Of a stretch of DNA of 64,000 bases, positions 1 to 64,000 are shown piece after piece. The stretch spans positions 408,062-472,061 of the forward strand of contig CAVZDP010000003.1 in assembly GCA_963774075.1 (NCBI GenBank), given 5' to 3'. The notes beneath the pieces were generated by a model. That model saw only the letters and a list, made by a program, of their open reading frames with translations. It made no database searches and was not told the origin of the DNA. The DNA comes from an uncultured Solirubrobacterales bacterium (lineage in GTDB: Bacteria; Actinomycetota; Thermoleophilia; Solirubrobacterales; JBBDJG01). A program made the translations under genes and the position numbers. Every line of letters begins with the position of its first letter. The first letter of the stretch is position 1.

Positions 1-1482
1 CCGCACTGGCTCAGCCACCTCGCCGTCACGTTCCTGAAGAGCTCTCACGCGGGCGTCGGCGGCCCGAACATCCCACCGCCGGGCGGCGGACGGACCGCTG
101 ACTGCGTCGCGAACGCGCCCGGTGGGCCGACGCACGTGCTGCTGTCGGACCGCGAGGCGGAGCACATCCCCGGCTGCAACATGGCTTTTCGCAAGGCGAG
201 CCTGGACGCGATCGGCGGCTTCGATCCGCAGTTCCGCATCGCCGGCGACGATGTCGACATCTGCTGGCGGCTCCAGGACCAGGGATGGACCGTGGGCTTC
301 AGTGCCGGTGCCGTCGTATGGCACCACCGGCGCAGCCGGATGCGGGCCTATCTCAAGCAGCAGTACGAGTACGGCAGGGCCGAGGCCCTGCTCGAGCGCA
401 AGTGGCCGGAGCGCTACAACCGCGTCGGGCACCTGGCCTGGGCCGGACGCGTCTACGGCAACGGCGCCACCAAGGGCCTCGTCTGGCGCCGTTGGAAGAT
501 CTACTACGGGCGCTGGGGCTCCGGCCTGTTCCAGTCCGTCTACACCCGCTCTCCCGGCGCGCTCGCCTCGATGCCGCTGGTGCCGGAGTGGTACCTGGTG
601 CTCACGGCGCTCGCCCTGCTGTCGGCGCTCGGGGCGCTTTGGGCCCCGCTGCTGGCGGCGCTGCCCCTCTTCGTCGTCGCCGCCGGCGCGCTGGTGGTCG
701 AGTCCGCACTCGGCGCCTCACGAGCTTCTCTTCGAGACTGCCCTCGATCACGGCTGGGGCGAATGCGCATGCGGAGCAAGGTCGCTCTGCTGCACATGCT
801 CCAGCCTCTGGCCCGCCTGTCTGGCAGGCTGCGCTACGGGCTCGCGCCCTGGCGTCGCCGGTCGGCCGTCATGGCCCTGCCCATCATTCGTCTCCACAGC
901 ATTTGGAGCGAGCGCTGGCAGTCGGCGCACGAGCGCCTGCACACGATCGAGACGGAGCTTCGCAGCCATGGCTGCGCCGTGCTCCAAGGTGGGGAATACG
1001 ACCGCTGGGACCTCCAGGTCCGCGGCGGAATGTTGGGGGTGGCCCGAATGCGAATGGCCGTCGAGGAGCATGGTGCGGGCAGGCAGCTCGTCCGCACACG
1101 CTCATGGCCTAAGTACTCGCGCGTCGGGCTGGCGCTCATCGTCTCATTCGCAGCGCTCTCCGCGGGAGCGGCCTTGGCAGGCACGTGGATCGTCTCCGTC
1201 ATACTAGGAGCGATCGCAGTCCTGCTTGCCGTCTCGGCAATGAGGGACTGTGCGACGGCGGCAGGCGTGCTTGCACGCGTGCTCGACGCGCAGCCGCCCG
1301 AGAGCGAGGTAAGGGTGAGGCGAGCGCCAAAGGGACCACTACACGCGACGCCCTCTTGGGCGAGCGTGGGACCGGCTACGACAGGCAATGGGAACGAGAA
1401 CGGGCGCGAAAAAGGCCGCCGGCTCCGCCCCGCTCGACCTGCCATCCGCTCCACAGGTGATCCCCTTCTCCTCCAAGCATGA
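1..1482 (+). CDS. Glycosyltransferase family 2 protein, 5'-truncated by the window edge, with a hydrophobic C-terminal membrane region
   Basis: Frame 1 is open from nt 1. It reads GPNIPPPGG..ANAPGGPTHVLLSDREAEHIPGCNMAFRK..GGFDPQFRIAGDDVDICWRLQDQGW..VVWHHRRS..QQYEYGRAEA, which is the C-terminal catalytic half of a GT-A/GT2 enzyme. Leu/Ala-rich helices follow (WYLVLTALALLSALGALWAPLLAALPLFVVAAGALVV; VGLALIVSFAALSAGAALAGTWIVSVILGAIAVLLAV). The stop overlaps the next start (ATGA at 1479-1482). Confidence 0.8.
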   Translation, partial: PHWLSHLAVTFLKSSHAGVGGPNIPPPGGGRTADCVANAPGGPTHVLLSDREAEHIPGCNMAFRKASLDAIGGFDPQFRIAGDDVDICWRLQDQGWTVGFSAGAVVWHHRRSRMRAYLKQQYEYGRAEALLERKWPERYNRVGHLAWAGRVYGNGATKGLVWRRWKIYYGRWGSGLFQSVYTRSPGALASMPLVPEWYLVLTALALLSALGALWAPLLAALPLFVVAAGALVVESALGASRASLRDCPRSRLGRMRMRSKVALLHMLQPLARLSGRLRYGLAPWRRRSAVMALPIIRLHSIWSERWQSAHERLHTIETELRSHGCAVLQGGEYDRWDLQVRGGMLGVARMRMAVEEHGAGRQLVRTRSWPKYSRVGLALIVSFAALSAGAALAGTWIVSVILGAIAVLLAVSAMRDCATAAGVLARVLDAQPPESEVRVRRAPKGPLHATPSWASVGPATTGNGNENGREKGRRLRPARPAIRSTGDPLLLQA

Positions 1483-3995
1483 CTGAGGGCGGCTTCTCCC
1501 AGATCGACCCCTACGGGGGCGGGCAGTCGATTGACCCCTACGGGGGTCACGACCCCGAGTCCCCGAACGGCACTCAGACGAACGTTCCCATTCCCGACCC
1601 GGGAGGGAAAAGCTGGCGCACGTGGCGCATCAAGGGCGCCTTCGACCAGTGGAGCACGCTGCCCCGCGTGCTGCCGTACCTGAAGCCGTACAAGAAGCTT
1701 TACTTGGTGGTCTTCCTGACCATCATGGTGGCGTCCCTGGTCGCGCTCGCGGAGCCGTGGCCGTTCGCCCTGATCCTGGACAGCGTGCTCGCCGACCACC
1801 CTCCGGGACTCGGCCTCAGCGGCATCTTCGGCGACAACCCCAACCCCTACACGCTGCTCGTCTTCATCGTGGTCGGGGGCTTCCTGATCACGATCATCGG
1901 GCACAGCATCGAGGTGGTGAACAACTACGCGAGCGCGCGGCTGGAGCAAAACATGGTGCTCGACCTGCGCAGCAAGCTCTTCCAGCACTGCCAGCGGCTG
2001 TCGCTGACGTTCCACGACGACCGCTACACCGGACAGCTGATGAGCATCATCAACCTGCAGGCGAGTGCCGTCGGGTCGGTGATCATGGCGTTCCCGCCGA
2101 TCGTCCAAAACGCCCTGACACTGGTCGGCATGCTCGTGATCGCGCTGCTGATCTCCTGGCAGGTGACCCTGATCTCGTTGGTGGTCGTGCCGCTGATCTA
2201 CTACGCGAGCGGACTCTACGGGACGCGCATCGTGCCCCGTATCCAGCAGGTGATGAGCCTCGAGTGGCGCTCGCTCTCGATCGTGTTCGAGGCCATGTCG
2301 ATGCTGCGCGTGATCGTCTCCTTCGGACGCGAGAAGTACGAGCACCGCCGGTTCCGCGACCAGGCCAAGACCGCCGTCGACGCCCGGGTGAAGCTCACGG
2401 TCAGCCAGACCTTCTTCACGCTCGGCGTGACGGCCGCGACCGCGTTCGGCACCGCCCTGGTGCTCGGCTTCGGAACCTGGTACGTCCTGCGCGGCAACAT
2501 CACCGTCGGTGAGCTGGTCGTCCTGATCTCGTACATCACCGCCGTCTACCAGCCCATGGAGCAGATCGGGACCCAGATCGGGCACCTGCATCAGCAGTTC
2601 GTGTTCGTGAATGCCGCCCTCATGCTCCTGGACGACGTCCCAGAGGTCTCGGACGCACCCGACGCTCAGTCCATCGCGCGCGCGCAGGGAGGACTCACCT
2701 TCGAGAACGTCAGCTTCGCGTACGAGGGCCGCGTGGACACACTCAAGGGCATCTCATTCGACGTTAAACCCGGAGAGCGCGTCGCGATCGTAGGCCCGAC
2801 CGGAGCCGGCAAGACGACGCTGATCAACCTGCTCGTTCGCTTCTACGAGTTCGGGGAAGGCAAGATCCTGATCGACGACAGGGACATCAGGAAGGTGAAG
2901 CTGGAGTCGGTGCGGCAGAACGTCAGCCTGGTGATGCAGCAGCCGATGCTGTTCTCCGGCACCATCGCCGAGAACATCCGCTACGGGCGCCTCGATGCGA
3001 CGATGGACGAGATCGTCGAGGCGGCGAAGTCGGCCAACGCGCACGAGTTCATCTTGGGCCTCCCCGACGGATACGAGACTTCGCTCGGCGAAGGGGGCAT
3101 GCAGCTCTCCGGCGGCGAGCGCCAGCGCCTGTGCGTGGCGCGGGCTTTCATCAAGGACGCGCCGATCCTCGTCCTCGACGAGCCGACTTCCTCAATCGAC
3201 TCGAAGACCGAGAACGTCATCCTCGAGGCGCTGGACGACCTGATGGTCGGGCGTACGTCTTTCATGATCGCCCACCGCCTCTCCACCATCCACGACGCAG
3301 ACAGGATCCTGGTCATGAATCACGGCGAGCTGGTCGAGCAGGGCTCGCACGACGAGCTGCTGGCACGCGGCGGGCTGTACTCCCAGCTCCACACGGCACA
3401 GACGCGGCACAAGGCGCGGCGAGGCGCTGCCGTGCCCGCCGGCATTCCAGGCCCGGAGACCTCCGCGCCGCCCGTCGCGGCTCCTACCGGGCCCCCCGCC
3501 GGTCCTCCCGTCTCTCCCCAGGTCGAACCTCTCCCCGGCCCGCCCGCCGAGCCGGTGGAGGAGCCTCCGCTCGCACCGACTCCAACGCCGCCCGTGCGCG
3601 AGCGCGTCGCGGCCGCGGTCGCCGAGGCACACAGAGCGCCGCCGCCCGACGACGCCGACGGCCCTCCCCCGCGCGAGCCCAACGGCGTGCCGCCCAAGCG
3701 GCCCAACGGGCCCCCGCCTCGCAAGGTGAAAATCAGCAACGGGGTGCGCCACACGCTTCATTGCGATGTCTGCGGGCGCACCTTGCTCAAAGGCGAGATC
3801 GCCGAGCCGTTCGCGGCGCCGCCCTCGGGGCGGAGGAAGCCGGAGCCGGGGCTCGACACCGAGTTCGATGGACCCTTCCTGACCGACTTTCGCAGGATGG
3901 GTCAGACAGAGCGCAAGCTGGTATGCGAGCTGTGCTGGCCACACGCCGAGGAGCAGGGCTGGACGCCGCTTCCGATGCTGGGAGGCCCGTCCTAG
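1479..3995 (+). CDS. ABC exporter, fused permease plus ATPase (ABCB/MsbA-like), with a ~200-aa Pro-rich and CxxC...CxxC C-terminal extension
   Basis: 838-aa ORF with a TM region (LYLVVFLTIMVASLVALAEPWPFALIL etc.). ATPase motifs are Walker A GPTGAGKTT, signature LSGGERQR, Walker B ILVLDEPTSSID and H-loop MIAHRLST. After ~nt 3400 comes a proline-rich linker, then HCDVCGRTLL...VCELCWPH. Confidence 0.9.
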   Translation: MTEGGFSQIDPYGGGQSIDPYGGHDPESPNGTQTNVPIPDPGGKSWRTWRIKGAFDQWSTLPRVLPYLKPYKKLYLVVFLTIMVASLVALAEPWPFALILDSVLADHPPGLGLSGIFGDNPNPYTLLVFIVVGGFLITIIGHSIEVVNNYASARLEQNMVLDLRSKLFQHCQRLSLTFHDDRYTGQLMSIINLQASAVGSVIMAFPPIVQNALTLVGMLVIALLISWQVTLISLVVVPLIYYASGLYGTRIVPRIQQVMSLEWRSLSIVFEAMSMLRVIVSFGREKYEHRRFRDQAKTAVDARVKLTVSQTFFTLGVTAATAFGTALVLGFGTWYVLRGNITVGELVVLISYITAVYQPMEQIGTQIGHLHQQFVFVNAALMLLDDVPEVSDAPDAQSIARAQGGLTFENVSFAYEGRVDTLKGISFDVKPGERVAIVGPTGAGKTTLINLLVRFYEFGEGKILIDDRDIRKVKLESVRQNVSLVMQQPMLFSGTIAENIRYGRLDATMDEIVEAAKSANAHEFILGLPDGYETSLGEGGMQLSGGERQRLCVARAFIKDAPILVLDEPTSSIDSKTENVILEALDDLMVGRTSFMIAHRLSTIHDADRILVMNHGELVEQGSHDELLARGGLYSQLHTAQTRHKARRGAAVPAGIPGPETSAPPVAAPTGPPAGPPVSPQVEPLPGPPAEPVEEPPLAPTPTPPVRERVAAAVAEAHRAPPPDDADGPPPREPNGVPPKRPNGPPPRKVKISNGVRHTLHCDVCGRTLLKGEIAEPFAAPPSGRRKPEPGLDTEFDGPFLTDFRRMGQTERKLVCELCWPHAEEQGWTPLPMLGGPS

Positions 3996-4102
3996 TGCTG
4001 TTGCCCCGCAGCGGCCGTTTCACTCTTCCCCGGCACTGAGGGGACCTCCTAGACTTTGAGGTCAAAGGCCACGACGCCCGTGCCTTCGCACCCGGGCCGG
4101 CC

Positions 4103-6601
4103 GTGCCACGCAACGAGGAGCACACCTTGAGACCCGGAGCCGGGAAGAAGATCGTTCTGCTCGGAATGATGACGCGGATCCCGGTTGCGGGCGTGGTCTG
4201 GCAGACCGTCCACTACCTGATCGGGCTCCGGCGACTCGGCTACGAGGTCTACTACGTGGAGACCCACGCCCGCACGCCCTCGATGCTGATGAAGCGCGAG
4301 GAGGACGACAGCTCCGCCGAGGCGGCCGCCTTCATCGACAAGGTGATGCGGCAGTTCGACATGAAGGACCACTGGGCGTTCATCGGCCTCCATGACGACG
4401 GGCGCTGCTACGGCCTCAGCGAGGAGCGGCTGCGCAAGCTGTATACGTCGGCCGCGCTGCTTCTCAACCTCCACGGCGGTACCGAGCCGCGACCGGAGCT
4501 CTACGCCACCGACCGACTCGTCTACCTGGAGACCGACCCGGTCCAGCTCCAGGTCGAGTTGAGCCAGAACGTGCAGGCGACCCTCGACTTCCTCGAGCCT
4601 CATTGCGCGTTCTTCACCTACGCCGAGAACTCCGGTAACCCGGACTGCGGGCTTCCCGTCCAAGACCGGTTCCCCCTGCTTCCGACGCGCCAACCGGTCG
4701 TTTTGGACTTCTGGCGCGACCGCCCTTCGGGGCCGCTCGAGCGGTTCACGACCATCGGCAACTGGCGCCAACCATGGCGTGACGTCGTCTTCCAGGGCGA
4801 GCGCTACAGCTGGAGCAAGCACCACGAGTTCCTCAAGTTCCTCGACCTTCCGGGCCGCACCGCGCAGCCCTTCGAGCTGGCGCTCTCGAGCTACGAGCCC
4901 GAGGACAAGGCCATGCTCGAGGAGAAAGGCTGGCGGGTGACGCACGCCCTCGACGTCTCGACCGACACCGATCCCTACCGCGACTACATCGTCTCGTCGC
5001 GCGGCGAATTCTCGGTCGCAAAGGACCAGAACGTGCGCCTTCGCACCGGTTGGTTCAGCGACCGCAGCGCGACCTACCTGGCCGCCGGCCGGCCGGTCGT
5101 CTGTCAGGACACCGGGTTCACGAACGTGCTGCCCTCCGGGGAGGGCTTGTTCGGTTTCTCGGACCTGGAGCAGATCGTTTCCGCGATCGAGGAGATCAAC
5201 GGCGACTACGACCGGCATTCTCGTGCCGCAACGAGAGTCGCGGAGGAGTGGTTCGACTCGAGCGTCGTGCTCGGCAAGCTGCTCGACGACGTCGGGCTCG
5301 AGCGCTCGAGGCTGCGCGCGAGGCCGCGGCTCGAGCGGCTGCGGTCGCTGTTTCCCGCCGGGATGGAGCTGACTCCCACCTCGCGCCGGCCCACCGAGCT
5401 CCCGGAAGGGACCGCGAGGGCCGTCCTCGAGCGCCCGGTCGAGAGCTTCGAGCCCGTGGCGAGGCGCGGGCCGCCCCTGGCGAGCGTCGTCGTGGTGACC
5501 CACGACAACCTCGCCTTCACGCGCATGGCCCTCGAGAGCGTGCTGGCCGACCGCGCCGGCGCGGCCTACGAGCTCGTGATCGTGGACAACGCCTCGAGCG
5601 ACGGCACGCGCGACTACCTGCGCGAGCTGGCGGAACGCAACGACGCCGTCAGGCTGGTGCTCAACGAGGTCAACGCCGGCTTCGCGCGTGCCTGCAACCA
5701 GGGCCTGGCGGTCGCGTCGGGAAAGCTGCTCGTGCTGCTGAACAACGACACGATCGTGGCGCCGGCGTGGCTGACACGGCTGGCCGGCTGGCTGGGCGAC
5801 CCCGAGATAGGGCTCGTCGGGCCGGTCACCAACCGGATCGGCAACGAGGCGGAGATCGAGGTCTCATACGAGACCTGGGAAGGCTTCCTCGAGGCCGCGA
5901 ACGCCCGGGGGCGCGACCGCGACGGCGAGAGCTTCGACCTCCCAACCGCGACGATGTTCTGCCTGGCGATGAGACGGGACGCCAACGAGCGGATCGGGCC
6001 GCTAGATCAGCGGTTCGAGGTGGGAATGGTGGAAGACGACGACTACTCGCGGCGCGCCCACGCGGCTGGCTACCGGGTGGTGTGCGCGGAGGACGTGCTC
6101 GTGCACCATTTCGGTGAGAGCTCGTTCGGCAAGCTCGTCCCCACCGGCGAGTACGGCCGCCTGCTGGAGGAGAACAAGCGCCGCTTCGAGGAGAAGTGGG
6201 GAGAGCCGTGGCAACCCTACGGGAGGGGCGAGAAGCCCGACTACGCCGACCTGACGCGGCGGATCCGATCAGTGGTGGCGCAGGCACTGCCGCCGAGCGC
6301 GACCGTGCTCGTCGTGAGCAAGGGGGACGACGAACTACTGAAGTTCGGCGGCCAGCCGGCCCGTCACTTTCCGAGCGCACCGGATGGCACCTGGGCCGGC
6401 CATCATCCGGCGGACAGCCGGGAGGCCGTGGCGCTGCTGGAGGAGATGCGACAGCAGGGCGGCGAGTTCGTGCTCTTCCCGAAGACGGTGCTCTGGTGGC
6501 TCGACTACTACGAGGGTCTTCGGGAGCATCTCGAGGCACGGTACGAGTCGGTGTACAGCGACAAAGAGACGTGCGTGATCTTCGCCCTCAACGGGCGCTA
6601 G
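4103..6601 (+). CDS. Three-domain fusion: ~380-aa GT-B-like module, then a GT2 catalytic domain, then the C-terminal ~95-aa WWLD domain
   Basis: The N-terminal part aligns with the ORFs at 39332, 53637 and 55586 (VVWQTVHYLIGLRRLGYEV.. TGWFSDRSATYLAAGRPVVCQDTGF). The middle part is GT2 (SVVVVTHDNLAFT..VIVDNASSDGT..NAGFARACNQG..LLNNDTIV..EDDDYSRR). The tail is VLVVSKGDDELLKF..HFPSAPDGTWAGHHPAD..VLWWLDYYEGLREHLEARY..CVIFAL. The start is uncertain: GTG 4103, or TTG 4127, which has GAGGAG 7 nt upstream. Confidence 0.85.
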   Translation: MPRNEEHTLRPGAGKKIVLLGMMTRIPVAGVVWQTVHYLIGLRRLGYEVYYVETHARTPSMLMKREEDDSSAEAAAFIDKVMRQFDMKDHWAFIGLHDDGRCYGLSEERLRKLYTSAALLLNLHGGTEPRPELYATDRLVYLETDPVQLQVELSQNVQATLDFLEPHCAFFTYAENSGNPDCGLPVQDRFPLLPTRQPVVLDFWRDRPSGPLERFTTIGNWRQPWRDVVFQGERYSWSKHHEFLKFLDLPGRTAQPFELALSSYEPEDKAMLEEKGWRVTHALDVSTDTDPYRDYIVSSRGEFSVAKDQNVRLRTGWFSDRSATYLAAGRPVVCQDTGFTNVLPSGEGLFGFSDLEQIVSAIEEINGDYDRHSRAATRVAEEWFDSSVVLGKLLDDVGLERSRLRARPRLERLRSLFPAGMELTPTSRRPTELPEGTARAVLERPVESFEPVARRGPPLASVVVVTHDNLAFTRMALESVLADRAGAAYELVIVDNASSDGTRDYLRELAERNDAVRLVLNEVNAGFARACNQGLAVASGKLLVLLNNDTIVAPAWLTRLAGWLGDPEIGLVGPVTNRIGNEAEIEVSYETWEGFLEAANARGRDRDGESFDLPTATMFCLAMRRDANERIGPLDQRFEVGMVEDDDYSRRAHAAGYRVVCAEDVLVHHFGESSFGKLVPTGEYGRLLEENKRRFEEKWGEPWQPYGRGEKPDYADLTRRIRSVVAQALPPSATVLVVSKGDDELLKFGGQPARHFPSAPDGTWAGHHPADSREAVALLEEMRQQGGEFVLFPKTVLWWLDYYEGLREHLEARYESVYSDKETCVIFALNGR

Positions 6602-6608
6602 ACAGTAG

Positions 6609-8141
6609 ATGAGCGCCTCGTGCTCGATCGTCATTCCGGCCCACAACCGCGCGGGGCTGACGCGGCAGTGCGTCGACGCGATCCTGGCCGAAGCTCCGGA
6701 AACGCCCTTCGAGGTCGTCGTGGTGGACGACGCCTCGACGGACTCCACCGCCCGCCTGCTCGAGAGCTACGGCGACCGCATTCGGGCGGTCACGCTGTCG
6801 CCCAACGCGGGCTTCGCCACCGCGTGCAACGAGGGGGCGGCGGCAGCCACCGCGGAGAACCTCGTGTTCCTCAACAACGACACGATCCCGAAGCCGGGCT
6901 GGCTGGACGCGCTCGCCGCCCATGCCGCCTCTCGTCCGAACGCCGCCGTCGTTGGAGCGAAGCTCTTGTTCCCCGACGACTCGATCCAGCACGCCGGCGT
7001 GGTCGTCTGCCAGGACTGGAATCCGCGCCACCTCTACGCCGGCTTTCCCTCGGATCATCCGGCCGTGAACAGGTCGCGCGAGTTCCAGGCCGTCACGGCG
7101 GCCTGTGCGCTGGTGCGGCGCTCCAGCTTCGAGGAGGTCGGCGGCTTCGATCCGGCCTTCCACAACTGCCTCGAGGACACGGACCTCTGCCTGCGTCTCC
7201 GCGAGCGGGGCCACGAGGTCCACTACTGCCACGAGAGCGTGCTCTACCACCTGGAGTCGATCTCGCGCGGGCGACGCTCGAAAGACGTGGAGCGCAACGC
7301 GAAGCTCTTCCGGGATCGCTGGCAGGGCCGGGTGAAGCGCGACGACCTCGACTACTACCTCGCCGACGGACTGCTCAGGATCCGGTATCGCGACAGCTAT
7401 CCGATCGGACTCGAGGTCTCCGCGGAGCTCGCGTTCCTGGTCGGCGACGAACACGCCTCCGAGCGCCTGCTCGACGCCCAGTCGAGGCACGTCACGGATC
7501 TGTTGCGCGAGACGGTGCGGCTGAGCGCTCACGTCGCCGATCTCGAGCTTCCCGGCGCTGCGCGTCCGCCGAGGGAGCAGCCGGCTCCCGCGCCGGTGGT
7601 CTCGGGCGGCACTTTCGATCGCGAACAGCTCCTTCGCCGCGCCGAGCAGATCGAGATCGAGATCTACGAGCTGCAGGCCGGGCTCGCGGCCGCAGCCGAG
7701 GACGGCCGAGGGCGCGGCGGCGACCGCCCATCCTTCGAGCCGAGCGAGCAGCTCGGCTACCGCAAGCTCGTCACGGAGGTGCGCCGCAAGGCGGTCGGCA
7801 TCCTCCCGGCCGGCGCCACCGTGCTCGTTGCGAGTCGCGGGGACGACGACCTGCTGGCGCTCGACGGCCTGCGTGGGTGGCACTTCCCGCAGGACGAGGA
7901 TGGAATCTATGCCGGGCACTATCCGGCCGACGGGGACGCCGCGGTCGCCCATCTGGAAGAGCTGCGCGAGCGCGGGGCGCAGTACCTGCTCCTTCCCGCC
8001 ACGTCGCTGTGGTGGCTCGATCGCTACCCGGAGCTCGGCGCCCACCTGCGCGAGCGACACCGCGTCGCCCTCGAGGACGAGAGCTGCACTGTCTTCGACC
8101 TCCGCGCGCGGGGGAAGAGCCAGGATGCGACTCGCGGCTGA
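6609..8141 (+). CDS. GT2 glycosyltransferase with a central helical linker and the C-terminal WWLD domain
   Basis: GT2 motifs are CSIVIPAHNRAGLT..VVVVDDASTDST..NAGFATACNEG..FLNNDTIP..LEDTDLCLRLRERG. The C-terminus is VLVASRGDDDLLALDG..HFPQDEDGIYAGHYPADGD..SLWWLDRYPELGAHLRERH..CTVFDL. Confidence 0.85.
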   Translation: MSASCSIVIPAHNRAGLTRQCVDAILAEAPETPFEVVVVDDASTDSTARLLESYGDRIRAVTLSPNAGFATACNEGAAAATAENLVFLNNDTIPKPGWLDALAAHAASRPNAAVVGAKLLFPDDSIQHAGVVVCQDWNPRHLYAGFPSDHPAVNRSREFQAVTAACALVRRSSFEEVGGFDPAFHNCLEDTDLCLRLRERGHEVHYCHESVLYHLESISRGRRSKDVERNAKLFRDRWQGRVKRDDLDYYLADGLLRIRYRDSYPIGLEVSAELAFLVGDEHASERLLDAQSRHVTDLLRETVRLSAHVADLELPGAARPPREQPAPAPVVSGGTFDREQLLRRAEQIEIEIYELQAGLAAAAEDGRGRGGDRPSFEPSEQLGYRKLVTEVRRKAVGILPAGATVLVASRGDDDLLALDGLRGWHFPQDEDGIYAGHYPADGDAAVAHLEELRERGAQYLLLPATSLWWLDRYPELGAHLRERHRVALEDESCTVFDLRARGKSQDATRG

Positions 8142-8874
8142 CACGGTCGAGCCGCTTCCCCCTCCGCTCACCCGCGACCTGATCGCACAGCTCGGGTTGC
8201 GCGGGTTGAGCTGCGGGTGCGGCACCCTCCTGCACGAGGGATGGCTCAACACGGACGTGGCCCGCTTCGCCACCGCCGACGGAGCATCAACCGCCCCGGG
8301 GCGCATCGCACTCGTCAACGGCTGCCACTACCTGGAGCACGACGCGACCACACCGTTCCCGGTCGACGACAAGACATTCGACTGGGTTCATTCGGAGCAT
8401 TTCATCGAGCACATCACCCCGGCGGAGGCGATCGATTGGCTGGCCGAGATGAGGCGGCTGCTGAAGCCGGGAGGACACCTCCGCCTGAGCACCCCGGACC
8501 TGCGCAGGTACGCCGAGGGATACCTCGACGAGGGCGGCACGTTCTTCGCCGAGCACCGGCGCCAGCTGAACCTGATGCTGGCTCGCCTGCTCCGTACCCG
8601 CCCGCGCTCGTTGCGGGCATACCTCCCGGGCGAGGACGACATCCCCGATCGGCGAGCCTTCATCTTCAACCAGATCTTCCTGCTGCCGACCTGGGGGCAC
8701 AAGTGGATCTACGACCTCGACGAGCTGCGGCATGCCGCGAGGCGCGCGGGCTTCTCCGGCGACGCTGTCGTGGAGCGCGCCTTTGGGGAGGGGACCGACC
8801 CCGTCGTCGTCGCCCTCGACGCCCCGGCCCACCTCGACGAGAGCCTCTACGCCGAGATCCATAGCGAGCGGTAG
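8125..8874 (+). CDS. Class I SAM-dependent methyltransferase, paralog of 43643-44413
   Basis: An in-frame ATG at 8125 gives MRLAADTVEPLPPP..LRGLSCGCGTLLHEGWLNTD..FDWVHSEHFIEHITPAEAIDWLAEMRRLLKPGGHLRLSTPD..WGHKWIYD. The longer track ORF from 7828 overlaps the upstream gene in another frame. It aligns end to end with the ORF at 43643. Confidence 0.8.
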   Translation: MRLAADTVEPLPPPLTRDLIAQLGLRGLSCGCGTLLHEGWLNTDVARFATADGASTAPGRIALVNGCHYLEHDATTPFPVDDKTFDWVHSEHFIEHITPAEAIDWLAEMRRLLKPGGHLRLSTPDLRRYAEGYLDEGGTFFAEHRRQLNLMLARLLRTRPRSLRAYLPGEDDIPDRRAFIFNQIFLLPTWGHKWIYDLDELRHAARRAGFSGDAVVERAFGEGTDPVVVALDAPAHLDESLYAEIHSER

Positions 8875-8999
8875 CTCCGCCCTTTACCCGAGCCCAAGCG
8901 GAATCGGGGGGCCTCGCCTATGGCGGCCGTTGCCACATCTCCGGTATGCTCGCTTTGTCTAATCTGTGGATTCTCCGGACCAGGGAGTGGTGACGCTTA

Positions 9000-11900
9000 G
9001 TGGCGGGACTGGGCTGGGGCAGGGCTGGATGCCACGCGCTGAGAGTCTGCCCTTTGGCTGCGCTGATCGCGGTTTTGTTGTTTTCCGCCGCGCCGGCGTC
9101 GGCTGCCGTGACCCTGCCAGCAGGGTTTGACGACCAAGGCGTGACGATCGTGTCCCGCCCGACGGCGATGGACTGGACGCCCGACGGCCGGATGGTGATC
9201 GTCTCCCACCCCGGCATCATCCGGATCTTCGAGAACGGGGTGCTCCAGACCCCCGCCGCCCTCGACTGGCGACCGAACACCTGCCGCTCCGAGGAGTGGG
9301 GCATGAACGGCGTCGCCGTCGACCCGAACTTCGCCACCAACAACTACATCTACGTCTACTACACGGCGAAGAAGTTCGGCGGCTGCGAGAAGAACGTGCC
9401 GAACAGCCCGGTGAACCGCGTTTCGCGCTTCGTGCTGCAGCCCAACGACGTCGTCGACCCACTGAGCGAGACGATCATCGTGGACGGTATTCCGGACCCC
9501 GATGGAATCCATGCCGGCGGAGACGTCGAGTTTGGCTCCGACGGCAACCTCTGGATCAGCACCGGCGACGGCGGCTGCGACTTCCGCGGCGACAGTGGCT
9601 GCTATCCCTTCAACGACGCCGCTCTGGATCTCGGCTCCACCGGGGGGAAGATCCTTCGCGTCACCAAGACCGGCGCCATCCCGCCGGACAACCCTTATCA
9701 GGGCGCCGGCACCACGCAGTGCAGCCCGACCGGCTACACGGTGATCACGTCCATCTGCAGAGAGATTTACTCGTACGGCCTGCGCAACCCGTTCCGGATC
9801 GCGTTGAAAGGCGGCCCCCCGACGCCGCAGGTCTACGCGAACGACGTCGGGCTCAACATCTGGGAGGAGGTCAACCAGGTCGCCGCCGGTGCGAACTTCG
9901 GCTGGAACGTGCGCGAAGGCAACTGTGTGCGCGACTCGAGCACCGACTGCGGGCCGCCACCGGCGGGGATGACGAACCCCATCCACTCCTACAACCACGC
10001 GACGGGCTGCGTGTCGGTGACCGCCAGCGACTTCGTGCCGACCAGCGCCTGGCCGAGCCCTTACGACGGCGACTATCTGTTCGGGGACCTCATCTGCGAG
10101 AAGATCTGGCAGCTCGACTCCAACGGCGGCGGAGTGACCGAGTTCGCCACCGGAGTGCCTTGGTTGATCGACGGCGTCTTCGGCCCCGACGGGGCGAGCA
10201 AGTCCTACTACTACATAAGCTGGGTCGGGTTCCCGAACGACGAGATCCGGAAGATCGTCTACACCGGCCAGGAGAACCGCACGCCGACCGCGGACGCGTC
10301 CGCCAACCCCACCTCCGGTGGCCTACCCCTGAACGTCGCGTTCGACGGCACCGCCTCGAGCGATCCCAACAACGACACGCTCACCTACGACTGGGACTTC
10401 GGTGACGGCTCCCCGCACTCGACCTCACCGATGCCGAGCCACAGCTACTCGACGCCCGACACCTTCACCGTCACGCTCACGGTCGATGACGGCAACGGCG
10501 CTCAGGACACCGACACCGTGGAGATATCGGTCGGCAACGAGGCGCCGCAGGTCTCGATCGACGCGCCGGTGGCCAGTGAGCAATTCTCTGTCGGCGAGAC
10601 CCTGACGCTGGTCGGAAGCGCCGAGGACAGCGAGGACGGAACGCTCCCGAACAGCGCGCTCGAGTGGCGGGTCGAACGGCACCACAGCACGCACAGCCAC
10701 CCGTTCCTGGACACGACGATGGGCAACAACATCCCCATAGTCGGGCCTGAGCCCGAGGAGCTGTCTGCCGCCACCAACAGCTACCTCGAGATCATCCTGA
10801 CCGCTACCGACTCGTTCGGCGTGTCGACGACCGTGAGCCGGAACATCTACCCCAAGACGGTGCCGATCACGTTCGGCACCAGCCCGAGCGGACTTCAACT
10901 CGAGGTCGCCGGCAGCACTCTCACGACGCCGATCACCGTCACTTCCTGGGACAACTGGGACCTGATCGTGAATGCCCCCGACCAGTTCAACCTCTCCGGG
11001 CAGTTCTGGCGCTTCGCGAGTTGGTCCGACCTCGGCGCCCGGAGCCACACGATCAACACCCCGTCGCTGGCCACGAGCTACACGGCGACGTTTGCGGCCA
11101 ACCAGGCGCCGACCGCCGTGGCGAGCGCCGATCCGACCAGCGGAGGGGGGCCGCTGACCATCGACTTCGACGCCACCGGTTCCAGCGACCCCGACGACCC
11201 GAGCCTCACCTACAGCTGGGACTTCGACGACGGCTCGCCGCCCTCGAGCTCACCGACTCCCACCCATACCTACAACTCCGAAGGCACCTTCAGCGCGACG
11301 CTGACAGTCGACGACGGGCACGGGGCCGAGGACGTGGACGTAGTCCCGATCACGGTCACGAACACTGCGCCCCAGGTCTCGATCGACGCGCCGCTCGCCG
11401 GCACGCTTTTCAAGGTGGGCGAGGCGATGACGCTCACGGGCACCGCCCAGGACGCCGAGGAGGGCACGCTGCCCGACAGCGCGCTCGACTGGCGCGTGAT
11501 CAAGCACCACGGCGCGCACACGCACACGCACCTTCCCAACACGCCGGGCAACAACGTGCCGATCACTGGCCCCGCCCCCGAGGACTTGGCCGCGACCACG
11601 TCCACGCATCTGGAGATCGTGCTCGAGGCGACCGACTCACTCGGGGTCACGACGACCGTGACGCGCGACATCTTTCCCAAGACGGTCGGCCTGACTTTCG
11701 CGACCAACCCCACCGGGCTCGACCTGACGGTGGCGGGGCAGGCGCTGATCGCCCCGCAGACGATCACCTCCTGGCAGGACTGGGTGATACCGGTCAGCGC
11801 ACAGAGCCAGTTCGACGACCTCGACCAGTTCTGGCACTTCTCGAGCTGGTCCGATTCGGGCGCGGGCACCCACACGATCACGACCCCGGGCACGGCGTCC

Positions 11901-13409
11901 ACCTACACGGCGACGTTCCAGGCCAACCAGGCGCCGACGGCGGTGGCGGCGGCCGACGACACGAGCGGCCCCAACCCGCACACCGTGAACTTCGACGCGA
12001 CCGACTCGAGCGATCCAGACGACGCAAGCCTCAGCTACCTGTGGGACTTCGGCGACGGCTCGCCGACCTCTACCTCTCCCACCCCGGCGCACACCTACAC
12101 CACCACGGGCCCGTCCACGGCGACGCTGACGGTCGACGACGGCCACGGGGGCGTGGACACGGACACCATCCAGATCGAGGTCACGAATGGGCCTCCACAG
12201 CCGACCATCGTCACGCCCGCCACCGGAACGCTCTTCAGCGTCGGCCAGGGACTGACGCTCTCGGGCGGCGCGACCGACGCGGAGGACGGGACGCTCGGCG
12301 ACGGGTCGCTGTCGTGGAAGGTCCTGGTCCATCACGACACCCACACGCACACGCTGCTCGACGACACGCCGGGCAACAACGTCCCCATCACCGGCCCTGC
12401 GCCCGAGAACCTGTCGGCCACCACCAACAGCCACCTGGAGCTGATCCTGACGGCGACCGACTCCAACAGCGCGACGACCACGGTAACCCGGAACATCAAC
12501 CCGAGAACGGTCGCCCTCACGTTCCAGTCGAACCCGACGGGCTTCCAGCTCGGGGTCGCCGGCACCACGTTCACGGCGCCGCAGACCATCACCTCGTGGG
12601 CGGGCTGGCAGATACCGGTGTCCGCGCCCGACCAGCTCGATTCCCAGGGCAGGTACCACGTCTTCGACACCTGGTCCGACGGCGGGGCGGCGACACACAC
12701 GATCACGACGCCCTCCTCGGCCCAGACCTACCAGGCGAGCTTCCGGACGTTCGCGTATCCGCGCCCGGGCGGCGGCACGCCGCTGCGGGTGGCGCTCGTG
12801 CCTGAGTACGTCCAGTGCGCGACACCGAACGGCAGCCATGTCGGGCCGCTGGACGAACCCTCCTGCAGCCCGCCGCAGCGCGCCTCGTCCCAGCTCACCA
12901 CGTCGACGCAGGGCAGGGGCAACGGCTTCGCCCGGCTCGACGTCAAGCCCGGTACGAACCCACCGTCCATGGACGATGCCGACCTGCGAATCCGGGCGAC
13001 AGTGACCGACGTCGTCCGCAACATCGGAGGGGCGCCCGACTACGTGGGCCCGATGATCCTGCGCATGAGGCTGCGAATCACGGACGGCGTCAGCGGCCCG
13101 AACGAGCAGACGGCGGCGACGGTCCAGGACATCGCGTTCTCGGTCCCGGTCAACTGCGTGGCGACTAACGGCACCCCGACTCCGGTCGGCGGGACTTGCA
13201 GCGTCGACACCATGACCGACTCGATCCTCCCCAACTTCGCCAAGGAACGAAGCCGGGCCGTGATGAGCGCGTTCTCGATGGAGGTCCTCGACGCCGGCGC
13301 CGACAGCTCGATCACTCCGACCTCCGCCCCCTTCGGATTGGGCTGCCCGCCCACTTGCGGATCGGGTGACGAAGCCGTCTACATGCGCCAGGGCGTGTTC
13401 GCCCCCTGA
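9000..13409 (+). CDS. Secreted multidomain protein: PQQ-dependent sugar (glucose/sorbosone) dehydrogenase-like beta-propeller, three PKD-containing repeats, and an unknown C-terminal domain
   Basis: The signal peptide is CPLAALIAVLLFSAAPASA|AV. GSDH-type motifs are GMNGVAVDPNF..NRVSRFV..HAGGDVEFGSDGNLWISTGDGG..GGKILRV..PPDNPY..YSYGLRNPFR..NDVGLNIWEEVN..GANFGWN. Three ~275-aa repeats follow, each starting with a PKD-like unit (..DPDD.SLTYSWDFGDGS..HTY...TLTVDDG.G). Confidence 0.85.
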   Translation: MAGLGWGRAGCHALRVCPLAALIAVLLFSAAPASAAVTLPAGFDDQGVTIVSRPTAMDWTPDGRMVIVSHPGIIRIFENGVLQTPAALDWRPNTCRSEEWGMNGVAVDPNFATNNYIYVYYTAKKFGGCEKNVPNSPVNRVSRFVLQPNDVVDPLSETIIVDGIPDPDGIHAGGDVEFGSDGNLWISTGDGGCDFRGDSGCYPFNDAALDLGSTGGKILRVTKTGAIPPDNPYQGAGTTQCSPTGYTVITSICREIYSYGLRNPFRIALKGGPPTPQVYANDVGLNIWEEVNQVAAGANFGWNVREGNCVRDSSTDCGPPPAGMTNPIHSYNHATGCVSVTASDFVPTSAWPSPYDGDYLFGDLICEKIWQLDSNGGGVTEFATGVPWLIDGVFGPDGASKSYYYISWVGFPNDEIRKIVYTGQENRTPTADASANPTSGGLPLNVAFDGTASSDPNNDTLTYDWDFGDGSPHSTSPMPSHSYSTPDTFTVTLTVDDGNGAQDTDTVEISVGNEAPQVSIDAPVASEQFSVGETLTLVGSAEDSEDGTLPNSALEWRVERHHSTHSHPFLDTTMGNNIPIVGPEPEELSAATNSYLEIILTATDSFGVSTTVSRNIYPKTVPITFGTSPSGLQLEVAGSTLTTPITVTSWDNWDLIVNAPDQFNLSGQFWRFASWSDLGARSHTINTPSLATSYTATFAANQAPTAVASADPTSGGGPLTIDFDATGSSDPDDPSLTYSWDFDDGSPPSSSPTPTHTYNSEGTFSATLTVDDGHGAEDVDVVPITVTNTAPQVSIDAPLAGTLFKVGEAMTLTGTAQDAEEGTLPDSALDWRVIKHHGAHTHTHLPNTPGNNVPITGPAPEDLAATTSTHLEIVLEATDSLGVTTTVTRDIFPKTVGLTFATNPTGLDLTVAGQALIAPQTITSWQDWVIPVSAQSQFDDLDQFWHFSSWSDSGAGTHTITTPGTASTYTATFQANQAPTAVAAADDTSGPNPHTVNFDATDSSDPDDASLSYLWDFGDGSPTSTSPTPAHTYTTTGPSTATLTVDDGHGGVDTDTIQIEVTNGPPQPTIVTPATGTLFSVGQGLTLSGGATDAEDGTLGDGSLSWKVLVHHDTHTHTLLDDTPGNNVPITGPAPENLSATTNSHLELILTATDSNSATTTVTRNINPRTVALTFQSNPTGFQLGVAGTTFTAPQTITSWAGWQIPVSAPDQLDSQGRYHVFDTWSDGGAATHTITTPSSAQTYQASFRTFAYPRPGGGTPLRVALVPEYVQCATPNGSHVGPLDEPSCSPPQRASSQLTTSTQGRGNGFARLDVKPGTNPPSMDDADLRIRATVTDVVRNIGGAPDYVGPMILRMRLRITDGVSGPNEQTAATVQDIAFSVPVNCVATNGTPTPVGGTCSVDTMTDSILPNFAKERSRAVMSAFSMEVLDAGADSSITPTSAPFGLGCPPTCGSGDEAVYMRQGVFAP
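10272..12746 (+). repeat. Three tandem in-frame 825-nt (275-aa) coding repeats inside the secreted dehydrogenase-like gene
   Basis: Repeat units start at 10272 (ENRTPTADA), 11097 (ANQAPTAVA) and 11922 (ANQAPTAVA), so the period is exactly 825 nt. Units 2 and 3 share long identical peptide stretches (ANQAPTAVA, TLTVDDGHG, PGNNVPITGPAPE). Confidence 0.9.
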
Positions 13410-13440
13410 GGCAGCCTCTTCTTTTTGAAGCTTTGCTTGG

Positions 13441-14700
13441 CTAGCGGCTGAACTCGATCACGATCCGGACGAGGTCGCGCTCCAGGGCCGGCACGCAATC
13501 CGGGTACTTCAGCCGCGTGAAGTACAGGTAGGCGCGCCGCCCGACGGAGGCGAACGTACGCGAGCCGCTGTCCGGGTCGAGCACGGAGGGATAGTAAATC
13601 GGGTTCCGGTCTCCGCACTCGAACGTCCAGGGCAGCTCGACCTCGGCGATCAGCTGTCGCCTGGTCCACTCGATCAGGTCTTTCGAAAGGGCGAAGTAGA
13701 TGCCCCATACGGTCCTGCGCCGGCTGGACAGGTACTCGCCCGACACTCCCACCAGCATGTAGCGGTCGTAGTAGGTGTTGTAGGTGAGGCTATGCGTCAT
13801 CGTCTCGATGTCGCCAACGTCGACCGGTTCGCAAAGGTGGTTCGCGACGTTCAGAGGGGGCGACGGATAGGGATCGACGAACCCGACCGTGAAGTCGCTC
13901 CCGTCCCACGCCCTCCACGAGCTCGGCTCCGCCAGGTTGCGGGTACGAATCAGGCACGAGCCGTACTGCTGCCGCTGGTAGGACCCGACCATCACCATCG
14001 CGTAGTACCAGCCGTCCTTCTCGACGATGTTGCTCGGCTGGAAGACGCCGAACGGCCCGGCGTCGGGCACGTACTGGTACGGGAGCGTCGCCGCGAGCTT
14101 GGCCGGGGCTGCCGGCTGGCTGAAGCTCTCGCCCGCGTCCGTCGACGTCGCCGTGGTGATCGAGTTGTACCAGCACTTCTGGTAGTCGCCGCTCGGGCAG
14201 CGACCGGGATGCTTGTCTCCCTGATACTCGTTGTGCACCAGCGCGTGGATGGTCGTTCCGTCCTCGGTGAAGGGTGCGGTCAGCCACTCGCGGTCGTCGA
14301 ACGCCGCCGGGTCGCCGTTGTAGCCGGACTGCATCACCACCTTGCATTCGTGGCGCACCTCGTCGAGAGACGGGCCGACGAACCTGCGCGTCACGTAGTG
14401 CGAGGCGTAGAGCTGTACCCGGCCACGCGCGTCGCGCAGCGCCCTTGCGGGGGCGTCGGGGACGTCGACGTCCTCGCAGGCGTCCCGGCTCCAGTCGAAG
14501 ACCAGCTCTTCGGGCCCGACGAGTCGCACGCCCGGCCACTGCACGGTGCCGCTGCCGGGATCCCGCACGGAGGACAGGATCCCGATCAGCGCCAGCGTCA
14601 ACGGAAGGATCCAGAACCAGAGCCGGGGGGCGAGTAGCCGCGGCAGCCATCGATTCGGCCGACGGCGCGAAACAGGGTTCGCCGTCCGCTGATTCGCCAC
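13441..14700 (-). CDS. Membrane-anchored or exported hypothetical protein (N-terminal TM helix plus ~370-aa extracytoplasmic domain)
   Basis: The track ORF (13441-15042) overlaps cysC antisense at its 5' end. An in-frame GTG at 14700 gives VANQRTANPVSRRRPNRWLPRLLAPRLWFWILPLTLALIGILSSV, followed by a non-repetitive, Trp/Tyr-rich domain. No family recognised. The start codon choice is uncertain. Confidence 0.6.
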   Translation of the reverse strand: MANQRTANPVSRRRPNRWLPRLLAPRLWFWILPLTLALIGILSSVRDPGSGTVQWPGVRLVGPEELVFDWSRDACEDVDVPDAPARALRDARGRVQLYASHYVTRRFVGPSLDEVRHECKVVMQSGYNGDPAAFDDREWLTAPFTEDGTTIHALVHNEYQGDKHPGRCPSGDYQKCWYNSITTATSTDAGESFSQPAAPAKLAATLPYQYVPDAGPFGVFQPSNIVEKDGWYYAMVMVGSYQRQQYGSCLIRTRNLAEPSSWRAWDGSDFTVGFVDPYPSPPLNVANHLCEPVDVGDIETMTHSLTYNTYYDRYMLVGVSGEYLSSRRRTVWGIYFALSKDLIEWTRRQLIAEVELPWTFECGDRNPIYYPSVLDPDSGSRTFASVGRRAYLYFTRLKYPDCVPALERDLVRIVIEFSR

Positions 14701-14797
14701 CGATCGATTATCCCCCTCTGCGCGCAAATGGGAGGCGGGCTGCCGCCGACCCGGATATGCTCCCCGGCCGGGACGCCAGGCACGGCCCCCCGCTCGG

Positions 14798-15340
14798 ATG
14801 GAGACCCCCGGATTCACACTCTGGCTCACGGGCTTGCCGCGTTCGGGCAAGTCGACCGTCGCTGGCCTCGTCGCCGGGCGGCTGCGGGCGATGGGCATCG
14901 AGCAGGTCGAGCTGCTCGACGGTGACATCATCCGCGAGGGGCTGTGCAGGGACCTCGGGTTCTCGCGGGAGGATCGCGAGGAGAACATCCGCCGCATCGC
15001 CTTCGTGTCGAAGCTCCTGACGCGCAATCGTGTAGCGGTCATCGTCGCCGCGATCTCGCCCTACAGGGAGAACCGCGAGCTCGCGCGCGAGGAGATCCAG
15101 TCCTTCGTCGAAGTCTGGTGCAAGGCCTCGGTCGAGGCCTGTGCCGCGCGCGACTACAAGGGCCTCTACGAGAAGGCGATGAGAGGTGAGATCGACAACC
15201 TCACCGGGGTCAACGATCCCTACGAGGAGCCGGAGGACGCGGACCTCGTGCTCGACACCGTGGGCGAGAGCCCCGAGGAGAGCGCCCAGCGGGTGATGGA
15301 CGTGCTGGTCGGCAGGGGTCTCCTCGGGCCGAGGCCCTAG
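14798..15340 (+). CDS. cysC: Adenylyl-sulfate (APS) kinase, copy 1
   Basis: 180 aa. It reads FTLWLTGLPRSGKSTVAG (P-loop), LLDGDIIREGLCRDLGFSREDREENIRRIAFVSKLL and VIVAAISPYRENR, the hallmark CysC motifs. Over a 145-residue core I count 11 substitutions versus the copy at 58540-59082. Confidence 0.95.
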   Translation: METPGFTLWLTGLPRSGKSTVAGLVAGRLRAMGIEQVELLDGDIIREGLCRDLGFSREDREENIRRIAFVSKLLTRNRVAVIVAAISPYRENRELAREEIQSFVEVWCKASVEACAARDYKGLYEKAMRGEIDNLTGVNDPYEEPEDADLVLDTVGESPEESAQRVMDVLVGRGLLGPRP

Positions 15341-15355
15341 CACGCCCTAGCACCA

Positions 15356-15371
15356 GAGCCGGCGCCGGCTC
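15356..15371. repeat. Perfect 16-bp GC palindrome GAGCCGGCGCCGGCTC in the 41-nt gap between convergent genes (possible bidirectional terminator hairpin)
   Basis: Read directly: its reverse complement equals itself. It lies between the cysC stop (15340) and the stop of the minus-strand methyltransferase (15382). There is no U-tract, so terminator function is only a possibility. Confidence 0.5.
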
Positions 15372-15381
15372 CCAGCGGGCG

Positions 15382-16227
15382 TCAGCCCACTCCGACGCAG
15401 CCCACGACGTCCTGAGACCACCAGTCCTGCTGGTGGCCCCATCCGCCCTCCTTGTACATGACCAGCCTCAGCGCGGAGCGCCTCTCGATCTCGGCGCACG
15501 TCCACGACGGGTTCGCGATCGAGATGCCGTAGTTGACGGGCATCGAGAGCTCGCTCCGCCGCTCGTCGCTGAACCAGTCGGTGTAGCCGAAGCCGGTGCG
15601 GTCGTAGCCGTCGAGGACCTCCTCGATCTGCTCCTTCTGCATCCCCCACGCCATCTGGGCCGGATGAGCGCCGAAGCGCTCCTCGACTTCGTGCCTTCGC
15701 ATACCGAACGCTTCGAGCCGCGCTCGCACTCGGTCGGCGATCATCCGCCCGTGCGTCGTGAAGACGAGCACGCCGCCGGTGGGAGCGAGGATCGATTCGA
15801 ACAGGTCGAGGAAGGCTCTCGTGCCGTCGAGGTCGAGGTGAGTCAGGAGCGAGCCGACCCAGATCAGGTCGAAGGGACCCTCGAGCGCGACGTCGCGCGG
15901 ATGCTGTGCACTGTAGACGGGGATCGCGCCGAGCGCCGCGGCGCAGAAATCGACGCCGTCGCGATTGATGTCGCATGCGGTGACGGCCGCCCGCGGGAAC
16001 GCCGCCTTCAGAGTCCTCAACACGCGCCCATGGCCACAGGGAAGGTCGAGCACGCTCGCCGGCTCGGAGAGCCCAGCGGAAAGCATCGCCAAGCGCACGT
16101 TGCGAAGTGCGAGCTGGCCGGCCTCGAAGTAGTACTCCGGGATCGCCTTGTACATCTGGTCGTGCGGCGAAATCTCTTCGATCACCCCGGGGACTTCCCG
16201 GTAAAGGTCTTCGAGCAACCGGGTCAT
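15382..16227 (-). CDS. Class I SAM-dependent methyltransferase
   Basis: An in-frame ATG at 16227 gives MTRLLEDLYREVPGVIEE..SVLDLPCGHGRVLRTLKAAFP..DLIWVGSLLTHL..GGVLVFTTHG. The 5' part of the 480-aa track ORF overlaps the next gene in another frame and is Arg/Ser-rich nonsense. Confidence 0.8.
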   Translation of the reverse strand: MTRLLEDLYREVPGVIEEISPHDQMYKAIPEYYFEAGQLALRNVRLAMLSAGLSEPASVLDLPCGHGRVLRTLKAAFPRAAVTACDINRDGVDFCAAALGAIPVYSAQHPRDVALEGPFDLIWVGSLLTHLDLDGTRAFLDLFESILAPTGGVLVFTTHGRMIADRVRARLEAFGMRRHEVEERFGAHPAQMAWGMQKEQIEEVLDGYDRTGFGYTDWFSDERRSELSMPVNYGISIANPSWTCAEIERRSALRLVMYKEGGWGHQQDWWSQDVVGCVGVG

Positions 16228-16252
16228 GGAGCTGTCAGACGAGACGGAGATC

Positions 16253-17416
16253 TCATTCCCTTCGCAGGGCGAGCAGCCTGCAGGCGTCCTCGTCGACGAC
16301 CACGCTCGAACGCCCCTGGAGCTGGTGCCTGAACGCCTCTCGCTCCTCGAGCCACCGAAACGTCGCAGGCGAAAACAGGATATATCCCGCTCCTCGCCTG
16401 TAGAGCTCATCCAGCGCCGAGCTCTCGTCGACCGCATCCGCGGGAGGGAAGTGAAGCGCCGTCCTGCCGTCGAGTCCGGTGATCTGCTCCAGCACACGGT
16501 CGTCGCCGCCGGACGCGACGAGGACCGTGCTCTCGGGTGGCGTGAGCGTTCGCACGACCTCACGTATGCGTCCCAGGTGGCCTCCCGGCCGCTGGGAGTC
16601 GAAGTCTTCGAACACCGCCTCTTCCCGCGCGGCGTAGATGCCGATGTTGTCGATGCCGGCTCCAGATCCCGGCGCCTTGTACCAGGGCCCGTGGCGGATG
16701 GCGGAGAGGCCCGCCCACTCGAGCATGCGCGCGAGGACCGCAGGGCCGGTCGGGTACCACTGGAGCCCGTGCACTCCCGAGAGCAGGCGAGTACGCGACT
16801 CCTCTCCGGCCACCAGGGCGCCATCGGGAAATCCGCGGCGGCTGGCGGTGCTGAGGATCATGAGCTCGCCGGTCAGGTCGGCGGCGATCCGCAGACCCTC
16901 GATCGGGTCCGGGAGGTGGTAGAGGATGCCGCGGAAGAGCACGACGTCGAAGCGCTCCAGCTCGAGCGCCGGGACGTCGTACAGGTCGCAGACCTCGAAG
17001 CGGATCCCGTCGCTCGGCGCAGACCTCGCCCGGCTGAGGAAGCGCGCCTGCTCGATCCAGTGCTCGCGTACGTCGAACCCGAGGCACTCGCCAGCGCCCA
17101 TCTCCCTTGCCAGGAACAGGTAGGCGCCGCAGTTGCAGGCGCAGTCGAGGACGCTGCGCCCCTGCAGACCGGTCGGGAAGAGGCGCTTCATCAGCCACCT
17201 GAACCCCGGCCCGGGGTCGTAGAACGCCCCAGGCGTCGAGGCGGCGACCGGCTCCAGGAAGTCCCTCGTGCCGAGGCGGCCGGTGATCTCCACGTTGAGG
17301 TGCCAGGGACGAAGCCGCTCGCCCTCGCGCAGCAGTGACGCTTCGGCGGCGTCGGGGCTCGCCTCCAGCGCGTCGGCGCCGGATCCCGGCGGGGGCTCAG
17401 GCCGCGACGGGTGCAC
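16253..17416 (-). CDS. SAM-dependent methyltransferase (CmoB/DUF1698-like core) fused to the C-terminal WWLD-type domain
   Basis: The methyltransferase part is GRSVLDCACNCGAYLFLAREMGA..RFDVVLFRGILYHLPDP. The C-terminus is STVLVASGGDDRVLEQ..ALHFPPADAVDESSALDELYRRGAGYILFSPATFRWLEEREAFRHQL..ACRLLAL. The GTG start at 17416 overlaps the upstream gene's stop by 20 nt, and a later start is possible. Confidence 0.8.
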   Translation of the reverse strand: MHPSRPEPPPGSGADALEASPDAAEASLLREGERLRPWHLNVEITGRLGTRDFLEPVAASTPGAFYDPGPGFRWLMKRLFPTGLQGRSVLDCACNCGAYLFLAREMGAGECLGFDVREHWIEQARFLSRARSAPSDGIRFEVCDLYDVPALELERFDVVLFRGILYHLPDPIEGLRIAADLTGELMILSTASRRGFPDGALVAGEESRTRLLSGVHGLQWYPTGPAVLARMLEWAGLSAIRHGPWYKAPGSGAGIDNIGIYAAREEAVFEDFDSQRPGGHLGRIREVVRTLTPPESTVLVASGGDDRVLEQITGLDGRTALHFPPADAVDESSALDELYRRGAGYILFSPATFRWLEEREAFRHQLQGRSSVVVDEDACRLLALRRE

Positions 17417-19298
17417 CGCGCGCGGGCGTCTGCCCGTGGGTGGGCGCCGCCATCAGCTCTTCGATCAGCGCCCGCCAGCGGTGCGTCTGCAGCCACGCGT
17501 TGTAGCGGGTGGCGAGCCAGCGATACTCACTGGCAGTCGGGTAGGACTGCTCCTCGAGGTGATAGAGCTCGGCCGCCGGCAGGTACCAGTTCTGGCGCCC
17601 GAGGCGGATCAGGCTCAAGCAGAGGTCCGAGTCCTCGTAGCCGCCCTGCACGTACGAGTGGTCGAAGCCGCCAACCTCCTCGAAGAGGGCCCTGTCGATC
17701 ATCATGCACGCTCCCGTCACCGCCGGCACTGGTCGCGCGACGTTGGCAGGCGCGAAGTTCCTCGCGAGCCCCTTGAGGTAGTGCTGGTTGCCCCACAGGG
17801 AAGTCGCCGCGTCGAGCTGGAAGAACATGCCCGCATGTTGGAGTGAGTGGTCCTCGTAGAGGAGCTTCGAACCGAGTGCCCCGATGTTCGGCGTCGCGTC
17901 GTAGAACGCCGCCATGCGGGAGATCCAGCCCGGCCGGGCGGGCAGCACATCGGAGTTCACGAACAGGAGCGTTCGTCCCCGGGCGATCGAGGCGCCGAGG
18001 TTGTTGGCGATCGCGTAGCCTCCGTTGCGGCTGAGGATCGCGACACGGAACGGAAGCCCGTAGAACTCGTGCAGGTCCGCGGCGACGCTGTTGAGGTCGC
18101 GGGCGAGCTCCGGCGAGTCCAGCACGTAGAGCAGGTCGACCGTGCCGATCTCCCGATCGTGTACGAACTGCGCCATCTGGTGCTGAAGGAAGTCGATCCG
18201 CTCGTAGAACGGCACGACGACCGAGACCGTCGGCGACTGCGGTTGGGTCCCGTACTCGATGACGGTGTCGACCTCGACCGACCGTTGCAGCCGCTCCTGT
18301 AGCCGCGACAGGGCTGGGTGAGCGTGCGTCTCGGTCAGCCGATGCTGGAAGTCGTCCTCCTTCGTGTCCCTGAGGATCAGCTCGCGAACCGCGACGAAGT
18401 CCCGAATCACCTCTGGGGTGGCGCCCTCCGTCCCACCTCCCCCGGCGGTCTCGAGCTTCGTCAGCCACCCGGTGGAGAGGCGGCTTGGCGCTGCCAGCTC
18501 GAAGCAGCTCATGAGCCCGTGCTTCTCGGACGTCTCCATGCCGGCGCTGCCATAGGCGTGCTCGATGTCGGGGCGCCCATAGCGGAATGCGTCCTGCAAC
18601 AGCTCCGTCGCGAACCCCTCGGGCGAGACGGCGATCAGCCCGGTCGCCGCCTTCTTCTCGTCTCGGATCCAGCCCCTGATCCAGAATGCGCGATCGTCAA
18701 TCGCCATGATGCGATCGACGTCGTGGTTCAAGGGCTCGTCCGCCGTGCTCACGCGCTCGCGCCCTCGCTCGCGCAGGATCTCGCGCAGGCCCAGCAGGTT
18801 CGTCGCGAGGGTGCCGGCGTCCGCGCCGTCGAGGTGCGGGGCGCAGGCCTCGAGGACGAGCTCGTGCAGCTCCCGCCGCGCGGCCGGCTCCAGGGGCGAA
18901 AGCCGAGCGCCGAGCGCCTCGTCGACCAGCCGGGGTGAGGCCTGCAGCTCGGCCGGGCCCAGGACGAGCGTCGACGGGCCCGAGCGTAGGACGAGCTCGT
19001 TCACGCCCGCGTCGCGGGCGCCTCGCGGAAACTCGACGATGGCGAGCATGCTCACGCTCGCGCCCCCCGCGACCTCGTGACGACGATAGCGCTGGGCGAA
19101 GATGGCGACCTCCGCATCGCCGCCCTCGAGCTTCACTCGAGCACGTACGACGCGCGAGCTGCCCAGATCGCAGACGACGAGCAGCAGATCGTCGTTCAGC
19201 CACGCCGCGCCCGAAAGCGTGCCGTCGCTACGGCGCCGGAACAGTCGGCCCGGCGCCCGGACGAGGTTGCGCAAGGTCGTGGAGAGCCGCTCGAACAT
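17397..19298 (-). CDS. Two-domain glycosyltransferase: unknown ~340-aa N-terminal X domain plus C-terminal GT2 domain (X-GT2 paralog 1 of 4)
   Basis: The GT2 part is VSVVVPFYERIDFLQHQMAQF..LLYVLDSPE..NGGYAIANNLGA..FVNSDVLPARPGW..LLYEDHSLQHAGM..GGYEDSDLCLSL. The N-domain shares IMAIDDRAFWIRGWIRDE..GLIAVSPEG..FRYGRPDI..GW with the ORFs at 24378, 29887 and 34099. Confidence 0.85.
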   Translation of the reverse strand: MFERLSTTLRNLVRAPGRLFRRRSDGTLSGAAWLNDDLLLVVCDLGSSRVVRARVKLEGGDAEVAIFAQRYRRHEVAGGASVSMLAIVEFPRGARDAGVNELVLRSGPSTLVLGPAELQASPRLVDEALGARLSPLEPAARRELHELVLEACAPHLDGADAGTLATNLLGLREILRERGRERVSTADEPLNHDVDRIMAIDDRAFWIRGWIRDEKKAATGLIAVSPEGFATELLQDAFRYGRPDIEHAYGSAGMETSEKHGLMSCFELAAPSRLSTGWLTKLETAGGGGTEGATPEVIRDFVAVRELILRDTKEDDFQHRLTETHAHPALSRLQERLQRSVEVDTVIEYGTQPQSPTVSVVVPFYERIDFLQHQMAQFVHDREIGTVDLLYVLDSPELARDLNSVAADLHEFYGLPFRVAILSRNGGYAIANNLGASIARGRTLLFVNSDVLPARPGWISRMAAFYDATPNIGALGSKLLYEDHSLQHAGMFFQLDAATSLWGNQHYLKGLARNFAPANVARPVPAVTGACMMIDRALFEEVGGFDHSYVQGGYEDSDLCLSLIRLGRQNWYLPAAELYHLEEQSYPTASEYRWLATRYNAWLQTHRWRALIEELMAAPTHGQTPARGAPVAA

Positions 19299-19310
19299 GG
19301 CGTGGGCCTC

Positions 19311-20606
19311 TCAGCCGGTCAGCACTGGCTCTCGGCGCAGAGTGAGCAGGTCGTCATACAGCTGACTGAGGTTCGCCGTGTGCTCCTGCATGGTGTAGAC
19401 GGGCTTGATCCCGGCGTGGAGCTGCTCCCACAGGCCCGGCGTGTCCACAGCTCTCTGGATCGTGTCCGCGAGGTTCTGCGGGTTTCCGACGCGAAAGTGA
19501 AGCCCGTCCACCCCGTCGGTGACCTTCTCCGCCATTCCCCCGACGTCGCTGCAGATCACAGGCCTGCCGTGGAGGAACGCCTCCTGGATCACCAGCGGCG
19601 AGTTCTCCCACCACAGGGACGGAACCACGATCCAGTCGGCTTCGCTCATGAGCCCCGCGACCGCCGCGCGGCTGTAGGCGCCGCGGTTGGCGACCGTCGG
19701 TCCCGCCTCCTGGAGCAGGTTGTGGAACGCGCCCCTCCAGTGCTCGTGCTGCAGCTCCAGGTTGGCCGCGTGGAGCGAGAGCTGGATGTCCTGCCGGATC
19801 CCACGCAGTCGCGCCATGGCACCGAGCAGAACCTGCAGACCCTTGTAAGGGTTGGCCTGGCCGAAGAACGCGAGCCGGTTGCGCGGTCTCGGCTGCCCCT
19901 CGTCCGGCGCCGGCACGCGCGGCTCCGGCCAGCGCCCGTAGTCCTCGAACCGAATTCGCTCGCGCGGGAGTCCCCAGTCGACGTAACGCTCGAGCAGGAA
20001 ATGGCTCGGCGCGAGGAACGTGTCGACGTGCTCGAAATGCGACCGGGCGAAGCGCTCTCGCAGAAAGAACTGCTGAGGAGGGATCTCCGGAAAGCACTCG
20101 TTACAGCGCCGCGGCGACCACTGGAGGCACAGCTCGCCGCTCGATCTCTGGAGCTGCCCCTGACGATGGCAGATCGGGAGGTATTCGTGCAGCGTGTAGA
20201 CGATGGGCACCTCCGGCAGGACGCGCCGAGTGAGCGAGACCAGGTCGATCCCCATGAAGAACGTGTGCTGGAAGTGGACGACGTCGGGTTTCTCCGAGCG
20301 GAGGAACTCGGCGAATTTGTTTGTGTACTGCGACTTCTCCCGCAGGGTCATGAGGAAGAAGTCGAAGTGCGCCTCCTCCGTGAAGAAGAAGTGTTGATTT
20401 TCGTCGTCGTTTATGTTGCTGAACGGGGCGCCCGCGTGTGACGTGCGCGGCTTCGACACGTCGTTGCCCAGCCTTGCCATGAGCACGGGTTGGTACTCCT
20501 GCGATTCCCGCATCGCCTCGTAGAGCTCGAGTGCATATGACTCGGATCCGCCAGGACGGATCGACGGGTGGTTGTGGAGTATGTAGAGGACCTTCTTCTT
20601 GCTCAT
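19311..20606 (-). CDS. GT4-type (GT-B) glycosyltransferase with a Cx13Cx7Cx2C insert (paralog 1 of 6)
   Basis: An in-frame ATG at 20606 gives MSKKKVLYILHNHPSIRPGGSESYALELYEAM. It continues PDVVHFQHT..LHEYLPICHRQGQLQRSSGELCLQWSPRRCNECFPE..FFGQANPYKG..VVPSLWWENSPLVIQEAFLHGRPVICSDVGGMAEKV..GLHF (an EX7E-like GT-B C-terminal motif). Confidence 0.85.
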   Translation of the reverse strand: MSKKKVLYILHNHPSIRPGGSESYALELYEAMRESQEYQPVLMARLGNDVSKPRTSHAGAPFSNINDDENQHFFFTEEAHFDFFLMTLREKSQYTNKFAEFLRSEKPDVVHFQHTFFMGIDLVSLTRRVLPEVPIVYTLHEYLPICHRQGQLQRSSGELCLQWSPRRCNECFPEIPPQQFFLRERFARSHFEHVDTFLAPSHFLLERYVDWGLPRERIRFEDYGRWPEPRVPAPDEGQPRPRNRLAFFGQANPYKGLQVLLGAMARLRGIRQDIQLSLHAANLELQHEHWRGAFHNLLQEAGPTVANRGAYSRAAVAGLMSEADWIVVPSLWWENSPLVIQEAFLHGRPVICSDVGGMAEKVTDGVDGLHFRVGNPQNLADTIQRAVDTPGLWEQLHAGIKPVYTMQEHTANLSQLYDDLLTLRREPVLTG

Positions 20607-20831
20607 GTGAGACGCACGCCCAAGCGGGACGTTAGCCACTCCGGCAGGCGCATCGCCAAGCCCGCGTCGCGTTTCACCAGACGCTGCCGCGGCGACGCGC
20701 CGGCGCTCCTGGAGAGCTCTCCCCCCGCCTTTGTGCGGTGCGGCGGGCCCAAATCGGTCGATTAGACTATACATCGAGAAGTAAGGCGGACTGGGCGGCT
20801 CTGGCGCCGGATCGGGAGCGGTAGGTAAGGC
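20607..20831. promoter_or_regulatory. Divergent intergenic region (225 nt) between the minus-strand GT4/X-GT2 pair and the plus-strand cassette array; candidate bidirectional promoter region
   Basis: This is the largest non-coding gap in the core. It contains the only clearly A/T-rich patch (aaatcggtcgattagactatacatcgagaagtaagg, ~20751-20787). That patch has TAGACT (20763-20768, plus strand) and TATAGT (complement of 20766-20771, minus strand) as -10-like TAnnnT hexamers. No convincing -35 element. Confidence 0.35.
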
Positions 20832-21731
20832 TTGCAATCAGGAGGGGACGGGAGCGGTTCGGCTCAGCTGAGCGCAGAGGAGCGCGACCGTGTGCTGGGG
20901 CGGCTGGGGGAAGTGGTACGCACCCACGTGCCGGCGAATACGCCGGTCGCGGTGGTGAGCGATGGGGACAAGGCCTTCGTCGAGATCGAGGGAGCCAACG
21001 CCCTGCACTTTCCGTCCGCGGAAGACGGTGGGCACGCCGGCCGGCTCCCGGCGGACGGAGCGGAGGCGGTCGAGCTGGTCGAGCTCCTGCGGCGGCGCGA
21101 CGTCCAGTACCTCACCTTGCCGAGCCAGGCGTTCTGGTGGCTCGAACGCTATCCGGAGCTGAACCAGCACCTCATCAAGCGCTACCAACTCCTCGCCAGC
21201 GAGGACGCCTGCCTCCTCTATCGCCTCGTCGAGCAGCCCCGGCAGGCCACCGGGCAGGGTGGCCACCCCGCTGCCGACCCGCGCCTCCTGCAGCCCATCA
21301 GGGACCTCCTCGACCACCTCCTCCCGGCACGGACCGCGGTGGCAGTCATGACGCTCGGCGAGGCAGCTCCACTCCCCGGCGTCCAGGCGTGGCAGTTCCC
21401 GCGCGCCGCCCGGGAGGACCTGGGCCTCGCCGCCGGCCACCTGGCTGCGCTCGAGGCGGGCGGCGTGGAGTTTCTCGTAGTGGCGAGGCCTGAACGCGAA
21501 TGGCTCGAGCTTCACCCGGGGCTGCTCGATTACCTGCGCACGCACCACCGCCTGACGACGAGCCAGGAACACCTATGCGACGTGTACGAGCTCTCCGCTC
21601 CGGTCTCGAACGACCCCGTCCCGGACCGGCCGGAGGAGACCGCGCAGCAGCCGAGCCCGGCTCGGCGCACGCCCGTCACGCGCCTGCTGGATCGAGCCCT
21701 TCGCCCGGGCACCGATGGTAACGACCGTTAA
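20832..21731 (+). CDS. Standalone tandem WWLD-domain protein (tD1): two copies of the ~95-aa domain, the second degenerate
   Basis: Copy 1 is VAVVSDGDKAFVEI..HFPSAEDGGHAGRLPADGAEAVELVELLRRRDVQYLTLPSQAFWWLERYPELNQHLIKRY..CLLYRL. Copy 2 is VAVMTLGEAAPL..FPRAA..GHLAALEAGGVEFLVVARPEREWLELHPGLLDYLRTHH..LCDVYEL. The TTG start at 20832 is inferred because the paralogs conserve the region from SAEERDRV onward. Confidence 0.7.
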   Translation: MQSGGDGSGSAQLSAEERDRVLGRLGEVVRTHVPANTPVAVVSDGDKAFVEIEGANALHFPSAEDGGHAGRLPADGAEAVELVELLRRRDVQYLTLPSQAFWWLERYPELNQHLIKRYQLLASEDACLLYRLVEQPRQATGQGGHPAADPRLLQPIRDLLDHLLPARTAVAVMTLGEAAPLPGVQAWQFPRAAREDLGLAAGHLAALEAGGVEFLVVARPEREWLELHPGLLDYLRTHHRLTTSQEHLCDVYELSAPVSNDPVPDRPEETAQQPSPARRTPVTRLLDRALRPGTDGNDR

Positions 21732-23037
21732 CGCCAGGCCGAAGGTCCTCTTCGTCTGCCACAACCACCCGGCGATCCGTCCGGGGGGCGCCGAGGGCTA
21801 TGCGCTGGACCTGTACGAGGCGATCGGCCTGGCGGGAGAATTCGAGCCGTACTTCCTCGCGCGTGTAGACAACGACCAGCGAGAGGCTCTCTCGCATCAC
21901 GAAACGACGCCGATCACGGGGGTACAGGGCGATCCGAACCAGTACTTCCTGTTCACCGACCTGTCGCAGTGGGACTGGCTCTTCGGCAGGTACCCCGACA
22001 AGACGCCACTGGTCCCGTTCTACCGTGATTTCCTGCAAGCGCTCAAGCCGGACGTCGTCCATTTCCAGCACACCGTGTTCATCGGCTACGACATTCTGCG
22101 CGTGACACGAAACGCGTTGCCGGACTCGCCGATCGTGTACATGCTGCACGAGTACATGCCAATTTGTCTGCGCGGGGGGCAGCTGGTGAGGGTGCATGGG
22201 GACGACCTGTGTCAAAAGGCCTCGCCGCGACGCTGCCACGAATGCTTTCCCAACCTCAGCATGCCCGAGCTCTTCATGCGCGAGCGTTTCGTCAAGTCGC
22301 AGCTGGCGCTAGTGGATTTGTTCCTGACGCCGAGCGCGTACGCCAGAGAGCGCTACATCGACTGGGGCCTGTCAGCCGACTCGATCCGAGCCGTCGAGCA
22401 CGGACTGCGGCCCGTTCAGAGGCTGCCGGAGACCAATGAGGAACGGCCCCGCAACCGCTTTGCGTTCTTCGGCCAGTTCACTCCCACCAAGGGCGCCGAC
22501 GTCTTCCTCGAGGCGGTGAAGCGGCTGGGCGACGACTTCGACGGCCACGTCTGGTTCCACGGCGCGAATCTCGAGGTGCAGCCGCCCGACTTCAGGGAGC
22601 GGATCGAACGGCTGCTGGAGGCGACGGGCGGAAAGGTCAGCATGAGAGGCTCCTATGACCATTCGGGCCTCGCGAAGCTGATGAACCAGATCGACTGGGT
22701 CGTCGTGCCGTCGATCTGGTGGGAGACCGGGCCGCTGGTCGTTCCGGAGGCGTTCCTGTACGGAAGGCCGGTCATCTGCAGCGATATCGGGGGGATGTCC
22801 GAGCGGGTGACCTCCGGGGTCAACGGGCTGCACTTCCGCCGGGCCGATCCGGACAGCCTGGCAGAGGCGATGCTGAAGGCTTCCCGCACTCCCGGGCTGT
22901 GGGAAGAGCTGAGGGCGGGGATCCCGCCGGTGCAGACCATGGAACAGCACGCCGAGCTGGTCGGCGGCATGTACCGTGAGCTTCTCGCCGGACGGCGCGC
23001 AACCGTCGCTCCCGCCGTGCCGAGCACCTCCGCATAG
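21715..23037 (+). CDS. GT4-type glycosyltransferase with Cx13Cx7Cx2C insert (paralog 2 of 6)
   Basis: It reads KVLFVCHNHPAIRPGGAEGYALDLYEAI..PDVVHFQHT..LHEYMPICLRGGQLVRVHGDDLCQKASPRRCHECFPN..FFGQFTPTKG..VVPSIWWETGPLVVPEAFLYGRPVICSDIGGMSERV. The start overlaps the upstream stop by 17 nt. Confidence 0.9.
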   Translation: MVTTVNARPKVLFVCHNHPAIRPGGAEGYALDLYEAIGLAGEFEPYFLARVDNDQREALSHHETTPITGVQGDPNQYFLFTDLSQWDWLFGRYPDKTPLVPFYRDFLQALKPDVVHFQHTVFIGYDILRVTRNALPDSPIVYMLHEYMPICLRGGQLVRVHGDDLCQKASPRRCHECFPNLSMPELFMRERFVKSQLALVDLFLTPSAYARERYIDWGLSADSIRAVEHGLRPVQRLPETNEERPRNRFAFFGQFTPTKGADVFLEAVKRLGDDFDGHVWFHGANLEVQPPDFRERIERLLEATGGKVSMRGSYDHSGLAKLMNQIDWVVVPSIWWETGPLVVPEAFLYGRPVICSDIGGMSERVTSGVNGLHFRRADPDSLAEAMLKASRTPGLWEELRAGIPPVQTMEQHAELVGGMYRELLAGRRATVAPAVPSTSA

Positions 23038-23068
23038 CCGATGCCCAACCCGCTCGAGGAATAGGTCG

Positions 23069-24385
23069 ATGTCCAAGCCCAAAGTTCTCTACGTCGCCCA
23101 GAACCATCCCGAGGTGCGCCCAGGCGGAGCCGAGGGCTATGCGCTCGACCTCTATCACGCGATGCGCCGCATCGGCGAATTCGAGCCGATCTTCTGCGCG
23201 CGTACCGGGCCCCCGATCTCGAAGGTGAAGCGAACCCTCACCGGTGCCCCCTTCACGGCCGCGAACGAGGATCCGAATCAGTACTTCTTCTGGACCGACC
23301 TCACGCACTACGACTGGTTCTACGGGCGTCCGCCCGACAAGTCGATACTGACGAGGTTCTTCCGCGACTTTCTGCTCACGCACCGGCCGGACGTGATCCA
23401 CTTCCAGCACACACTGTTCATCGGCTACGAGGCCGTTCGGATCGCGAGGCGAACGTTGCCGGACACCCCAATCGTGTACATGCTGCACGAGTACCTGCCG
23501 ATCTGTCATCGCGACGGGCAGATGGTCCGCACGCTCGAGAACGACCTCTGCCAGCTCGAGACCCCGCATCGCTGCCACGAGTGCTTTCCGGAAACCAGCC
23601 CGCAGACCTTCTTCGCGCGCAAGCGCTTCATCCAGTCTCAGCTTCGTCACGTCGACGTGTTCATCGCTCCGAGCGAGTACGTGCGCGAGCGCTATGCCGC
23701 CTGGGGAATTCCCGCGGAGAAGATCAGGGTCGAGCCCTACGCCTGCTTCCCCGTCGCAAAACTGGAGACGGACGACCACCAGGGGCCACGAAACAGATTC
23801 GCCTTCTTCGGTCAGTTCACCCCGTACAAGGGCGCTGACGTTCTGCTTCAGGCGATGGCGCAGCTCGGTGACGACTTCGGCGGCCATCTCTGGATCTACG
23901 GCGCCAACCTCGAGACCCAGCGCCCGGAGTTTCGCGAGATGTTCGAGTCCATGCTCGAGGCCACCGGGCGCACGGTGACGTTCGCGGGCCACTACGACCA
24001 CGCCGACTTGCCGAAGCTGATGGAGCGGATCGACTGGGTGGTCGTGCCGTCGATCTGGTGGGAGACGGGGCCCATCGTGGTGCTCGAGGCGTTCCAGTAC
24101 GGGCGCCCCGTCATCTGCAGCGACATCGGCGGGATGTCGGAGAAGGTCACCCACGAGGTCAGCGGACTGCATTTTCGCCGCGGGGATCCGGCCAGCCTTG
24201 CCGAGGCGATGCGTCGGGCCGTGGAGACGCCTGGCATCTGGGACACCCTGCGTACCGGGATCCCCCAGGTTCCGATGATCATGGAGCACGCGCGGGTGCT
24301 GTCGGATCTCTATCGAGATCTGCTTGCCGCGCGCCGGACGCGCCAGAAGGCGGGCCTCGAGACGGTTGGAGCCACCGATGACTGA
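23069..24385 (+). CDS. GT4-type glycosyltransferase with Cx13Cx7Cx2C insert (paralog 3 of 6)
   Basis: An in-frame ATG at 23069 (MSKPKVLYVAQNHPEVRPGGAEGYALDLYHAM) is preceded by GAGGAA. It continues LHEYLPICHRDGQMVRTLENDLCQLETPHRCHECFPE..VVPSIWWETGPIVVLEAFQYGRPVICSDIGGMSEKV. Confidence 0.9.
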   Translation: MSKPKVLYVAQNHPEVRPGGAEGYALDLYHAMRRIGEFEPIFCARTGPPISKVKRTLTGAPFTAANEDPNQYFFWTDLTHYDWFYGRPPDKSILTRFFRDFLLTHRPDVIHFQHTLFIGYEAVRIARRTLPDTPIVYMLHEYLPICHRDGQMVRTLENDLCQLETPHRCHECFPETSPQTFFARKRFIQSQLRHVDVFIAPSEYVRERYAAWGIPAEKIRVEPYACFPVAKLETDDHQGPRNRFAFFGQFTPYKGADVLLQAMAQLGDDFGGHLWIYGANLETQRPEFREMFESMLEATGRTVTFAGHYDHADLPKLMERIDWVVVPSIWWETGPIVVLEAFQYGRPVICSDIGGMSEKVTHEVSGLHFRRGDPASLAEAMRRAVETPGIWDTLRTGIPQVPMIMEHARVLSDLYRDLLAARRTRQKAGLETVGATDD

Positions 24386-26240
24386 CGCGGCGACCTCCTC
24401 CCGCGAGCGCCGGCGCGGGAGGCAACGGCAACAGCGCGCCGGCGGCGTGGCGGCGCTCGGCCCCCGGGTGCTGGTGGCGGTCGGAGAGCTCGCGTCCACG
24501 CGGGGCTCCGAAGTGGAGCTCGCTCAAGGGCGAGAGCGGCTCGAGGCCGAATGTCACATGCTCACGTTCGAGCGCCCCGACCCGGACGGCAGCCCCGAGC
24601 CGGCTCAGCTCCTGTGTGCCGTGATCACCTCCGAAGACTGGGACGTCAACTCCCAAGGGCCGGTGACGCTTACGGCGAACGGGAGCAGCTTCGAGCTCGA
24701 CCCCCGCGCTCAGCTGCAGGCAGCCCTCGGAGCGCTGGTCCGCCGTGACCTCGCCCCTCTCGACGGGCGAACCCGCAACCGGATCAGCGACTTCATGGCA
24801 CGCGCGTGCGCGTCGGCGCTCGCTGGAGCCGGCGGGCTCCGCGTCAGCGAGCGGCTGTTCTCGCTGCGCCAGGCGCTGCGCGAGCGGCTTCCCGTGCACG
24901 CAAACCAGCCCGAGCATCCGATGGGGCTGTATGCCGATCGCCTGCTCGCGATCGATGAGCGCTCTTATTACCTGCGCGGCTGGATGCGAGACGAGGCATC
25001 GAGGGCGGTGCGGCTGACCGCGGTGTCCCCGGAGGGTGCCCGCATGGACCTGCTCGACAGGCTCTACCGCTTCCCACGTCCCGATGTACTCGACTTCTAC
25101 TCCGGGCTCGGCCGGGCGACGGACACGAGACTCGGCATGCTGTCCTTCTTCGACCTCGGCGTCCCGAGCATGGAACCGGCGGGGTGGATATTGGAGATGG
25201 AGGAGGGGGATGGCGCGGCAATCGAGGTCGCCATTCCCCCCGTTGTCCGCGACCCCGAGGTGGTGCGCAACACGATTCTCGAGGACGCCCTGCGCGAGCG
25301 GCAGCTGGACCGGCGGCTGATGGTCGACAACGTCAAGCCGGCGCTGACGCTGATGCAAGAGCGGCTCGAGCAAACGGTGCGCGTGCGTGCCGTCAATCAG
25401 TACGGAGTCGGGCCCGAATCGCCTGACGTGTCCATCATCGTGCCGCTGTACCAGCACATCGAACACGTCGAGATGCAGATGGCCGAGTTCGGCGACGACC
25501 CGCAGTTGCGAGACGCCGACCTGATCTACGTGTTGGACTCGCCCGAGCAGGCCGACGCGCTCGACTTCACGGCGGGCCAGCTCGAGCAGATCTACGGGAT
25601 CCCCTTTCGAACCGTGGTGCTGGAGCACAACGTCGGCTTCGCCGGAGCGAACAACGCCGGCTTCGGCCTCGCCCGCGGGCGGCTTCTGCTATTGCTCAAC
25701 TCGGACGTCTTGCCGGCACGGCCGGGATGGCTGCGGGCGATGGCGGAGTTCTACGACCAGACGCCAGGCATCGGGGCGCTCGGTCCGAAGCTCCTATACG
25801 AGGACGATTCGATCCAGCACGCGGGCATGTGCTTCCATCAGCCTCCGGGCAGCCCCGACTGGCTCGACGCCCACTTCTTCAAGGGCATGCATCGCACGTT
25901 GCCCGAGGCGAACGTCGCCCGCCCGGTGCCCGCCGTGTCGGGGGCCTGTCTCATGATCGCGGCGGACCTCTACCGGCGCCTTCCGTTGCGTGGCATCTAC
26001 GTCCGGGGAGACTACGAGGACTTCGATCTCTGTATGCGGCTGACCGAGGCGGGTCTGGAGAACTGGTACGTCCCAAGCGCCGAGCTCTACCACCTCGAAG
26101 CACAGTCATACACCAGCCAGCTGCGCGGGCCCACCAACCGCTACAACATGTGGCTCCACACGCATCTGTGGAGCGACACGATCGAGCAGCTCATGAGCTC
26201 CGATCGCTACCGGCCCACCGGCGACCTCAGGCCGACATGA
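24378..26240 (+). CDS. X-GT2 glycosyltransferase (paralog 2 of 4)
   Basis: The ATG at 24378 overlaps the upstream stop by 8 nt (ATGACTGA). The N-domain is LLAIDERSYYLRGWMRDEASRAVRLTAVSPEG..LYRFPRPDV..GWILEME. The GT2 part is VSIIVPLYQHIEHVEMQMAEF..LIYVLDSPE..NVGFAGANNAG..LLNSDVLPARPGW..LLYEDDSIQHAGM..GDYEDFDLCMRL. Confidence 0.85.
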   Translation: MTDAATSSRERRRGRQRQQRAGGVAALGPRVLVAVGELASTRGSEVELAQGRERLEAECHMLTFERPDPDGSPEPAQLLCAVITSEDWDVNSQGPVTLTANGSSFELDPRAQLQAALGALVRRDLAPLDGRTRNRISDFMARACASALAGAGGLRVSERLFSLRQALRERLPVHANQPEHPMGLYADRLLAIDERSYYLRGWMRDEASRAVRLTAVSPEGARMDLLDRLYRFPRPDVLDFYSGLGRATDTRLGMLSFFDLGVPSMEPAGWILEMEEGDGAAIEVAIPPVVRDPEVVRNTILEDALRERQLDRRLMVDNVKPALTLMQERLEQTVRVRAVNQYGVGPESPDVSIIVPLYQHIEHVEMQMAEFGDDPQLRDADLIYVLDSPEQADALDFTAGQLEQIYGIPFRTVVLEHNVGFAGANNAGFGLARGRLLLLLNSDVLPARPGWLRAMAEFYDQTPGIGALGPKLLYEDDSIQHAGMCFHQPPGSPDWLDAHFFKGMHRTLPEANVARPVPAVSGACLMIAADLYRRLPLRGIYVRGDYEDFDLCMRLTEAGLENWYVPSAELYHLEAQSYTSQLRGPTNRYNMWLHTHLWSDTIEQLMSSDRYRPTGDLRPT

Positions 26241-26334
26241 TCGAGCTGGATGTGGCTCCCAGAGCGGTTTTCGGCCACAATGCCACTGTTATACTGACCG
26301 TGAGGTTTTCGGAGCGGAAGGAGTAGAGGCAGAG

Positions 26335-27234
26335 TTGGGTCTTGGCACTGAGGGCCGGACGGATGCGGCCCCTGTTCGTGCTGGGGAATACGAGCAGCTC
26401 GCCGAGCAGATCCGCGAGCTCGCGCATCTACGGATTCCGACGGGAGCGACCGTGGCGGTCGTGAGCCGGGGAGACGAGGTGCTGCTGCAGCTCGGGCGCC
26501 GTAAAGGCGTGCACTTCCCCCAGGACGAGGACGGCAAGTGGGCCGGCTTTCACCCCTCCGACAGCGAGTCGGCCGTAGAGATGCTCGAGCAGGCGCGCGA
26601 GGAGGGCGCCGAATACTTCCTGCTGCCGAGCACCTCCTTCTGGTGGCTCGACTACTACCAGGGCCTCAAGACCCACCTCGAGACCCGCTACCAGGTGGTC
26701 GAGGCGGGCGATTCGTGCTGGATCGTCCAGCTCACGCCAGGAATGGATCTTGCCGCCCATTCAGTCCCCGCGCCCAGTGCCGATACAGAACGCATGACGG
26801 TTGGCCTGAGCCTGCACGAATCGTCTCCGTCGCTGCGCGAGGTCATCGACGGTCTCCTGCCCGAAGGCGCGAAAGTCGGCCTCTTGAGCACCGGCGGCGC
26901 CGGAACTCCCGCAGGGCTGCTCCAAGCGGACCTCGCCGACCCGGAAGCCGCCATCGATCAGCTCCACAACCTGGAGACGGACGGCACCCAGTTCGTCGTC
27001 GTCCCGGGGATGCTCTTCGATTGGCTGGCCGACAACCCCGAGGTACGGCAGCAGCTCAACCGCCATCGCTTCATCACGAAGCAGGCTCATCTCTGCGAGA
27101 TCTACGAGCTTCTTCCGGCCACGGAGGAGCGGCCGCCGCGTGAAAGCGAGGAAACGGGGACGACCAGGACCTCTTTCGGCGAGGTACTACGGCGCATCCT
27201 TCTTCGTTCTCGGCGGCATGGCACCGGTTCCTAG
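26335..27234 (+). CDS. Standalone tandem WWLD-domain protein (tD2)
   Basis: Copy 1 is VAVVSRGDEVLLQLGRRKGVHFPQDEDGKWAGFHPSDSESAVEMLEQAREEGAEYFLLPSTSFWWLDYYQGLKTHLETRY..SCWIVQL. Copy 2 is KVGLLSTGGAG..DPEAAIDQLHNLETDGTQFVVVPGMLFDWLADNPEVRQQLNRH..LCEIYEL. The TTG start at 26335 is preceded by GGAAGGAG..GAGGCAGAG. Confidence 0.75.
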   Translation: MGLGTEGRTDAAPVRAGEYEQLAEQIRELAHLRIPTGATVAVVSRGDEVLLQLGRRKGVHFPQDEDGKWAGFHPSDSESAVEMLEQAREEGAEYFLLPSTSFWWLDYYQGLKTHLETRYQVVEAGDSCWIVQLTPGMDLAAHSVPAPSADTERMTVGLSLHESSPSLREVIDGLLPEGAKVGLLSTGGAGTPAGLLQADLADPEAAIDQLHNLETDGTQFVVVPGMLFDWLADNPEVRQQLNRHRFITKQAHLCEIYELLPATEERPPRESEETGTTRTSFGEVLRRILLRSRRHGTGS

Positions 27235-28537
27235 AGACAAGGTCCTCTACGTCTGCCACAACCACCCGGCGATCACGCCTGGTGGTGCAGAGAGCATTGC
27301 GCTCCAGCTCTACGAGGGCATGCGCGATGCCGGCGAGCTCGATGCGGTCTTCCTCGCCCGCAGCGGTCCTCCCGTCTCCATCACGGCCCGCGTGCACGAA
27401 GGCCGCCCGCTGACGCTCGTCAACGACGACCCGAATCAGTACTTCTTCTACACCGACCTCTCCGATTGGGATTGGCCGTTCGGGCGCTCTCCGAACAAGT
27501 CGGCGCTAACGCGCTTCTTTGCCGACTTCCTCCTGGATCAGGATCCTGACGTCGTCCACTTCCAGCACTCGACGTTCCTCGGATACGACGCGCTGCGGGT
27601 GACGCGTAACACTCTGCCGGACGTGCCGATCGTTTACACGCTGCACGAGTTCCTGCCCATCTGCTTCCACGACGGCAAGCTAGTCAGGACGCGCAACTAC
27701 GAGCCCTGCCTCGAGGCCTCGCCACGTCGCTGCCACGAGTGCTTTCCGGCCATCAGCCAGCAGACCTTCTTCATGCGCGAGCGGTTCATCAAGTCGCATC
27801 TCTCGGTCGTTGACCAATTCATCTCGCCGAGCCGTTTTCTGCGCGACCGCTACGTGGACTGGGGCCTGCCGGCGGAGAAGATCATGGTCGAGGAGAACGG
27901 CCGCCTCGCGGTCGAGAAGCTGCCGCCGACCGAGGGGCGCCGAAACCGGTTCGCCTTCTTCGGGCAGCTCACCCAGTACAAGGGCATCGACGTGCTGCTG
28001 AAGGCGATGGCGCTTCTCGACGAGGCGGAGTTCGAAGCACAGGTCTTCATCCACGGCGCGAACCTGGACTGGGCCCCCGAGGACTTCAAGGACGAGCTCC
28101 TAGCCCTGCTCGACGCCGCCGGGCCGTCGGTGAGCCTGGTTGGAATCTATGAGCCGCACGAGCTGCGCAATCTCATGCAGGAGGTGGATTGGGTCCTGGT
28201 GCCCTCGATCTGGTGGGAGAACTCGCCGCTCGTGATTCAGGAAGCCTTCATGTATGGGCGGCCGGTCATCTGCAGCGACATCGGCGGAATGGCGGAGAAG
28301 GTGACCGACGGCGTCGATGGGCTCCACTTCCGGCGGGCCGACCCGGAGAGCCTCGCCGAGGTGATGCAGAGGGCGGTGACCACGGAAGGGCTCTGGGAAA
28401 GGCTGCGCGCAAACGCCCCGCAGGTCCAAACGATGCGCGATCACGTCGCGACGCTCACCGGGACGTACCGCAGGCTGCTTGCCGACCGCGAGGGGCAGGT
28501 CTCCGAGTCCGACGGCGAGGTGGTGCAGCTTGCATAA
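27218..28537 (+). CDS. GT4-type glycosyltransferase with Cx13Cx7Cx2C insert (paralog 4 of 6)
   Basis: An in-frame ATG at 27218 (MAPVPRDKVLYVCHNHPAITPGGAESIALQLYEGM) overlaps the upstream stop by 17 nt, as at 21715. It continues LHEFLPICFHDGKLVRTRNYEPCLEASPRRCHECFPA..LVPSIWWENSPLVIQEAFMYGRPVICSDIGGMAEKV. Confidence 0.9.
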   Translation: MAPVPRDKVLYVCHNHPAITPGGAESIALQLYEGMRDAGELDAVFLARSGPPVSITARVHEGRPLTLVNDDPNQYFFYTDLSDWDWPFGRSPNKSALTRFFADFLLDQDPDVVHFQHSTFLGYDALRVTRNTLPDVPIVYTLHEFLPICFHDGKLVRTRNYEPCLEASPRRCHECFPAISQQTFFMRERFIKSHLSVVDQFISPSRFLRDRYVDWGLPAEKIMVEENGRLAVEKLPPTEGRRNRFAFFGQLTQYKGIDVLLKAMALLDEAEFEAQVFIHGANLDWAPEDFKDELLALLDAAGPSVSLVGIYEPHELRNLMQEVDWVLVPSIWWENSPLVIQEAFMYGRPVICSDIGGMAEKVTDGVDGLHFRRADPESLAEVMQRAVTTEGLWERLRANAPQVQTMRDHVATLTGTYRRLLADREGQVSESDGEVVQLA

Positions 28538-28538
28538 C

Positions 28539-29894
28539 ATGGTCACCGACCAGGTTGAGTCGAGCAACGGGGGCAGGCGGCGTCCCAAGGTCATGTTCGT
28601 CGCTCACAACCATCCGCAGATCCGGCCCGGCGGGTCGGAGGGCTACGCGTTCGAGGTCTACGAGGAGATGCGTGACCAGGGCGAGTTCGAGCCGGTCTTC
28701 GTGGTCCGCAGCGGGCCACCGATCTCCATCGCCGACCGGCAGCACGAAGGCCGTCCATTCACGCTTGCCAACAACGACCCCAACCAGTATCTCTTCTACA
28801 CCGACCCGACCGGCTTCGACTGGCTCTACGGCCGCTCACCGCACAAGTCGGCCCTAACCAGGTTCTTCAGCGACTTTCTCCTCGACCAGCAGCCGGACCT
28901 GGTCCACTTCCATCACACGATGTTCCTCGGCTACGACATCCTCCGCGTCACGCGCAACACCCTTCCCGACGTTCCGATCGTCTACACGATCCACGATCAC
29001 ACGCTGATCTGCAACCGCGACGGCCAGATGGTGAGGACGGGCACGGACCAGCTCTGCAACGAGGCGTCGCCACGTCGCTGCCACGAGTGCTTCCCGGGCA
29101 TCAGCCAGCAGACCTTCTTCATGCGCGAGCGCTTCATCAAGTCTCAGCTGTCGGCGGTGGACCTCTTCATAATTCCGAGCAAGGACGCGTTCGAGCGCTA
29201 CGTCGATTGGGGGATCCCTAGATCGCGCATCGTCCACGAGCCACACGGCCGCCCGCCGAGGGAGATGATCGATGACGCCGACGCCGATCTCCCGCGTGAC
29301 CGGTTCGGCTTCTTCGGCCAGCTGACGGCGTACAAGGGAGCCAACGTGCTGCTCGAGGCGATGTCCCTGCTGGGCGAGGATTTCAAGGGCACGTTGACGA
29401 TTCACGGGGCGAACCTCGAGATCGCTGAGCAGGAGTTCCAGGAGCAGCTCACCGCGCTGCTGGAGGACTCCCACGCCAACGTTCGCCTGGCCGGCGAGTA
29501 CACCTACAGTGACCTGCCGAACCTGATGGAGCGGATCGACTGGGTGGTAGTCCCGTCGATCACCTACGAAACGGGCCCTCTCACGCTTCTCGAGGCGTTC
29601 GAGCACGGCCGACCGGTCATCTGCAGCGACATCGGCGGAATGGCCGAGAAGGTGACCGACGGCGTCGATGGGCTCCACTTTCGGCGCGGCAACGCCCACA
29701 GCCTCGCTTCGACGTTGCGGCGCGCCGCGAGCGACCCGGAGCTCTGGAAAGAGCTCCGCGCCGGAATACCGCCAGTACAGACGATGAGCGACCACATCCA
29801 TCGACTCGCAGGTCACTACCGGTCTCTGCTCGAGCGGCCGCAGCAGATGTCTCGGTCGGCCTCGGGCGGCGGAAAGGTGCATCAGCGTGCCTAG
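28539..29894 (+). CDS. GT4-type glycosyltransferase with Cx13Cx7Cx2C insert (paralog 5 of 6)
   Basis: The ATG at 28539 lies 1 nt after the upstream TAA. It reads MVTDQVESSNGGRRRPKVMFVAHNHPQIRPGGSEGYAFEVYEEM..IHDHTLICNRDGQMVRTGTDQLCNEASPRRCHECFPG..VVPSITYETGPLTLLEAFEHGRPVICSDIGGMAEKV. Confidence 0.9.
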   Translation: MVTDQVESSNGGRRRPKVMFVAHNHPQIRPGGSEGYAFEVYEEMRDQGEFEPVFVVRSGPPISIADRQHEGRPFTLANNDPNQYLFYTDPTGFDWLYGRSPHKSALTRFFSDFLLDQQPDLVHFHHTMFLGYDILRVTRNTLPDVPIVYTIHDHTLICNRDGQMVRTGTDQLCNEASPRRCHECFPGISQQTFFMRERFIKSQLSAVDLFIIPSKDAFERYVDWGIPRSRIVHEPHGRPPREMIDDADADLPRDRFGFFGQLTAYKGANVLLEAMSLLGEDFKGTLTIHGANLEIAEQEFQEQLTALLEDSHANVRLAGEYTYSDLPNLMERIDWVVVPSITYETGPLTLLEAFEHGRPVICSDIGGMAEKVTDGVDGLHFRRGNAHSLASTLRRAASDPELWKELRAGIPPVQTMSDHIHRLAGHYRSLLERPQQMSRSASGGGKVHQRA

Positions 29895-31743
29895 CCGACT
29901 CGCCGCACTCGAAGCTGACGGCACCTCGGTCGGCCTCGCCAGCCGCCTGTCCACCGGCGTGCTGCTGCTGGCGGGCCGCTTCGGCGAGGGCGAGGAGCGC
30001 CGCGTGATGCTCCACAGGGACGATGCGGAGACACCGCTCGAGTCGGTCAGCTTCGACTATGAGCTGTCCGAGTACCCCGGGGAGCCCGGGAGGCCGCGGA
30101 CGCTGATGATGGTCTTCCTGCCAACGCGCTACCCGCTGCGGCGAGACGACAGGCTCACGATCGAGGCTCCCGGTTCCCGCGTGGAGCTCGAGTGGCAGGA
30201 GCTCAAGCGCTCGCTCACAGACCTCAAGACGCTCGCGCGCACCGCGCTGGCGCCCCTGGATGCGGAGGGTCGTGCCAGCGCGATGAAGTTCCTGGCCCGC
30301 GCGCTCGCGATCCACCCCCGTGGCGGCGCGATCCAGCTCAGCGAGACGCTGTTCGAGCTGCGAACCGCCCTCCGCGAGCACCTGCCCGTGTACGACCACG
30401 CACCCGACCAGCCGCGTGGGATTGCCATGGAGTCGATCATGGCGGTGGACGACTGCTCCTTTTACATGGAGGGTTGGGCCCGCGACGAGGAGGCGGAGAT
30501 CGTGCGGCTCACGGCCGTCTCCCCCGAGGGGGACCGGGCCGAGCTGGCCGGGAACCTCTATCGCTTCCCGCGGGCCGACGTGACCAACTACTTCGCGGTC
30601 GGGGTCATCAGCCGTCAAGACCCCAACGAGCAAGTCGGCTTCATTTCTTTCTTCGAGCTCGAGTCTCCGAGCTTCCTGAGCACCGGCTGGGTGCTCGAGA
30701 TGGAGAATGCGCAGGGAACCGTGCTCGAGACGGGAGGACCGCCCGTCGTGCGCGATTCGAAAATCGCCCGTGAGCGCATTCTGGCCGCCGCGAGCAGGGA
30801 GCGGCTTCCCGACGACGAGCTGATGGAGAAGCACGCCATGCCGGCCCTGGTCAGGTTCCAGCAGCACGTCGAGGACTCGATCAGGATCGCGTCCGTGACC
30901 GAGTTCGGGGAGCCCCCTTCGGCGCCAGCCGTCTCCATCGTGATTCCGCTCTACAAACGCGTGGACTTGATCGAGCAGCAACTTGCCGAATTCGTGCTCG
31001 ACCCAGAGATCCGAGACGCCGAACTGATCTACGTCCTGGACTCGCCCGAGCAGAAGGACGAGCTTCTCTTCCTCGCCTCTCGCCTATTTCCGGTCTACCG
31101 AATTCCCATGCGCGTGGCGGTACTCCAGCGCAACGTCGGCTTCGCGGGCGCGAACAACGCAGGCGCCTCGATTGCGCGTGGAAGTCTCTTGATGCTCATG
31201 AACTCCGACGTCTTGCCGGACAAGCCCGGGTGGCTCGGTGTGTTGAGCCGCTTCTACGAGGAAACGCCCAACATTGGCGCGCTCGCCCCGAAGCTGCTGT
31301 ACGAGGACGGCTCGATCCAGAACGCGGGCATGCGCTTTCACCGGCCGCACGGAACATCGGTCTGGCTGGACGACCACTACTTCCGGGGCCTGCACCGCAG
31401 CTTTCCAGCCGCCAACGTGCCCCGCAGAGTGCCCCTGCTCTCGGGCGCCTGCCTGATGATCTCTCGCTCGCTTTACGAGGAGCTCGGAGGCCTGCGCGGC
31501 ATCTACGTACAGGGCGATTACGAGGACAGCGACCTCTGCATGCGCCTCAACGAGCTCGGCCGCGACAACTGGTACATGCCGGACGCGGAGGTCTTCCACC
31601 TCGAGGGCACGTCCTACACGGCCGACATGCGCATGCCCGCCAACAGGTACAACGGCTGGCTGCACACCCACCTCTGGAAAGACCACATCGGCGCCCTGAT
31701 GGCGCGGTACGAAAGCCCGAACGGAGCGGCGGACTCGCCGTAG
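29887..31743 (+). CDS. X-GT2 glycosyltransferase (paralog 3 of 4)
   Basis: The GTG at 29887 overlaps the upstream stop by 8 nt (GTGCCTAG). The N-domain is IMAVDDCSFYMEGWARDEEAEIVRLTAVSPEG..LYRFPRADV..GWVLEME. The GT2 part is VSIVIPLYKRVDLIEQQLAEF..LIYVLDSPE..NVGFAGANNAG..LMNSDVLPDKPGW..LLYEDGSIQNAGM..GDYEDSDLCMRL. Confidence 0.85.
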   Translation: MPSRLAALEADGTSVGLASRLSTGVLLLAGRFGEGEERRVMLHRDDAETPLESVSFDYELSEYPGEPGRPRTLMMVFLPTRYPLRRDDRLTIEAPGSRVELEWQELKRSLTDLKTLARTALAPLDAEGRASAMKFLARALAIHPRGGAIQLSETLFELRTALREHLPVYDHAPDQPRGIAMESIMAVDDCSFYMEGWARDEEAEIVRLTAVSPEGDRAELAGNLYRFPRADVTNYFAVGVISRQDPNEQVGFISFFELESPSFLSTGWVLEMENAQGTVLETGGPPVVRDSKIARERILAAASRERLPDDELMEKHAMPALVRFQQHVEDSIRIASVTEFGEPPSAPAVSIVIPLYKRVDLIEQQLAEFVLDPEIRDAELIYVLDSPEQKDELLFLASRLFPVYRIPMRVAVLQRNVGFAGANNAGASIARGSLLMLMNSDVLPDKPGWLGVLSRFYEETPNIGALAPKLLYEDGSIQNAGMRFHRPHGTSVWLDDHYFRGLHRSFPAANVPRRVPLLSGACLMISRSLYEELGGLRGIYVQGDYEDSDLCMRLNELGRDNWYMPDAEVFHLEGTSYTADMRMPANRYNGWLHTHLWKDHIGALMARYESPNGAADSP

Positions 31744-31830
31744 GGCCGGCGCGGGTTACGCGGCCGCAGCCGCGCGTGCAGAGCGGGAAACGGCACGGTC
31801 CCCCAACTAGACTTGAGAGGTGGAGAGGAA

Positions 31831-32781
31831 GTGAACGCGGGTGCATCGAGAGGCCCAACCAGCGTGACCGCGGAGCCTGCCAAGGGGCCCTATCCGCGCG
31901 TCACGAGCTCCGAGTACGCCCACACCGTCCAGCGACTTCAGGAGATCGTCAGCACCAGCGTGCCGGCTGACGCGGTCGTGCTGATCGCAAGCAGGGGCGA
32001 CGAGGCGCTCTTGGAGCTGGACAGGCGCGAGGGGTGGCACTTCCCGCAGGCCTCGAACGGCGAGTACGCCGGCCACTATCCAGAGGATGGGGCGAGCGCA
32101 ATCTCCCATCTCGAGGAGCTGCGAGGCCGTGGCGCGCAATACGTCGCGTTTCCCGAAACGGCCATGTGGTGGCTCGACCACTACGGCGAGCTACGCGAGC
32201 ATCTCGAAGACCGCTGCCGCCTCGTCGCCGACGAGCCGGAGTGCAGGGTCTTCGAGCTTGCGGCCGTCGCGCCCGAGGGGGTGCTCGCCGAAACGGAATC
32301 GTCGCCCGTCGAGCCCATGCCCGGTGCCGCCACGTCGCGCCTGCACGCGGAGGACTTCAAAGCGTTGCGCGAAGTTGTGCGAGGCCTGCTTCCGCCCAAC
32401 GCGAGCGCCGCCGTCGTGGGTTCGGACCCCGCGACGCTGAGCGCGCTCGAGCTCGATGGTTACCGCGTTTGGGCGATCGAGCCCGACGCCGGCGCGCCGG
32501 CCGCGGAGCTCGCGGAAGCTGAGCGCCTTGGTTGTCGCTTTCTGGTCGTCACCAGAGCGGGCTTCGACTCTCTGGACGAGATGACGGAGCTGAGCGACCA
32601 CGTCCGGCGCCGGTATTCGTTCGTGACCCGGCAGGAGGAGCTGTGCGAGATCTACGAGCGCCGCGAAAGCTCCCAGGGCTCTCAGGGAGCGGCTCATGCG
32701 GCGACGGACGGCCCCGGCGGGCAGTCCCTGCTCGCGCGCCTGCGCTCGATGCTCCCCGGCCGCCGCGGCGGGAAAGCGTAG
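31831..32781 (+). CDS. Standalone tandem WWLD-domain protein (tD3)
   Basis: Copy 1 is VVLIASRGDEALLELDRREGWHFPQASNGEYAGHYPEDGASAISHLEELRGRGAQYVAFPETAMWWLDHYGELREHLEDRC..CRVFEL. Copy 2 is AAVVGSDPATL..AAELAEAERLGCRFLVVTRAGFDSLDEMTELSDHVRRRY..LCEIYE. I prefer GTG 31831 (GGTGGAGAGGAA immediately upstream) over the track's TTG 31813. Confidence 0.75.
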   Translation: MNAGASRGPTSVTAEPAKGPYPRVTSSEYAHTVQRLQEIVSTSVPADAVVLIASRGDEALLELDRREGWHFPQASNGEYAGHYPEDGASAISHLEELRGRGAQYVAFPETAMWWLDHYGELREHLEDRCRLVADEPECRVFELAAVAPEGVLAETESSPVEPMPGAATSRLHAEDFKALREVVRGLLPPNASAAVVGSDPATLSALELDGYRVWAIEPDAGAPAAELAEAERLGCRFLVVTRAGFDSLDEMTELSDHVRRRYSFVTRQEELCEIYERRESSQGSQGAAHAATDGPGGQSLLARLRSMLPGRRGGKA

Positions 32782-32786
32782 TCGGC

Positions 32787-34106
32787 ATGAAGGTCCTGTT
32801 CGTCTGCCACAACCACGCGAAGCTGCGCCCCGGCGGAGCGGAAGGCTACGCGCTCGACCTCTACGAGCATCTTCGCGCACGCGACGACTTCACCCCGATC
32901 TTGCTCGCGCGCGCCGAGCCGCCGCGCTCGGATCGCTCCCGCCGGTTCGAGGGCAGGCGGATCAGGCGGGTCGACGACGACCCCAACCAGTACCTCTTCT
33001 ACACGGACCCCAAGGAGCACGACTACCTATTTGGCAAGGGCCGCAACAAGAGCGAGTTGACGCGGTTCTACCGTGAGTTCCTGCTGGCCCAGGAGCCGGA
33101 CGTGGTCCACTTCCAGGGCACGCTGTTCCTCGGCTACGACATCATCCGGGTGACGCGCAACGCTCTGCCTCACGCGGGGATCGTCTACACGCTGCACGAG
33201 TACCTCCCGATCTGCTACCGCGACGGCCAGATGGTCCGCACGAAGGGGAACGAGCTCTGCGGCGAGGAGTCTCCACGCCGCTGCCACGAGTGCTTCCCCG
33301 AGGTGAGCGAGCAGGACTTCTTCCTGCGCAAGGCCTTCATCCAGTCCCATCTCGAGCTGGTCGACCGGTTCATCGCTCCAACGCCCCACACGCTGGAGCA
33401 GTACGTGCAGTGGGGCATCCCGCGCGAGAAGATTCGTCTCGAGTCGCAAGGGATAGTGCGCCCACTGCCCGAGCGGCCGAGGCGGCGGCCGGCCACTCGG
33501 GACCGCAGGCGAAACTGCTTCGGCTACTTCGGCCAGCTCACTCCCTACAAGGGCGTCGACGTGCTGCTGAGGGCGATCGACGCGCTCGGAGACGAGTTCG
33601 ACGGGAAGCTGTGGATCCACGGCGCGAACCTGGAGCATGCAAAGCCCGAGTTTCGGGCCGAGCTGCGCGCGCTGCTCGAGCGCACGAAGGACCGGGTCAC
33701 GTTCGCCGGTCGCTACGAGAGGCACGAGCTGCCCGAGCTGATGGAGCGGATCGACTGGGTTGTGATCCCGTCGATCTGGTGGGAGACCGGCCCGCTCACG
33801 GTGTCGGAGGCCTTCATGCACGGCCGTCCGGTGATCTGCTCGAACATGGGCGGAATGGCGGAGCGCGTCGAGGACGGGGTCAGCGGTCTGCACTTCCGCC
33901 GTGGCGATCCCCACGACCTCGCGGACGTGCTGCGGCGAGCGTCGACCGCGCCGGAGCTCTGGGACGAGCTGCGCGCCGGCATACCCGAGGTTCATTGGAT
34001 GAAGGACCACGCGGCCGTGCTTGGCGAGCTGTACAGGGAGCTCGCCGCCTCGCGCTCCCCCGCCAGCTCGCCGCTCGAGACGCGCGAGGCACTCAGGAGT
34101 GCCTGA
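32787..34106 (+). CDS. GT4-type glycosyltransferase with Cx13Cx7Cx2C insert (paralog 6 of 6)
   Basis: An in-frame ATG at 32787 gives MKVLFVCHNHAKLRPGGAEGYALDLYEHL. It continues LHEYLPICYRDGQMVRTKGNELCGEESPRRCHECFPE..VIPSIWWETGPLTVSEAFMHGRPVICSNMGGMAERV. Confidence 0.9.
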   Translation: MKVLFVCHNHAKLRPGGAEGYALDLYEHLRARDDFTPILLARAEPPRSDRSRRFEGRRIRRVDDDPNQYLFYTDPKEHDYLFGKGRNKSELTRFYREFLLAQEPDVVHFQGTLFLGYDIIRVTRNALPHAGIVYTLHEYLPICYRDGQMVRTKGNELCGEESPRRCHECFPEVSEQDFFLRKAFIQSHLELVDRFIAPTPHTLEQYVQWGIPREKIRLESQGIVRPLPERPRRRPATRDRRRNCFGYFGQLTPYKGVDVLLRAIDALGDEFDGKLWIHGANLEHAKPEFRAELRALLERTKDRVTFAGRYERHELPELMERIDWVVIPSIWWETGPLTVSEAFMHGRPVICSNMGGMAERVEDGVSGLHFRRGDPHDLADVLRRASTAPELWDELRAGIPEVHWMKDHAAVLGELYRELAASRSPASSPLETREALRSA

Positions 34107-35964
34107 GCAGCCGAGAGACGAGCTCGAGCCGGCCGCGCCCAAGGCTGCGAGCGTGCGCGGCGCCGCGTGGCTCGTCCCGGAGATCCTCGTCGTGGTCTTC
34201 GACCGCCGGCAGGACGACGCCGAGGCCCAGGCGGTCCTGGAGACCAACGGAAGCTCCCACAGCCTCCCGCTGCGCCAGCTCGACATCCCGGCCGGCCCTG
34301 AGGGAAGCGGCGGGTCGGTGGGGCTGCTGTTCGTCCACGTACCCGAGCCGCTTCGCCCGGCTCTCGCTCGCTCCCGGCTCGTCCTCGAGACCGGCGAATC
34401 GGAGCTCTCGCTCTCGGGCAGGCAGGTCGGTGAGGCGGCAAGAAGCCTTCGTGAGCTGGCACGCAGGCACCTCGCCCCGCTGCCGGGCCCGGCTCGCAAC
34501 GAGATCAGCCACTTCGCCGCGATAGCGGCGCCCGGCCTCGCCGGCGCTGCGGCCGAGAAGCTCCAGGAGGCGCTGCACGATCTGAGAGCAGCGCTGCGCG
34601 AGCATCTGCGGCCGGCCGACGAGTCGGCGCGCATGGGGCTCGGCGTGGAGAAGCTGCTCTCGATAGACGCCTTTGCGTTCTACGCCTACGGCTGGATGGG
34701 CGACAGGGACGCGAAGGTAACGCGCATGACGGCTGTGACTCCGGAAGGTGAGCGCGTGGACCTGTCCGAGCGGCTGTTCCGCTACCGGCGACCCGACGTG
34801 TCGGCGCTCTTTCCCGGTGAGCGCGGTGAAGCCGCGGGTACCGGCTTCGCCTGCTACTTCGAGCTCAATTCCCCGAGCCACCTGTCGCGCGGCTGGATGT
34901 TCGAGATCGAGAACGACAGAGGGGACGCGGTCGAGGTCGAGGCTCCCGAGGCCATCTGCGGCCGGCCGGCCGTCACGGTCGAGATCCTCGAAGACCCGTA
35001 TCACCAGCATCGGCAGGACGACGAGTTGATGGCTACACACGTGGTCCCGGCCGTCACCCGCCTTCAGGCCCAAGTGCAAGCGCTCGGGCAGGTCGACTCG
35101 AGCACGGACTTCGGCTCTGTGCCTCGCTCGCCCGAGGTCTCGATCGTCGTGCCGCTGCACGGCCGGATCGACTTGATCGAGTATCAGCTCGCGAAGTTCG
35201 CCGACGACCCCGAGCTGCGCTCAGCCGAGCTGATCTACGTTCTCGACTCGCCGGATCAGGGCGAGCAGCTGCTCGCGCTCGCGGGCGGGATCTCCGAGAT
35301 CTACCGCGTCCCGTTCCGAATCCACGTGCTTGCGGAGAGCGTCGGCTTCGCGGGCGCCTGCAACGCCGGCGCCGCGGCCGCTTCCGGTCGTCTCGTTCTG
35401 CTGCTCAACTCGGACGTGCTCCCATCCAGGCCGGGCTGGCTCGGCTCCTTGGCGGCCTTCTACGACGAGACGCCGCGCATTGGCGCGCTCGGCCCCAAGC
35501 TGCTCTACGAGGACGACACGATCCAGGCAGCGGGGATGTACCTCCACAAGGCGCCGGAGGAAACGGTCTGGCGTGATGCGCACTACTTCAAGTGCCTCCA
35601 CAAGAGCTTTCCGGCCGCGAACGTGGCCCGACCCGTGCCGGCGATCTCCGGTGCATGCATGATGGTCGTGCGAGAGCTGTACGAGCAGCTCGGCGGCATG
35701 CGCGGCGCCTACGTCAGGGGCGACTACGAGGACTTCGACCTCTGCCTGCGCCTGGCCGAGCTGGGTCTCGAGAACTGGTACCTGCCACACGTCGAGCTCT
35801 ATCACCTCGAGGCGCTCTCATACGAGAGCAGCGCCCGGCTCGGCGCCAATCGCTACAACGCCTGGCTGCACACTCACCTGTGGCGGAGCCGCATCGAGAC
35901 GCTGATGAGCGGCCACGAGTCACCCGATGGCGCCCCGGCGCTGAACGTGGCCGCCGGCGAGTGA
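34099..35964 (+). CDS. X-GT2 glycosyltransferase (paralog 4 of 4)
   Basis: The GTG at 34099 overlaps the upstream stop by 8 nt (GTGCCTGA; compare GTGCCTAG at 29887). The N-domain is LLSIDAFAFYAYGWMGDRDAKVTRMTAVTPEG..LFRYRRPDV..GWMFEIE. The GT2 part is VSIVVPLHGRIDLIEYQLAKF..LIYVLDSPD..SVGFAGACNAG..LLNSDVLPSRPGW..LLYEDDTIQAAGM..GDYEDFDLCLRL. Confidence 0.85.
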   Translation: MPEQPRDELEPAAPKAASVRGAAWLVPEILVVVFDRRQDDAEAQAVLETNGSSHSLPLRQLDIPAGPEGSGGSVGLLFVHVPEPLRPALARSRLVLETGESELSLSGRQVGEAARSLRELARRHLAPLPGPARNEISHFAAIAAPGLAGAAAEKLQEALHDLRAALREHLRPADESARMGLGVEKLLSIDAFAFYAYGWMGDRDAKVTRMTAVTPEGERVDLSERLFRYRRPDVSALFPGERGEAAGTGFACYFELNSPSHLSRGWMFEIENDRGDAVEVEAPEAICGRPAVTVEILEDPYHQHRQDDELMATHVVPAVTRLQAQVQALGQVDSSTDFGSVPRSPEVSIVVPLHGRIDLIEYQLAKFADDPELRSAELIYVLDSPDQGEQLLALAGGISEIYRVPFRIHVLAESVGFAGACNAGAAAASGRLVLLLNSDVLPSRPGWLGSLAAFYDETPRIGALGPKLLYEDDTIQAAGMYLHKAPEETVWRDAHYFKCLHKSFPAANVARPVPAISGACMMVVRELYEQLGGMRGAYVRGDYEDFDLCLRLAELGLENWYLPHVELYHLEALSYESSARLGANRYNAWLHTHLWRSRIETLMSGHESPDGAPALNVAAGE

Positions 35965-36010
35965 CCGCTGGTACGGTGGCGGTCGAGATTGGAGGTGGAG
36001 GACAGCTCCC

Positions 36011-37336
36011 GTGAGCTCCGTGACGAAGATCGCGTTCCAGCGCGCCGAGCCCGACGGCGAGAACCTCGCCGACTTCTGGTTCGAGTTCGTCGATGAGGCC
36101 GGCCCGTACGAGCTTATTCTGGACGGGTGGGTGATCGGGGGGCAGGGCCCGGTCCAGGCGGTGGAAGTGGGAGCCGAGGGAATACTTCTGTGGTCCCTGC
36201 CCCTCAACGTTCGCCGGGAGGACCTGCGAGCGTTGCATCCCGAGATACCGTGGTCCGACGGGGCGGGGATCAGGCACGAGCTGAGCGCCCTGAAGCTGCG
36301 AACGGAGTTTTTTTTGGAGGTCGGAGTGCTGCTCGAGAACGGCGATCGGGTCGGCATCGGCTCTCTCGTCGGCAGGCGTGACCCGCTGCCCGCCGGCCCG
36401 TCCCAGTTCGACCCCGTCATGCTCACGTCGCTCGGACGCACGGGCTCGACCTGGGTGATGACGCTCCTCGGCCAGCATCCCGAGATCGTGGTCTACCGTC
36501 CCTTCGACTACGAGCCCAGGGTCACGCGCTACTGGGCCGAGGTCTTCGGCGTGCTCAGCGAGCCCGCCAGCCATCGCCAGGTTCTCGGCGCCGTGGAGGA
36601 GTACTACCCCGAATGGTGGATGGGCAAGAGGCGTGAGCTGCCGCCTGTCGACAGGAGGGATCCAGAGCTGGAGGGGTGGCTCGGTGGGCACGGCGTGGAG
36701 GCGCTGGCGCGAATGTGCCGAGAGAGGTCGGACGACTTCTACGCGCACGTGGCAGGCACGCAAGGGAAGGATGGTGCCCGATACTTCGCCGAGAAGTGGC
36801 TGCCGGGAATGTTCTCTCAGCACATACTCCCCGAGCTCTACCGAGACCCCAAGCAGGTGTTCCTGGTGCGCGACTTCAGGGACATGGCCTCTTCCATAAT
36901 TGCCTTCGACCGCAAGCGTGGGTTCACGGGGTTCGGCCGCTCGACGGACGTCACCGACGCGGAGTACGTCCGCCGCTTGAAGCTGGACGTCGATTCACTT
37001 CTGAGCAGCTGGAGGCGCTACCAGGATTCGGCATTCCTCCTGAGATACGAGGAGTTGATATCCGATCCGGTCCCAACGCTGCGCTCGCTGCTGTCGTATC
37101 TCGACCTCGAAGCGAGCGAGATCCTGGCCGAGCGCATGGTCGAAGAGGCACAGGACGATGCCGCCCGCAGAGGGAGAACGCACCCGACGAGCGCCACTCC
37201 CGCCGCTTCGATCGGCCGCTGGCGGCAAGAGCTCGACGCGGAGGCCCAGGCCGCGTGCGAGGAGGCGTTTCGCGAGGCTCTCGATGCCTTCGGGTACGAC
37301 GAGGAGCGGTACGGAGCGAAGGCTGTTTCTTCCTAG
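36011..37336 (+). CDS. PAPS-dependent sulfotransferase with a ~130-aa N-terminal unknown domain (N-ST paralog 1 of 3)
   Basis: The 5'-PSB-like P-loop is LTSLGRTGSTWVMTLLGQHP. The 3'-PB-like motif is VFLVRDFRDMASSIIAF, then LLRYEELISDP..IGRWRQEL. The GTG start is preceded by GGAGGTGGAGG. The N-terminal domain shares GWV.G...V.AVEV...L.LP.EF with the ORFs at 37953 and 41126. Confidence 0.8.
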   Translation: MSSVTKIAFQRAEPDGENLADFWFEFVDEAGPYELILDGWVIGGQGPVQAVEVGAEGILLWSLPLNVRREDLRALHPEIPWSDGAGIRHELSALKLRTEFFLEVGVLLENGDRVGIGSLVGRRDPLPAGPSQFDPVMLTSLGRTGSTWVMTLLGQHPEIVVYRPFDYEPRVTRYWAEVFGVLSEPASHRQVLGAVEEYYPEWWMGKRRELPPVDRRDPELEGWLGGHGVEALARMCRERSDDFYAHVAGTQGKDGARYFAEKWLPGMFSQHILPELYRDPKQVFLVRDFRDMASSIIAFDRKRGFTGFGRSTDVTDAEYVRRLKLDVDSLLSSWRRYQDSAFLLRYEELISDPVPTLRSLLSYLDLEASEILAERMVEEAQDDAARRGRTHPTSATPAASIGRWRQELDAEAQAACEEAFREALDAFGYDEERYGAKAVSS

Positions 37337-37348
37337 GTCGCGCCCGAG

Positions 37349-37948
37349 ATGGTGATCGGCGACAGGTTCGCGTGGGGTCACGTGCCCAAGACGGGGGGCG
37401 AGGCGACCCGCTCGATGTTCGACCTCTTCCCCGAGCTGATCCGCTTCTCGGATCCCCGGAACTCCGCCGAGCAGCACACGACCTTCGAGGCGCGGATCGA
37501 GCAGGTCGAAGGCAAGCTGCTTGCACTCAACATGCGCAGGCTGCCGGCGTGGATCCTGAGCCGCGAGCAGCACAAGGCGCGCTGGGGGCTTCATCCCGAC
37601 TACAGGCCGATCCCGATGGACTCGGCCGAGCAGATGGCCGAAAGCTCCTTTCCCGACTACCGGCTCTCCGGGTTCCTGCGTAACGGGGCCTTTCGCATCG
37701 ACCGGTGGCTGCGGATGGAGCAGCTCGCCGAAGACTTTTTCGCCTTCGTGTCCGAGCTGACCGAGGTTGACGCCGACGCCAGGGAGCGAATCGACGAGCT
37801 GGGAAGCGTGAACGCGAACGACTACGACCACGAGCTCGCACATTGGTTCACGCCCGAGCAGGTGCAGAGCCTGTACCGCAACAACCCACTGTGGGCGTCG
37901 GTCGAGCGGCAGGTGTACGGGGACCTGGCGCCCGGCAGTGAGGGCTGA
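37349..37948 (+). CDS. Small sulfotransferase-family protein (HxPKTGG type)
   Basis: It starts MVIGDRFAWGHVPKTGGEATRSMF. The xHVPKTGG motif near the N-terminus is the PAPS 5'-phosphosulfate loop of Sulfotransfer_2-like enzymes. It is related to the ORF at 54798 (ILIHVPRTGGQFIRKV). 199 aa. Confidence 0.65.
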   Translation: MVIGDRFAWGHVPKTGGEATRSMFDLFPELIRFSDPRNSAEQHTTFEARIEQVEGKLLALNMRRLPAWILSREQHKARWGLHPDYRPIPMDSAEQMAESSFPDYRLSGFLRNGAFRIDRWLRMEQLAEDFFAFVSELTEVDADARERIDELGSVNANDYDHELAHWFTPEQVQSLYRNNPLWASVERQVYGDLAPGSEG

Positions 37949-37952
37949 CGGG

Positions 37953-39335
37953 ATGGCCGTATACCGAGTCCTGGACGTCCAGGTTCCGGCCGAGCCGGCC
38001 GAGGAGCTGCTTGGTTCGTTCATCGACCTGCCCAAGGTGGGAGACGAAGGGGACGTGTTCGTGCTCCACGTCGTCGGCTGGGTTCTCGGCCGCCACTCTC
38101 CCGCGACCGCCGTCGAGGTCGTCTACCAGCCCGAGCCGGACATAGTGCGGCCGGGGCCGGACCGCGTGATCCGGATCACGCCCATCCGCGGCGACCGCGG
38201 CGACGTCGCCGCCGCCTACCCGGGGGTTCCGGCGGAGATCGACTGCCATTTCGAGTCGCTTCTCTCGGTAGTCGGACTCACGCCCGAGTTCGAGCTGCGC
38301 CTGAAAGCCGTGCTCGAGGACCAGACGCGCGTCCCGATCGGGTCGCTGCGAGTCCGGCACGAGCCGCTTCGCACCAGCTTCGAGCCGACGATGCAGCCGC
38401 TCACGCTGACCTGCCTGGGTCGCACCGGGACGACGTGGGTGATGGGGATGCTCGCCGCTCATCCGCAGATCGCCGTGTACCGCCGCTTTCCGTACGAGTC
38501 GAGCACCGCCAAGTACTGGATGCAAATGCTCAAGGTGCTCGCCGAGCCGTCGAACATGGTCCAGTCGTCCCACCCCGACACGTTCCACAACGACATCTGG
38601 CGCGTCGGCCACAACCCCTATTACGACGACGCGATCGCGAGCAACCCTACGCACAACGCCTGGTTCGGCCGGTCCTATGTGGAGCGCTTGGCGGCCTTCA
38701 GCCAGCAGAGCATCGAGGACTGGTACCGGACCCTTGCCGAGACGCAGGGACAGGAGAGCCCCCTCTACTTCGCGGAGAAGCACCTGTGGCCGAATTACAT
38801 CCCGGTGCTCATGCGCGAGCTGTACCCGCGCGCGAAGGAAATCTTTCTCGTGCGCGACTTTCGCGACATGGCGCTCTCGATCATGGCGTTCGACGCGAAG
38901 CGTGGCTGGGCCGGCTTCGGGCGCCGGGAAGGCACCACCGACGAGCAGTACCTGCAGGAGGTCCTGCGACCCGCTGCGCTCAGCATGGCCAACAGCTGGC
39001 GCACGCGGGGCTCGAGCTCTCATCTCGTGCGCTACGAGGACATGGTGCTCCAGCCCCGATCGACGCTGAGCGCCCTGCTCGAATACCTGGAGCTCGACGC
39101 TTCGCCCGACCTGGTCGACTCCTTGCTCGAGCAGGCTTCGATGGAGACCGACCAGGTTCGGCGCCACCGCACCACGCGCGACCCCCGCGAGTCGATAGGT
39201 CGCTGGCGGCGAGAGCGCGACGACCTTTTTCGCGAGGCATGCAACGCGGCGTTTGCGGACGTGCTGCCAGAGTTCGGTTATTCCGAGCACGGCTACACCG
39301 AGTCGGGCGTCTCGGAGTCCGGCGTAGGCTCGTGA
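37953..39335 (+). CDS. PAPS-dependent sulfotransferase with N-terminal unknown domain (N-ST paralog 2 of 3)
   Basis: It reads LTCLGRTGTTWVMGMLAAHP..IFLVRDFRDMALSIMAF..LVRYEDMVLQP..IGRWRRER. ATG 37953 is preferred over GTG 37938, which would overlap the upstream gene. Confidence 0.8.
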   Translation: MAVYRVLDVQVPAEPAEELLGSFIDLPKVGDEGDVFVLHVVGWVLGRHSPATAVEVVYQPEPDIVRPGPDRVIRITPIRGDRGDVAAAYPGVPAEIDCHFESLLSVVGLTPEFELRLKAVLEDQTRVPIGSLRVRHEPLRTSFEPTMQPLTLTCLGRTGTTWVMGMLAAHPQIAVYRRFPYESSTAKYWMQMLKVLAEPSNMVQSSHPDTFHNDIWRVGHNPYYDDAIASNPTHNAWFGRSYVERLAAFSQQSIEDWYRTLAETQGQESPLYFAEKHLWPNYIPVLMRELYPRAKEIFLVRDFRDMALSIMAFDAKRGWAGFGRREGTTDEQYLQEVLRPAALSMANSWRTRGSSSHLVRYEDMVLQPRSTLSALLEYLELDASPDLVDSLLEQASMETDQVRRHRTTRDPRESIGRWRRERDDLFREACNAAFADVLPEFGYSEHGYTESGVSESGVGS

Positions 39336-40480
39336 TAGCCGTCGTCGCGGGCTCCGTCGCCCAGCGTCCGGGGCGAGGCGGTCACACCTGGGTCTTCCTC
39401 CAGTACCTGCTCGGACTGCGCGAGCTCGGCTGGGAGGTGCTGCTGCTGGATCGCCTCGAGCCGGGCATGCCAACGGATGAGCTGGGACAGCCGTGCGACC
39501 CCGAGCGCTCGGTCAACGTCGCGTACATGCGCGAGGTGATGAGGGGCTTCGGCCTCGAAGAGAGCTACTCCATCTTTCTCGGCGACGGAGAGTCGATCGG
39601 GCTCACGCGAGAGGAGGCGGTCGAGCGGCTCGCCGCATCCGAGCTGCTGCTGAACGTGAACGGCTTCCTGACCGACCCGGACCTGCTCTCGCGAGCCTCC
39701 AAGCGCGTCTTCCTCGACATCGATCCGGGCTTCTGGCAGATGTGGCGAGAGCTCGGCCTCCACGACGCCTTCGGGGGCCACGACGCCTACGTGACGGTCG
39801 CAGAATCGATCGGCCGCCCGGGCTGCGCGGTCCCCACCTGCGGACTCGACTGGATCACCACGCCGCAGCCGGTGGTGCTGGACCAGTGGCCCATGGCCGC
39901 CGGCGCCGGCGGCCGCTTCACGAGCGTGGGGAGCTGGCGCGGGCCGTTTGCCCCGATCGAGTACGGCGGGGTCACCTACGGACTGCGCGTCCACGAGCTG
40001 CGCCGGTTCGCCGAGCTGCCCCGGCGTTCGAGCGAAGGATTCGAGCTCGCCCTGGACATCGACGCCGCCGATGCTGCGGACGCCCAGCTCCTGAGGGAGA
40101 ACGGGTGGTCCCTGGTGGATCCTGCTATCGCGGCGCGCGACCCTTGGGCGTACCGCTCTTACGTCCAGGGCTCGAAGGCCGAGCTGATGGTCGCCAAGAA
40201 CATGCCCGTGCGGGCGCGAAGCGGCTGGTTCAGCGATCGCAGCATCTGCTACCTCGCCTCGGGGCGGCCCGTCCTCGCGCAGGAGACGGGCTTCTCGGAC
40301 AACCATCCGACCGGGCGCGGGCTGGTGGCTTACGAGACGCTCGAGCAGGCGGTCGACGGCGCTTCGGCCATCGCGGCCGACTACGATCTTCACTCTCGCG
40401 CGGCGCGTGCCCTGGCCGAGGATCGCTTCGGCTCCAAAAAGGTGCTGACGCGCCTGCTGGAGAGGTTGGAGGTGGCATGA
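39332..40480 (+). CDS. ~380-aa GT-B-like protein (family member 2 of 4), function unassigned; candidate glycosyltransferase
   Basis: The GTG at 39332 overlaps the upstream stop (GTGA). It reads VIAVVAGSVAQRPGRGGHTWVFLQYLLGLRELGWEVLLLD..LLNVNGF..VFLDIDPGFWQMW..SGWFSDRSICYLASGRPVLAQETGFS..GLVAYETLEQAV. The 681-aa track ORF is a read-through artefact across the upstream sulfotransferase in another frame. Confidence 0.8.
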   Translation: MIAVVAGSVAQRPGRGGHTWVFLQYLLGLRELGWEVLLLDRLEPGMPTDELGQPCDPERSVNVAYMREVMRGFGLEESYSIFLGDGESIGLTREEAVERLAASELLLNVNGFLTDPDLLSRASKRVFLDIDPGFWQMWRELGLHDAFGGHDAYVTVAESIGRPGCAVPTCGLDWITTPQPVVLDQWPMAAGAGGRFTSVGSWRGPFAPIEYGGVTYGLRVHELRRFAELPRRSSEGFELALDIDAADAADAQLLRENGWSLVDPAIAARDPWAYRSYVQGSKAELMVAKNMPVRARSGWFSDRSICYLASGRPVLAQETGFSDNHPTGRGLVAYETLEQAVDGASAIAADYDLHSRAARALAEDRFGSKKVLTRLLERLEVA

Positions 40481-40559
40481 TCCGCGCGAGCGAGGCCCTT
40501 GCGGCGAAGGTGCGCAGGGCACGATCCGATGGACCCGACTCCGGGAGAGTGTCGAGCTG

Positions 40560-41114
40560 ATGGCAGGTCAAAAGACGGAGCTGAGAAGGCTGAACTGGGG
40601 CTGCGGCCCCTGGACGGTGGAGGGATGGATCAACTCGGACATCGCGGACCACCCCGGGGTGGAGCTCGTCTGCGACATTCGGGAGGGGTTGCCGCTCGAG
40701 GACGAGAGCATCGACTATGCCGTCAGCAACCATGCTCTGCCCGAGATTCCCTACTCCGACCTGCTGCCCACGCTGGACGAGCTCCGGCGGGTGCTGAAGC
40801 CAGGCGGCGTCCTGCGCCTGGCGCTGCCCGACATGGACAAGGGCATCGACGCCTACCGGTCCGGCGAGGAGGACTACTTCCTCATTCCCAACGAGGAGTG
40901 GCGCAGCATCGGCTCGAAGTTCGTCGTGCAGATGGTCTGGTACGGCTACTCACGCACGATGTTCAACCACGACTTCGTCGCGGAGCTGCTCATCAAGGCG
41001 CAGTTCTCGCAGGTCACTCGCTGCGAGTTCCAGCAGACGGCGAGCCCGTACCCGGAGATCGTCGAGATCGACAACCGCGAACGCGAGAGCCTGTTCGTCG
41101 AGGCAGTCAGGTAG
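40560..41114 (+). CDS. Class I SAM-dependent methyltransferase (small)
   Basis: It reads LRRLNWGCGPWTVEGWINSD..ESIDYAVSNHALPEIPY..LRRVLKPGGVLRLALPD. 184 aa. Confidence 0.75.
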   Translation: MAGQKTELRRLNWGCGPWTVEGWINSDIADHPGVELVCDIREGLPLEDESIDYAVSNHALPEIPYSDLLPTLDELRRVLKPGGVLRLALPDMDKGIDAYRSGEEDYFLIPNEEWRSIGSKFVVQMVWYGYSRTMFNHDFVAELLIKAQFSQVTRCEFQQTASPYPEIVEIDNRERESLFVEAVR

Positions 41115-41125
41115 GGCTTGCCGCC

Positions 41126-42475
41126 GTGGAGGCGTTGGTCGAGTTCTCGGACGTCCGCGTCCTCGAGACCGGCGGCGACGCGCTGTGGGGGTTCTCGCTC
41201 GACGGCCCGCGCGTCGGGCCGGACGCCGCCCCGGAGGGGCCCATCCGGGCCCACGCCTTCGACCTGCGGGGCTGGGTGCTCGGGCGGCGCGCGCGGGTGG
41301 AGGCCGTGGAGGTCCTGTACGCGGGGGCATGCCTTTGGCGCGTGCCGACCGACGTCAGGCGCCGCGACGTGGCCGAATCGTTCCCCGACGCGGAGGGCGC
41401 CGAGCACAGCGGCTTCTTCGTGCCGGTCAACTCGCTCTCCCTGCCGCCTGAGTTCGAGCTGCTGGTCGTGGCGGCGTTGAGCGATGGCACGAGGGTGGAG
41501 CTGGCCGAGATCCGGGGCAGCCGGCAAGCATTGCGCTTCGACCTCGAGCCCCGCCTGCGCCCTCTCATGGTGACGACGATCGGGCGCACGGGCTCGTCGA
41601 TGCTGGTGCACCTGCTGGGCGCGCACCCCGCCGTGGTCGCGTATCGCCCGTTTCGGACCGAGCCGCGGGTGGCGAGCTACTGGATCGGCGTCCTGCGCGC
41701 GCTCTCCGAGCCGGCTAGCTATCGGCGCCAGATACTCCAGGCACAGAACCTCCACGACCCCACATGGTGGCTCGGGCGAGAGGGAAGGCTGCCACGCCGC
41801 ACGCTCGACAGGGAGTTTCAGGACTGGCTCGGCTCCGACGCTGTGGAATCGCTGGCCGAGCTCTGCCGGAGCCGGATCGACGCGGTCTACTCGCGGATCG
41901 CCGACCTCTTCGACCGCCCGGATGCGACGTACTTCACCGAGAAGTTCCAGCCCGACGCGGTACCCGACCTCGTCTGGGAGCTGTACCCGAACGCGCGCGA
42001 GATCGTGCTGGTGCGCGACTTCCGCGACATGCTCTGCTCGATGCTCGCCTTCAACGCCAAGCGGGGCATCCAGGGCTTCGGCCGCCAGCGCGCCGACAGC
42101 GACAGCGAATTCGTCGAGGAGATCGGGAAGCCGGCCAAGGCGCTCGCGCGCAGCTGGGAGCGGCGCTCGGGGCAGGCGCACCTCGTGCGCTACGAGGAGC
42201 TCGTCGCGGATCCGGCGCGCACACTCGAAGCAATCCTTCGCTACGCCGATCTGGACTCCGGCCCGGAGGCGGTGGCGGCGATGAGGCAGAGCCTCGAGGA
42301 CGCCGAGGACGATGCTGTTGTCCACCGCACCGCCGAAGACGGGCCCGAAGCATCGGTGGGCCGCTGGCGTCGCGAGCTCCCCGACGAGCTGCGCGAGCAC
42401 GCGGGGCGATCCTTCGCGCCCGCGCTGGAGGCGTTCGGCTACCCCGTCGACGCAGCGACGCCTAAGAGCCTCTAA
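41126..42475 (+). CDS. PAPS-dependent sulfotransferase with N-terminal unknown domain (N-ST paralog 3 of 3)
   Basis: An in-frame GTG at 41126, just after the upstream stop, gives VEALVEFSDVRVLETGG. It continues VTTIGRTGSSMLVHLLGAHP..IVLVRDFRDMLCSMLAF..LVRYEELVADP..VGRWRREL. The 5' part of the 658-aa track ORF overlaps the methyltransferase in another frame. Confidence 0.8.
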   Translation: MEALVEFSDVRVLETGGDALWGFSLDGPRVGPDAAPEGPIRAHAFDLRGWVLGRRARVEAVEVLYAGACLWRVPTDVRRRDVAESFPDAEGAEHSGFFVPVNSLSLPPEFELLVVAALSDGTRVELAEIRGSRQALRFDLEPRLRPLMVTTIGRTGSSMLVHLLGAHPAVVAYRPFRTEPRVASYWIGVLRALSEPASYRRQILQAQNLHDPTWWLGREGRLPRRTLDREFQDWLGSDAVESLAELCRSRIDAVYSRIADLFDRPDATYFTEKFQPDAVPDLVWELYPNAREIVLVRDFRDMLCSMLAFNAKRGIQGFGRQRADSDSEFVEEIGKPAKALARSWERRSGQAHLVRYEELVADPARTLEAILRYADLDSGPEAVAAMRQSLEDAEDDAVVHRTAEDGPEASVGRWRRELPDELREHAGRSFAPALEAFGYPVDAATPKSL

Positions 42476-42641
42476 CGAAATGCCCGTGGTGCCTGAGGCG
42501 GCGAGAATCAAGTCAGCCAAGGACGCAGGGAGACCCCATACCCAGGCGGTATGGGGTCGACCGAGGACGCAGGATGGCGATGATTCGCAGCCGCGTCAGG
42601 CGTCTGCGGGTGTTTCTGTTGGAGGCTTAAGAGGTAGGCCG

Positions 42642-43592
42642 GTGCCAACCGTCCTCTTTCATCGCAACCACCCTCGCTTCTCGGGCGGGGCGCTCAAGGT
42701 CTGGGACTACTTCAACCACATCCTCGCCTTTCCCGGGTACTCGGCCTACGTGCGCTTCGGGCCCAGCACCGCCTGGGACGAGGGCAATCCCTGGATGGCC
42801 GCTCGCGACCGCGTGCTCGGGCCGGACGACCGGGTCGACGCCGACATGCACTTCCTCGCCGGCATCGACTGGCTCCGCCTCGAGGAGAGCGAGCGCCCCG
42901 ACTCGCCGCGTCCGATCATCAACTACCTGGCTCACGTGCTGCACGCCTGCCCCGACGACCACCTCGGCCGCTACGCCTTCCTCTCGAACAAGGCGATCCG
43001 GATCTGCATGAGCGAGCAGATCGAGGAGGCGGTCCTCGCGACGGGGCGTGTCAGGGGGCCGACGTTCACGATTCCCGGTTCCATCGACCTCCAGGAGGTG
43101 ACCGGCGGCCGCGACGGACGGGAGCGTGACCTCGACCTGCTCGTAGTCGCCAACAAACGGCCTCGGCTCGGCCGGCGGGTCGCCCTGCGGATGCGCCGGC
43201 CTGGGCGGCGCGTGGAGCTCATAGACAATCTCGTGCCGCGCAGGGACGTGCTCGACGCGATCAGCCGTGCACGCGTGACGGTCTTCCTGCCCAACCGCAA
43301 GGAGGGCTTCTTCCTGCCGGCGCTGGAGGGCATGGCGCTCGGGACGGTCGTGGTATGCCCGGACTGCATCGGCAACCGTTCGTTCTGCCTCGACGGCGAG
43401 ACCTGCCTCCGGCCCGACTATTCCGAGGATAAGATCGTCGCGGCTGCGGAAGGCGCGCTGGCCGAGGCGTCTGCGCTCGGCCGCATGCTCGAGGCTGGAG
43501 CCCGCACCGCACGGGAGCACGACCTGAACGACGAGCGAACCAAGTTCCACGACATCATCACTCGGGTGGACGCGCTTTGGCAGAGCGCGTGA
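42642..43592 (+). CDS. GT-B glycosyltransferase (GT1/GT4-like C-terminal domain)
   Basis: The GTG at 42642 is preceded by GGAGG..AAGAGG. It reads VPTVLFHRNHPRFSGGALKVWDYF. The C-terminal half is VFLPNRKEGFFLPALEGMALGTVVVCPDCIGNRSF, an EX7E-type motif. Confidence 0.75.
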   Translation: MPTVLFHRNHPRFSGGALKVWDYFNHILAFPGYSAYVRFGPSTAWDEGNPWMAARDRVLGPDDRVDADMHFLAGIDWLRLEESERPDSPRPIINYLAHVLHACPDDHLGRYAFLSNKAIRICMSEQIEEAVLATGRVRGPTFTIPGSIDLQEVTGGRDGRERDLDLLVVANKRPRLGRRVALRMRRPGRRVELIDNLVPRRDVLDAISRARVTVFLPNRKEGFFLPALEGMALGTVVVCPDCIGNRSFCLDGETCLRPDYSEDKIVAAAEGALAEASALGRMLEAGARTAREHDLNDERTKFHDIITRVDALWQSA

Positions 43593-43642
43593 GAGCCGGC
43601 AGAGCGGGGCCGACGCCCCGCCGCGCGGACTGAAGAGCCGGA

Positions 43643-44413
43643 ATGCCCAGACGCTACGACCAGCTCGAGCTGCTTCCGGACGCGCCGCCGTACGGCGCCG
43701 AGCTGATGCGCCGGATCGGCCTTCGGGGCCTCCAGTGCGGCAGCGGCCCCAAGCTCCCTCCGGGCTGGATGAACACCGACATGGTGCACATCACCTCCAA
43801 GGCCGGTGAGGAAACCGAGAGGGGACGGATCGCGGTGCTCGACGGCAACTTCTACTTCATGGAGCACGATGCAACCGAGCCTTTCCCGTTCGAGGACGCC
43901 TCCTTCGACTGGGTCTACTCGGAGCACTTCATCGAGCATCTCGAACCCGCGGAGGCGATCGCCTGGCTGACCGAGATGCATCGCATCCTCCGCCCGGGTG
44001 GTCACATCCGGGTCAGCACCCCCGACATGGGCAAGTACATGCGCGGCTACGCCGATCCCGCGGGACAGTTCTTCGATCAGCACCACGAGCGGGTGGCCCC
44101 GCACCTGAAGCCGTTCGCGCCTGATGACGAATCCGTCCCGCTTCCGCGGCGGCAGTTCGCGCAGCGGTACATGCCGGGAGAGCAGGAGGTGCCCGCCAGG
44201 CGCGCCTTCCTCGTCAACCAGATCTTCTTCTTCTGGGGGCACAAGTGGATCTACGACTTCGAGGAGCTGCGGTGGGCGCTCTCCTGCGCGGGCTTCGACC
44301 CCGCGAACGTGGTCGAGCGCGGCTTCCGGGAGGGCAGCGCGCCCGAGCTGGCCCAGCTCGACCTGGAGCTGAGGAACGACGAGAGCGTGTACGCGGAGGC
44401 CGTCCGTACTTAG
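43643..44413 (+). CDS. Class I SAM-dependent methyltransferase, paralog of 8125-8874
   Basis: It reads LRGLQCGSGPKLPPGWMNTD..FDWVYSEHFIEHLEPAEAIAWLTEMHRILRPGGHIRVSTPD..WGHKWIYDFEEL. Confidence 0.85.
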   Translation: MPRRYDQLELLPDAPPYGAELMRRIGLRGLQCGSGPKLPPGWMNTDMVHITSKAGEETERGRIAVLDGNFYFMEHDATEPFPFEDASFDWVYSEHFIEHLEPAEAIAWLTEMHRILRPGGHIRVSTPDMGKYMRGYADPAGQFFDQHHERVAPHLKPFAPDDESVPLPRRQFAQRYMPGEQEVPARRAFLVNQIFFFWGHKWIYDFEELRWALSCAGFDPANVVERGFREGSAPELAQLDLELRNDESVYAEAVRT

Positions 44414-44898
44414 ACCCTCTCTCTCGGAGTTGGGGCGCCCTCCCGCTCGAGGATCACGACCGGGATCTCTCGGTGCGTCAACCGCCGGTACTGCTCAAAT
44501 CCGGAGTACTGCTCGAGAATGCTCGGCCACAGCCGATTCTCCTCTTCGGCCGATGCACGCCTGGCACGAACTACGCGATGCTCCCCGCGGAAGTCGACTT
44601 CAGCTTGGGGATTCGCCTGAAGGTTGAGCCACCACGCGGGCGGACGGTCCTGCCCCGCATTTGACGGCACTACTACCAGGTCATCGCCGTGGGGCATGCA
44701 GGCTATGACCGTTGATCGTGCCGCCCCGGATTTACGCCCCGTCGTGGTGAGGGCGAGCACAGGCTGACCAGCCGCAAAGAGAAACGAGCGTTTGAGCCGG
44801 CCGCCGCTCATCCGCAGGATCCTTGCGTGTAGCCGAGTTACGCGGGTCGCGATGAAGCGAGGCCGGCTGAGGATGTTGCTAACGCGGGCCAGGCTCAC
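44410..44898 (-). CDS. Deazaflavin (F420H2)-dependent nitroreductase-family protein (DDN/DUF385-like), copy 1
   Basis: It reads VLALTTTGRKSGAARSTVIACMPHGDDLVVVPSNAGQDRPPAWWLNLQANPQAEVDFRGE..EENRLWPSILEQYSGFEQYRRLTHREIPVVILE. Its stop codon overlaps the convergent methyltransferase stop. Confidence 0.85.
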   Translation of the reverse strand: MSLARVSNILSRPRFIATRVTRLHARILRMSGGRLKRSFLFAAGQPVLALTTTGRKSGAARSTVIACMPHGDDLVVVPSNAGQDRPPAWWLNLQANPQAEVDFRGEHRVVRARRASAEEENRLWPSILEQYSGFEQYRRLTHREIPVVILEREGAPTPRERV

Positions 44899-45206
44899 CC
44901 GAAGAGCCTAACTCCTTTCGCGCAATGCACAAGCCCGCGAACCGAAGGTCGCATTAGCTACAACGGACCGGTTGGGAAGACGATCAGCTTTGCGGGCGGT
45001 TTCCTTTTGAGCCAACGCGGCTGCGTACCGCTCGAGGTGCGAGTTCGAGGGCGTCGTCCGACGCGCGCGCGCATTCCATTCGGCGTCGGTCGCTGCTGAG
45101 AGCAGTCGCGTCAGCGCCCAGACTTTTTTGGGTACTCGATCCACGCCGCCTGGGCCGTGGTTCGTCGCGGGACGCTGCTGGGTTTCGCGATGCGACAGCG
45201 CGGCTT

Positions 45207-45615
45207 CTACGTGGAGTCTTCCGCAATGCCAGCGGCTTCGAAGGCCCGGCTCCGATCGGTGTGTATCGAGAGGCGAGCGACCTTGCCGCCAACCAAGGTC
45301 CAGACATGGAAGAAGCGTTGCCAAACCTCGGAATCGCTTCCCTTTAGCCGCCCCCCGTCGCGGATGCGAGTGATCACCTGCTTCTCGTCGGCATAGACCA
45401 CCTCTTCGATTTCGATACGGAAATCGTCAAAGGTCTTCCAGTACGGAAGCATGCTTTCCTGGACGGCGTCGTATCCCCGAAGGACCCCAACCGTATCCAG
45501 GGGGACATCTGAATCATCAGATTCAAAGTCTGGCTCGAATAGCTCCCGAGGTGGCTCGAGGCGCACAGTGACCCCGTCATAGATACGCGACCACGTCGAG
45601 GTTCGCTTGCGACAT
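45207..45615 (-). pseudogene. NTF2/SnoaL-like protein gene with an apparent 1-nt frameshift after codon ~9
   Basis: ATG 45615 gives MSQANLDVVAYL then a stop at 45577. The +1 frame continues without a stop as RIYDGVTVRLEPP.. into the 119-aa ORF 45207-45566, which ends ..KVARLSIHTDRSRAFEAAGI. The total span is 409 nt (3n+1). Alternatively the gene simply starts at GTG 45566 and lacks the first helix. Confidence 0.5.
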
Positions 45616-45737
45616 CTCTCGCGGAGTATAGGTTCCTACCTCGCCGCTCCTGGCGGACCGCGGTGCTGCAGTTCGCGCAGGCAGTCGCACGGCCTCCGCG
45701 CAATCCAGCAGCGGCCGACCCGACCCCTGCGAACGAT

Positions 45738-46058
45738 CTACGAGCTCCGGGAACCAGTCTCTGAAGAAAAGCCGAGATCCAGCCCGCTCGTCTTGCCGCC
45801 CCCGCTGAAGTGCTGGAGCACGAGCACGCGCTCGCTGTCGAGTTCGCGAAACTCCTCCGCCTCGAAGCGGACGTCCTCCGAGGCGCTCAATCGTCCCCGC
45901 CAGGCCTCTGCCATCTCGGCTATCCCTTTGAAGTGCCCGGGATCTGGCCCGTCGGGTAGCACGTACTCGATCTCGGGGTGCGCCCATTCAGCAGAGCTCC
46001 AGTCGCCGCGCTCCCAGGCGGCGTAGAGGGACCGCACGAGATCCAGATTCGCCGACAC
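45738..46058 (-). CDS. NTF2/SnoaL-like protein, possibly 3'-disrupted
   Basis: An in-frame GTG at 46058 gives VSANLDLVRSLYAAWERGDWSSAEW..FKGIAEMAEAWRGRLSASEDVRFEAEEFRELDSERVLVLQHFSGGGKTSGLDLG. The ORF then ends in FSSETGSRSS without the expected last strands. The +1 frame reads LFFRDWFPELVDRSQ..AEAVRL, resembling the C-terminus of the neighbouring paralog. Confidence 0.5.
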   Translation of the reverse strand: MSANLDLVRSLYAAWERGDWSSAEWAHPEIEYVLPDGPDPGHFKGIAEMAEAWRGRLSASEDVRFEAEEFRELDSERVLVLQHFSGGGKTSGLDLGFSSETGSRSS

Positions 46059-46257
46059 GGTGAGCCAAGTATCCACGATTTCTATGTAGCTGAAGGGCTC
46101 GGGTCCGTGGACGCAGCGCTGCCCGCCCCGCGGTTCTCGTCCAGGACGCAAGTGATGGCCGATAAGCTGGAGTCGCCCCGGCGCACGACACCAGGACGGG
46201 TCCGTAGCTCACACACCGACACTGCACAGCTTCTCGCTGTGGGAGGGACGAGGCACG

Positions 46258-46518
46258 ATGGAAACGCTGCTTGTGTTTCACGAGGTAGACGACGTCGACC
46301 ACTGGCTCGCTTCACCGAAGCGAGAGGAATTCTTCGGGCCGCTGGGAATGACGGCGCGCACTTTTCGGGACCCGGCGGGCTCGAATCGGGTCGGGCTGAT
46401 CGTGGAGGTCCCGGACATCGCTGCCTGGGAGGAAGCACTGCAGACTGAGGCGGCGGCGGAGGCAATGAAGTTCGACGGTGTTCGCCCCGAGACGATCTTG
46501 GGCCTCGTGGAGGCGTAG
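46258..46518 (+). CDS. Small hypothetical protein (86 aa)
   Basis: The ATG start is at 46258. The sequence is non-repetitive and balanced in composition (METLLVFHEVDDVDHWLASPKREEFFGPLGMTARTFRDPAGSNRVGLIVEVPDIAAWEEAL..). No family assigned. Confidence 0.55.
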   Translation: METLLVFHEVDDVDHWLASPKREEFFGPLGMTARTFRDPAGSNRVGLIVEVPDIAAWEEALQTEAAAEAMKFDGVRPETILGLVEA

Positions 46519-46679
46519 CGCAAAGATCCGTTCCACGCGGCTGCCTTCCGGACCAACGCCGCGTGGCGGTCGTTTCTCGCGCAATGGGGCAGCGAGCATG
46601 GGCTGGCCAGATAAATCTCCCCCTTCGGAAGGGCCGGGCCGACTGCACGCAGCCGCCGTCGCGGCCGATCGGCGGATGC

Positions 46680-47513
46680 TCAGGAGCTCGCCGAGGTGAA
46701 ACGCAGAATCTCGGAGGCCACCAGCTCCGGGTCGTCGAACATCGCGGTGTGGCCGCAGCCGGTCAGCTCGCGCAACTCCCCGTCCGGCAGCTCGGCGAGG
46801 AATCGCTCGGCATGTTCGCGCGAAAAAAGTCGATCGCCGGACGGATGGAGGATGAGTACGGGACAGCTCACCCGCTCCAACCCATCGATCCGAGCGATCC
46901 CCCCGTCAGCGCCCGTGTTCGCGGCGAGGTGTGCGGCGACGTCGCAGTGGGCGAACTGGGCCAGCAGGCGCTCCGCCTCGACAGGCGGGATCCGGGACGG
47001 GTCGACGCAGTTGTCGGCTAGCAGCAGGCGTCTTCCCCGACGGACGTGAACCAGCCGACGCGCGAGCGGCTTTAGCATCCGGATCGTGCGGTGGTCGCGG
47101 CGAGACTTCTTCGCGAAGGCGTGCCATTCGTCGCGCGTGAACATCCCGGCGGGGGCAACCCCGACGACGGTTCGCGCCCGCCCGCGCTTGGCGAGCTCGA
47201 GCGCCAGCCAGCCGCCGAGTGAGTTGCCGGCGATGTCGGGCCGCTCGAATCCCGCGGCATCCAGCTCCGCTTCGACGGCGTCCGCCCAGGTCTCGACCGT
47301 GGGCGCGGCCCCGGCGTCGAGCGGCGGCGACCCGAGGTGGTCGGGAAGCGTCGGCGCGAGCACCTCGCGTTCAGCAGTGAGTCGGTCGAGTACGGGCGAC
47401 CAGCTGTGCCAGCTCTCCCAGATCCCGTGAAGCAAGAGGAGCGGCGCGCCGCTTCCGGCGCGGTAACGGTCGACTTCCACGCGCGGAGTATTCCACGGAC
47501 CGCGGCGATTCAC
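46680..47513 (-). CDS. Alpha/beta-hydrolase fold protein
   Basis: It reads APLLLLHGIWESWHSW..IAGNSLGGWLALELA (a GxSxG nucleophile elbow) ..CPVLILHPSGDRLF..GCGHTAMFDDPE. The GTG start at 47513 forms a GTGA overlap with the reconstructed stop of the upstream NTF2-like gene. The 345-aa track ORF fuses the two genes. Confidence 0.75.
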   Translation of the reverse strand: MNRRGPWNTPRVEVDRYRAGSGAPLLLLHGIWESWHSWSPVLDRLTAEREVLAPTLPDHLGSPPLDAGAAPTVETWADAVEAELDAAGFERPDIAGNSLGGWLALELAKRGRARTVVGVAPAGMFTRDEWHAFAKKSRRDHRTIRMLKPLARRLVHVRRGRRLLLADNCVDPSRIPPVEAERLLAQFAHCDVAAHLAANTGADGGIARIDGLERVSCPVLILHPSGDRLFSREHAERFLAELPDGELRELTGCGHTAMFDDPELVASEILRFTSASS

Positions 47514-47872
47514 GGAGGCTTGGACACGTGATCGAGGATGACTATGCCACGTCAGCGCCTGGAAGATCTCCATCGTGGTCATCGCGCCGCTTCGCCTTCG
47601 GAGCGCATGCACCATGGCGAACGCGAGCGTCTGCGCGCCAAGATCGAAGTACGCCTCGGATTCGATGCGAATGTCGTCCCGCCACACCTCCTCGAAGCCC
47701 TGGTACCACTCGCGCATCCCAGCTGTCCGCGATAGATGGTCACCCCGCCGACCGCCACAAGCCGCGAGTGAAACTCGATCTCGGGATCGCAGAGCGCGAT
47801 GATCGCCTCGATATCGCGGGCATTGAAAGCCTCGTAGACGCGTCGATGAAGCTCGACGTTCTCGGCCGACAC
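47510..47872 (-). pseudogene. NTF2/SnoaL-like gene interrupted by two compensating frameshifts
   Basis: The sequence VSAENVELHRRVYEAFNARDIEAIIALCDPEIEFHSRLVAVGGVTIYRG runs from 47872 in one frame. MREWYQGFEEVWRDDIRIESEAYFDLGAQTLAFAMVHA..EIFQALTW runs from 47717 in a second frame. The first frame then returns with RGIVILDHVSKPP and a stop at 47510-47512. The total is 363 nt (121 codons), a normal NTF2-like length. Confidence 0.55.
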
Positions 47873-47977
47873 GAGTCGCAGTATCGCGACGCCGCCCATC
47901 CGCGTAAAGGGGTCTCAGGGTGTTGCTCCTCGGCGATCAGAGCGCCACGCACCCCTTTTGTGTACGCGTCATGCTGT

Positions 47978-48517
47978 ATGGGTCCGACCCCGGAAAAGCA
48001 CTGGGAGATCGACGTCGCCGAACCACTGACCTACGCCCAGGCGAACCCGCTCCAGAAGTCGCTGCGCCGCTTCGCAGCCAGCCGCCCGGGCGCATGGCTC
48101 TTCGCGGGCATTCTGCATCACATCGATGAACCCGTGTACCGGCTTTCGCGAGGCCGGCACACGTTCGCGAGCCTGTTGTCAGGATTGCCCGTCGTCATGC
48201 TGACGACGACCGGCGCGCGCAGCGGTGTGCGGCGCTCGGCGCCGGTGCTCGGCGTTCCAACCGAATACGGCCTGGTCGTGATTGCGTCGTCCTGGGGCCA
48301 GGAGCGCCACCCTGCCTGGTACTACAACCTGCGCGCCAATCCCGAGGGTGAGGTCAGCGTCGACCGGACTACGCAGCGATTCCGCGCGACAGAGGCGCAG
48401 GGCGACCAGCGCGAACGGATCTGGCAACAGGCTGTGCGGATCTATCCGGGTTGGTCGACATACGAGCGGCGCGCTCCGCATCGGCGCATCCCCGTGCTCG
48501 TGCTCGACCCGGTCTGA
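47978..48517 (+). CDS. Deazaflavin (F420H2)-dependent nitroreductase-family protein (DDN/DUF385-like), copy 2
   Basis: An in-frame ATG at 47978 gives MGPTPEKHWEIDV.. It continues VVMLTTTGARSGVRRSAPVLGVPTEYGLVVIASSWGQERHPAWYYNLRANPEGEVSVD..RERIWQQAVRIYPGWSTYERRAPHRRIPVLVLD. The upstream part of the track ORF (from 47528) is antisense to other genes. Confidence 0.85.
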   Translation: MGPTPEKHWEIDVAEPLTYAQANPLQKSLRRFAASRPGAWLFAGILHHIDEPVYRLSRGRHTFASLLSGLPVVMLTTTGARSGVRRSAPVLGVPTEYGLVVIASSWGQERHPAWYYNLRANPEGEVSVDRTTQRFRATEAQGDQRERIWQQAVRIYPGWSTYERRAPHRRIPVLVLDPV

Positions 48518-48576
48518 ACCGGCTAGGTTCGCCCCCGCGGCAAGCCGGGAGCGCCGCGCACGCGACCCACGATCGG

Positions 48577-50139
48577 CTACCGCCTGGACACGCGTTCCAG
48601 CTCGCTACGAAGCGCGGGAAGATAGATCTGGATCTCCTGGTCGAGCGTGCCCACGCCCGACGTCGCCACGCGCACGGCCCCGTCCCGCCAGGGACGCAGC
48701 GAGCCGGTGACCGCGGACTCGCGGCCCCGCTTGCGCCGGAACTCCTCCTCCGAGCGCGTGTAGTAGTGGTTCACGCGCAAGCGCGAGAACGAGACCGACT
48801 TGGTCCGCATCCCCCCGACCGGGTACTCGCTCTCGTTCACGGCACTGCGAAAGCGGTACGAGAAGTGATGCGGGCTGCGTGCCTCCAGCGCCTCGCCCGG
48901 ATCGACGACGCTCTTGACGTAACGGCTCGCACCCCCCTCTATGCGCTGCTCGTAGCTCTCCACCACCAGGCCGGGCGGGGGAGTGACATGTCCGGACGTG
49001 CCGAAGTTGGCACGGTTCACGGCAACTGCGGGCCAGCGCTCGTATGCTCGCAGCACCTCCGGCAGCGGCCTGCCCGTGGGAGAGAAGAGGAACTCGTCGA
49101 GGTCGAGGAAGGCGATCCAGCGCGACTCGGGGCCGTGCTCCCGCAGAGCGTGCTCGAACGCCGACAGCTGACCGGGATGAGCGGGCCATTCGTGCAGCGT
49201 CACGGTCCCGTCGTCGAGATAGGGGGCCAGCGCCTCCAGGTGAGCGTCCGTGCTCTGATTGTCGTACAGGAAGAAACGCTCGACTCCGACGATGCGGTGG
49301 AAGGCCACCCACTCGCGCAGGTAGCGGGCCTCGTTGCGGTAGATGCCGCACGCGGCCAGGTAGGTCGGCTTGCCCGCGGCACGCGCGAGCCGGGACTCTT
49401 CCGTGCTCTCGGCCGGAGCGTCTACCGCCCAGAACTCGTGCTCCTGGGCGGCCGCGAAGATCAGACTCTGTGCATCGATCGCGTCTCGCACTGGCACGCC
49501 CGCCTCGCGCATGCGCCGCTCCACCTCCCGCACGAACGACAGATGCGCGGCGTACTCCTCCGCTGGCGACCGCTCGCTGACGGGCTCGCCGAGGATTCGC
49601 TCGAGCTTCACCAGCACCCTTCTGCGCATGATCGGAAACCGCTCCGGATCAAGCGCGAAGTTGAGGAGCGACCCGACCGCCAGGACGCGGTCGGGCGCGT
49701 CCACCACTGCCGAAGGCGCGTGCTCGGCCGCGCGCGCGAACGCCTCGAAGCGAGCCTGCGGCTCCGACCCGCCGCCCCGGAAGGCGGTGAGGGCACGGCC
49801 GAGCGACTCGGGCTCGGCGGCCGCCCACGCGCGAAGCGCGCGCAGGTCGGCGGGAGTCGTCAGCGTGTACAGCCGCGCGTCGAAGACGGAGTCGAGCGGG
49901 GCCAGCGCCTCTTCGACCACCGCGCGCACGTCCGATCCGGTGACGACCCGGTGGATCATCTCTTCCACGAGACCCGCGACCTCCGGCTTGAAGTCGCGCT
50001 CCTCTTCGTCGAAGGCGGACCTCGCCCGCGAGCGCGCGACGTAGGCCAGGAAGCGTTGCCATGCCTGAGCGGGCTCCGGGCGAGCGCTGAGAGGCTCGAC
50101 CGCCATTTCGCGAGCGAACACTACCCGTCGGCGCTGCAA
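48577..50139 (-). CDS. GT92-family (DUF23-like) glycosyltransferase with a ~260-aa unknown N-terminal domain
   Basis: The C-terminal half is YLAACGIYRNEARYLREWVAFHRIVGVERFFLYDNQSTDAHLEALAPYLDDGTVTLHEWP..RWIAFLDLDEFLFSP..VNRANFGTSGH..LRVNHYYTRSEEEF. The start is uncertain: TTG 50139, GTG 50121 or ATG 50106. Confidence 0.8.
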   Translation of the reverse strand: MQRRRVVFAREMAVEPLSARPEPAQAWQRFLAYVARSRARSAFDEEERDFKPEVAGLVEEMIHRVVTGSDVRAVVEEALAPLDSVFDARLYTLTTPADLRALRAWAAAEPESLGRALTAFRGGGSEPQARFEAFARAAEHAPSAVVDAPDRVLAVGSLLNFALDPERFPIMRRRVLVKLERILGEPVSERSPAEEYAAHLSFVREVERRMREAGVPVRDAIDAQSLIFAAAQEHEFWAVDAPAESTEESRLARAAGKPTYLAACGIYRNEARYLREWVAFHRIVGVERFFLYDNQSTDAHLEALAPYLDDGTVTLHEWPAHPGQLSAFEHALREHGPESRWIAFLDLDEFLFSPTGRPLPEVLRAYERWPAVAVNRANFGTSGHVTPPPGLVVESYEQRIEGGASRYVKSVVDPGEALEARSPHHFSYRFRSAVNESEYPVGGMRTKSVSFSRLRVNHYYTRSEEEFRRKRGRESAVTGSLRPWRDGAVRVATSGVGTLDQEIQIYLPALRSELERVSRR

Positions 50140-50149
50140 TAATGGGCTC

Positions 50150-51001
50150 GTGGGAGACCTTGGCGGCGGGAGCGCGAAGCAGGGCGCTCACTACCTCTCC
50201 GCCTGCGCGATCTACCGCGACGAGGGGCCCTACTTGCGCGAATGGATCGAGTTCCATCGGCTGGTCGGGGTGGAGCGCTTCTTCCTGTACGACAACGCAA
50301 GCCACGACGACCACCTTCAGGTGCTCGCGCCCTACCTCGACGAAGGGATCGTTACCCTCCACGACTGGCCGGTGTTCCCGGGGCAGCTTCAGGCTTACGA
50401 GCACGCGCTGCGAGAGCACGGCCCCGAGTCGCGCTGGATCGCCTTTCTCGACCTCGACGAGTTTCTCTTCTCTCCCACGGGCAGGCCGCTGCCGGAGATC
50501 CTCGCGGACTACGAGCAATACCCGGGGGTCGGAGCGAACTGGGCCGTCTTCGGCACCTCGGGCCACGTGGAGAAACCGCAGGGGCTGGTGACGGAGAGCT
50601 ACGTCTGGCGCTGCGAGGACGAGCAGGAGGGGAACCGACTCGTCAAGAGCATCGTCGACCCGACCCGGGCGGTCTCGTGTCCGGACCCGCACTTCTTCGT
50701 GTACGCCGACGGGGCACTCGCGGTGGACGAAAACAAGGAGACGATTCGCTACGGGCGAACCGCACCCCCCGCCTGGTCCCGCCTGCGGGTGAACCACTAC
50801 TTCACGAAGTCGGAGCAGGAGTTCCGCGCCAAGCTCGCCAAGGGCAAGGCCGACAAGCCAGAGGGCCGCGAGCCCGCCGTCGCAAACATCGCGCGGATCA
50901 CGGAGGCGCTCCACCGGGAGCGCGACGAGAAGATCCTGTCCTACGCGCCCGACCTGCTCGAAGCGCTGTCGCGCCGCCGGCGGGCCGCCCCGGCGACATG
51001 A
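50150..51001 (+). CDS. GT92-family glycosyltransferase (tandem copy 1 of 4)
   Basis: It reads YLSACAIYRDEGPYLREWIEFHRLVGVERFFLYDNASHDDHLQVLAPYLDEGIVTLHDWP..RWIAFLDLDEFLFSP..ANWAVFGTSGH..LRVNHYFTKSEQEF. The GTG start at 50150 is the only start codon upstream of the conserved YLS block. Confidence 0.85.
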   Translation: MGDLGGGSAKQGAHYLSACAIYRDEGPYLREWIEFHRLVGVERFFLYDNASHDDHLQVLAPYLDEGIVTLHDWPVFPGQLQAYEHALREHGPESRWIAFLDLDEFLFSPTGRPLPEILADYEQYPGVGANWAVFGTSGHVEKPQGLVTESYVWRCEDEQEGNRLVKSIVDPTRAVSCPDPHFFVYADGALAVDENKETIRYGRTAPPAWSRLRVNHYFTKSEQEFRAKLAKGKADKPEGREPAVANIARITEALHRERDEKILSYAPDLLEALSRRRRAAPAT

Positions 51002-51789
51002 GCGCGTACCTCTCCGCCGCCGCGATCTACCGCGACGAGGGGGCCTACCTGCGCGAGTGGATCGAGTTCCACCGCCTCGTCGGCGTGCAGCGGTTCTTCC
51101 TCTACGACAACCGCAGCTCCGACGATCACCTCGACGTGCTCGCACCCTACGTCGACGATGGAACAGCGGTGCTGCACGAGTGGCCCGAGGAGCCAGGCCA
51201 GCGCGGCGCATACGACCACTGTCTACGCGAGTACGGGAGCGATTCGCGCTGGATCGCGTTCCTCGACCTGGACGAGTTCCTCTTCTCGCCGACCCTTCAG
51301 CCGCTCTCCGAGCTGCTGGTGGAATACGAGCAATGGGCTGCCGTCGGCGTCAACCGCGCGACGTTCGGCACGTCCGGCCTGAAGACCAGGCCCGACGGGC
51401 TGGTGATCGAGAGCTACGTGATGTACTGGCCGATGGTGGCGAGCATCAAGAGCATCGTGGACCCGAGCCGCACCGTCCGCTACCAGAACCCGCACGCGTT
51501 CGTGTACCGCGACGACGGCTTCGCGGTCGACGAGCACAAAGGCCCGATCGAAGGCTGGTTCACGAAGGAGTTCACCCACGAGCGGCTTCAGATCAATCAC
51601 TACTACACGCGCTCGGAGGCCGAGTTCAGGCACAAGCTCGAGCACGGTCGAGCGGATACCGGCGAGCTGCGTGAGCAGCCGAAGAGTTGGGAGAGGGTGA
51701 GCGGGCGCGAGCGCGACGAGACGATCACCGCGTACGCGCCGGCGCTGAAGGAAGCTCTCGCGAGTCCCCCCACCACGACTGGCGCGTGA
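50998..51789 (+). CDS. GT92-family glycosyltransferase (tandem copy 2 of 4)
   Basis: The ATG at 50998 overlaps the upstream stop (ATGA). It reads MSAYLSAAAIYRDEGAYLREWIEFHRLVGVQRFFLYDNRSSDDHLDVLAPYVDDGTAVLHEWP..RWIAFLDLDEFLFSP..LQINHYYTRSEAEF. Confidence 0.85.
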   Translation: MSAYLSAAAIYRDEGAYLREWIEFHRLVGVQRFFLYDNRSSDDHLDVLAPYVDDGTAVLHEWPEEPGQRGAYDHCLREYGSDSRWIAFLDLDEFLFSPTLQPLSELLVEYEQWAAVGVNRATFGTSGLKTRPDGLVIESYVMYWPMVASIKSIVDPSRTVRYQNPHAFVYRDDGFAVDEHKGPIEGWFTKEFTHERLQINHYYTRSEAEFRHKLEHGRADTGELREQPKSWERVSGRERDETITAYAPALKEALASPPTTTGA

Positions 51790-52598
51790 AGCACTACCTC
51801 TCGGTCTGCGCGATCTATCGCGACGAGGCGTCCTACCTGCACGAATGGGTGACCCTGCACCGCCTCGCCGGCGTGGAGCACTTCTACCTCTACGACAACG
51901 GCAGCGTCGACGAGCACGAGGAGGTGCTCGAGCGCTACGTCGCCGAAGGCCTGGTGGACGTGCTTCCCTGGGACGTCCATCCGGGACAGCTGAAGGCCTA
52001 CGAGCACTGCCTGGCGGAGCGACGGGACGAGTCGCGCTGGATCGCGTTCATCGACATCGACGAGTTCCTCTTCTCCCCGACACTGCGCCCGCTCCCGGAG
52101 CTGCTGGCTGGATATGAGCAGTGGCCGGGAGTCGTCGCGAACTGGGCCGTTTTCGGCACGTCGGGCCACGAGACGAGGCCGGACGGACTCGTCATCGAGA
52201 GCTATCTGAATCGCTCCGGCAACGAGCGGCTGAACAGCCACGTCAAGACCATCGCGGACCCACGGCGAGTCGAGCGGCCGGGTGGCAACCCGCATTTCTT
52301 GGTCTACTCCGAGGGCGAAGCCGTCGATGAGACCGGAGGGCCGGTCGATGGGCCACCGTGGAGCTTCACGGCGGAGGTTCACTTCGACCTGCTGCGCGTC
52401 AACCACTACTACACGAAGTCCGAGCAGGAGTTCCGCACGAAACTCGCCAAGCCCAAGGCACATGGCCCGAAGTACCAGGTGCCCGTCGCCGAGCGCGAAC
52501 GCCTCGAGCCGGCGATTGCGGCGCTGAACGACATCGAGGACCGAACGATCCTCGCGTACCTTCCCAGGCTCCGAGAGGCGCTAGATGCGCTGCAATAA
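51786..52598 (+). CDS. GT92-family glycosyltransferase (tandem copy 3 of 4)
   Basis: The GTG at 51786 overlaps the upstream stop (GTGA). It reads VKHYLSVCAIYRDEASYLHEWVTLHRLAGVEHFYLYDNGSVDEHEEVLERYVAEGLVDVLPWD..RWIAFIDIDEFLFSP..LRVNHYYTKSEQEF. Confidence 0.85.
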   Translation: MKHYLSVCAIYRDEASYLHEWVTLHRLAGVEHFYLYDNGSVDEHEEVLERYVAEGLVDVLPWDVHPGQLKAYEHCLAERRDESRWIAFIDIDEFLFSPTLRPLPELLAGYEQWPGVVANWAVFGTSGHETRPDGLVIESYLNRSGNERLNSHVKTIADPRRVERPGGNPHFLVYSEGEAVDETGGPVDGPPWSFTAEVHFDLLRVNHYYTKSEQEFRTKLAKPKAHGPKYQVPVAERERLEPAIAALNDIEDRTILAYLPRLREALDALQ

Positions 52599-52607
52599 TC
52601 GCAGTCG

Positions 52608-53633
52608 TTGAAGCCGTACCTTTCCGTCTGGGCGCTCTATCAGGACGAGGCGCCGTATCTCCGAGAGTGGATCGAGTTCCACCGCCTGATGGGCGTGGAG
52701 CGCTTCTACCTGTACGACCACGACAGCGTCGACGACCACCGCGAGCAGCTCGCGCCCTACGTCGCCGACGGCACGGTGGTGTTTTACGACTGGCCGATCG
52801 ACCCGGGGCAGGTCCAGGCTGCCAACCATTGCCTCGAGCACCACCGAGACGAGACGCGCTGGCTCACCTTCCTCGACCTCGACGAGTTCCTCTTCTCGCC
52901 GACGGGCAGGCCGCTTCCCGAGGTGCTCGCCGACTACGAGCAGTGGCCCGGCGTCGTGGTCAACTGGGCGACGTTCGGCACGTGCGGCCACGAGACGCCG
53001 CCCGACGGGCTCGTGATCGAGAACTACACCTCCCGTACCGACAACCCTGGGATCAACGGGAACAAGAAGACGATCGTCGACCCGGCCCGCGTGATCCAGA
53101 ACCGTGGCGGGTTGTTCGACTACACCGAGGGCTTCTCGGTGGACGAAAACATGGAGCAGGCGGACGGCCGCGTGTCGGAGAAGGTCTCGTTCTCGCGCCT
53201 CCGGATCAACCACTATCACACGAAGTCGGCGATCGAGTTCGAGCGCAAGATCGCCAAGCCTCGAGCGGACCGGCGCGGCGTGCGAGATACGAGCAAGCGG
53301 CTGCGGGGGAAGATCCTGGGCGGCCTGAACGAGGTCCACGACGAGACGCTCGTCCCGTATGGGCCGGCGGTGCGCGAGGCGCTAGAGCGCACCGAGAGCC
53401 GCTGGCGCGAGGCGGGCGGTGGCGCGCGTGGCAACGCTTTCGAGGTCGACCCGCAGGCGCTCCAGTTCGCGCGCGACGTCCTGATGGGCGTCGCGGTCTG
53501 CTCGGCCGACGGCGATCCGTACCCGCACGTGGACCTGGTCGAGAAGGCGGCGGCCATGCTCGTCGGGCGGCCGTACCCCGAGCGCGACGGGCCCGAGACG
53601 CCCGAGACGTCCGAGACGTCCGAGACGGCGTAA
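52608..53633 (+). CDS. GT92-family glycosyltransferase (tandem copy 4 of 4) with a ~90-aa C-terminal extension
   Basis: The TTG start is at 52608. It reads MKPYLSVWALYQDEAPYLREWIEFHRLMGVERFYLYDHDSVDDHREQLAPYVADGTVVFYDWP..RWLTFLDLDEFLFSP..LRINHYHTKSAIEF. The tail ends in PETPETSETSETA. Confidence 0.85.
   Translation: MKPYLSVWALYQDEAPYLREWIEFHRLMGVERFYLYDHDSVDDHREQLAPYVADGTVVFYDWPIDPGQVQAANHCLEHHRDETRWLTFLDLDEFLFSPTGRPLPEVLADYEQWPGVVVNWATFGTCGHETPPDGLVIENYTSRTDNPGINGNKKTIVDPARVIQNRGGLFDYTEGFSVDENMEQADGRVSEKVSFSRLRINHYHTKSAIEFERKIAKPRADRRGVRDTSKRLRGKILGGLNEVHDETLVPYGPAVREALERTESRWREAGGGARGNAFEVDPQALQFARDVLMGVAVCSADGDPYPHVDLVEKAAAMLVGRPYPERDGPETPETSETSETA
53592..53627 (+). repeat. Four tandem 9-nt units (CCCGAGACG x2, TCCGAGACG x2) encoding PET-PET-SET-SET at the 3' end of the last GT92 gene
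   Basis: Read directly from the sequence. The units lie at 53592-53600, 53601-53609, 53610-53618 and 53619-53627. The stop codon is at 53631-53633. Confidence 0.9.
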
Positions 53634-53636
53634 CCG

Positions 53637-54797
53637 ATGCCCGCGGTTGTCGTCGGCGGCGCTGTCGCCAACAAGCTGCTGAACGGCGGCGAGGCCTGGG
53701 TTCGCCTGAGCTGGCTGCTGGGCCTGGCGCGGCTGGGCTGCGACACGTACTTCGTCGAACAGATACACCCTTCGAGCTGCGTGGACCGCGACGGGCGACC
53801 CGCGGAGTTCGAGGACTCCGCCAACCGTCGGTACTTCGACGCGGTCATGCGCGAGTTCGGGCTCGAGCGCTCGTCGGCGCTGCTCCTCGAGGGGAGCGAG
53901 CACACGAGCGGCATGGCCTACGACGATCTACTCGAGCTGGCGGCATCGGCCGACCTGCTGATCAACGTCAGCGGTCACCTCAGCGCCGAGCCGGTCATGA
54001 CGCGGCTGCGGCGCAAGGCCTACGTCGACCTCGACCCCGGCTTCACCCAGTTCTGGCACGCGAGCGGCCGCCCCGGCGCCCGCCTGGAGGGACACGACTG
54101 GTTCTTCACGGTGGGCGAGAACATCGGGAGACCGTCCAGCACCGTGCCCACCGGGGGCATCGACTGGCGCCCCGTGCGCCCACCCGTCGTGCTCGACGAG
54201 TGGCCTCGGGCGGAGATTCTCGAAGCGCGGCGCTTCACGACGATCGCCACCTGGCGCAGCGGTTACGGCACGGTGGAGCACGAAGGCCGCACGTACGGCC
54301 TCAAGGTGCACGAGTTCCGCAAGATCGTGGACCTTCCCCGGCGCGTGCGCGCCCGTTTCGAGCTCGCGCTCGACATCCATCCCGGCGACTCACGCGATCT
54401 GGAGTCGCTTCGCGAGCATGGCTGGCAGATCGTGGACCCGCGGGAGGTGGCGGTGACCCCGGATGCGTTCCGCGCCTACGTGCAGGGCTCCGGAGCTGAG
54501 TTCTCGGTGGCGCAGGGCGTCTACGTCGACACGCGCTCCGGCTGGTTCAGCGACAGGACCGTGCGTTACCTCGCCTCGGGAAGGCCGGCTCTGGTGCAGG
54601 AGACCGGGTTCAGCGACAACTACCCGACGGGCGAGGGCCTGCTCTCCTTCTCGTCGCTCGAGGAGGCGGTGGCGGGCGCCGACGCGATCGAATCCCGCTA
54701 TGAGGAGCACAGCGAGGCGGCGCGGGCGCTGGCGGAGCGCTTCTTCGACTCAGACGACGTCCTGAGCTCGTTTCTGGAGCAGGTGGGAGTTCGGTAG
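53637..54797 (+). CDS. ~380-aa GT-B-like protein (family member 3 of 4)
   Basis: It reads MPAVVVGGAVANKLLNGGEAWVRLSWLLGLARLGCDTYFVE..LINVSGH..AYVDLDPGFTQFW..SGWFSDRTVRYLASGRPALVQETGFS..GLLSFSSLEEAV. It is colinear with the ORFs at 39332 and 55586 and with the N-terminus of the ORF at 4103. Confidence 0.8.
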   Translation: MPAVVVGGAVANKLLNGGEAWVRLSWLLGLARLGCDTYFVEQIHPSSCVDRDGRPAEFEDSANRRYFDAVMREFGLERSSALLLEGSEHTSGMAYDDLLELAASADLLINVSGHLSAEPVMTRLRRKAYVDLDPGFTQFWHASGRPGARLEGHDWFFTVGENIGRPSSTVPTGGIDWRPVRPPVVLDEWPRAEILEARRFTTIATWRSGYGTVEHEGRTYGLKVHEFRKIVDLPRRVRARFELALDIHPGDSRDLESLREHGWQIVDPREVAVTPDAFRAYVQGSGAEFSVAQGVYVDTRSGWFSDRTVRYLASGRPALVQETGFSDNYPTGEGLLSFSSLEEAVAGADAIESRYEEHSEAARALAERFFDSDDVLSSFLEQVGVR

Positions 54798-55562
54798 ATG
54801 AGCGATCCCACGAGCCACGCGCAGCACGGGGACCCGGCGCAGGCGCCCGCTGCGACCCCGGACTGGCCCACCTTCCCCGGCGGTCCGCGCGCTCAGCGGC
54901 TGCACTCGATGGTGATGACGCGCCACTTCATCCTGATACACGTCCCGCGCACGGGCGGACAGTTCATTCGCAAGGTGTGCTTCGAGCACCTGCCGGCGAC
55001 GTGGTTCATCCGCAACGCGCTCGACGCGCATACTCCGTACGACGTGATCGCGGACGACTTCGCCCAGCTCCCGATGTTCGCTGTGGCACGCAATCCGTGG
55101 GACTGGTACGTGTCCTGGTACCACTACCTGACCCAGACCGACGCCGCCGACAGGACCGGCCCGATGTGGACCTCCGCCTTCGACAGCGGTAGAAGCGACT
55201 TCAAGTCCACGGTCACGGCAGCGTGCAGCGGGCGCGGGTTCACCAACCCGCGCACGGAGCCCATCATGCGCGAGCTCGACTGCGACCACCTCTCCGCCGT
55301 CTACATGCGGATCGCGGGCCGGGGAGTGGATGCCGGGCGCGTGCAGGTCGGGCGCTTCGAATCGCTCCAGCTCGATTTCCTCGCGTTCCTCGAGCGCCAT
55401 CAGGTGCCGACCGGGCGCGCGTTCGAGCGAACGGTCATGGCCGAGCCACCGTTCGGGTCCAGCAAGCGGGGGCGCTACCAGGACTACTACGACGATGAGC
55501 TGCGCGATCTGGTGGCCGAGAAGGCGCGCCGCCTGATCGCCGCCCACGGGTACGAGTTCTGA
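54798..55562 (+). CDS. Sulfotransferase-family protein (HxPRTGG type)
   Basis: It reads FILIHVPRTGGQFIRKV (the PAPS-binding loop) and is related to the ORF at 37349. ATG 54798 directly abuts the upstream TAG. An alternative start at ATG 54909 (MVMTRHF) would match the paralog's N-terminus. Confidence 0.7.
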   Translation: MSDPTSHAQHGDPAQAPAATPDWPTFPGGPRAQRLHSMVMTRHFILIHVPRTGGQFIRKVCFEHLPATWFIRNALDAHTPYDVIADDFAQLPMFAVARNPWDWYVSWYHYLTQTDAADRTGPMWTSAFDSGRSDFKSTVTAACSGRGFTNPRTEPIMRELDCDHLSAVYMRIAGRGVDAGRVQVGRFESLQLDFLAFLERHQVPTGRAFERTVMAEPPFGSSKRGRYQDYYDDELRDLVAEKARRLIAAHGYEF

Positions 55563-55585
55563 GCGACCGCCGGCTGAGACTGATC

Positions 55586-56719
55586 GTGAGCGGGATGGTC
55601 GCCGCCGTCCCGCGTCAGGGGGGCGCCGCCTGGGCGGTGCTCCAGTACGTGCTCGGGCTGCGGCGGCTGGGCCACGAGGTCCTGCTCGTGGAGGAGTACG
55701 GCCAGCGACCGGACGAGTCGGGCGGAAAGCCGCTCGCCCAGTCCGCGGCAGGCCTCTACTTCAGCGGACTCGCCTCCCGCTTCGGGATCGAGGACTCCGC
55801 GGCGCTCCTGCGCGCCGGGAGCGAGGAGACGGTCGGGCTGCCGTACGCGCGCCTCGTCGAAGCGGCCGCCGGCGCCGACGCACTCGTCAACATCTCGGGC
55901 ATCCTCACCGACGAGCGCCTGCTCGAGCCGATACCCGTCCGCGTCTACCTCGACCTCGATCCCGCGTTCACGCAGCTGTGGCAGGACGAGGGCATCGACA
56001 TGCGCTTCGGCGGCCACACGCACTTCGCGACGGTCGGCAAGGCGATCGGCACGCCAGAGTGCGACCTCCCCACGTGCGGGCGCGACTGGATCACGACCCT
56101 CCCACCCGTCGTGCTGGAGCACTGGCCGCGAGCAGAGAAGATCGAGCACGACGCTCTCACCACCATCGCGAACTGGCGCGGTTACGGCTCGGTGGAGCGC
56201 GACGGCGTTCATTACGGCCAGAAGGTTCATTCGCTGCGCGAGCTGATCGAGCTTCCCCTCAAGGCCCCGATCCGCTTCCTGCTCGCCCTCGCGATCCACC
56301 CGGACGAGGCGCGCGACCTCGAGGCACTCGAGCGCAACGGATGGGAGTTGACGAGCGCCGACCTCGCCGCCGGCACGCCGGACGCCTACCGCGACTTCAT
56401 CCGGGGATCGCTGGCCGAGTTCGGGTTCGCCAAGAGCGGCTACGTGCTGTCTGGCTCCGGCTGGTTCAGTGATCGCAGCGCCTGCTATCTGGCGTCCGGG
56501 CGGCCGGTGATCGCGCAGGAGACCGGCTGGAGCCGGTTCATCCCCGCCGGAGAGGGACTGTTCGCGTTCAGCAGCCAGGAAGACGTCGTCGCTGCTGTCG
56601 TCGAGATGAAGAGCGACTATGAGCGTCATGCCCGCGCCGCTCGGCGGCTGGCAGAGCGCCATCTGGACTCGGACGTGGTGTTGCCGCGCCTCTTGTCAGA
56701 GCTCGGTCTGGACGCGTGA
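55586..56719 (+). CDS. ~380-aa GT-B-like protein (family member 4 of 4)
   Basis: It reads GGAAWAVLQYVLGLRRLGHEVLLVE..LVNISGI..VYLDLDPAFTQLW..SGWFSDRSACYLASGRPVIAQETGWS..GLFAFSSQEDVV. Confidence 0.8.
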   Translation: MSGMVAAVPRQGGAAWAVLQYVLGLRRLGHEVLLVEEYGQRPDESGGKPLAQSAAGLYFSGLASRFGIEDSAALLRAGSEETVGLPYARLVEAAAGADALVNISGILTDERLLEPIPVRVYLDLDPAFTQLWQDEGIDMRFGGHTHFATVGKAIGTPECDLPTCGRDWITTLPPVVLEHWPRAEKIEHDALTTIANWRGYGSVERDGVHYGQKVHSLRELIELPLKAPIRFLLALAIHPDEARDLEALERNGWELTSADLAAGTPDAYRDFIRGSLAEFGFAKSGYVLSGSGWFSDRSACYLASGRPVIAQETGWSRFIPAGEGLFAFSSQEDVVAAVVEMKSDYERHARAARRLAERHLDSDVVLPRLLSELGLDA

Positions 56720-57735
56720 CCCAAACCTCAGACGCCGACCTCCGCGCGGGGCTCGAGCGGGCGCTCGCCGAGGCGTCCGCGCAGCCGGGGCCCATCGCGC
56801 GCCTGGAGCGCCGTCCCTGTCCCTACCAGACGAGCTTCACACTCGAGGAGCTCGACGTCGAGCTCGAAGGCGGAGAGACGCTGGAGCTGGTCTTCAAGGA
56901 CCTCGCTCGCGACGCCCTGTCCGAGGAGGCACGCGATGCCAAGCCGGCCTTCCTGCACGACCCGGAGCGCGAGATCGAGGCCTACTCACGTGTGCTCTCG
57001 AACGCCGGCCTCGGCACGCCCCGCTTCTACGGCGCGGCCGTGGAGCCTCGACTCTCCCGCTACTGGCTCTTCATCGAGCGGGTCGAGGGAGTGCCGCTCT
57101 GGCAGATCGGGGAGCTCGAGCGCTGGCGGCACGTCGCTCGCTGGCTGGCTCGGATGCACGAACGCTTCCTGAGCGAGCGAGCGCCGTGGGAGGACGCGAG
57201 GCATCTGCTTCGGTACGACGCGGACCTCTTCAGGGTCTGGCCCGAGCGCGCCCGCGACCTGGCGCGGCGGGCGACGGACGAGGAGGCGCCCTCCCGGCTC
57301 GAGCGAATCGAGTGGATCGCCGCCCGCTACGAGCCGGTCGTGGAGCGCCTCGGTTCGCTCCAACAGACGTTCCTGCACGGCGAGCTCTACGCCTCAAACG
57401 TGCTGATACCCGAAACGGGCTCGGAAGGCCGCGTGAGCCCGATCGACTGGGAGCAGGCCGCGATCGGGCCGGGCATGATCGACCTCGCCGCGCTGTCCGC
57501 AGGGGATTGGGACGAAGAGCAGCGCGCTTCGCTCGCCGACGCCTACGCAGGAGCGCTCGAGCGCCCGGAGGCGCTCGGCGCCGGCCCGGAGGACATCACC
57601 GGGTCACTGGACTGCTGCCTGCTGCATCTGGCGATGCAGTGGCTGGGCTGGGCAGAGCGCTGGCGGCCGCCGCGAGAGCACGCGCACGACTGGCTCGAGG
57701 AGGCGACGGGAGCGGCGCAGAGGCTGGGCCTGTGA
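56716..57735 (+). CDS. Aminoglycoside/choline-kinase-like phosphotransferase (APH fold) with Glu in place of the usual catalytic-loop Asp
   Basis: The GTG start overlaps the upstream stop (GTGA). It reads LVFKDL..YWLFIERVEG..FLHGELYASNVLI..VSPIDWEQAAIGPGMIDLA, which has the layout of the HGDxxxxN / IDW(E/D) kinase motifs but with HGE. Confidence 0.7.
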   Translation: MTQTSDADLRAGLERALAEASAQPGPIARLERRPCPYQTSFTLEELDVELEGGETLELVFKDLARDALSEEARDAKPAFLHDPEREIEAYSRVLSNAGLGTPRFYGAAVEPRLSRYWLFIERVEGVPLWQIGELERWRHVARWLARMHERFLSERAPWEDARHLLRYDADLFRVWPERARDLARRATDEEAPSRLERIEWIAARYEPVVERLGSLQQTFLHGELYASNVLIPETGSEGRVSPIDWEQAAIGPGMIDLAALSAGDWDEEQRASLADAYAGALERPEALGAGPEDITGSLDCCLLHLAMQWLGWAERWRPPREHAHDWLEEATGAAQRLGL

Positions 57736-57775
57736 GCGGGGTGGGCCCGGTCGATCCGGGATCATCCGAGCTGAG

Positions 57776-58480
57776 ATGATGATTTCGCAGGACGGCCGCT
57801 TCCTGATCGTGAACGCCGATGACTTCGGTCACAGCGCGGGCGTCAACGCCGGCGTCATCAAGGCCCACGAGCGCGGGATCGTGACGAGCGCGAGCCTGAT
57901 GGTGCGAGGCGGCGCCGCTGCCGGGGCGGCGGCCTACGGGCGCGGCTCGTCGCTCAGCCTGGGACTGCACGTCGACCTCGGAGAGTGGTCCTGGGGCGAT
58001 GGCGACTGGGTGGAGCGCTACGAGGTGGTCCCGATGGAGGATGGGGCGGCCGTCGAGGGAGAGGTGCGGCGCCAGCTCGAGCGCTTTCACGAGCTGGTCG
58101 GGCGCGGCCCCAGTCACTTGGACTCGCATCAGCACGTCCACACCTCCGAGCCGGCCGCGGGCGTGCTCGTGCGGCTGGCGCAGGAGCTGGGCGTGCCGTT
58201 GAGGCACAGCGGCCAGGTCCGCTACTGCGGGGACCTCTACGGGCAAACCTCCACCGGCGAGCCGATGCGGGAGGCGATCGGGGTCGAAAACCTGATCGAG
58301 ATCCTGCGCCGGCTCGAGCCGGGGGTCACCGAGCTCGCCTGCCACCCCGGCGAGGGCAGCGACATCGACTCCCCCTACCGTTACGAGCGCGAGGAGGAGC
58401 TGAGCGCCCTCTGCGATTCGAGGGTTCGCGCGACGATCGAGGCCGAGGGCATAGTCCTTCGATCTTTCGCGGACATTTAG
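57776..58480 (+). CDS. YdjC/ChbG-family carbohydrate deacetylase
   Basis: It reads FLIVNADDFGHSAGVNAGVIKAHERGIVTSASLMV..LGLHVDL..HLDSHQHVH, the hallmark YdjC motifs. Confidence 0.8.
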   Translation: MMISQDGRFLIVNADDFGHSAGVNAGVIKAHERGIVTSASLMVRGGAAAGAAAYGRGSSLSLGLHVDLGEWSWGDGDWVERYEVVPMEDGAAVEGEVRRQLERFHELVGRGPSHLDSHQHVHTSEPAAGVLVRLAQELGVPLRHSGQVRYCGDLYGQTSTGEPMREAIGVENLIEILRRLEPGVTELACHPGEGSDIDSPYRYEREEELSALCDSRVRATIEAEGIVLRSFADI

Positions 58481-58539
58481 CCTCCCCCCGCACCGCGACC
58501 GCCGAGGCCGGGGGCCGCCGACCTGTAACTTTCCCGCTC

Positions 58540-64000: not shown

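Follow-up and report, generated by a model that had tools for sequence, protein, structure and literature searches.

A proline-rich tether and a Cys4 zinc-finger-like module at the C-terminus of an ABCB-type exporter encoded in a Solirubrobacterales glycosyltransferase cassette

Introduction

ABCB-type exporters are usually described as bare engines made of a transmembrane domain (TMD) and a nucleotide-binding domain (NBD), and accessory domains that link such engines to other machinery are known mainly from the N-terminus (peptidase or C39-like) or from other ABC classes (the carbohydrate-binding domain, CBD, of Wzt and the regulatory domains of importers). The exporter that we describe here shares its TMD-NBD order, its pair of Pfam domains (PF00664 and PF00005) and all of its ATPase motifs with the MsbA, NdvA/ChvA, HepA and PglK-like families, and PglK, NdvA and HepA are, like this exporter, encoded among glycosyltransferases. 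It differs from all of them in an extra C-terminal extension of 193 amino acids which carries a Cys4 finger and which, to our knowledge, is absent from these families.

Two kinds of element beyond the NBD are known from better-described transporters. The C-terminal helices of BmrA and Atm1 and the zipper helices of TmrAB are short conserved helical elements that directly follow the NBD and are packed in the dimer; two published accounts indicate that such helices matter in BmrA and Atm1 (PMC11774805, PMC8694623). In O-antigen export by WzmWzt, the C-terminal carbohydrate-binding domain of Wzt is an accessory placed after the NBD, and the locus includes glycan-modifying enzymes (PMC9445017). 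Wzt, however, belongs to another, channel-forming ABC class with separate Wzm and Wzt subunits, and its CBD is a β-sandwich close to the NBD, whereas the exporter described here has its TMD and NBD fused and ends in a small predicted finger on a flexible tether of ~100 aa, a finger that is also found in non-glycan proteins.

The gene comes from an uncultured soil actinobacterium (Solirubrobacterales) and lies in a 64-kb stretch of DNA, all of which was analysed and which we refer to as the window. Its features are listed in Table 1.

Table 1. Positions in the window of the exporter gene, its domains and the neighbouring cassette genes
Feature	Positions (nt)	Strand	Basis
Upstream membrane-associated GT2 gene, 3′ part (493 aa)	1..1482	+	Pfam Glyco_trans_2_3 / Glyco_tranf_2_3
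ABCB-type (type IV) half-transporter gene, including tail	1479..3995	+	838 aa without internal stop; ORF reading
Transmembrane domain, aa 76-360	1704..2558	+	PF00664 ABC_membrane, E=7.8e-39
Nucleotide-binding domain, extending to ~aa 645	2742..3413	+	PF00005 ABC_tran, aa 422-571, E=6.3e-34
Linker, aa 646-749	3414..3725	+	33% Pro over aa 646-745; composition
Short conserved helix motif VRERVAAAVAEAH within the linker, aa 706-718	3594..3632	+	Shared by the 7 nearest homologues with a finger tail
Cys4 zinc-finger-like module, aa 750-838	3726..3992	+	Invariant Cys, AF2, HMM homology, dN/dS
Candidate ligands C762, C765, C816, C819	3762-3764, 3771-3773, 3924-3926, 3933-3935	+	Cys invariant in 31 tails
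Lineage-specific insertion of ~25 aa between β-hairpin and second CxxC, ~aa 787-810	3837..3908	+	Gapped in short-spacer homologues (alignment A2)
832-aa glycosyltransferase downstream of the exporter, with a GT-B-like region at the N-terminus, GT2 and a C-terminal "WWLD" domain without annotation	4103..6601	+	Pfam, synteny
Second GT2 (510 aa), fourth cassette gene, also with WWLD C-terminal domain	6609..8141	+	Pfam, synteny

Results

The exporter and its cassette

The protein is a single-chain ABCB-type half-transporter. PF00664 lies N-terminal to a fused PF00005, as in type IV (ABCB-like) exporters, and the translation contains a Walker A motif (GPTGAGKTT), an ABC signature (LSGGERQR), a Walker B motif (ILVLDEPTSS) and an H-loop (IAHRLST). 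The MsbA model aligns to aa 63-643, and the best NCBIfam alignments are those of MsbA, a cyanophycin-associated ABC protein, a glucan exporter and HepA; none of the curated NCBIfam equivalog cut-offs was reached, the MsbA cut-offs being missed at 447 bits against 602 and 367 against 867 (TIGR02203/PRK11176). The host is an actinobacterium and so would have no lipid A. Since the cassette contains only one ABC gene, the exporter presumably acts as a homodimer. A 100%-identical protein (P0002) is present in NCBI/ENA on a 936-kb contig.

An earlier note, made from the letters of the window, had read this ORF as an MsbA/ABCB-type exporter in which a proline-rich stretch leads to a tail with two CxxC pairs, running ~200 aa beyond the NBD and overlapping the upstream GT2 gene in an ATGA. 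The Pfam domains, the proline content and the invariant cysteines agree with that description; the ATG occupies 1479-1481 and the TGA of the GT2 gene 1480-1482, and the NBD ends in GGLYSQLHTAQTRHK (aa 631-645, nt 3369-3413), from which 193 residues lead to the stop at 3993-3995.

The same gene order recurs in other genomes. Full-length orthologues of the upstream GT2 gene, in loci L002, L006, L007, L008 and L011, encode proteins of ~880 aa with GH2_C, GT2 and TM regions, and across the examined loci the 832-aa glycosyltransferase gene always comes next after the ABC gene. The cassette is a conserved four-gene unit for glycan assembly and export in Solirubrobacterales (Thermoleophilia). What varies is the end of the exporter: orthologous cassettes carry a finger (L002, L004, L006 and L007), a helix only (L008) or an HhH_3 domain (PF12836; L011). 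The tail is a swappable accessory, because sister clades have HhH_3 or a short helix at the same position. The earlier note had suggested that the tail could tether enzymes of the locus or sense a ligand. One comparison bearing on this was negative: the neighbouring glycosyltransferases have their WWLD domain irrespective of the kind of tail, so that it does not co-vary with the finger. Nor did we see any gene that accompanies only finger-tailed cassettes in the examined loci; a ~760-aa unannotated upstream gene was considered as a partner and set aside, being present in L006 and L007 and absent from L002 and L004. No RNA gene turned up when the window was scanned with Rfam and for tRNAs.

The C-terminal extension is part of the gene

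A missed stop, a frameshift or an assembly chimera that fuses a separate small gene to the ABC gene would make the tail an artefact, a concern that the earlier note itself had raised, and long spurious frames do stay open in high-GC DNA. Against this, the same module, with all four Cys invariant, recurs in 37 of the 120 best homologues, which come from assemblies in NCBI, JGI and ENA; the fusion is thus kept in 37 independent homologues, one of them an 822-aa protein from a complete-chromosome MAG (L004). GC3 in the ORF frame is 0.78-0.88 throughout the tail and the periodicity shifts frame only past 3995; in-frame GC3 and dN/dS (0.21 in the finger) both indicate a coding tail. Neither of the GTG codons that lie in frame (3726 and 3744) has a Shine-Dalgarno-like sequence ahead of it, and there is thus no evidence for a separately translated finger. 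A genome scan with alignment A3 yielded only 3 loci.

When the word index was searched with nothing but the tail, the one match was P0001, a 94-aa ORF on one short contig (L001, 1367 bp), where the finger looks like a free-standing gene. This contig shares 96% DNA identity with the fused locus L002, only from the first Cys codon onward, and upstream of that codon lie the EF-G surroundings that are usual for the free-standing paralogue described below; L001 is therefore probably a chimeric contig or a recombinant, and the idea, taken from P0001, that the tail is a separate gene elsewhere was rejected. Tail type tracks the clustering of the transporter core. We conclude that the C-terminal extension is genuine and vertically inherited and that the finger tail defines a whole clade of these exporters; the artefact reading is essentially refuted.

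Sequence and predicted fold of the finger

The two Cys motifs are HCDVCGRTLLKGE (aa 761-773, nt 3759-3797) and VCELCWPHAEEQGW (aa 815-828, nt 3921-3962). Across 31 aligned tails from independent assemblies, the four Cys are invariant together with R767, E773, E817, A823, G827 and W828, the invariant pattern of the finger tails being C,C,R,L,E...C,E,C,A,G,W. Judged from this alignment, the conservation of the tail is far beyond chance, and most of the invariant residues can be explained as structural. The dN/dS values (0.21 for the finger module, 0.19 for the NBD, 0.23 for the TMD and 0.43 for the linker) point to purifying selection that is as strong on the finger as on the NBD and TMD, and relaxed in the linker.

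AF2 models of the exporter tail (core pLDDT 76-91) and of a compact homologue (86-92) have the same topology, namely a knuckle, a β-hairpin and then a helix beginning at the second CxxC. In both models this CxxC sits where a strand ends and the helix starts: residues 71/74 and helix 72-80 of the tail, and residues 47/50 and helix 48-56 of the compact homologue. The earlier note had called the module a zinc ribbon. It does have the two CxxC pairs of a ribbon, which are invariant in the free-standing family (described below) as well as in the 31 tails, but in the predicted structure the knuckles are not both carried on β-hairpins free of a ligand-supplying helix; with the second CxxC at a helix N-terminus, the fold is predicted to be treble-clef-like rather than a zinc ribbon. 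From the invariant pairs and the models we infer that the four cysteines would hold a structural Zn2+.

The distance between the Cys motifs had been put at 61 residues; in fact the second motif begins 54 residues after the first, and 50 residues separate the CxxC pairs. That separation ranges from 26 to 56 among finger-tailed homologues and is fixed at 23 in the free-standing family. The unusual spacing here reflects the lineage-specific insertion, relatives having 26-35. The insertion carries a conserved GPFLTDFRR segment, predicted as a short helix (AF2 helix at tail residues 58-64). The wide Cys spacing is a derived state, the ancestral spacing of the domain being 23-35.

The finger belongs to a larger family in Thermoleophilia

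No described family accounts for the module. Neither the tail, nor the compact domain, nor the free-standing proteins gave anything above threshold in Pfam, NCBIfam and PDB-sequence searches: Pfam returned nothing for the window tail at E<=1 and only sub-threshold matches for 34 finger-family members (RING-like, ZZ, FYVE, zf_Tbcl_2 and zf-FCS), NCBIfam had no match for the tail finger, and PDB sequence profiles matched it only at E>=0.03. No Foldseek match in the PDB was significant (best E=0.15); the top ones, all of them weak, were to eS21 and aRDF, which are small ribosomal or RNA-binding Zn proteins, and the weak matches also included the p62 ZZ domain. Alignment of the finger profile by hhalign with comparison sequences gave no significant match, the probabilities being 1.3% for the ClpX zinc-binding domain (ZBD), 1.5% for DksA and 12.5% for L24e. 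In its predicted fold, the finger shares with treble-clef C4 fingers (ClpX ZBD, L24e/TRASH/FCS, ZZ and FYVE) a CxxC knuckle, a β-hairpin and a helix that starts at the second CxxC, yet it reaches the threshold of no such family. Our literature searches brought up no account of this cassette or of an ABC exporter with a zinc-finger tail, and the earlier note likewise knew of no such appendage on MsbA/ABCB-type exporters.

An exhaustive profile search with the tail and P0001, on the other hand, found free-standing hypothetical proteins of ~250 aa in Thermoleophilia (e.g., P0158, P0213 and P0280), and the HMM of this free-standing family in turn found the window ORF (E=1.2e-9, with the match split around the insertion). 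The common motif is CDVCGRT[IL]LKGE...VCELC..RAE..GW, and the exporter finger agrees with the membership pattern CDVCGR-x-[IL]LKGE ... VCELC-x2-[RH]AE-x2-GW. By this homology, the finger is a member of an undescribed domain family; it forms the N-terminal domain of thousands of free-standing unannotated Thermoleophilia proteins. There it has the fixed 23-residue spacer, and after the finger come a linker rich in Arg and Glu and, at the C-terminus, a "VAWELSWYQY" domain. The exporter departs from these proteins in that its finger is C-terminal and has a spacer of 50, and the C-terminal half of the family HMM found no counterpart of their C-terminal domain in the window or the cassettes. The free-standing genes lie right after an EF-G paralogue and before RNase H, an arrangement that is not universal (L005 differs, and L009 has inserted genes). 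A weak HMM match at 47940-48194 on the minus strand of the window is spurious, lying in an Arg-rich, non-coding frame.

The linker

The linker is probably disordered. It is poorly conserved: against the closest orthologue it is 0.54 identical in amino acids and has a dN/dS of 0.43, about twice the 0.19-0.23 of the core, and its length varies from ~73 to 163 aa among homologues. The conserved motif within it, VRERVAAAVAEAH, resembles the "VIETLENAVRQRVRAAL" motif of 56 finger-less homologues. The VRERVAAAVAEAH / AVRQRVRAAL tail motif may be an analogue of the C-terminal helices of type IV exporters; in contrast to those of BmrA, Atm1 and TmrAB, the helix here is separated from the NBD by at least 60 residues of disordered tail and has another domain beyond it.

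Discussion

We put the probability at about 0.9 that the locus is correctly described as a half-transporter in a conserved cassette, with an inherited Pro-rich tether that ends in a finger of an undescribed family and bears a subclade insertion. How the tail would work is a more tentative matter, and our preferred mechanism, with a probability of about 0.45, is that the finger is a cytoplasmic docking module on a flexible leash. The Pro-rich tether of ~100 residues, with its one short conserved helix, would carry the Cys4 finger of ~65-90 residues outside the transport engine, as an accessory that would catch a partner in the cytoplasm, most probably a protein; docking would then hold the exporter beside that partner or at a defined place in the cell. 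Because orthologous cassettes carry HhH_3 or no terminal module, transport as such would not depend on the finger, whose role would lie in adjusting coupling or localisation. Its net charge of +1 (the mean of the free-standing family is 0.2) is near neutral, which fits protein binding better than nucleic-acid binding.

Some observations speak against this reading. The WWLD domain does not co-vary with the finger, the examined loci show no gene confined to finger-tailed cassettes, and the invariant residues, most of which can be explained as structural, do not mark out a binding surface. Replacement of the finger by HhH_3, typically a nucleic-acid binder, and the EF-G/RNase H neighbourhood of the free-standing genes point away from protein docking and to a ligand such as a nucleic acid or the ribosome. 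On that view the finger and the HhH_3 domain (PF12836), which is found at the same end of the exporter in an orthologous cassette, would both bind DNA, RNA or the ribosome and link the exporter to the nucleoid or to translation, and the free-standing family would be a factor associated with the EF-G paralogue. The Arg-rich linkers of the free-standing homologues and the weak fold matches to eS21 and aRDF are in line with this. Nevertheless, we regard it as unlikely, given that the charge of the finger is about zero, that the fold matches (E>=0.15) are not significant and are typical of any small finger, and that the EF-G synteny is not universal; nor do we know of any way in which nucleic acids and the export of glycans are functionally connected.

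It is likewise unlikely that the tail is a regulatory switch, in which the Cys4 site senses redox state or metal, or in which the finger docks back on the NBD dimer and inhibits or activates ATP hydrolysis in the manner of the C-terminal regulatory domains of the MetN, ModC and MalK importers. The module does lie directly past the NBD, with a leash of sufficient length to let it fold back, redox switches built on Cys4-Zn centres are known (Hsp33, RsrA), and the conserved subclade-specific insertion (GPFLTDFRR) suggests an added interface. However, a leash of 73-163 residues that varies in length and sequence is not what an intramolecular regulator usually has, this finger also occurs at the N-terminus of unrelated soluble proteins, and sister clades do without it.

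Pairing of fingers within the homodimer or between neighbouring transporters, which would stabilise the dimer or cluster the exporters, seems to us improbable. Half-transporters must dimerise, and some small treble-clef domains, such as the ClpX ZBD, do so themselves. The importance of C-terminal helices in BmrA and Atm1 (PMC11774805, PMC8694623) also speaks for such pairing. A long flexible linker, though, would add little to dimer stability, and the hhalign probability against the ClpX ZBD was the 1.3% given above.

More of a long shot is a bolder form of the nucleic-acid idea, in which finger and HhH_3 alike are handles that couple a glycan exporter to the nucleoid or to translation, for example in the co-translational assembly of the cassette's enzymes at the pump. 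If this were true, the free-standing EF-G-linked family would be an unrecognised translation- or RNA-associated factor of Thermoleophilia.

That the tail reads a terminal modification (methyl or sulfate) of the finished glycan, as the domain of Wzt does, has a precedent in a glycan ABC transporter whose NBD bears an added domain that recognises the substrate (PMC9445017), and there are methyltransferases in the window and a sulfotransferase in L006. It is very improbable, since the predicted fold is a tiny Zn finger of 65-90 aa with a hairpin and a helix, not a β-sandwich CBD, on a fused ABCB-type transporter; the same finger occurs in non-glycan contexts; and tail type varies while the cassette enzymes remain constant. 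Least of all can we credit an artefact, for the reasons given in the Results.

As long as no partner or ligand is at hand, these findings have modest practical value. The abundant zinc-finger family to which the tail leads, with thousands of proteins and neither a Pfam nor an NCBIfam model, deserves a domain definition, and the occurrence of a finger, an HhH domain or a bare helix at one position across clades amounts to a natural experiment on the ways in which exporters connect to cytoplasmic partners.

Authenticity of the exporter tail

Within the exporter ORF, Pfam places ABC_membrane at aa 76-360 and ABC_tran at aa 422-571, the latter followed by an end-of-NBD (ATPase domain) motif at aa 631-645 (nt 3369-3413), and has no match in the last ~200 residues. 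The transporter belongs to the ABCB/type IV class, all of whose defining features are present; MsbA, NdvA, and HepA were ruled out as equivalogs because the scores fall under the curated cut-offs. Its ATG and the stop codon (TGA) of the upstream GT2 gene overlap as ATGA (1479-1482), in keeping with the translational coupling proposed in an earlier note on this DNA, and the proline-rich linker described there is 33% proline over aa 646-745. The Cys motifs lie at aa 761-773 and aa 815-828, and the two CxxC pairs, which the note had set 61 residues apart, are 50 residues apart upon translation. The cytoplasmic N-terminal extension before TM1 carries a tandem peptide repeat, SQIDPYGGG / QSIDPYGGH (aa 7-23; window 1497-1547).

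Table. Coordinates of genes and domains in the window and in related loci
Sequence	Feature	Position	Strand	Remark
Window	Membrane GT2, partial	1-1482		
Window	ABC exporter ORF, 838 codons	1479-3995	+	translation
Window	Glycosyltransferase, 832 aa	4103-6601		
Window	GT2, 510 aa	6609-8141		
Window	WWLD domains	6260-6598; 7800-8138		C-terminal in the two downstream GTs
Window	Methyltransferases, additional GTs, large GSDH/PKD protein	further downstream		
L001	Region matching fused locus	849-1367		compare L002 12256-12664
L011	Exporter with HhH_3 tail (P0120)	8001-10202		sister clade
L009	Free-standing finger gene	7001-7795		
L010	Free-standing finger gene	7001-7708		
L005	Free-standing finger gene	~5970-6582		actinomycete locus

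We considered whether the tail might be an artefact of a missed stop or frameshift near 3400, a concern raised in the note, or of a spurious high-GC frame. GC3 is 0.78-0.88 in the ORF frame along the entire tail, and the periodicity shifts frame only past the exporter stop, at the start of the next gene. A search with the full-length protein returned thousands of homologues, including an identical protein (P0002; NCBI/ENA) on a 936-kb contig. Query coverage was 93-100% in many of the best 120, and the CxxC...CxxC module is terminal in 37 of these; the fusion is also kept in L004 (822 aa), which comes from an uncultured Solirubrobacterales bacterium whose MAG is a complete chromosome. The four Cys, together with R, L, E, E, A, G, and W, are invariant in 31 aligned tails. 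Compared codon by codon with its closest orthologue, L002 (again from a Solirubrobacterales MAG), the exporter has dN/dS values of 0.21 for the finger, 0.19 for the NBD, 0.23 for the transmembrane domain, and 0.43 for the linker. The GC3, the conserved fusion, and the dN/dS therefore exclude an artefact for practical purposes. The tail is genuine: past a complete NBD, a leash that is long, variable, and of low complexity carries a conserved and selected cytoplasmic Cys4 finger.

A free-standing family with the same finger

The tail lies outside every curated family. Its module has no family match in Pfam, NCBIfam, or PDB sequences, and individual members gave sub-threshold matches only (RING-like, ZZ, FYVE, a "probable treble clef" family, and FCS). 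When 1.84 billion cluster representatives were searched exhaustively with the profile, there were 75 matches, comprising ABC-tail fragments, a single eukaryote-like repeat protein (P0122, whose match is confined to the low-complexity middle of the profile), and, for the remainder, small proteins with an N-terminal finger, CDVCGRT[IL]LKGERTE.YLAPGG.R..VCELC..RAE..GW[IL]RE. Searching with one of these, P0158, retrieved >4,000 proteins (E<=1e-5), of which the best 120 measure ~240-280 aa, have no Pfam domain, and, where named, appear as "hypothetical protein", Thermoleophilaceae or Solirubrobacterales; the spacer between the CxxC pairs is exactly 23 residues in 119 of them. This free-standing family (C-x2-C-x23-C-x2-C) has thousands of Thermoleophilia/actinomycete members of ~250 aa and no Pfam or NCBIfam model. 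Past the finger come an Arg/Glu-rich linker and a conserved C-terminal domain (...HVRAVPT..E.K.ERAL.LFN.SEH.RTVAG...VAWELSWY.Y.VDL...), which the family HMM does not find in the window or the cassettes. The same HMM matches the window exporter ORF (E=1.2e-9) as two segments either side of the insertion; the exporter finger is homologous to the N-terminal finger of this unrelated soluble family.

The free-standing gene usually has an EF-G paralogue immediately upstream and precedes RNase H. On two long contigs the order is integrase-like gene, (sigma factor), EF-G paralogue, finger protein, RNase H, and several database "proteins" are read-throughs that join the C-terminus of EF-G to the finger protein; L005 has another neighbourhood. 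A tail-only word search had a sole match, P0001, a 94-aa stand-alone ORF on the 1.4-kb contig L001 (ENA ERZ27267677 k141_219087), flanked on one side by an EF-G gene's 3' end and on the other by the beginning of a gene homologous to the downstream GT gene in the window. Because L001 matches the fused locus L002 (96% DNA identity) no further upstream than the first Cys codon, beyond which it has the exact context of the free-standing family, it is probably either a chimera made in assembly or a genuine recombinant of a free-standing finger gene and an ABC tail. We rejected the reading of L001 in which the tail stands as a gene of its own, given this likely joining of two paralogous fingers.

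Fold and spacing of the finger

AlphaFold2 models of the window module (31-tail alignment; mean pLDDT 69, core 76-91) and of a short-spacer homologue (mixed alignment; mean pLDDT 78.6, core 86-92) share one topology, in which a short strand with the first CxxC knuckle is followed by a β-hairpin and then by a strand to the third Cys, where a helix starts that holds the fourth. The models argue for a treble-clef arrangement; of the zinc-ribbon-like tail first suggested, the two CxxC pairs stand, their Cys being invariant, but the predicted topology is not that of a ribbon. Foldseek against the PDB found nothing significant for the finger, the top matches (E=0.15-1) being eS21, the p62 ZZ domain, an archaeal Zn-ribbon RNA-binding protein, and a PARP1 finger. 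Against ClpX-ZBD, DksA, and L24e sequences, profile comparison was negative. Judged by its sequence, the finger would bind zinc.

Spacers range from 26 to 56 residues across finger-tailed exporters. In a rough UPGMA clustering of transporter cores, the long-spacer proteins (47-56, window included) form one subclade, mostly separate from the short-spacer proteins (26-35). The window's additional ~25 residues (about aa 787-810) hold a conserved GPFLTDFRR, predicted to be a short helix. Since long spacers group in one subclade with this extra conserved segment, the wide spacing is derived, the result of an insertion into an originally compact finger. Past the finger's helix, the same subclade keeps the C-terminal end EQGWTPLPMLGGPS (aa 825-838; window 3951-3992; consensus GW[TS].LP.[LVP]GG), which could be a short linear motif.

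A constant cassette with exchangeable tails

Window genes 1-4 form a cassette kept in every related locus examined: a GH2_C+GT2+TM protein (~880 aa), the ABC exporter, a ~810-835-aa GT, and a ~500-530-aa GT2. It is unchanged across three exporter tail types, and tail type tracks the transporter-core clustering. The finger occurs in L002, L004, L006, and L007. The helix-only type, a large clade of 56/120 homologues including that of L008, has a conserved short amphipathic helix, VIETLENAVRQRVRAAL, then an acidic Gly-rich tail; the window linker holds a truncated helix motif, VRERVAAAVAEAH (aa 706-718). The third type ends in HhH_3 (PF12836, ComEA-type helix-hairpin-helix), as in P0120, P0104, and P0107. 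In orthologous cassettes, other small modules can thus take the place of the finger.

Both downstream GTs end in the unannotated WWLD domain (~110 aa; no Pfam match; ...ATVLVVSxGDDxLL...HFP...AGHxPADSxEAVAxLE..R..GAxYLLxPxTxLWWLDxY...). It accompanies every tail type in all related cassettes and therefore does not co-vary with the finger, nor was any other gene seen to do so in the related cassettes examined.

Elsewhere in the window, the longest methyltransferase ORF (7828-8874) shares ~300 nt with the GT2 gene before it; translation probably begins at a codon inside this ORF, e.g. GTG 8217, so that the annotated length is uncertain. In 44413-46680 (~2.2 kb), frame analysis found no ORF of at least 80 codons with GC3 >0.82, and window-wide scans for Rfam families and tRNAs found nothing there either.

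Possible role of the finger

We give a probability of roughly 45% to the finger being a structural-zinc docking module. It would sit outside the transport engine, hold structural zinc, and capture a cytoplasmic partner, by which the exporter would be positioned or coupled. A protein partner is favoured because the finger is electrically neutral and because small fingers on such leashes usually serve in contacts with proteins. That the ligand is instead nucleic acid or the ribosome seems unlikely, even with HhH_3 as an alternative tail and EF-G/RNase H as neighbours of the free-standing family pointing that way. We hold a redox, metal, or autoinhibitory switch to be equally doubtful, and self-association of the finger somewhat more so. 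Recognition of a glycan cap is very improbable: Wzt offers the precedent of a domain appended after the NBD of a glycan exporter (PMC9445017), but the fold speaks against it, and the finger also occurs in non-glycan settings.

The Wzt CBD resembles the window tail as an accessory domain in this position and is not homologous to it. Nor are the helices at the C-termini of BmrA, Atm1, and TmrAB (PMC11774805 and PMC8694623), which are the nearest functional analogy beside it. The open-access literature yielded no description of a zinc-finger tail on an ABC exporter, which does not prove absence and agrees with the note's remark that no such appendage was known on MsbA/ABCB-type exporters. What is new is a genuine, previously unannotated exporter architecture, together with an undescribed and abundant finger family.

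Follow-up and report, generated by a model that had tools for sequence, protein, structure and literature searches.

The features discussed here are collected in Table 1; the window is the whole stretch of DNA that was analysed, 64,000 nucleotides in length. The true start of the target, the three-module gene, is likely TTG 4127, giving a protein of 824 aa. GAGGAG precedes this codon at positions 4116-4121, and the database protein P0001, identical to the target, also has 824 aa, which fits the same start. The GC3 of the ORF is 0.90, as is typical of real coding sequence in a window of 68% GC. A sequence scan of the protein found no hydrophobic or transmembrane segment, and it is therefore probably soluble. 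Judged from the nearest orthologues, the host is Solirubrobacterales-like.

Table 1. Coordinates of the target gene, its modules and the related genes in the window.
Feature	Position	Strand	Remarks
Membrane GT2, partial at window edge	1..1482	+	Hydrophobic segments after catalytic domain; first gene of array
Fused TMD-NBD ABC exporter	1479..3995	+	Pfam ABC_membrane (PF00664), ABC_tran (PF00005)
Three-module gene (target)	4103..6601	+	One open frame, 832 codons from GTG 4103
N-module, residues ~16-398	4148..5296	+	GT-B-fold domain, AlphaFold2 and Foldseek
Inter-domain linker, residues 399-455	5297..5467	+	Low pLDDT (AlphaFold2); separates modules 1 and 2
GT2 (GT-A) domain with C-terminal helix, residues 456-720	5468..6262	+	PF00535, PF13641
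WWLD domain, residues 721-830	6263..6592	+	HMM E 6e-48; ~110-aa alpha/beta
GT2+WWLD paralogue	6609..8141	+	WWLD at residues 392-500
Methyltransferase+WWLD protein	16253..17416	-	Domain matches
Tandem-WWLD protein without enzyme domain	26335..27234	+	Two WWLD copies
Free-standing N-module paralogue 1	39332..40480	+	36% identity to target
Free-standing N-module paralogue 2	53637..54797	+	36% identity to target
Free-standing N-module paralogue 3	55586..56719	+	35% identity to target

An earlier, sequence-only reading had described the gene as a single ORF joining a GT-B-like module, a GT2 domain and a WWLD domain. The intact frame, the Pfam matches, the alignments with the paralogues and the WWLD HMM match all bear this out, and the boundary check placed the N-module at residues ~16-398, the linker at 399-455, the GT2 domain at ~456-700 and WWLD at 721-830. 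The three modules fold independently, and a flexible 55-residue linker joins modules 1 and 2. The linker is variable (conservation 0.25-0.29) except in the SRRP motif, in which S427-R-R-P430..L433..T437 (nucleotides 5381-5413) is near-invariant. More than 120 full-length orthologue clusters of the fusion were found, with 59-77% identity and 95-100% coverage. Across 120 orthologues, conservation reaches 98% or more at 198 positions, which are found in every module; purifying selection acts on all three.

Residues 17-399 of the target are colinear with the three free-standing genes, as had been claimed, at 36% identity with paralogue 2 (E 7e-68), 36% with paralogue 1 (E 1e-59) and 35% with paralogue 3 (E 7e-58). 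The AlphaFold2 model of the N-module (mean pLDDT 88.4) is built of two Rossmann-like halves and has a crossing helix at its C-terminus. Foldseek against the PDB returned 192 matches at E<=1e-3, and the best 50 of the 192 are almost all GT-B glycosyltransferases; the top matches are 7qsg ManT, 7fga and PimA 2gej (probability 1.0, 10-14% identity). With two Rossmann-like domains and significant likeness to solved enzymes, the module has the GT-B fold, and the earlier label "GT-B-like" holds. For the target N-module, no Pfam match was found even at E<=10 and no NCBIfam match; PF00534 and PF13692 (GT4, Glycos_transf_1) did not match at E<=10, nor did any PDB sequence, whether a single sequence or a profile was used. 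Two of the free-standing paralogues score 20.2 and 18.2 bits in their C-terminal half against the CgeB-type family PF13524, Glyco_trans_1_2 ("glycosyl transferase-like"). Both scores, one of them that of paralogue 2, lie below the gathering value of 25 bits; precomputed PF13524 matches exist in a few N-module orthologues, and the target itself has no match at E<=10. Judged from these profiles, the relationship to PF13524 appears to be a distant one only. Literature searches on PF13524 and on glycans or sulfotransferases of Solirubrobacter gave nothing relevant.

The N-module does not have the EX7E signature of GT4 enzymes. Near-invariant W317 and Y325 stand at the aligned positions, where Y325 was placed by a very weak WbaZ-1 alignment (E 0.54; Y-L-A-S-G-K-P against E-A-M-A-S-G-K-P) and W317 by counting eight residues back from it. 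About 48-50 invariant positions are common to the fused and the free-standing N-modules, including R293, E302, D320 and R321 in the donor-binding half; K307 is conserved only among the fused orthologues. Since no curated GT family matches, the case for catalysis by the N-module comes solely from the conserved polar residues R293, E302, K307, D320 and R321. The family, of ~385 aa, has more than 7,700 free-standing homologues labelled "hypothetical protein". Its four lineages in the window are 43-46% identical in the C-terminal half and only 25-28% in the N-terminal half. Two other candidate relatives were rejected. The unannotated ~350-aa N-terminal "X" domain of four X+GT2 proteins gave no sign of being a diverged N-module (hhalign probability 0.1). 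In other phyla, the closest GT2 homologues are fused to GT-B domains, and these gave no tblastn or hhalign signal with the N-module, so that homology is rejected at the sequence level.

The GT2 domain had been placed at residues ~455-700, in agreement with its Pfam matches and intact catalytic motifs. Glycos_transf_2 (PF00535) covers residues 461-631 with 89.9 bits against a gathering value of 23.3, and Glyco_tranf_2_3 (PF13641) spans residues 457-678. The motifs, assigned by inspection, are D495 (VDNAS), N547-N-D549 and E644-D-D-D647, of which D495, N547, D549 and E644-D647 are at least 98% conserved in the 120 orthologues. In GT2 enzymes, the Asp motifs for nucleotide and metal binding are an early D, a motif of the DxD kind and the ED of the base region. 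The closest homologues of the domain outside Solirubrobacterales are 42-52% identical and also lie C-terminal to a GT-B domain.

The WWLD domain, a family defined in the present analysis, is present at the C-terminus as claimed, with a length of ~110 aa and not the ~95 aa first given. The target fits the family pattern VVSxGD..LL...HFP...G.(W/Y)AG..PaDs..A...LE.LR..G..(F/Y)l..P....WWL..Y..l..HL, and 4,120 representative clusters were collected at E<=1e-3. No match was found in Pfam or NCBIfam. The AlphaFold2 model is well defined (pLDDT 93.4) and Foldseek against the PDB gave no significant structural neighbour (best E 0.046); profile matches among PDB sequences were to designed TIM-barrels and were discarded as spurious. 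The conserved residues H755-F-P, D742, D771 and W798-W799 are located where beta-strands 1-3 end on the C-terminal side, and it is here that Rossmann-like folds usually have their ligand crevice. Most carriers of the domain are enzymes that build or modify glycans, and its enzyme partners in 59 long members are GT4 (19), GT2 (14), methyltransferase (9), sulfotransferase (6) and pyruvyl transferase (3). The window holds 9 copies in 6 proteins: one each in the target, the GT2+WWLD paralogue and the methyltransferase protein, and two each in the tandem-WWLD proteins 20832-21731, 26335-27234 and 31813-32781, in each of which the second copy is degenerate. A search for further copies in the C-terminal extension of the ABC exporter and elsewhere in unannotated parts of the window was negative. 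Most of the tandem-WWLD family members listed carry a conserved basic amphipathic C-terminal tail of the type ...GLWQRILGFFRR, whose hydrophobic moment is similar to those of the FtsA and MinD membrane-targeting sequences. Every related locus examined encodes at least two WWLD-bearing proteins.

A metagenome search with the N-module alone gave 80 loci in which this module is 56-79% identical to that of the target. The order N+GT2+WWLD occurs in one ORF in 36 of these 80, an N-module gene followed by a separate adjacent GT2(+WWLD) gene in about 10, and the N-module alone with other neighbours in 20. In the split-adjacent loci L037, L051, L067, L083 and L110, the N-module is 59-66% identical to the target and the GT2+WWLD gene 48-59% over the GT2 domain. 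In three of these loci the junction was examined, and the gene boundaries are real: L051 has a TAA with an ATG 4 nt on, L083 an ATGA overlap, and L037 an AGAGGA with an ATG. The fission point in the split relatives lies at about residues 400-415; the SRRP motif is kept by the downstream GT2 gene in L051 and, in a degenerate form, in L037. GT2 split from WWLD was never seen in this orthologue group. At the other extreme, P0403 (1,584 aa) has the order N+GT2+sulfotransferase+WWLD+GT4+WWLD at the same operon position as the target, and P0392 consists of the N-module, a further region, GT4 and two WWLD copies. The gene is thus a Rosetta-stone fusion whose orthologous parts occur both separately and fused. 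The claim that the three module types work on the same substrate or in the same complex is supported through the pairing of N-module and GT2(+WWLD) as adjacent genes; because some relatives encode the N-module and the rest as neighbours, the fused parts very likely act together.

From Table 1, the target lies directly behind the ABC exporter, and this arrangement was also found in L001-L009, in L030 and L031 and in many metagenome loci among the upstream regions examined. The GT2+WWLD paralogue starts 8 nt downstream of the target and is the same neighbour in L001-L009. The sequence-only reading had tied the upstream part of the window to its core and to the 53-57 kb segment, and the conserved synteny of two compact loci, L030 and L031, upholds this. 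In both, the fusion, orthologues of the three paralogues, a methyltransferase and an APH-like kinase run in the same direction in a single array that directly follows a membrane GT2 (871-885 aa in its orthologues) and an ABC exporter. The orthologues of paralogues 1, 2 and 3 are 61, 63 and 58% identical in L030 and 50, 45 and 50% in L031, so that each of the four N-module lineages is kept as a separate orthologue group. The fusion alone says little about the free-standing paralogues, because the fused N-module forms an orthologue group apart, at only ~35% identity to them; the tie to these genes comes from the conserved synteny. The L030 array also contains three separate sulfotransferase or sulfotransferase-like genes, and the only sulfotransferase of L031 is a domain of the fusion protein. 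Neither compact locus has a tandem-WWLD gene. Overall, the target travels with GT4s, sulfotransferases, the three N-module paralogues, an APH-like kinase and an APS kinase, and the window encodes PAPS supply as well as sulfotransferases. Genetic coupling of an ABC transporter with cytoplasmic glycosyltransferases, as in glycan assembly of the O-antigen or capsule type, is seen in the window and in those related loci for which the upstream side was examined. Neither a Wzm/Wzt-type (ABC-2) transporter nor a priming phosphoglycosyltransferase (PF00953 / PF02397 type) was found among the window proteins scanned.

We consider it reasonably likely that the gene product is a soluble cytoplasmic bifunctional glycosyltransferase of a conserved operon which builds and exports a sulfated, probably methylated glycan or glycolipid, the product leaving through the adjacent ABC exporter. 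The N-terminal GT-B and central GT2 modules would each move one sugar from a nucleotide sugar onto the same growing membrane-anchored acceptor, either one after the other or as a polymerase that alternates between two sugars. In GT-B enzymes the donor is bound by the C-terminal half and the acceptor by the N-terminal half. Because it is the C-terminal half that is the better conserved among the four N-module lineages, they may use a similar donor and different acceptors. WWLD would be a non-catalytic targeting module, common to many enzymes of such pathways, that holds each enzyme on the substrate or assembly they share, most likely through binding to a common feature of the acceptor. A wider proposal is put forward only tentatively: that WWLD is a widespread and hitherto unrecognised targeting or docking domain (>4,000 clusters) which brings otherwise unrelated enzymes (GT2, GT4 and methyl-, sulfo- and pyruvyl-transferases) to one shared substrate or membrane-tethered scaffold, that the N-module is a new glycosyltransferase family, and that in Thermoleophilia-type Actinomycetota the operon makes a sulfated envelope glycoconjugate not described before.

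Several other explanations were weighed. If a sequencing or assembly error had erased a stop or frameshift between genes, the single ORF would be an artefact, and both the split versions in some relatives and the frameshift-like breaks in two related MAG loci, L008 and L009, could be read in this way. This explanation is effectively refuted: the frame is intact, the same continuous frame recurs in more than 120 independent full-length clusters and in the 36 fused metagenome loci, a homologous linker with the near-invariant SRRP motif is found throughout the fused orthologues, and the GC3 value holds along the ORF. The breaks in L008 and L009 were also rejected as gene splitting; several other genes are broken in those MAG contigs, and the breaks are therefore regarded as assembly errors. 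WWLD may chiefly serve protein-protein pairing, through homo- or heterodimers, rather than ligand binding, with the enzyme copies pairing mutually or with the tandem-WWLD proteins, whose flexible tail and basic amphipathic helix may tether the assembly to the membrane. The enzyme-free proteins do resemble pseudo-dimers, with two copies of which the second is degenerate, and both the recurrence of at least two WWLD-bearing proteins per related locus and the conserved tail on most tandem members listed agree with pairing. However, the most conserved elements (HFP, GDD, PAD and WW) sit at the small-ligand site of Rossmann-like folds, and since L030 and L031 have no tandem-WWLD proteins, docking to these is not the general role. 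We regard a pairing function as rather unlikely, and favour binding of the acceptor.

For the N-module, the missing Pfam and NCBIfam matches, the missing EX7E motif and the identity of just 10-14% to solved GT-B enzymes would all fit if only GT2 were catalytic and the N-module a GT-B-shaped non-enzymatic domain, such as an acceptor-binding or scaffolding pseudo-glycosyltransferase that presents the substrate to GT2. We find this improbable in view of the ~48-50 invariant positions with their charged residues in the donor-binding half, of the sub-threshold match of this half to PF13524, and of the four conserved lineages, which is what one would expect if the members were enzymes differing in specificity; EX7E, moreover, is missing in many GT-B families. 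An enzyme of GT-B fold that is not a Leloir sugar transferase, for example a polyol- or sugar-phosphate transferase (TagF-like) or an epimerase-like protein, would couple glycosyl transfer with other chemistry. UDP-GlcNAc 2-epimerases (1v4v, 1f6d) are among the significant Foldseek matches, the family is uncharacterised, and its paralogues adjoin sulfotransferases and a kinase. Against this, glycosyltransferases are the best and most numerous fold matches among the best 50 of 192 listed, and the weak sequence signals point to GT-type PF13524, WbaZ-1 and GlcN-PG synthase, which makes such a function very improbable. A glycosyltransferase role for the N-module is preferred.

Multi-enzyme glycan pathways are hard to annotate, and the series of split, three-module and six-module proteins is direct genomic evidence on which uncharacterised parts act together. 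It gives a likely role to two families without annotation, one of ~385 aa (more than 7,700 matches) and one ~110-aa domain (~4,100 clusters). If the wider proposal is true, bacterial glycan synthesis would follow a modular logic like that of an "assembly line". A sulfated glycan is the probable product, made by soil Actinomycetota that are abundant and uncultured, and the compact operon of ~17-18 kb is a tractable target for a product search.

When compared with known systems, the fusion is a variation on a familiar theme. The nearest GT2 relatives occur in the GT-B+GT2 fusions of L011-L019 (Acidobacteriota, Anaerolineae, Phycisphaeraceae and Bryobacterales), where the GT2 domain is 42-52% identical to that of the target, also follows a GT-B domain on its C-terminal side and has the same terminal helix, EEKWGEPW. 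In contrast to the target, their GT-B domain is of a recognisable GT1/GT4 type with no detectable sequence kinship to the N-module, WWLD is lacking, and some have an N-terminal methyltransferase. In fold, the N-module resembles ManT (7qsg, methylmannose polysaccharide pathway) and PimA (2gej), with Foldseek E values of 1e-10 to 1e-9 and TM of ~0.5-0.6; these are retaining GT-B enzymes of the GT4 type, whereas the N-module is only 10-14% identical to them, does not match PF00534 or PF13692 and has W317 and Y325 in place of EX7E. In architecture, the closest parallels are multi-domain polysaccharide glycosyltransferases and polymerases that work with ABC transporters, such as E. coli O9a WbdA, Raoultella/Klebsiella WbbB, Klebsiella O2a WbbM and the Pasteurella heparosan synthases. 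The target locus differs from these systems in its fused TMD-NBD exporter (PF00664 type, not Wzm/Wzt), in a GT-B module and an accessory domain from undescribed families, in its Thermoleophilia-like Actinomycetota host, and in a modification set dominated by sulfotransferases. They share with the target two GT modules in one soluble cytoplasmic polypeptide, an ABC exporter with chain-modifying enzymes (methyltransferase, kinase) nearby, and extra non-catalytic domains that organise the assembly.

The target gene encodes an N-terminal GT-B-fold module (N-module), a GT2 domain and a C-terminal accessory domain that recurs in the window (WWLD). It is a real coding sequence, because its GC3 is 0.90 in a window of 68% GC. 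A database protein identical to the target has 824 aa, a length which fits a start at TTG 4127, with GAGGAG upstream. Pfam matches are confined to the middle of the protein (Glycos_transf_2 at residues 461-631, Glyco_tranf_2_3 at 457-678) and BLAST inside the window identified the two other modules, so the three-module description of the sequence-only reading is correct. The claimed N-terminal similarity was also recovered: residues 17-399 match the free-standing paralogues 53637-54797, 39332-40480 and 55586-56719 with 35-36% identity (E 1e-58 to 1e-68). WWLD is indeed the last module, with a size of ~110 aa (residues 721 to 830-832) rather than ~95 aa. No membrane segment was found in the target protein.

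Features of the fusion gene and its surroundings (window coordinates; target residues counted from GTG 4103)
Feature	Position	Strand	Remark
Target ORF	4103-6601	+	832 codons from GTG 4103; stop-to-stop frame 4040-6601, unbroken
S-R-R-P..L..T motif	5381-5413		residues 427-437; near-invariant, within otherwise variable inter-domain linker
ABC exporter C-terminal extension	1479-3995 (gene)		residues ~650-838; ~190 aa past nucleotide-binding domain
Large proteins 1, 2 and 3, probably extracellular	9000-13409; 59101-62583(-); 62591-63841(-)		flanking
Methyltransferase+WWLD	16253-17416		beside inverted cassette relative
Inverted cassette relative	17397-20837		GT4, X+GT2; related block 17.4-21.7 kb
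Cassette [GT4][GT4][~630-aa X+GT2][tandem WWLD]	21715-27234; 27140-32781	+	two copies
Third, partial cassette	32532-35964		GT4 and X+GT2, without tandem-WWLD gene
X domains, ~350 aa	24324-25418; 29887-30927; 34021-35130; 18234-19298(-)		in four X+GT2 proteins
Tandem-WWLD C-terminal tails	27100-27231; 32650-32778; 21600-21728		also in proteins P0241-P0282
Sulfotransferases	36011; 37938; 40499		within 36011-42475; 40499 with ~350-aa unannotated N-terminal extension
GT92-like / Glyco_tranf_2_4 paralogues	48577-53633		four, 49-57% identical; one on minus strand with 260-aa unannotated N-terminal extension
Weak sulfotransferase-like protein	54798		254 aa
APH-like kinase	56716
APS kinase	57985		~190-aa N-terminal extension; this gene, the APH-like kinase and the sulfotransferase-like protein lie within 54798-59082
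Lower-GC stretch (0.64)	44400-48520		interrupts glycan genes; otherwise small ORFs only
Alpha/beta hydrolase	46680-47717	-
F420H2-dependent quinone reductase domain protein	47528-48517

The N-module gave zero matches in Pfam, NCBIfam and the PDB sequences, and two free-standing paralogues fall just below the threshold of PF13524. Its AlphaFold2 model (60 homologues) is confident, with pLDDT 88.4. Foldseek matched it to 192 PDB structures at E<=1e-3, led by ManT 7qsg, 7fga and PimA 2gej at only 10-14% identity, and so puts it firmly with the GT-B glycosyltransferases. Membership in GT4 was ruled out by sequence criteria, since the EX7E positions hold the near-invariant W317 and Y325. The free-standing family is very large (7,714 of 8,000 candidates at E<1e-5) and consists of ~385-aa 'hypothetical proteins'. 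The fused and the three free-standing lineages each have orthologues of their own, the fused one being only ~35% identical to the others; target and paralogues are 43-46% identical in the half corresponding to the donor-binding part of GT-B enzymes and just 25-28% in the acceptor half. The partial Gemmatimonadaceae MAG protein P0236 (597 aa) carries two N-modules in tandem, closest to the 53637 and 55586 types, whose window genes have one small gene (54798-55562) between them. Judged by its halves, it is an independent fusion connecting two free-standing paralogue types.

WWLD occurs nine times in six window proteins. It has no model in Pfam or NCBIfam and no significant PDB neighbour by structure or sequence; its predicted structure (pLDDT 93.4) has the topology beta-alpha-beta-alpha-beta-alpha-beta-beta. 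An exhaustive profile search placed it in 4,120 representative clusters (2,547 at E<=1e-10), in proteins of 236-1,983 aa with up to seven copies. From its partners in 59 long members (GT4 19, GT2 14, methyltransferases 9, sulfotransferases 6, PF13524 4, pyruvyl transferases 3), it is an accessory domain on glycan-building or glycan-modifying enzymes. In the model, the grouping of conserved residues at the C-terminal ends of strands 1-3 favours a ligand-binding domain. A protein docking or tethering role is also plausible, because the tandem-WWLD proteins, which carry two copies and no enzyme, have a degenerate second copy and a conserved basic amphipathic C-terminal tail. These proteins end in a Pro/Ala/Glu-rich disordered stretch, and most of the members listed carry after it a short conserved basic amphipathic motif (SFGxRLRRILF.. 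or GLWQRILGFFRR), which has a hydrophobic moment of 0.4-0.95, comparable to the FtsA and MinD membrane-targeting helices, and may be a membrane tether.

In the GT2 module, D495, N547-x-D549 and E644-DDD are retained in all 120 aligned orthologues, and positions at least 98% conserved are distributed over all three modules and the S427-R-R-P..L..T linker motif. A possible role for this motif is that of a docking peptide for the N-module; L051, the clearest split relative, has it N-terminally in its GT2+WWLD gene, and in L037 the downstream GT2 gene has a degenerate form. In other phyla, the nearest homologues of this GT2 are likewise fused C-terminal to a GT-B domain, one with no sequence kinship to the N-module, which suggests that this GT2 lineage habitually works as one partner in a GT-B/GT-A pair.

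More than 120 protein clusters of 793-858 aa match the full target (59-77% identity, 95-100% coverage), and its full-length genome matches are exclusively Solirubrobacterales MAGs. Metagenomes were scanned with the N-module alone, which avoids bias toward fused forms, giving 80 loci with 56-79% N-module identity. All three modules share one ORF in 36 loci, and two more are fused with the contig ending; one has N+GT2 in a single ORF that lacks WWLD, ~10 encode the N-module in its own gene and GT2(+WWLD) in the next, 20 have the N-module alone among other neighbours (frequently a GT4-like gene, or a WWLD protein whose start is 42-177 nt further on) and 10 are uninformative. Orthologues thus exist both fused and separate, the point which the sequence-only reading had proposed to check. 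The junctions in split loci resemble genuine gene boundaries (TAA with ATG 4 nt further on in L051, overlapping ATGA in L083, AGAGGA then ATG in L037), and the break falls at about residues 400-415, in a variable, low-confidence part of the linker. Since N-module identity is equal in both, fused and split loci represent differing states of one orthologue group. In the MFD MAG contigs L008 and L009, frameshift-like breaks interrupt the ABC exporter, fusion gene, GT4 and X+GT2; gene fission was rejected there because several genes are broken, and assembly errors are probable. Enlarged forms also exist: P0403 (1,584 aa), in the target's operon position in L031, has a target-type N-module, GT2, sulfotransferase, WWLD, GT4 and a second WWLD, and P0392 has an N-module, an unannotated region, GT4 and two WWLD copies. 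Target-type N-modules (61-66% identical) on much lower-GC metagenome contigs, namely L037 (GC 0.52), L069 (0.42), L072 and L087 (both 0.54), indicate that the system extends beyond high-GC Solirubrobacterales; L037 and L072 have the same ABC exporter upstream.

Eight Solirubrobacterales MAG loci share the order GT92-like, membrane GT2, ABC exporter, fusion, GT2+WWLD, and most continue with tandem WWLD, GT4, X+GT2 and sulfotransferases, followed, where the locus reaches that far, by the 39332-type N-module. The GT92-like gene lies ~3 kb upstream of the membrane GT2. Among compact metagenome operons, L030 reads membrane GT2, ABC exporter, fusion, GT4, sulfotransferase, N(39332-type), methyltransferase, sulfotransferase, N(53637-type), N(55586-type), APH-like kinase, YdjC, APS kinase; L031 reads membrane GT2, ABC exporter, mega-fusion, methyltransferase, GT2+WWLD, three N-modules, kinase, YdjC. 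This synteny bears out the proposed tie of 1-8.9 kb to the core and to 53-57 kb. The window is an expanded form of the L030/L031-type system with unrelated genes inserted. Its cassette paralogues share 42-60% identity; in related MAG loci there is only a single copy, so the multiplication is a lineage-specific expansion. The X domain has no Pfam match and is a further unannotated recurrent module; kinship with the N-module was ruled out (hhalign probability 0.1). The locus appears to both supply and use PAPS, so its product is probably heavily sulfated. The lower-GC stretch looks like unrelated inserted material, and its F420 enzyme fits an actinobacterial host. The exporter extension is poorly conserved, orthologue tblastn matches mostly ending at residue ~650 and the L031 orthologue having just 706 aa. 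Flanking protein 1 has glucose/sorbosone dehydrogenase and three PKD domains behind an N-terminal hydrophobic segment, a segment which protein 2 (1,160 aa) also has, and protein 3 is an RTX-repeat protein. A GSDH-PKD homologue is also found close to the locus in L002.

We consider it reasonably likely that the target acts in the cytoplasm as a bifunctional glycosyltransferase. The GT-B and the GT2 module would each add one sugar to a common membrane-anchored acceptor, with WWLD as a targeting module shared among the pathway enzymes. The gene lies with those of the membrane GT2 (1-1482) and the fused TMD-NBD exporter. Its general kind is already known, since dual-domain glycosyltransferases with, as here, a neighbouring ABC transporter are well known (WbdA, WbbB, WbbM and the heparosan synthases); the novelty lies in finding together a GT-B family and a widespread accessory domain, both undescribed, a documented fusion/fission series and, in uncultured Actinomycetota, a sulfation-rich operon.

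Follow-up and report, generated by a model that had tools for sequence, protein, structure and literature searches.

Each of the six GT4 glycosyltransferases encoded in the window (the whole 64,000-nucleotide stretch of DNA analysed, from an uncultured Solirubrobacterales bacterium) carries one short segment with four cysteines, for which a plausible, if unproven, reading, and the one towards which we lean, is a structural knuckle of the Zn(Cys)4 type, placed at the acceptor side of the active-site cleft. The four-cysteine pattern is far beyond chance, and the alignments described below indicate that it is real and under extreme purifying selection. The six genes, G1 to G6, are the following.

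19311..20606, minus strand: G1, GT4 glycosyltransferase (ORF translation, Pfam GT4 domains)
21715..23037, plus strand: G2, GT4 glycosyltransferase (ORF, Pfam)
23069..24385, plus strand: G3, GT4 glycosyltransferase (438 aa; 100% match to database protein P0001; the copy modelled)
27140..28537 (ORF; probable start near 27218), plus strand: G4, GT4 glycosyltransferase (ORF, Pfam)
28479..29894 (ORF; probable start near 28539), plus strand: G5, GT4 glycosyltransferase (ORF, Pfam)
32532..34106 (ORF; probable start 32787), plus strand: G6, GT4 glycosyltransferase (ORF, Pfam)

The open reading frame of G1 (508 aa) extends to 20837, with the methionine at 20606 as its probable start. A preliminary description of this DNA had proposed six GT4 paralogues, each with four cysteines, and both points are borne out: the C-domain family Glycos_transf_1 (65–94 bits; gathering score 26.4) and the N-domain family Glyco_transf_4 (42–57 bits; gathering score 28.5) of Pfam match all six proteins above their cut-offs. 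Present in every copy is the EX7E motif of the C-domain (for example WWETGPIVVLE in G3 and YETGPLTLLE in G5), the two glutamates of which, E332 and E340, are invariant (alignment A1). The proteins start directly at strand β1 and have no signal peptide, as seen in the ORF translations and the AF2 model; they are nucleotide-sugar-dependent cytoplasmic GT4 (GT-B) enzymes.

Measured from the first to the fourth cysteine, the segments are located as follows.

20094..20171, minus strand: G1 four-Cys segment CHRQGQLQRSSGELCLQWSPRRCNEC (Cys223/237/245/248 of the 508-aa ORF)
22165..22245, plus strand: G2 four-Cys segment, C-x14-C-x7-C-x2-C
23504..23584, plus strand: G3 four-Cys segment (Cys146, 161, 169 and 172 of the 438-aa protein)
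27662..27742, plus strand: G4 four-Cys segment, C-x14-C-x7-C-x2-C
29010..29090, plus strand: G5 four-Cys segment, C-x14-C-x7-C-x2-C
33213..33293, plus strand: G6 four-Cys segment, C-x14-C-x7-C-x2-C

All of these coordinates fall inside the approximate ranges first proposed, and the six peptide strings quoted at that time agree with the translations. The spacing had been counted as 13, 7 and 2 residues throughout; the second and third intervals hold in all six, but the first is 13 only in the minus-strand copy G1 (C-x13-C-x7-C-x2-C) and 14 in the other five. Likewise, the segment is downstream of the PDVVHFQHT block as described, not directly behind it but about 30 residues on, past the next strand, PIVYTLH(E/D). 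The motif accounts for 24 of the 36 cysteines of the six proteins. With Cys1 and Cys2 14 residues apart and only one CxxC, it departs from the textbook patterns of zinc ribbons and rubredoxins, and the classical form of either, which requires two CxxC knuckles, was rejected.

All 65 homologues in an alignment have the four cysteines, and the motif is found in all 120 close homologues and, after clustering at 50%, in every one of the 133 intact representatives, the most distant of which are 33% identical. In a set of 106 representatives with at least 33% identity, full (100%) conservation in the N-domain is confined to the four cysteines and Gly150; H140 of LH(E/D) is 96% conserved. Thousands of related enzymes share the motif; at least 582 motif-bearing relatives occur in species genomes of about ten phyla, and the motif is kept in relatives at 27–40% identity from Actinomycetota, Acidobacteriota, Planctomycetota, Verrucomicrobiota, Chloroflexota and Alphaproteobacteria. 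Judged from these comparisons, it characterizes a very large clade of cytoplasmic GT4 enzymes, spread over multiple phyla and including Sinorhizobium meliloti ExpE4 and ExpE7, and is neither confined to the six genes nor the subfamily-specific feature that had been proposed. Common as it is, the motif is not annotated: no Pfam, NCBIfam or PDB entry covers it, the Cys-bearing peptide has no match among PDB chains, and no paper describing it was found, nor does it appear in the ExpE literature consulted, which does not extend to the original 1997 paper. The same distribution bears on the idea that the motif is functionless and merely reflects recent duplication of one gene in the cluster. The six genes are indeed paralogues in a repeated cassette, but their pairwise identity is only 48–60%, and the invariance of the motif in the 27–40%-identity relatives from several phyla refutes this idea, the probability of which is practically nil.

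Spacing is less constant than cysteine number. A second GT4 clade has a matching four-Cys pattern with a first gap of x12 or x13; among relatives this gap varies from x12 to x16, one relative ends in C-x1-C, and a GT4 at 24% identity has C-x12-C-x3-C-x6-C at the equivalent place. A constant number of cysteines with drifting spacing is the behaviour expected of ligands, not of a sequence-specific signal. Across 130 GT4 ORFs, taken from the window and from related loci, the pattern is nearly all-or-none: the segment has exactly four cysteines in 116 and five in two, and three cysteines have been lost together in the sole intact exceptions, four Thalassospira paralogues closely related to one another. 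The insert, 41 residues long, is retained in these, as are LHD and EX7E; the persistence of the insert with one or two cysteines suggests that the site is dispensable for the fold in some lineages.

The joint loss also bears on whether a metal is bound at all. Four cysteines could in principle make two disulfides or be kept for another reason, such as catalysis or covalent modification. Loss of three together fits a cooperative site, however, and not independent roles; neither EX7E nor the LH(E/D) histidine, the catalytic motifs of GT4, involves the cysteines; and in cytoplasmic, nucleotide-sugar-dependent enzymes that lack signal peptides a metal site is likelier than disulfides. A segment that holds no metal is, on this evidence, very improbable.

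In the AF2 model of G3 (pLDDT 90.6 and pTM 0.90 overall), the four-Cys segment lies just past the LH(E/D) strand and runs through a loop and a small hairpin into a helix that bears the CxxC, with pLDDT of 77–89 across the segment and 77–78 for residues 151–170, below the rest of the protein. Located between Cys146 and Cys161 is the hairpin, with a bridge between residues 153 and 160, and Cys169 and Cys172 are on helix 166–172 (DSSP on the model). As modelled, this succession of loop, two-residue-bridged hairpin and CxxC on a short helix resembles a Cys4 metal knuckle. Residues 153 and 160 covary, and the strongest covarying pair is hairpin residue 154 with residue 168 beside Cys3 (R-R versus K-D/E); at a Meff of only 148 and with signal confounded by clade, this weak covariation is consistent with a fold-back of the segment.

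The model has the two-Rossmann GT-B fold, its top Foldseek matches all being GT4 structures (probability 1.00, TM 0.58–0.76). BshA (6n1x), MshA (3c4q), HepE (4xsu), sucrose-phosphate synthase (6kih) and Pyrococcus GlgA (3l01) share this fold with G3 (Foldseek E 1e-17 to 1e-15). Solved GT4 structures have in common with the G proteins the C-domain with EX7E, and HepE also has the LH(D/E) motif past β5; identity to the G proteins is nevertheless at most 20%, sequence and profile matches span the C-domain only, and the solved targets are 40–80 residues shorter. In a weak alignment with HepE (PDB 4xso), LHD/LHE is common to both and is followed in HepE by a Cys-free stretch. The N-domain spends 204 residues on the 161 positions of the Glyco_transf_4 profile. 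As the preliminary description had supposed, the segment is outside the canonical GT4 N-domain, being covered neither by the standard GT4 profiles nor by solved GT4 structures, and ‘insert’ appears a reasonable label for it, with indirect support from these sequence comparisons.

Strand β5 of GT4 enzymes ends at the interdomain cleft. In PimB', the conserved His118 contacts O6 of the donor mannose, and the H118S substitution cuts activity essentially to baseline (PMC2988379); from topology we infer that His140 of LH(E/D) is the counterpart of this N-domain histidine (His118 of PimA/PimB'). With β5 ending at the cleft and its histidine contacting the donor sugar in other GT4 enzymes, the knuckle would wall the acceptor side. 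In the arrangement that we favour, a tetrathiolate metal site, probably Zn(Cys)4, would tie together a mini-domain of about 30–40 residues that, in this retaining GT4 (GT-B) enzyme, is inserted straight behind strand β5 of the N-terminal Rossmann domain. Cys1 would be supplied by a loop, six residues past the LH(E/D) histidine, Cys2 by the end of the small β-hairpin, and Cys3 and Cys4 by the CxxC on the first turn of the short helix, with the metal-stapled knuckle as a rigid wall that bounds the active site towards the acceptor. Spatial closeness of the four cysteines, metal binding, zinc as the metal and a role towards acceptor or partner are all features that we infer.

A four-cysteine metal site in an inserted module of a GT-B enzyme is known from the BAHT heptosyltransferase TibC, in which four conserved cysteines bind one metal tetrahedrally (PMC4358343). 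The TibC finger is structural, mutation of any cysteine abolishing assembly and activity; its metal is Fe(III), its pattern C-x2-C-x15-C-x11-C, and its role dodecamer assembly and protein-substrate binding (PMC4358343). As no other documented Cys4 site was found among GT-B glycosyltransferases, the G proteins might also hold iron and not zinc, as rubredoxin-like Fe(Cys)4 or an Fe–S cluster; the site, no longer purely structural, could then make polysaccharide synthesis responsive to redox or iron status. Zinc and iron are indistinguishable from sequence alone, and position 170 within the CxxC, a histidine in 57 of the 106 representatives, could be an alternative ligand. Against this, the pattern with its one CxxC fits no standard Fe–S cluster signature, the ORFs scanned in the window and in one Thalassospira locus include no redox partner gene, the annotation of the S. 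meliloti locus record lists none, and the iron of TibC is itself without a redox role. We regard iron as unlikely. The TibC insert is in the C-lobe, about 20 Å from the cleft, whereas that of the G proteins belongs to a GT4 N-domain; an iron finger of the TibC type (BAHT family), requiring a C-lobe insert of a heptosyltransferase, was rejected. TibC belongs to a different family and is an analogue, not a homologue, of the G enzymes. A tetracysteine module that binds zinc and is needed for function occurs in a nucleotide-binding enzyme, the type II secretion ATPase EpsE (PMC5061722); in fold and family EpsE is unrelated to GT4, so the analogy is functional only.

Adjoining the GT4 genes are genes for ExpE2-like GT2 proteins (T1 to T4) and for a third type of protein (U1 to U3).

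17397..19298, minus strand: T1, ExpE2-like GT2 extended N-terminally by about 350 aa, downstream of G1 (Pfam; 35% identity to ExpE2 over 493 aa)
20832..21731, plus strand: U1, about 280–300 aa, opens the cassette U-G-G-T (its place ahead of G is conserved in most related loci)
24324..26240, plus strand: T2, ExpE2-like GT2, downstream of G2-G3
26335..27234, plus strand: U2, U1 paralogue (31–32% identity)
29887..31743, plus strand: T3, ExpE2-like GT2, downstream of G4-G5
31813..32781, plus strand: U3, U1 paralogue (34% identity)
34021..35964, plus strand: T4, ExpE2-like GT2, downstream of G6

T1–T4 are 34–37% identical to ExpE2 and 23–27% identical to ExpE6. U1 is a tandem of a domain of about 120 aa, according to domain analysis, and has no Pfam or NCBIfam match. 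The motif enzymes would act together with an ExpE2-like GT2 that adjoins them or is fused to them, probably building a polysaccharide with alternating α and β linkages.

T directly follows G not only in the window but in about 60 of 76 related loci of many phyla, and G and GT2 domains are fused in the single polypeptides P0146, P0242, P0354 and P0388. The knuckle, with or without metal, could accordingly serve mainly to dock the ExpE2-like GT2 or the U protein into an alternating co-polymerase, acceptor shaping being secondary, much as the TibC finger mediates dimerization and substrate contact (PMC4358343). Nothing puts the knuckle at an interface, however, and the Thalassospira ExpE4-like paralogues that lack three of the cysteines still adjoin their T partner; docking as the main role is compatible with a structural metal site but seems to us rather improbable. 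Similarly doubtful is a bolder version, in which the Cys4 knuckle would be a metal-dependent coupling element that docks the GT4 onto the ExpE2-like GT2 or grips the growing chain, yielding one processive alternating co-polymerase with metal occupancy or thiol oxidation as a switch for exopolysaccharide (EPS) synthesis. If true, this would be a principle of regulation and assembly new to ABC/T1SS-linked polysaccharide synthases.

The closest described counterparts of the G proteins are ExpE7 and ExpE4 (for which we take WgeG and WgeD to be alternative names), GT4 enzymes of the galactoglucan (EPS II) expE operon on pSymB of S. meliloti. G1–G6 are 35–40% identical to them over 395–441 aa, that is, full length (E-values 1e-72 to 1e-110), and both bear C-x14-C-x7-C-x2-C at the matching position. 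The S. meliloti locus has two G and two T genes, and the window cluster six G, four T and three U; sulfotransferases and the U protein are additions of the window cluster that the alphaproteobacterial loci lack, and no ExpE1-like calcium-binding protein or HlyD is found among the window ORFs scanned. ExpE4 and ExpE7 adjoin a GT2 of the ExpE2 or ExpE6 type, as the G genes of the window adjoin T. The EPS II polymer is a disaccharide repeat with α-1,3 and β-1,3 bonds, and ExpE4 and ExpE7 are listed as galactosyltransferases and ExpE2 as a β-glucosyltransferase, assignments that are sequence-based predictions (PMC1403797). By sequence likeness, G1–G6 belong to the ExpE4/ExpE7-type GT4 clade, galactosyltransferase activity being a prediction even for ExpE4 and ExpE7.

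Within a single short segment of the N-domain, the six GT4 glycosyltransferase genes of the window (G1–G6) each encode four cysteines. This motif lies about 30 residues beyond the PDVVHFQHT block, directly after the following strand PIVYTLH(E/D), and holds 24 of the 36 cysteines of the six proteins; the G+C content of the window is 68%. Translation of the open reading frames bears out the preliminary description in placing the segment in all six genes and in the peptides it quoted, and its count of x13 between the first two cysteines in all six copies is a miscount, this interval being x14 in G2–G6 and x13 in G1 only.

The GT4 genes of the window, all with Pfam Glycos_transf_1 and Glyco_transf_4 above cut-offs, and their four-cysteine motifs.
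19311–20837, minus strand: G1, GT4; motif 20094–20171, minus strand, C-x13-C-x7-C-x2-C
21715–23037, plus strand: G2, GT4; motif 22165–22245, plus strand, C-x14-C-x7-C-x2-C
22976–24385 (true start 23069), plus strand: G3, GT4; motif 23504–23584, plus strand, C-x14-C-x7-C-x2-C
27140–28537, plus strand: G4, GT4; motif 27662–27742, plus strand, C-x14-C-x7-C-x2-C
28479–29894, plus strand: G5, GT4; motif 29010–29090, plus strand, C-x14-C-x7-C-x2-C
32532–34106, plus strand: G6, GT4; motif 33213–33293, plus strand, C-x14-C-x7-C-x2-C

The six proteins are only 48–60% identical to one another, and relatives that keep the motif span many phyla. Mere paralogy is thereby refuted as the source of the shared motif, and chance or recent duplication is likewise rejected, given the distant homologues and the conservation of the N-domain. 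A search with G3 yielded 2533 homologue clusters, and the motif is present in all 120 of those listed (56–81% identity), with x14 in 117, x15 in one and x16 in two; the four cysteines are also invariant in a 65-sequence alignment. Searched alone against 1.84 billion representatives, the N-domain gave 1537 matches at E ≤ 1e-3, and all four cysteines are present in 133 of the best 150 of these, down to 33% identity. Across 106 near-full-length representatives, the sole N-domain positions conserved at 100% are the four cysteines and Gly150. Closest to the window is a Solirubrobacterales metagenome-assembled genome (75–87% protein identity, gene order kept), and, when one genome per species was scanned, at least 582 relatives came to light, mostly in Solirubrobacterales, with others in further Actinomycetota, Acidobacteriota, Verrucomicrobiota, Planctomycetota, Chloroflexota, Dormiibacterota and Alphaproteobacteria, the last including Thalassospira, Microvirga and Magnetospirillum.

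Absence of the motif from the other 17 of the 150 representatives was rejected, each being either a fragment or a gene call whose frame changes within it. About ten gene calls of the 150 change frame inside or just before the motif and so mimic its loss (P0124, P0141, P0153, P0160, P0162, P0196, P0232, P0247, P0249 and P0255), SPRRCHECFP being read, for example, as RRAAATSAFP. The probable cause of these frameshifts is error in the sequencing or assembly of high-G+C metagenomes.

Beyond the close relatives, C-x13-C-x7-C-x2-C is kept in two GT4 paralogues of a Thermoanaerobaculia locus (27% and 35% identity). A search from the 27%-identical paralogue identified a second Cys4 GT4 family, mainly of Planctomycetota, with the pattern LHDYWxxCPRGQR...C...DRxRCxxC; a four-cysteine pattern is found in this region in 117 of its 120 listed proteins, the other three being fragments. 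In 103 of them the spacing is x12 or x13, then x7 and x2, and most of the rest have first-match spacings displaced by an additional upstream cysteine. A more distant GT4 (24% identity; locus L053, 19127–20338) carries four cysteines at the same place as C-x12-C-x3-C-x6-C (HDHYTICPTIHLIDNNGRYCSGQCTPGHGTC). Judged from these sequences, a constant number of cysteines with varying spacing is metal-ligand-like behaviour.

Among 130 GT4 reading frames from 76 related loci and the window, surveyed for loss of the motif, the segment has exactly four cysteines in 116 and five in two. The remainder are fragments or frameshifts, except for four closely related ExpE4-like paralogues of Thalassospira (L068, L070, L075 and L076, at about 5600–6900; for example, L070 5659–6924), in which Cys2, Cys3 and Cys4 are replaced together by Tyr, Arg and Gly, and the insert of 41 residues, LHD and EX7E are all retained. 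This is a single evolutionary event. The joint loss shows that the cysteines behave as one unit and that a lineage can do without the site, and these paralogues offer a natural low-cysteine control for the proposed metal site.

AlphaFold2, given the 65-sequence alignment, models G3 with a mean pLDDT of 90.6 and a pTM of 0.90, and with confidence over the cysteine segment of 89, 77, 78 and 89 in successive ten-residue blocks. Following strand β5 (residues 135–138) is a coil bearing Cys146, then a small hairpin bridged between residues 153 and 160 with Cys161 directly after it, and a helix (166–172) on which Cys169 and Cys172 lie; this predicted loop–hairpin–helix arrangement suits a Cys4 knuckle. 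Covariation across 290 unique segments (Meff 148) recovers the 153–160 pair, and the strongest pair links hairpin residue 154 with residue 168 beside Cys3 (window about 23528–23530 and 23570–23572), occupied by Arg–Arg in most sequences, including most of the actinobacterial ones, and by Lys with Asp or Glu in alphaproteobacteria. The 154–168 signal fits a fold-back, with clade as a confounding factor. Lying near the cleft, the Arg154–Arg168 pair could bind an anionic acceptor group.

The N-domain spans 161 Pfam profile positions with 204 residues and thus contains inserts. In HepE, the LHD aligns with the LH(E/D) of the window GT4 proteins, whereas the stretch that follows is without cysteine. 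The 'highly conserved His118' in the N-domain of PimB' touches the donor mannose at O6 when the enzyme is closed; its replacement in H118S lowers activity essentially to baseline (PMC2988379). From strand order we infer that His140 of G3 is the equivalent residue, in which case the knuckle would begin six residues past an active-site residue, on the acceptor side of the cleft. EX7E is kept in all six proteins.

With moderate confidence, we favour a predicted tetrathiolate metal site, most likely of zinc and structural in role: the metal would staple the loop, hairpin and helix of the post-β5 insert together, making a rigid knuckle next to the acceptor subsite of a retaining GT4, which would alternate with a GT2 partner to give an α/β-linked polymer. 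Iron or a redox-active centre in the same site is an unlikely alternative, for which there is a precedent in the GT-B heptosyltransferase TibC, where a Cys4 finger that binds Fe(III) is necessary for assembly (PMC4358343). That the cysteines hold no metal at all is very improbable; read as disulfides, they are disfavoured because the proteins, all six lacking a signal peptide, are cytoplasmic.

Few glycosyltransferase families are larger than GT4, and within the literature and structure databases searched no metal site in a GT4 N-domain has been described or solved. The PDB, searched by sequence, by profile and with two motif peptides of 47–54 aa, holds no solved relative of the cysteine-bearing N-domain, and members of three Cys4 clades give no NCBIfam match above curated cut-offs, the matches being confined to the C-domain. 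Literature on zinc or Cys4 sites in GT4 or GT-B enzymes returned only the TibC iron finger and unrelated work, and the cysteines of this motif are mentioned nowhere in the literature examined. The Cys4 feature is thus widespread, yet without Pfam or NCBIfam annotation, PDB structure or mention in the literature searched; the kind of enzyme and the pathway homologue are already known, and the Cys4 feature is a solid and testable annotation.

The Cys4 GT4 gene (G) stands between an unannotated gene of about 280–300 aa (U) and a GT2 gene with a 350-aa N-terminal extension (T), in the order U-G-T; this conserved module occurs at about 60 of the 76 related loci, which represent many phyla, and most genomes with the module have one. 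The module of the window (17397–35964) is amplified to six G, four T and three U genes, arranged as G1-T1 on the minus strand and U1-G2-G3-T2, U2-G4-G5-T3 and U3-G6-T4 on the plus strand; its paralogues are only 31–60% identical, so the duplications are old. Alphaproteobacterial loci have T-G-T-G without U. Natural fusions join a Cys4 GT4 to a GT2 (P0146, P0242, P0354 and P0388) or to a methyltransferase (P0128). A knuckle serving mainly for partner docking, which is compatible with a metal site, is in our view a minor possibility. The N-terminal extension of T has no PDB sequence match.

U genes, U-type domains and genes surrounding the module.
20832–21731, plus strand: U gene, tandem of an unannotated α/β domain of ~120 aa
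26335–27234, plus strand: U gene, the same tandem
31813–32781, plus strand: U gene, the same tandem
4103–6601: U-type domain at aa 732–851
6609–8141: U-type domain at aa 383–507
16253–17416, minus strand: U-type domain at aa 294–398
1479–3995, 4103–8141, 15382–17416, 36011–37336, 40499–42475 and 43643–44413: surrounding genes

The U protein has no match by sequence in Pfam, NCBIfam or the PDB, its AlphaFold2 model (pLDDT 67.7) has no credible Foldseek match (TM 0.26 or less), and its domain has no homologue in the alphaproteobacterial exp loci. Two GT2 enzymes and one methyltransferase of the window cluster also end in a U-type domain. Around the module are a fused TMD–NBD ABC exporter, additional GT2 enzymes, three methyltransferases and a pair of proteins with sulfotransferase domains, which suggests a methylated and sulfated polysaccharide exported by an ABC transporter. 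A 1469-aa reading frame at 9000–13409 encodes a glucose/sorbosone dehydrogenase-like β-propeller followed by several PKD domains; its product is probably secreted or on the cell surface.

Placed at the side of the acceptor cleft, a Cys4 knuckle would both delimit and name a large multi-phylum clade, as yet uncharacterised, to which ExpE4 and ExpE7 belong; S. meliloti expE4 and expE7 give a model-organism entry point. If confirmed, the knuckle would serve as a simple diagnostic annotation motif, would offer a target for mutagenesis and a metal with which to phase a first structure, and might help to determine acceptor or partner specificity where polysaccharides of alternating linkage are made; if merely a structural staple, it would be a useful yet modest annotation.

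The known pathway homologue is the galactoglucan (EPS II) operon of S. meliloti. A plasmid protein search matched 70 Sinorhizobium megaplasmids, including S. meliloti 1021 pSymB (NC_003078.1 974860–976854). By annotation, the S. meliloti locus L078 (CP090105.1 575209–611203) encodes a MarR regulator, a type I secretion ABC protein, HlyD, a calcium-binding protein, a 749-aa glycosyltransferase, a methyltransferase, a GT4, a hypothetical protein, a hypothetical protein of 738 aa, a second GT4 and a hypothetical protein; these are expG, expD1, expD2 and expE1–expE8, the ExpE numbers resting on gene order and description (PMC1403797). At the ExpE6 position of alphaproteobacterial loci (L078 19478–21694; L070 7801–9996) is a protein with only 22–27% identity to T and ExpE2, annotated merely as hypothetical in S. 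meliloti and without a Pfam GT2 match in the Thalassospira copy (L070 7801–9996); it may be a degenerate or non-catalytic partner. ExpE7 and ExpE4 are 35–40% identical to G1–G6 over their full length and both carry C-x14-C-x7-C-x2-C, and identity to the T proteins is 34–37% for ExpE2 (T1–T4) and 23–27% for ExpE6. ExpE2 is listed as a β-glucosyltransferase and ExpE4 and ExpE7 as galactosyltransferases (PMC1403797), roles given identically in a 2026 preprint, and the repeat unit of EPS II is a disaccharide, acetylated glucose with pyruvylated galactose, joined by α-1,3 and β-1,3 bonds (PMC1403797). By sequence comparison, the window resembles an expanded version of the S. meliloti EPS II pathway in an actinobacterium.
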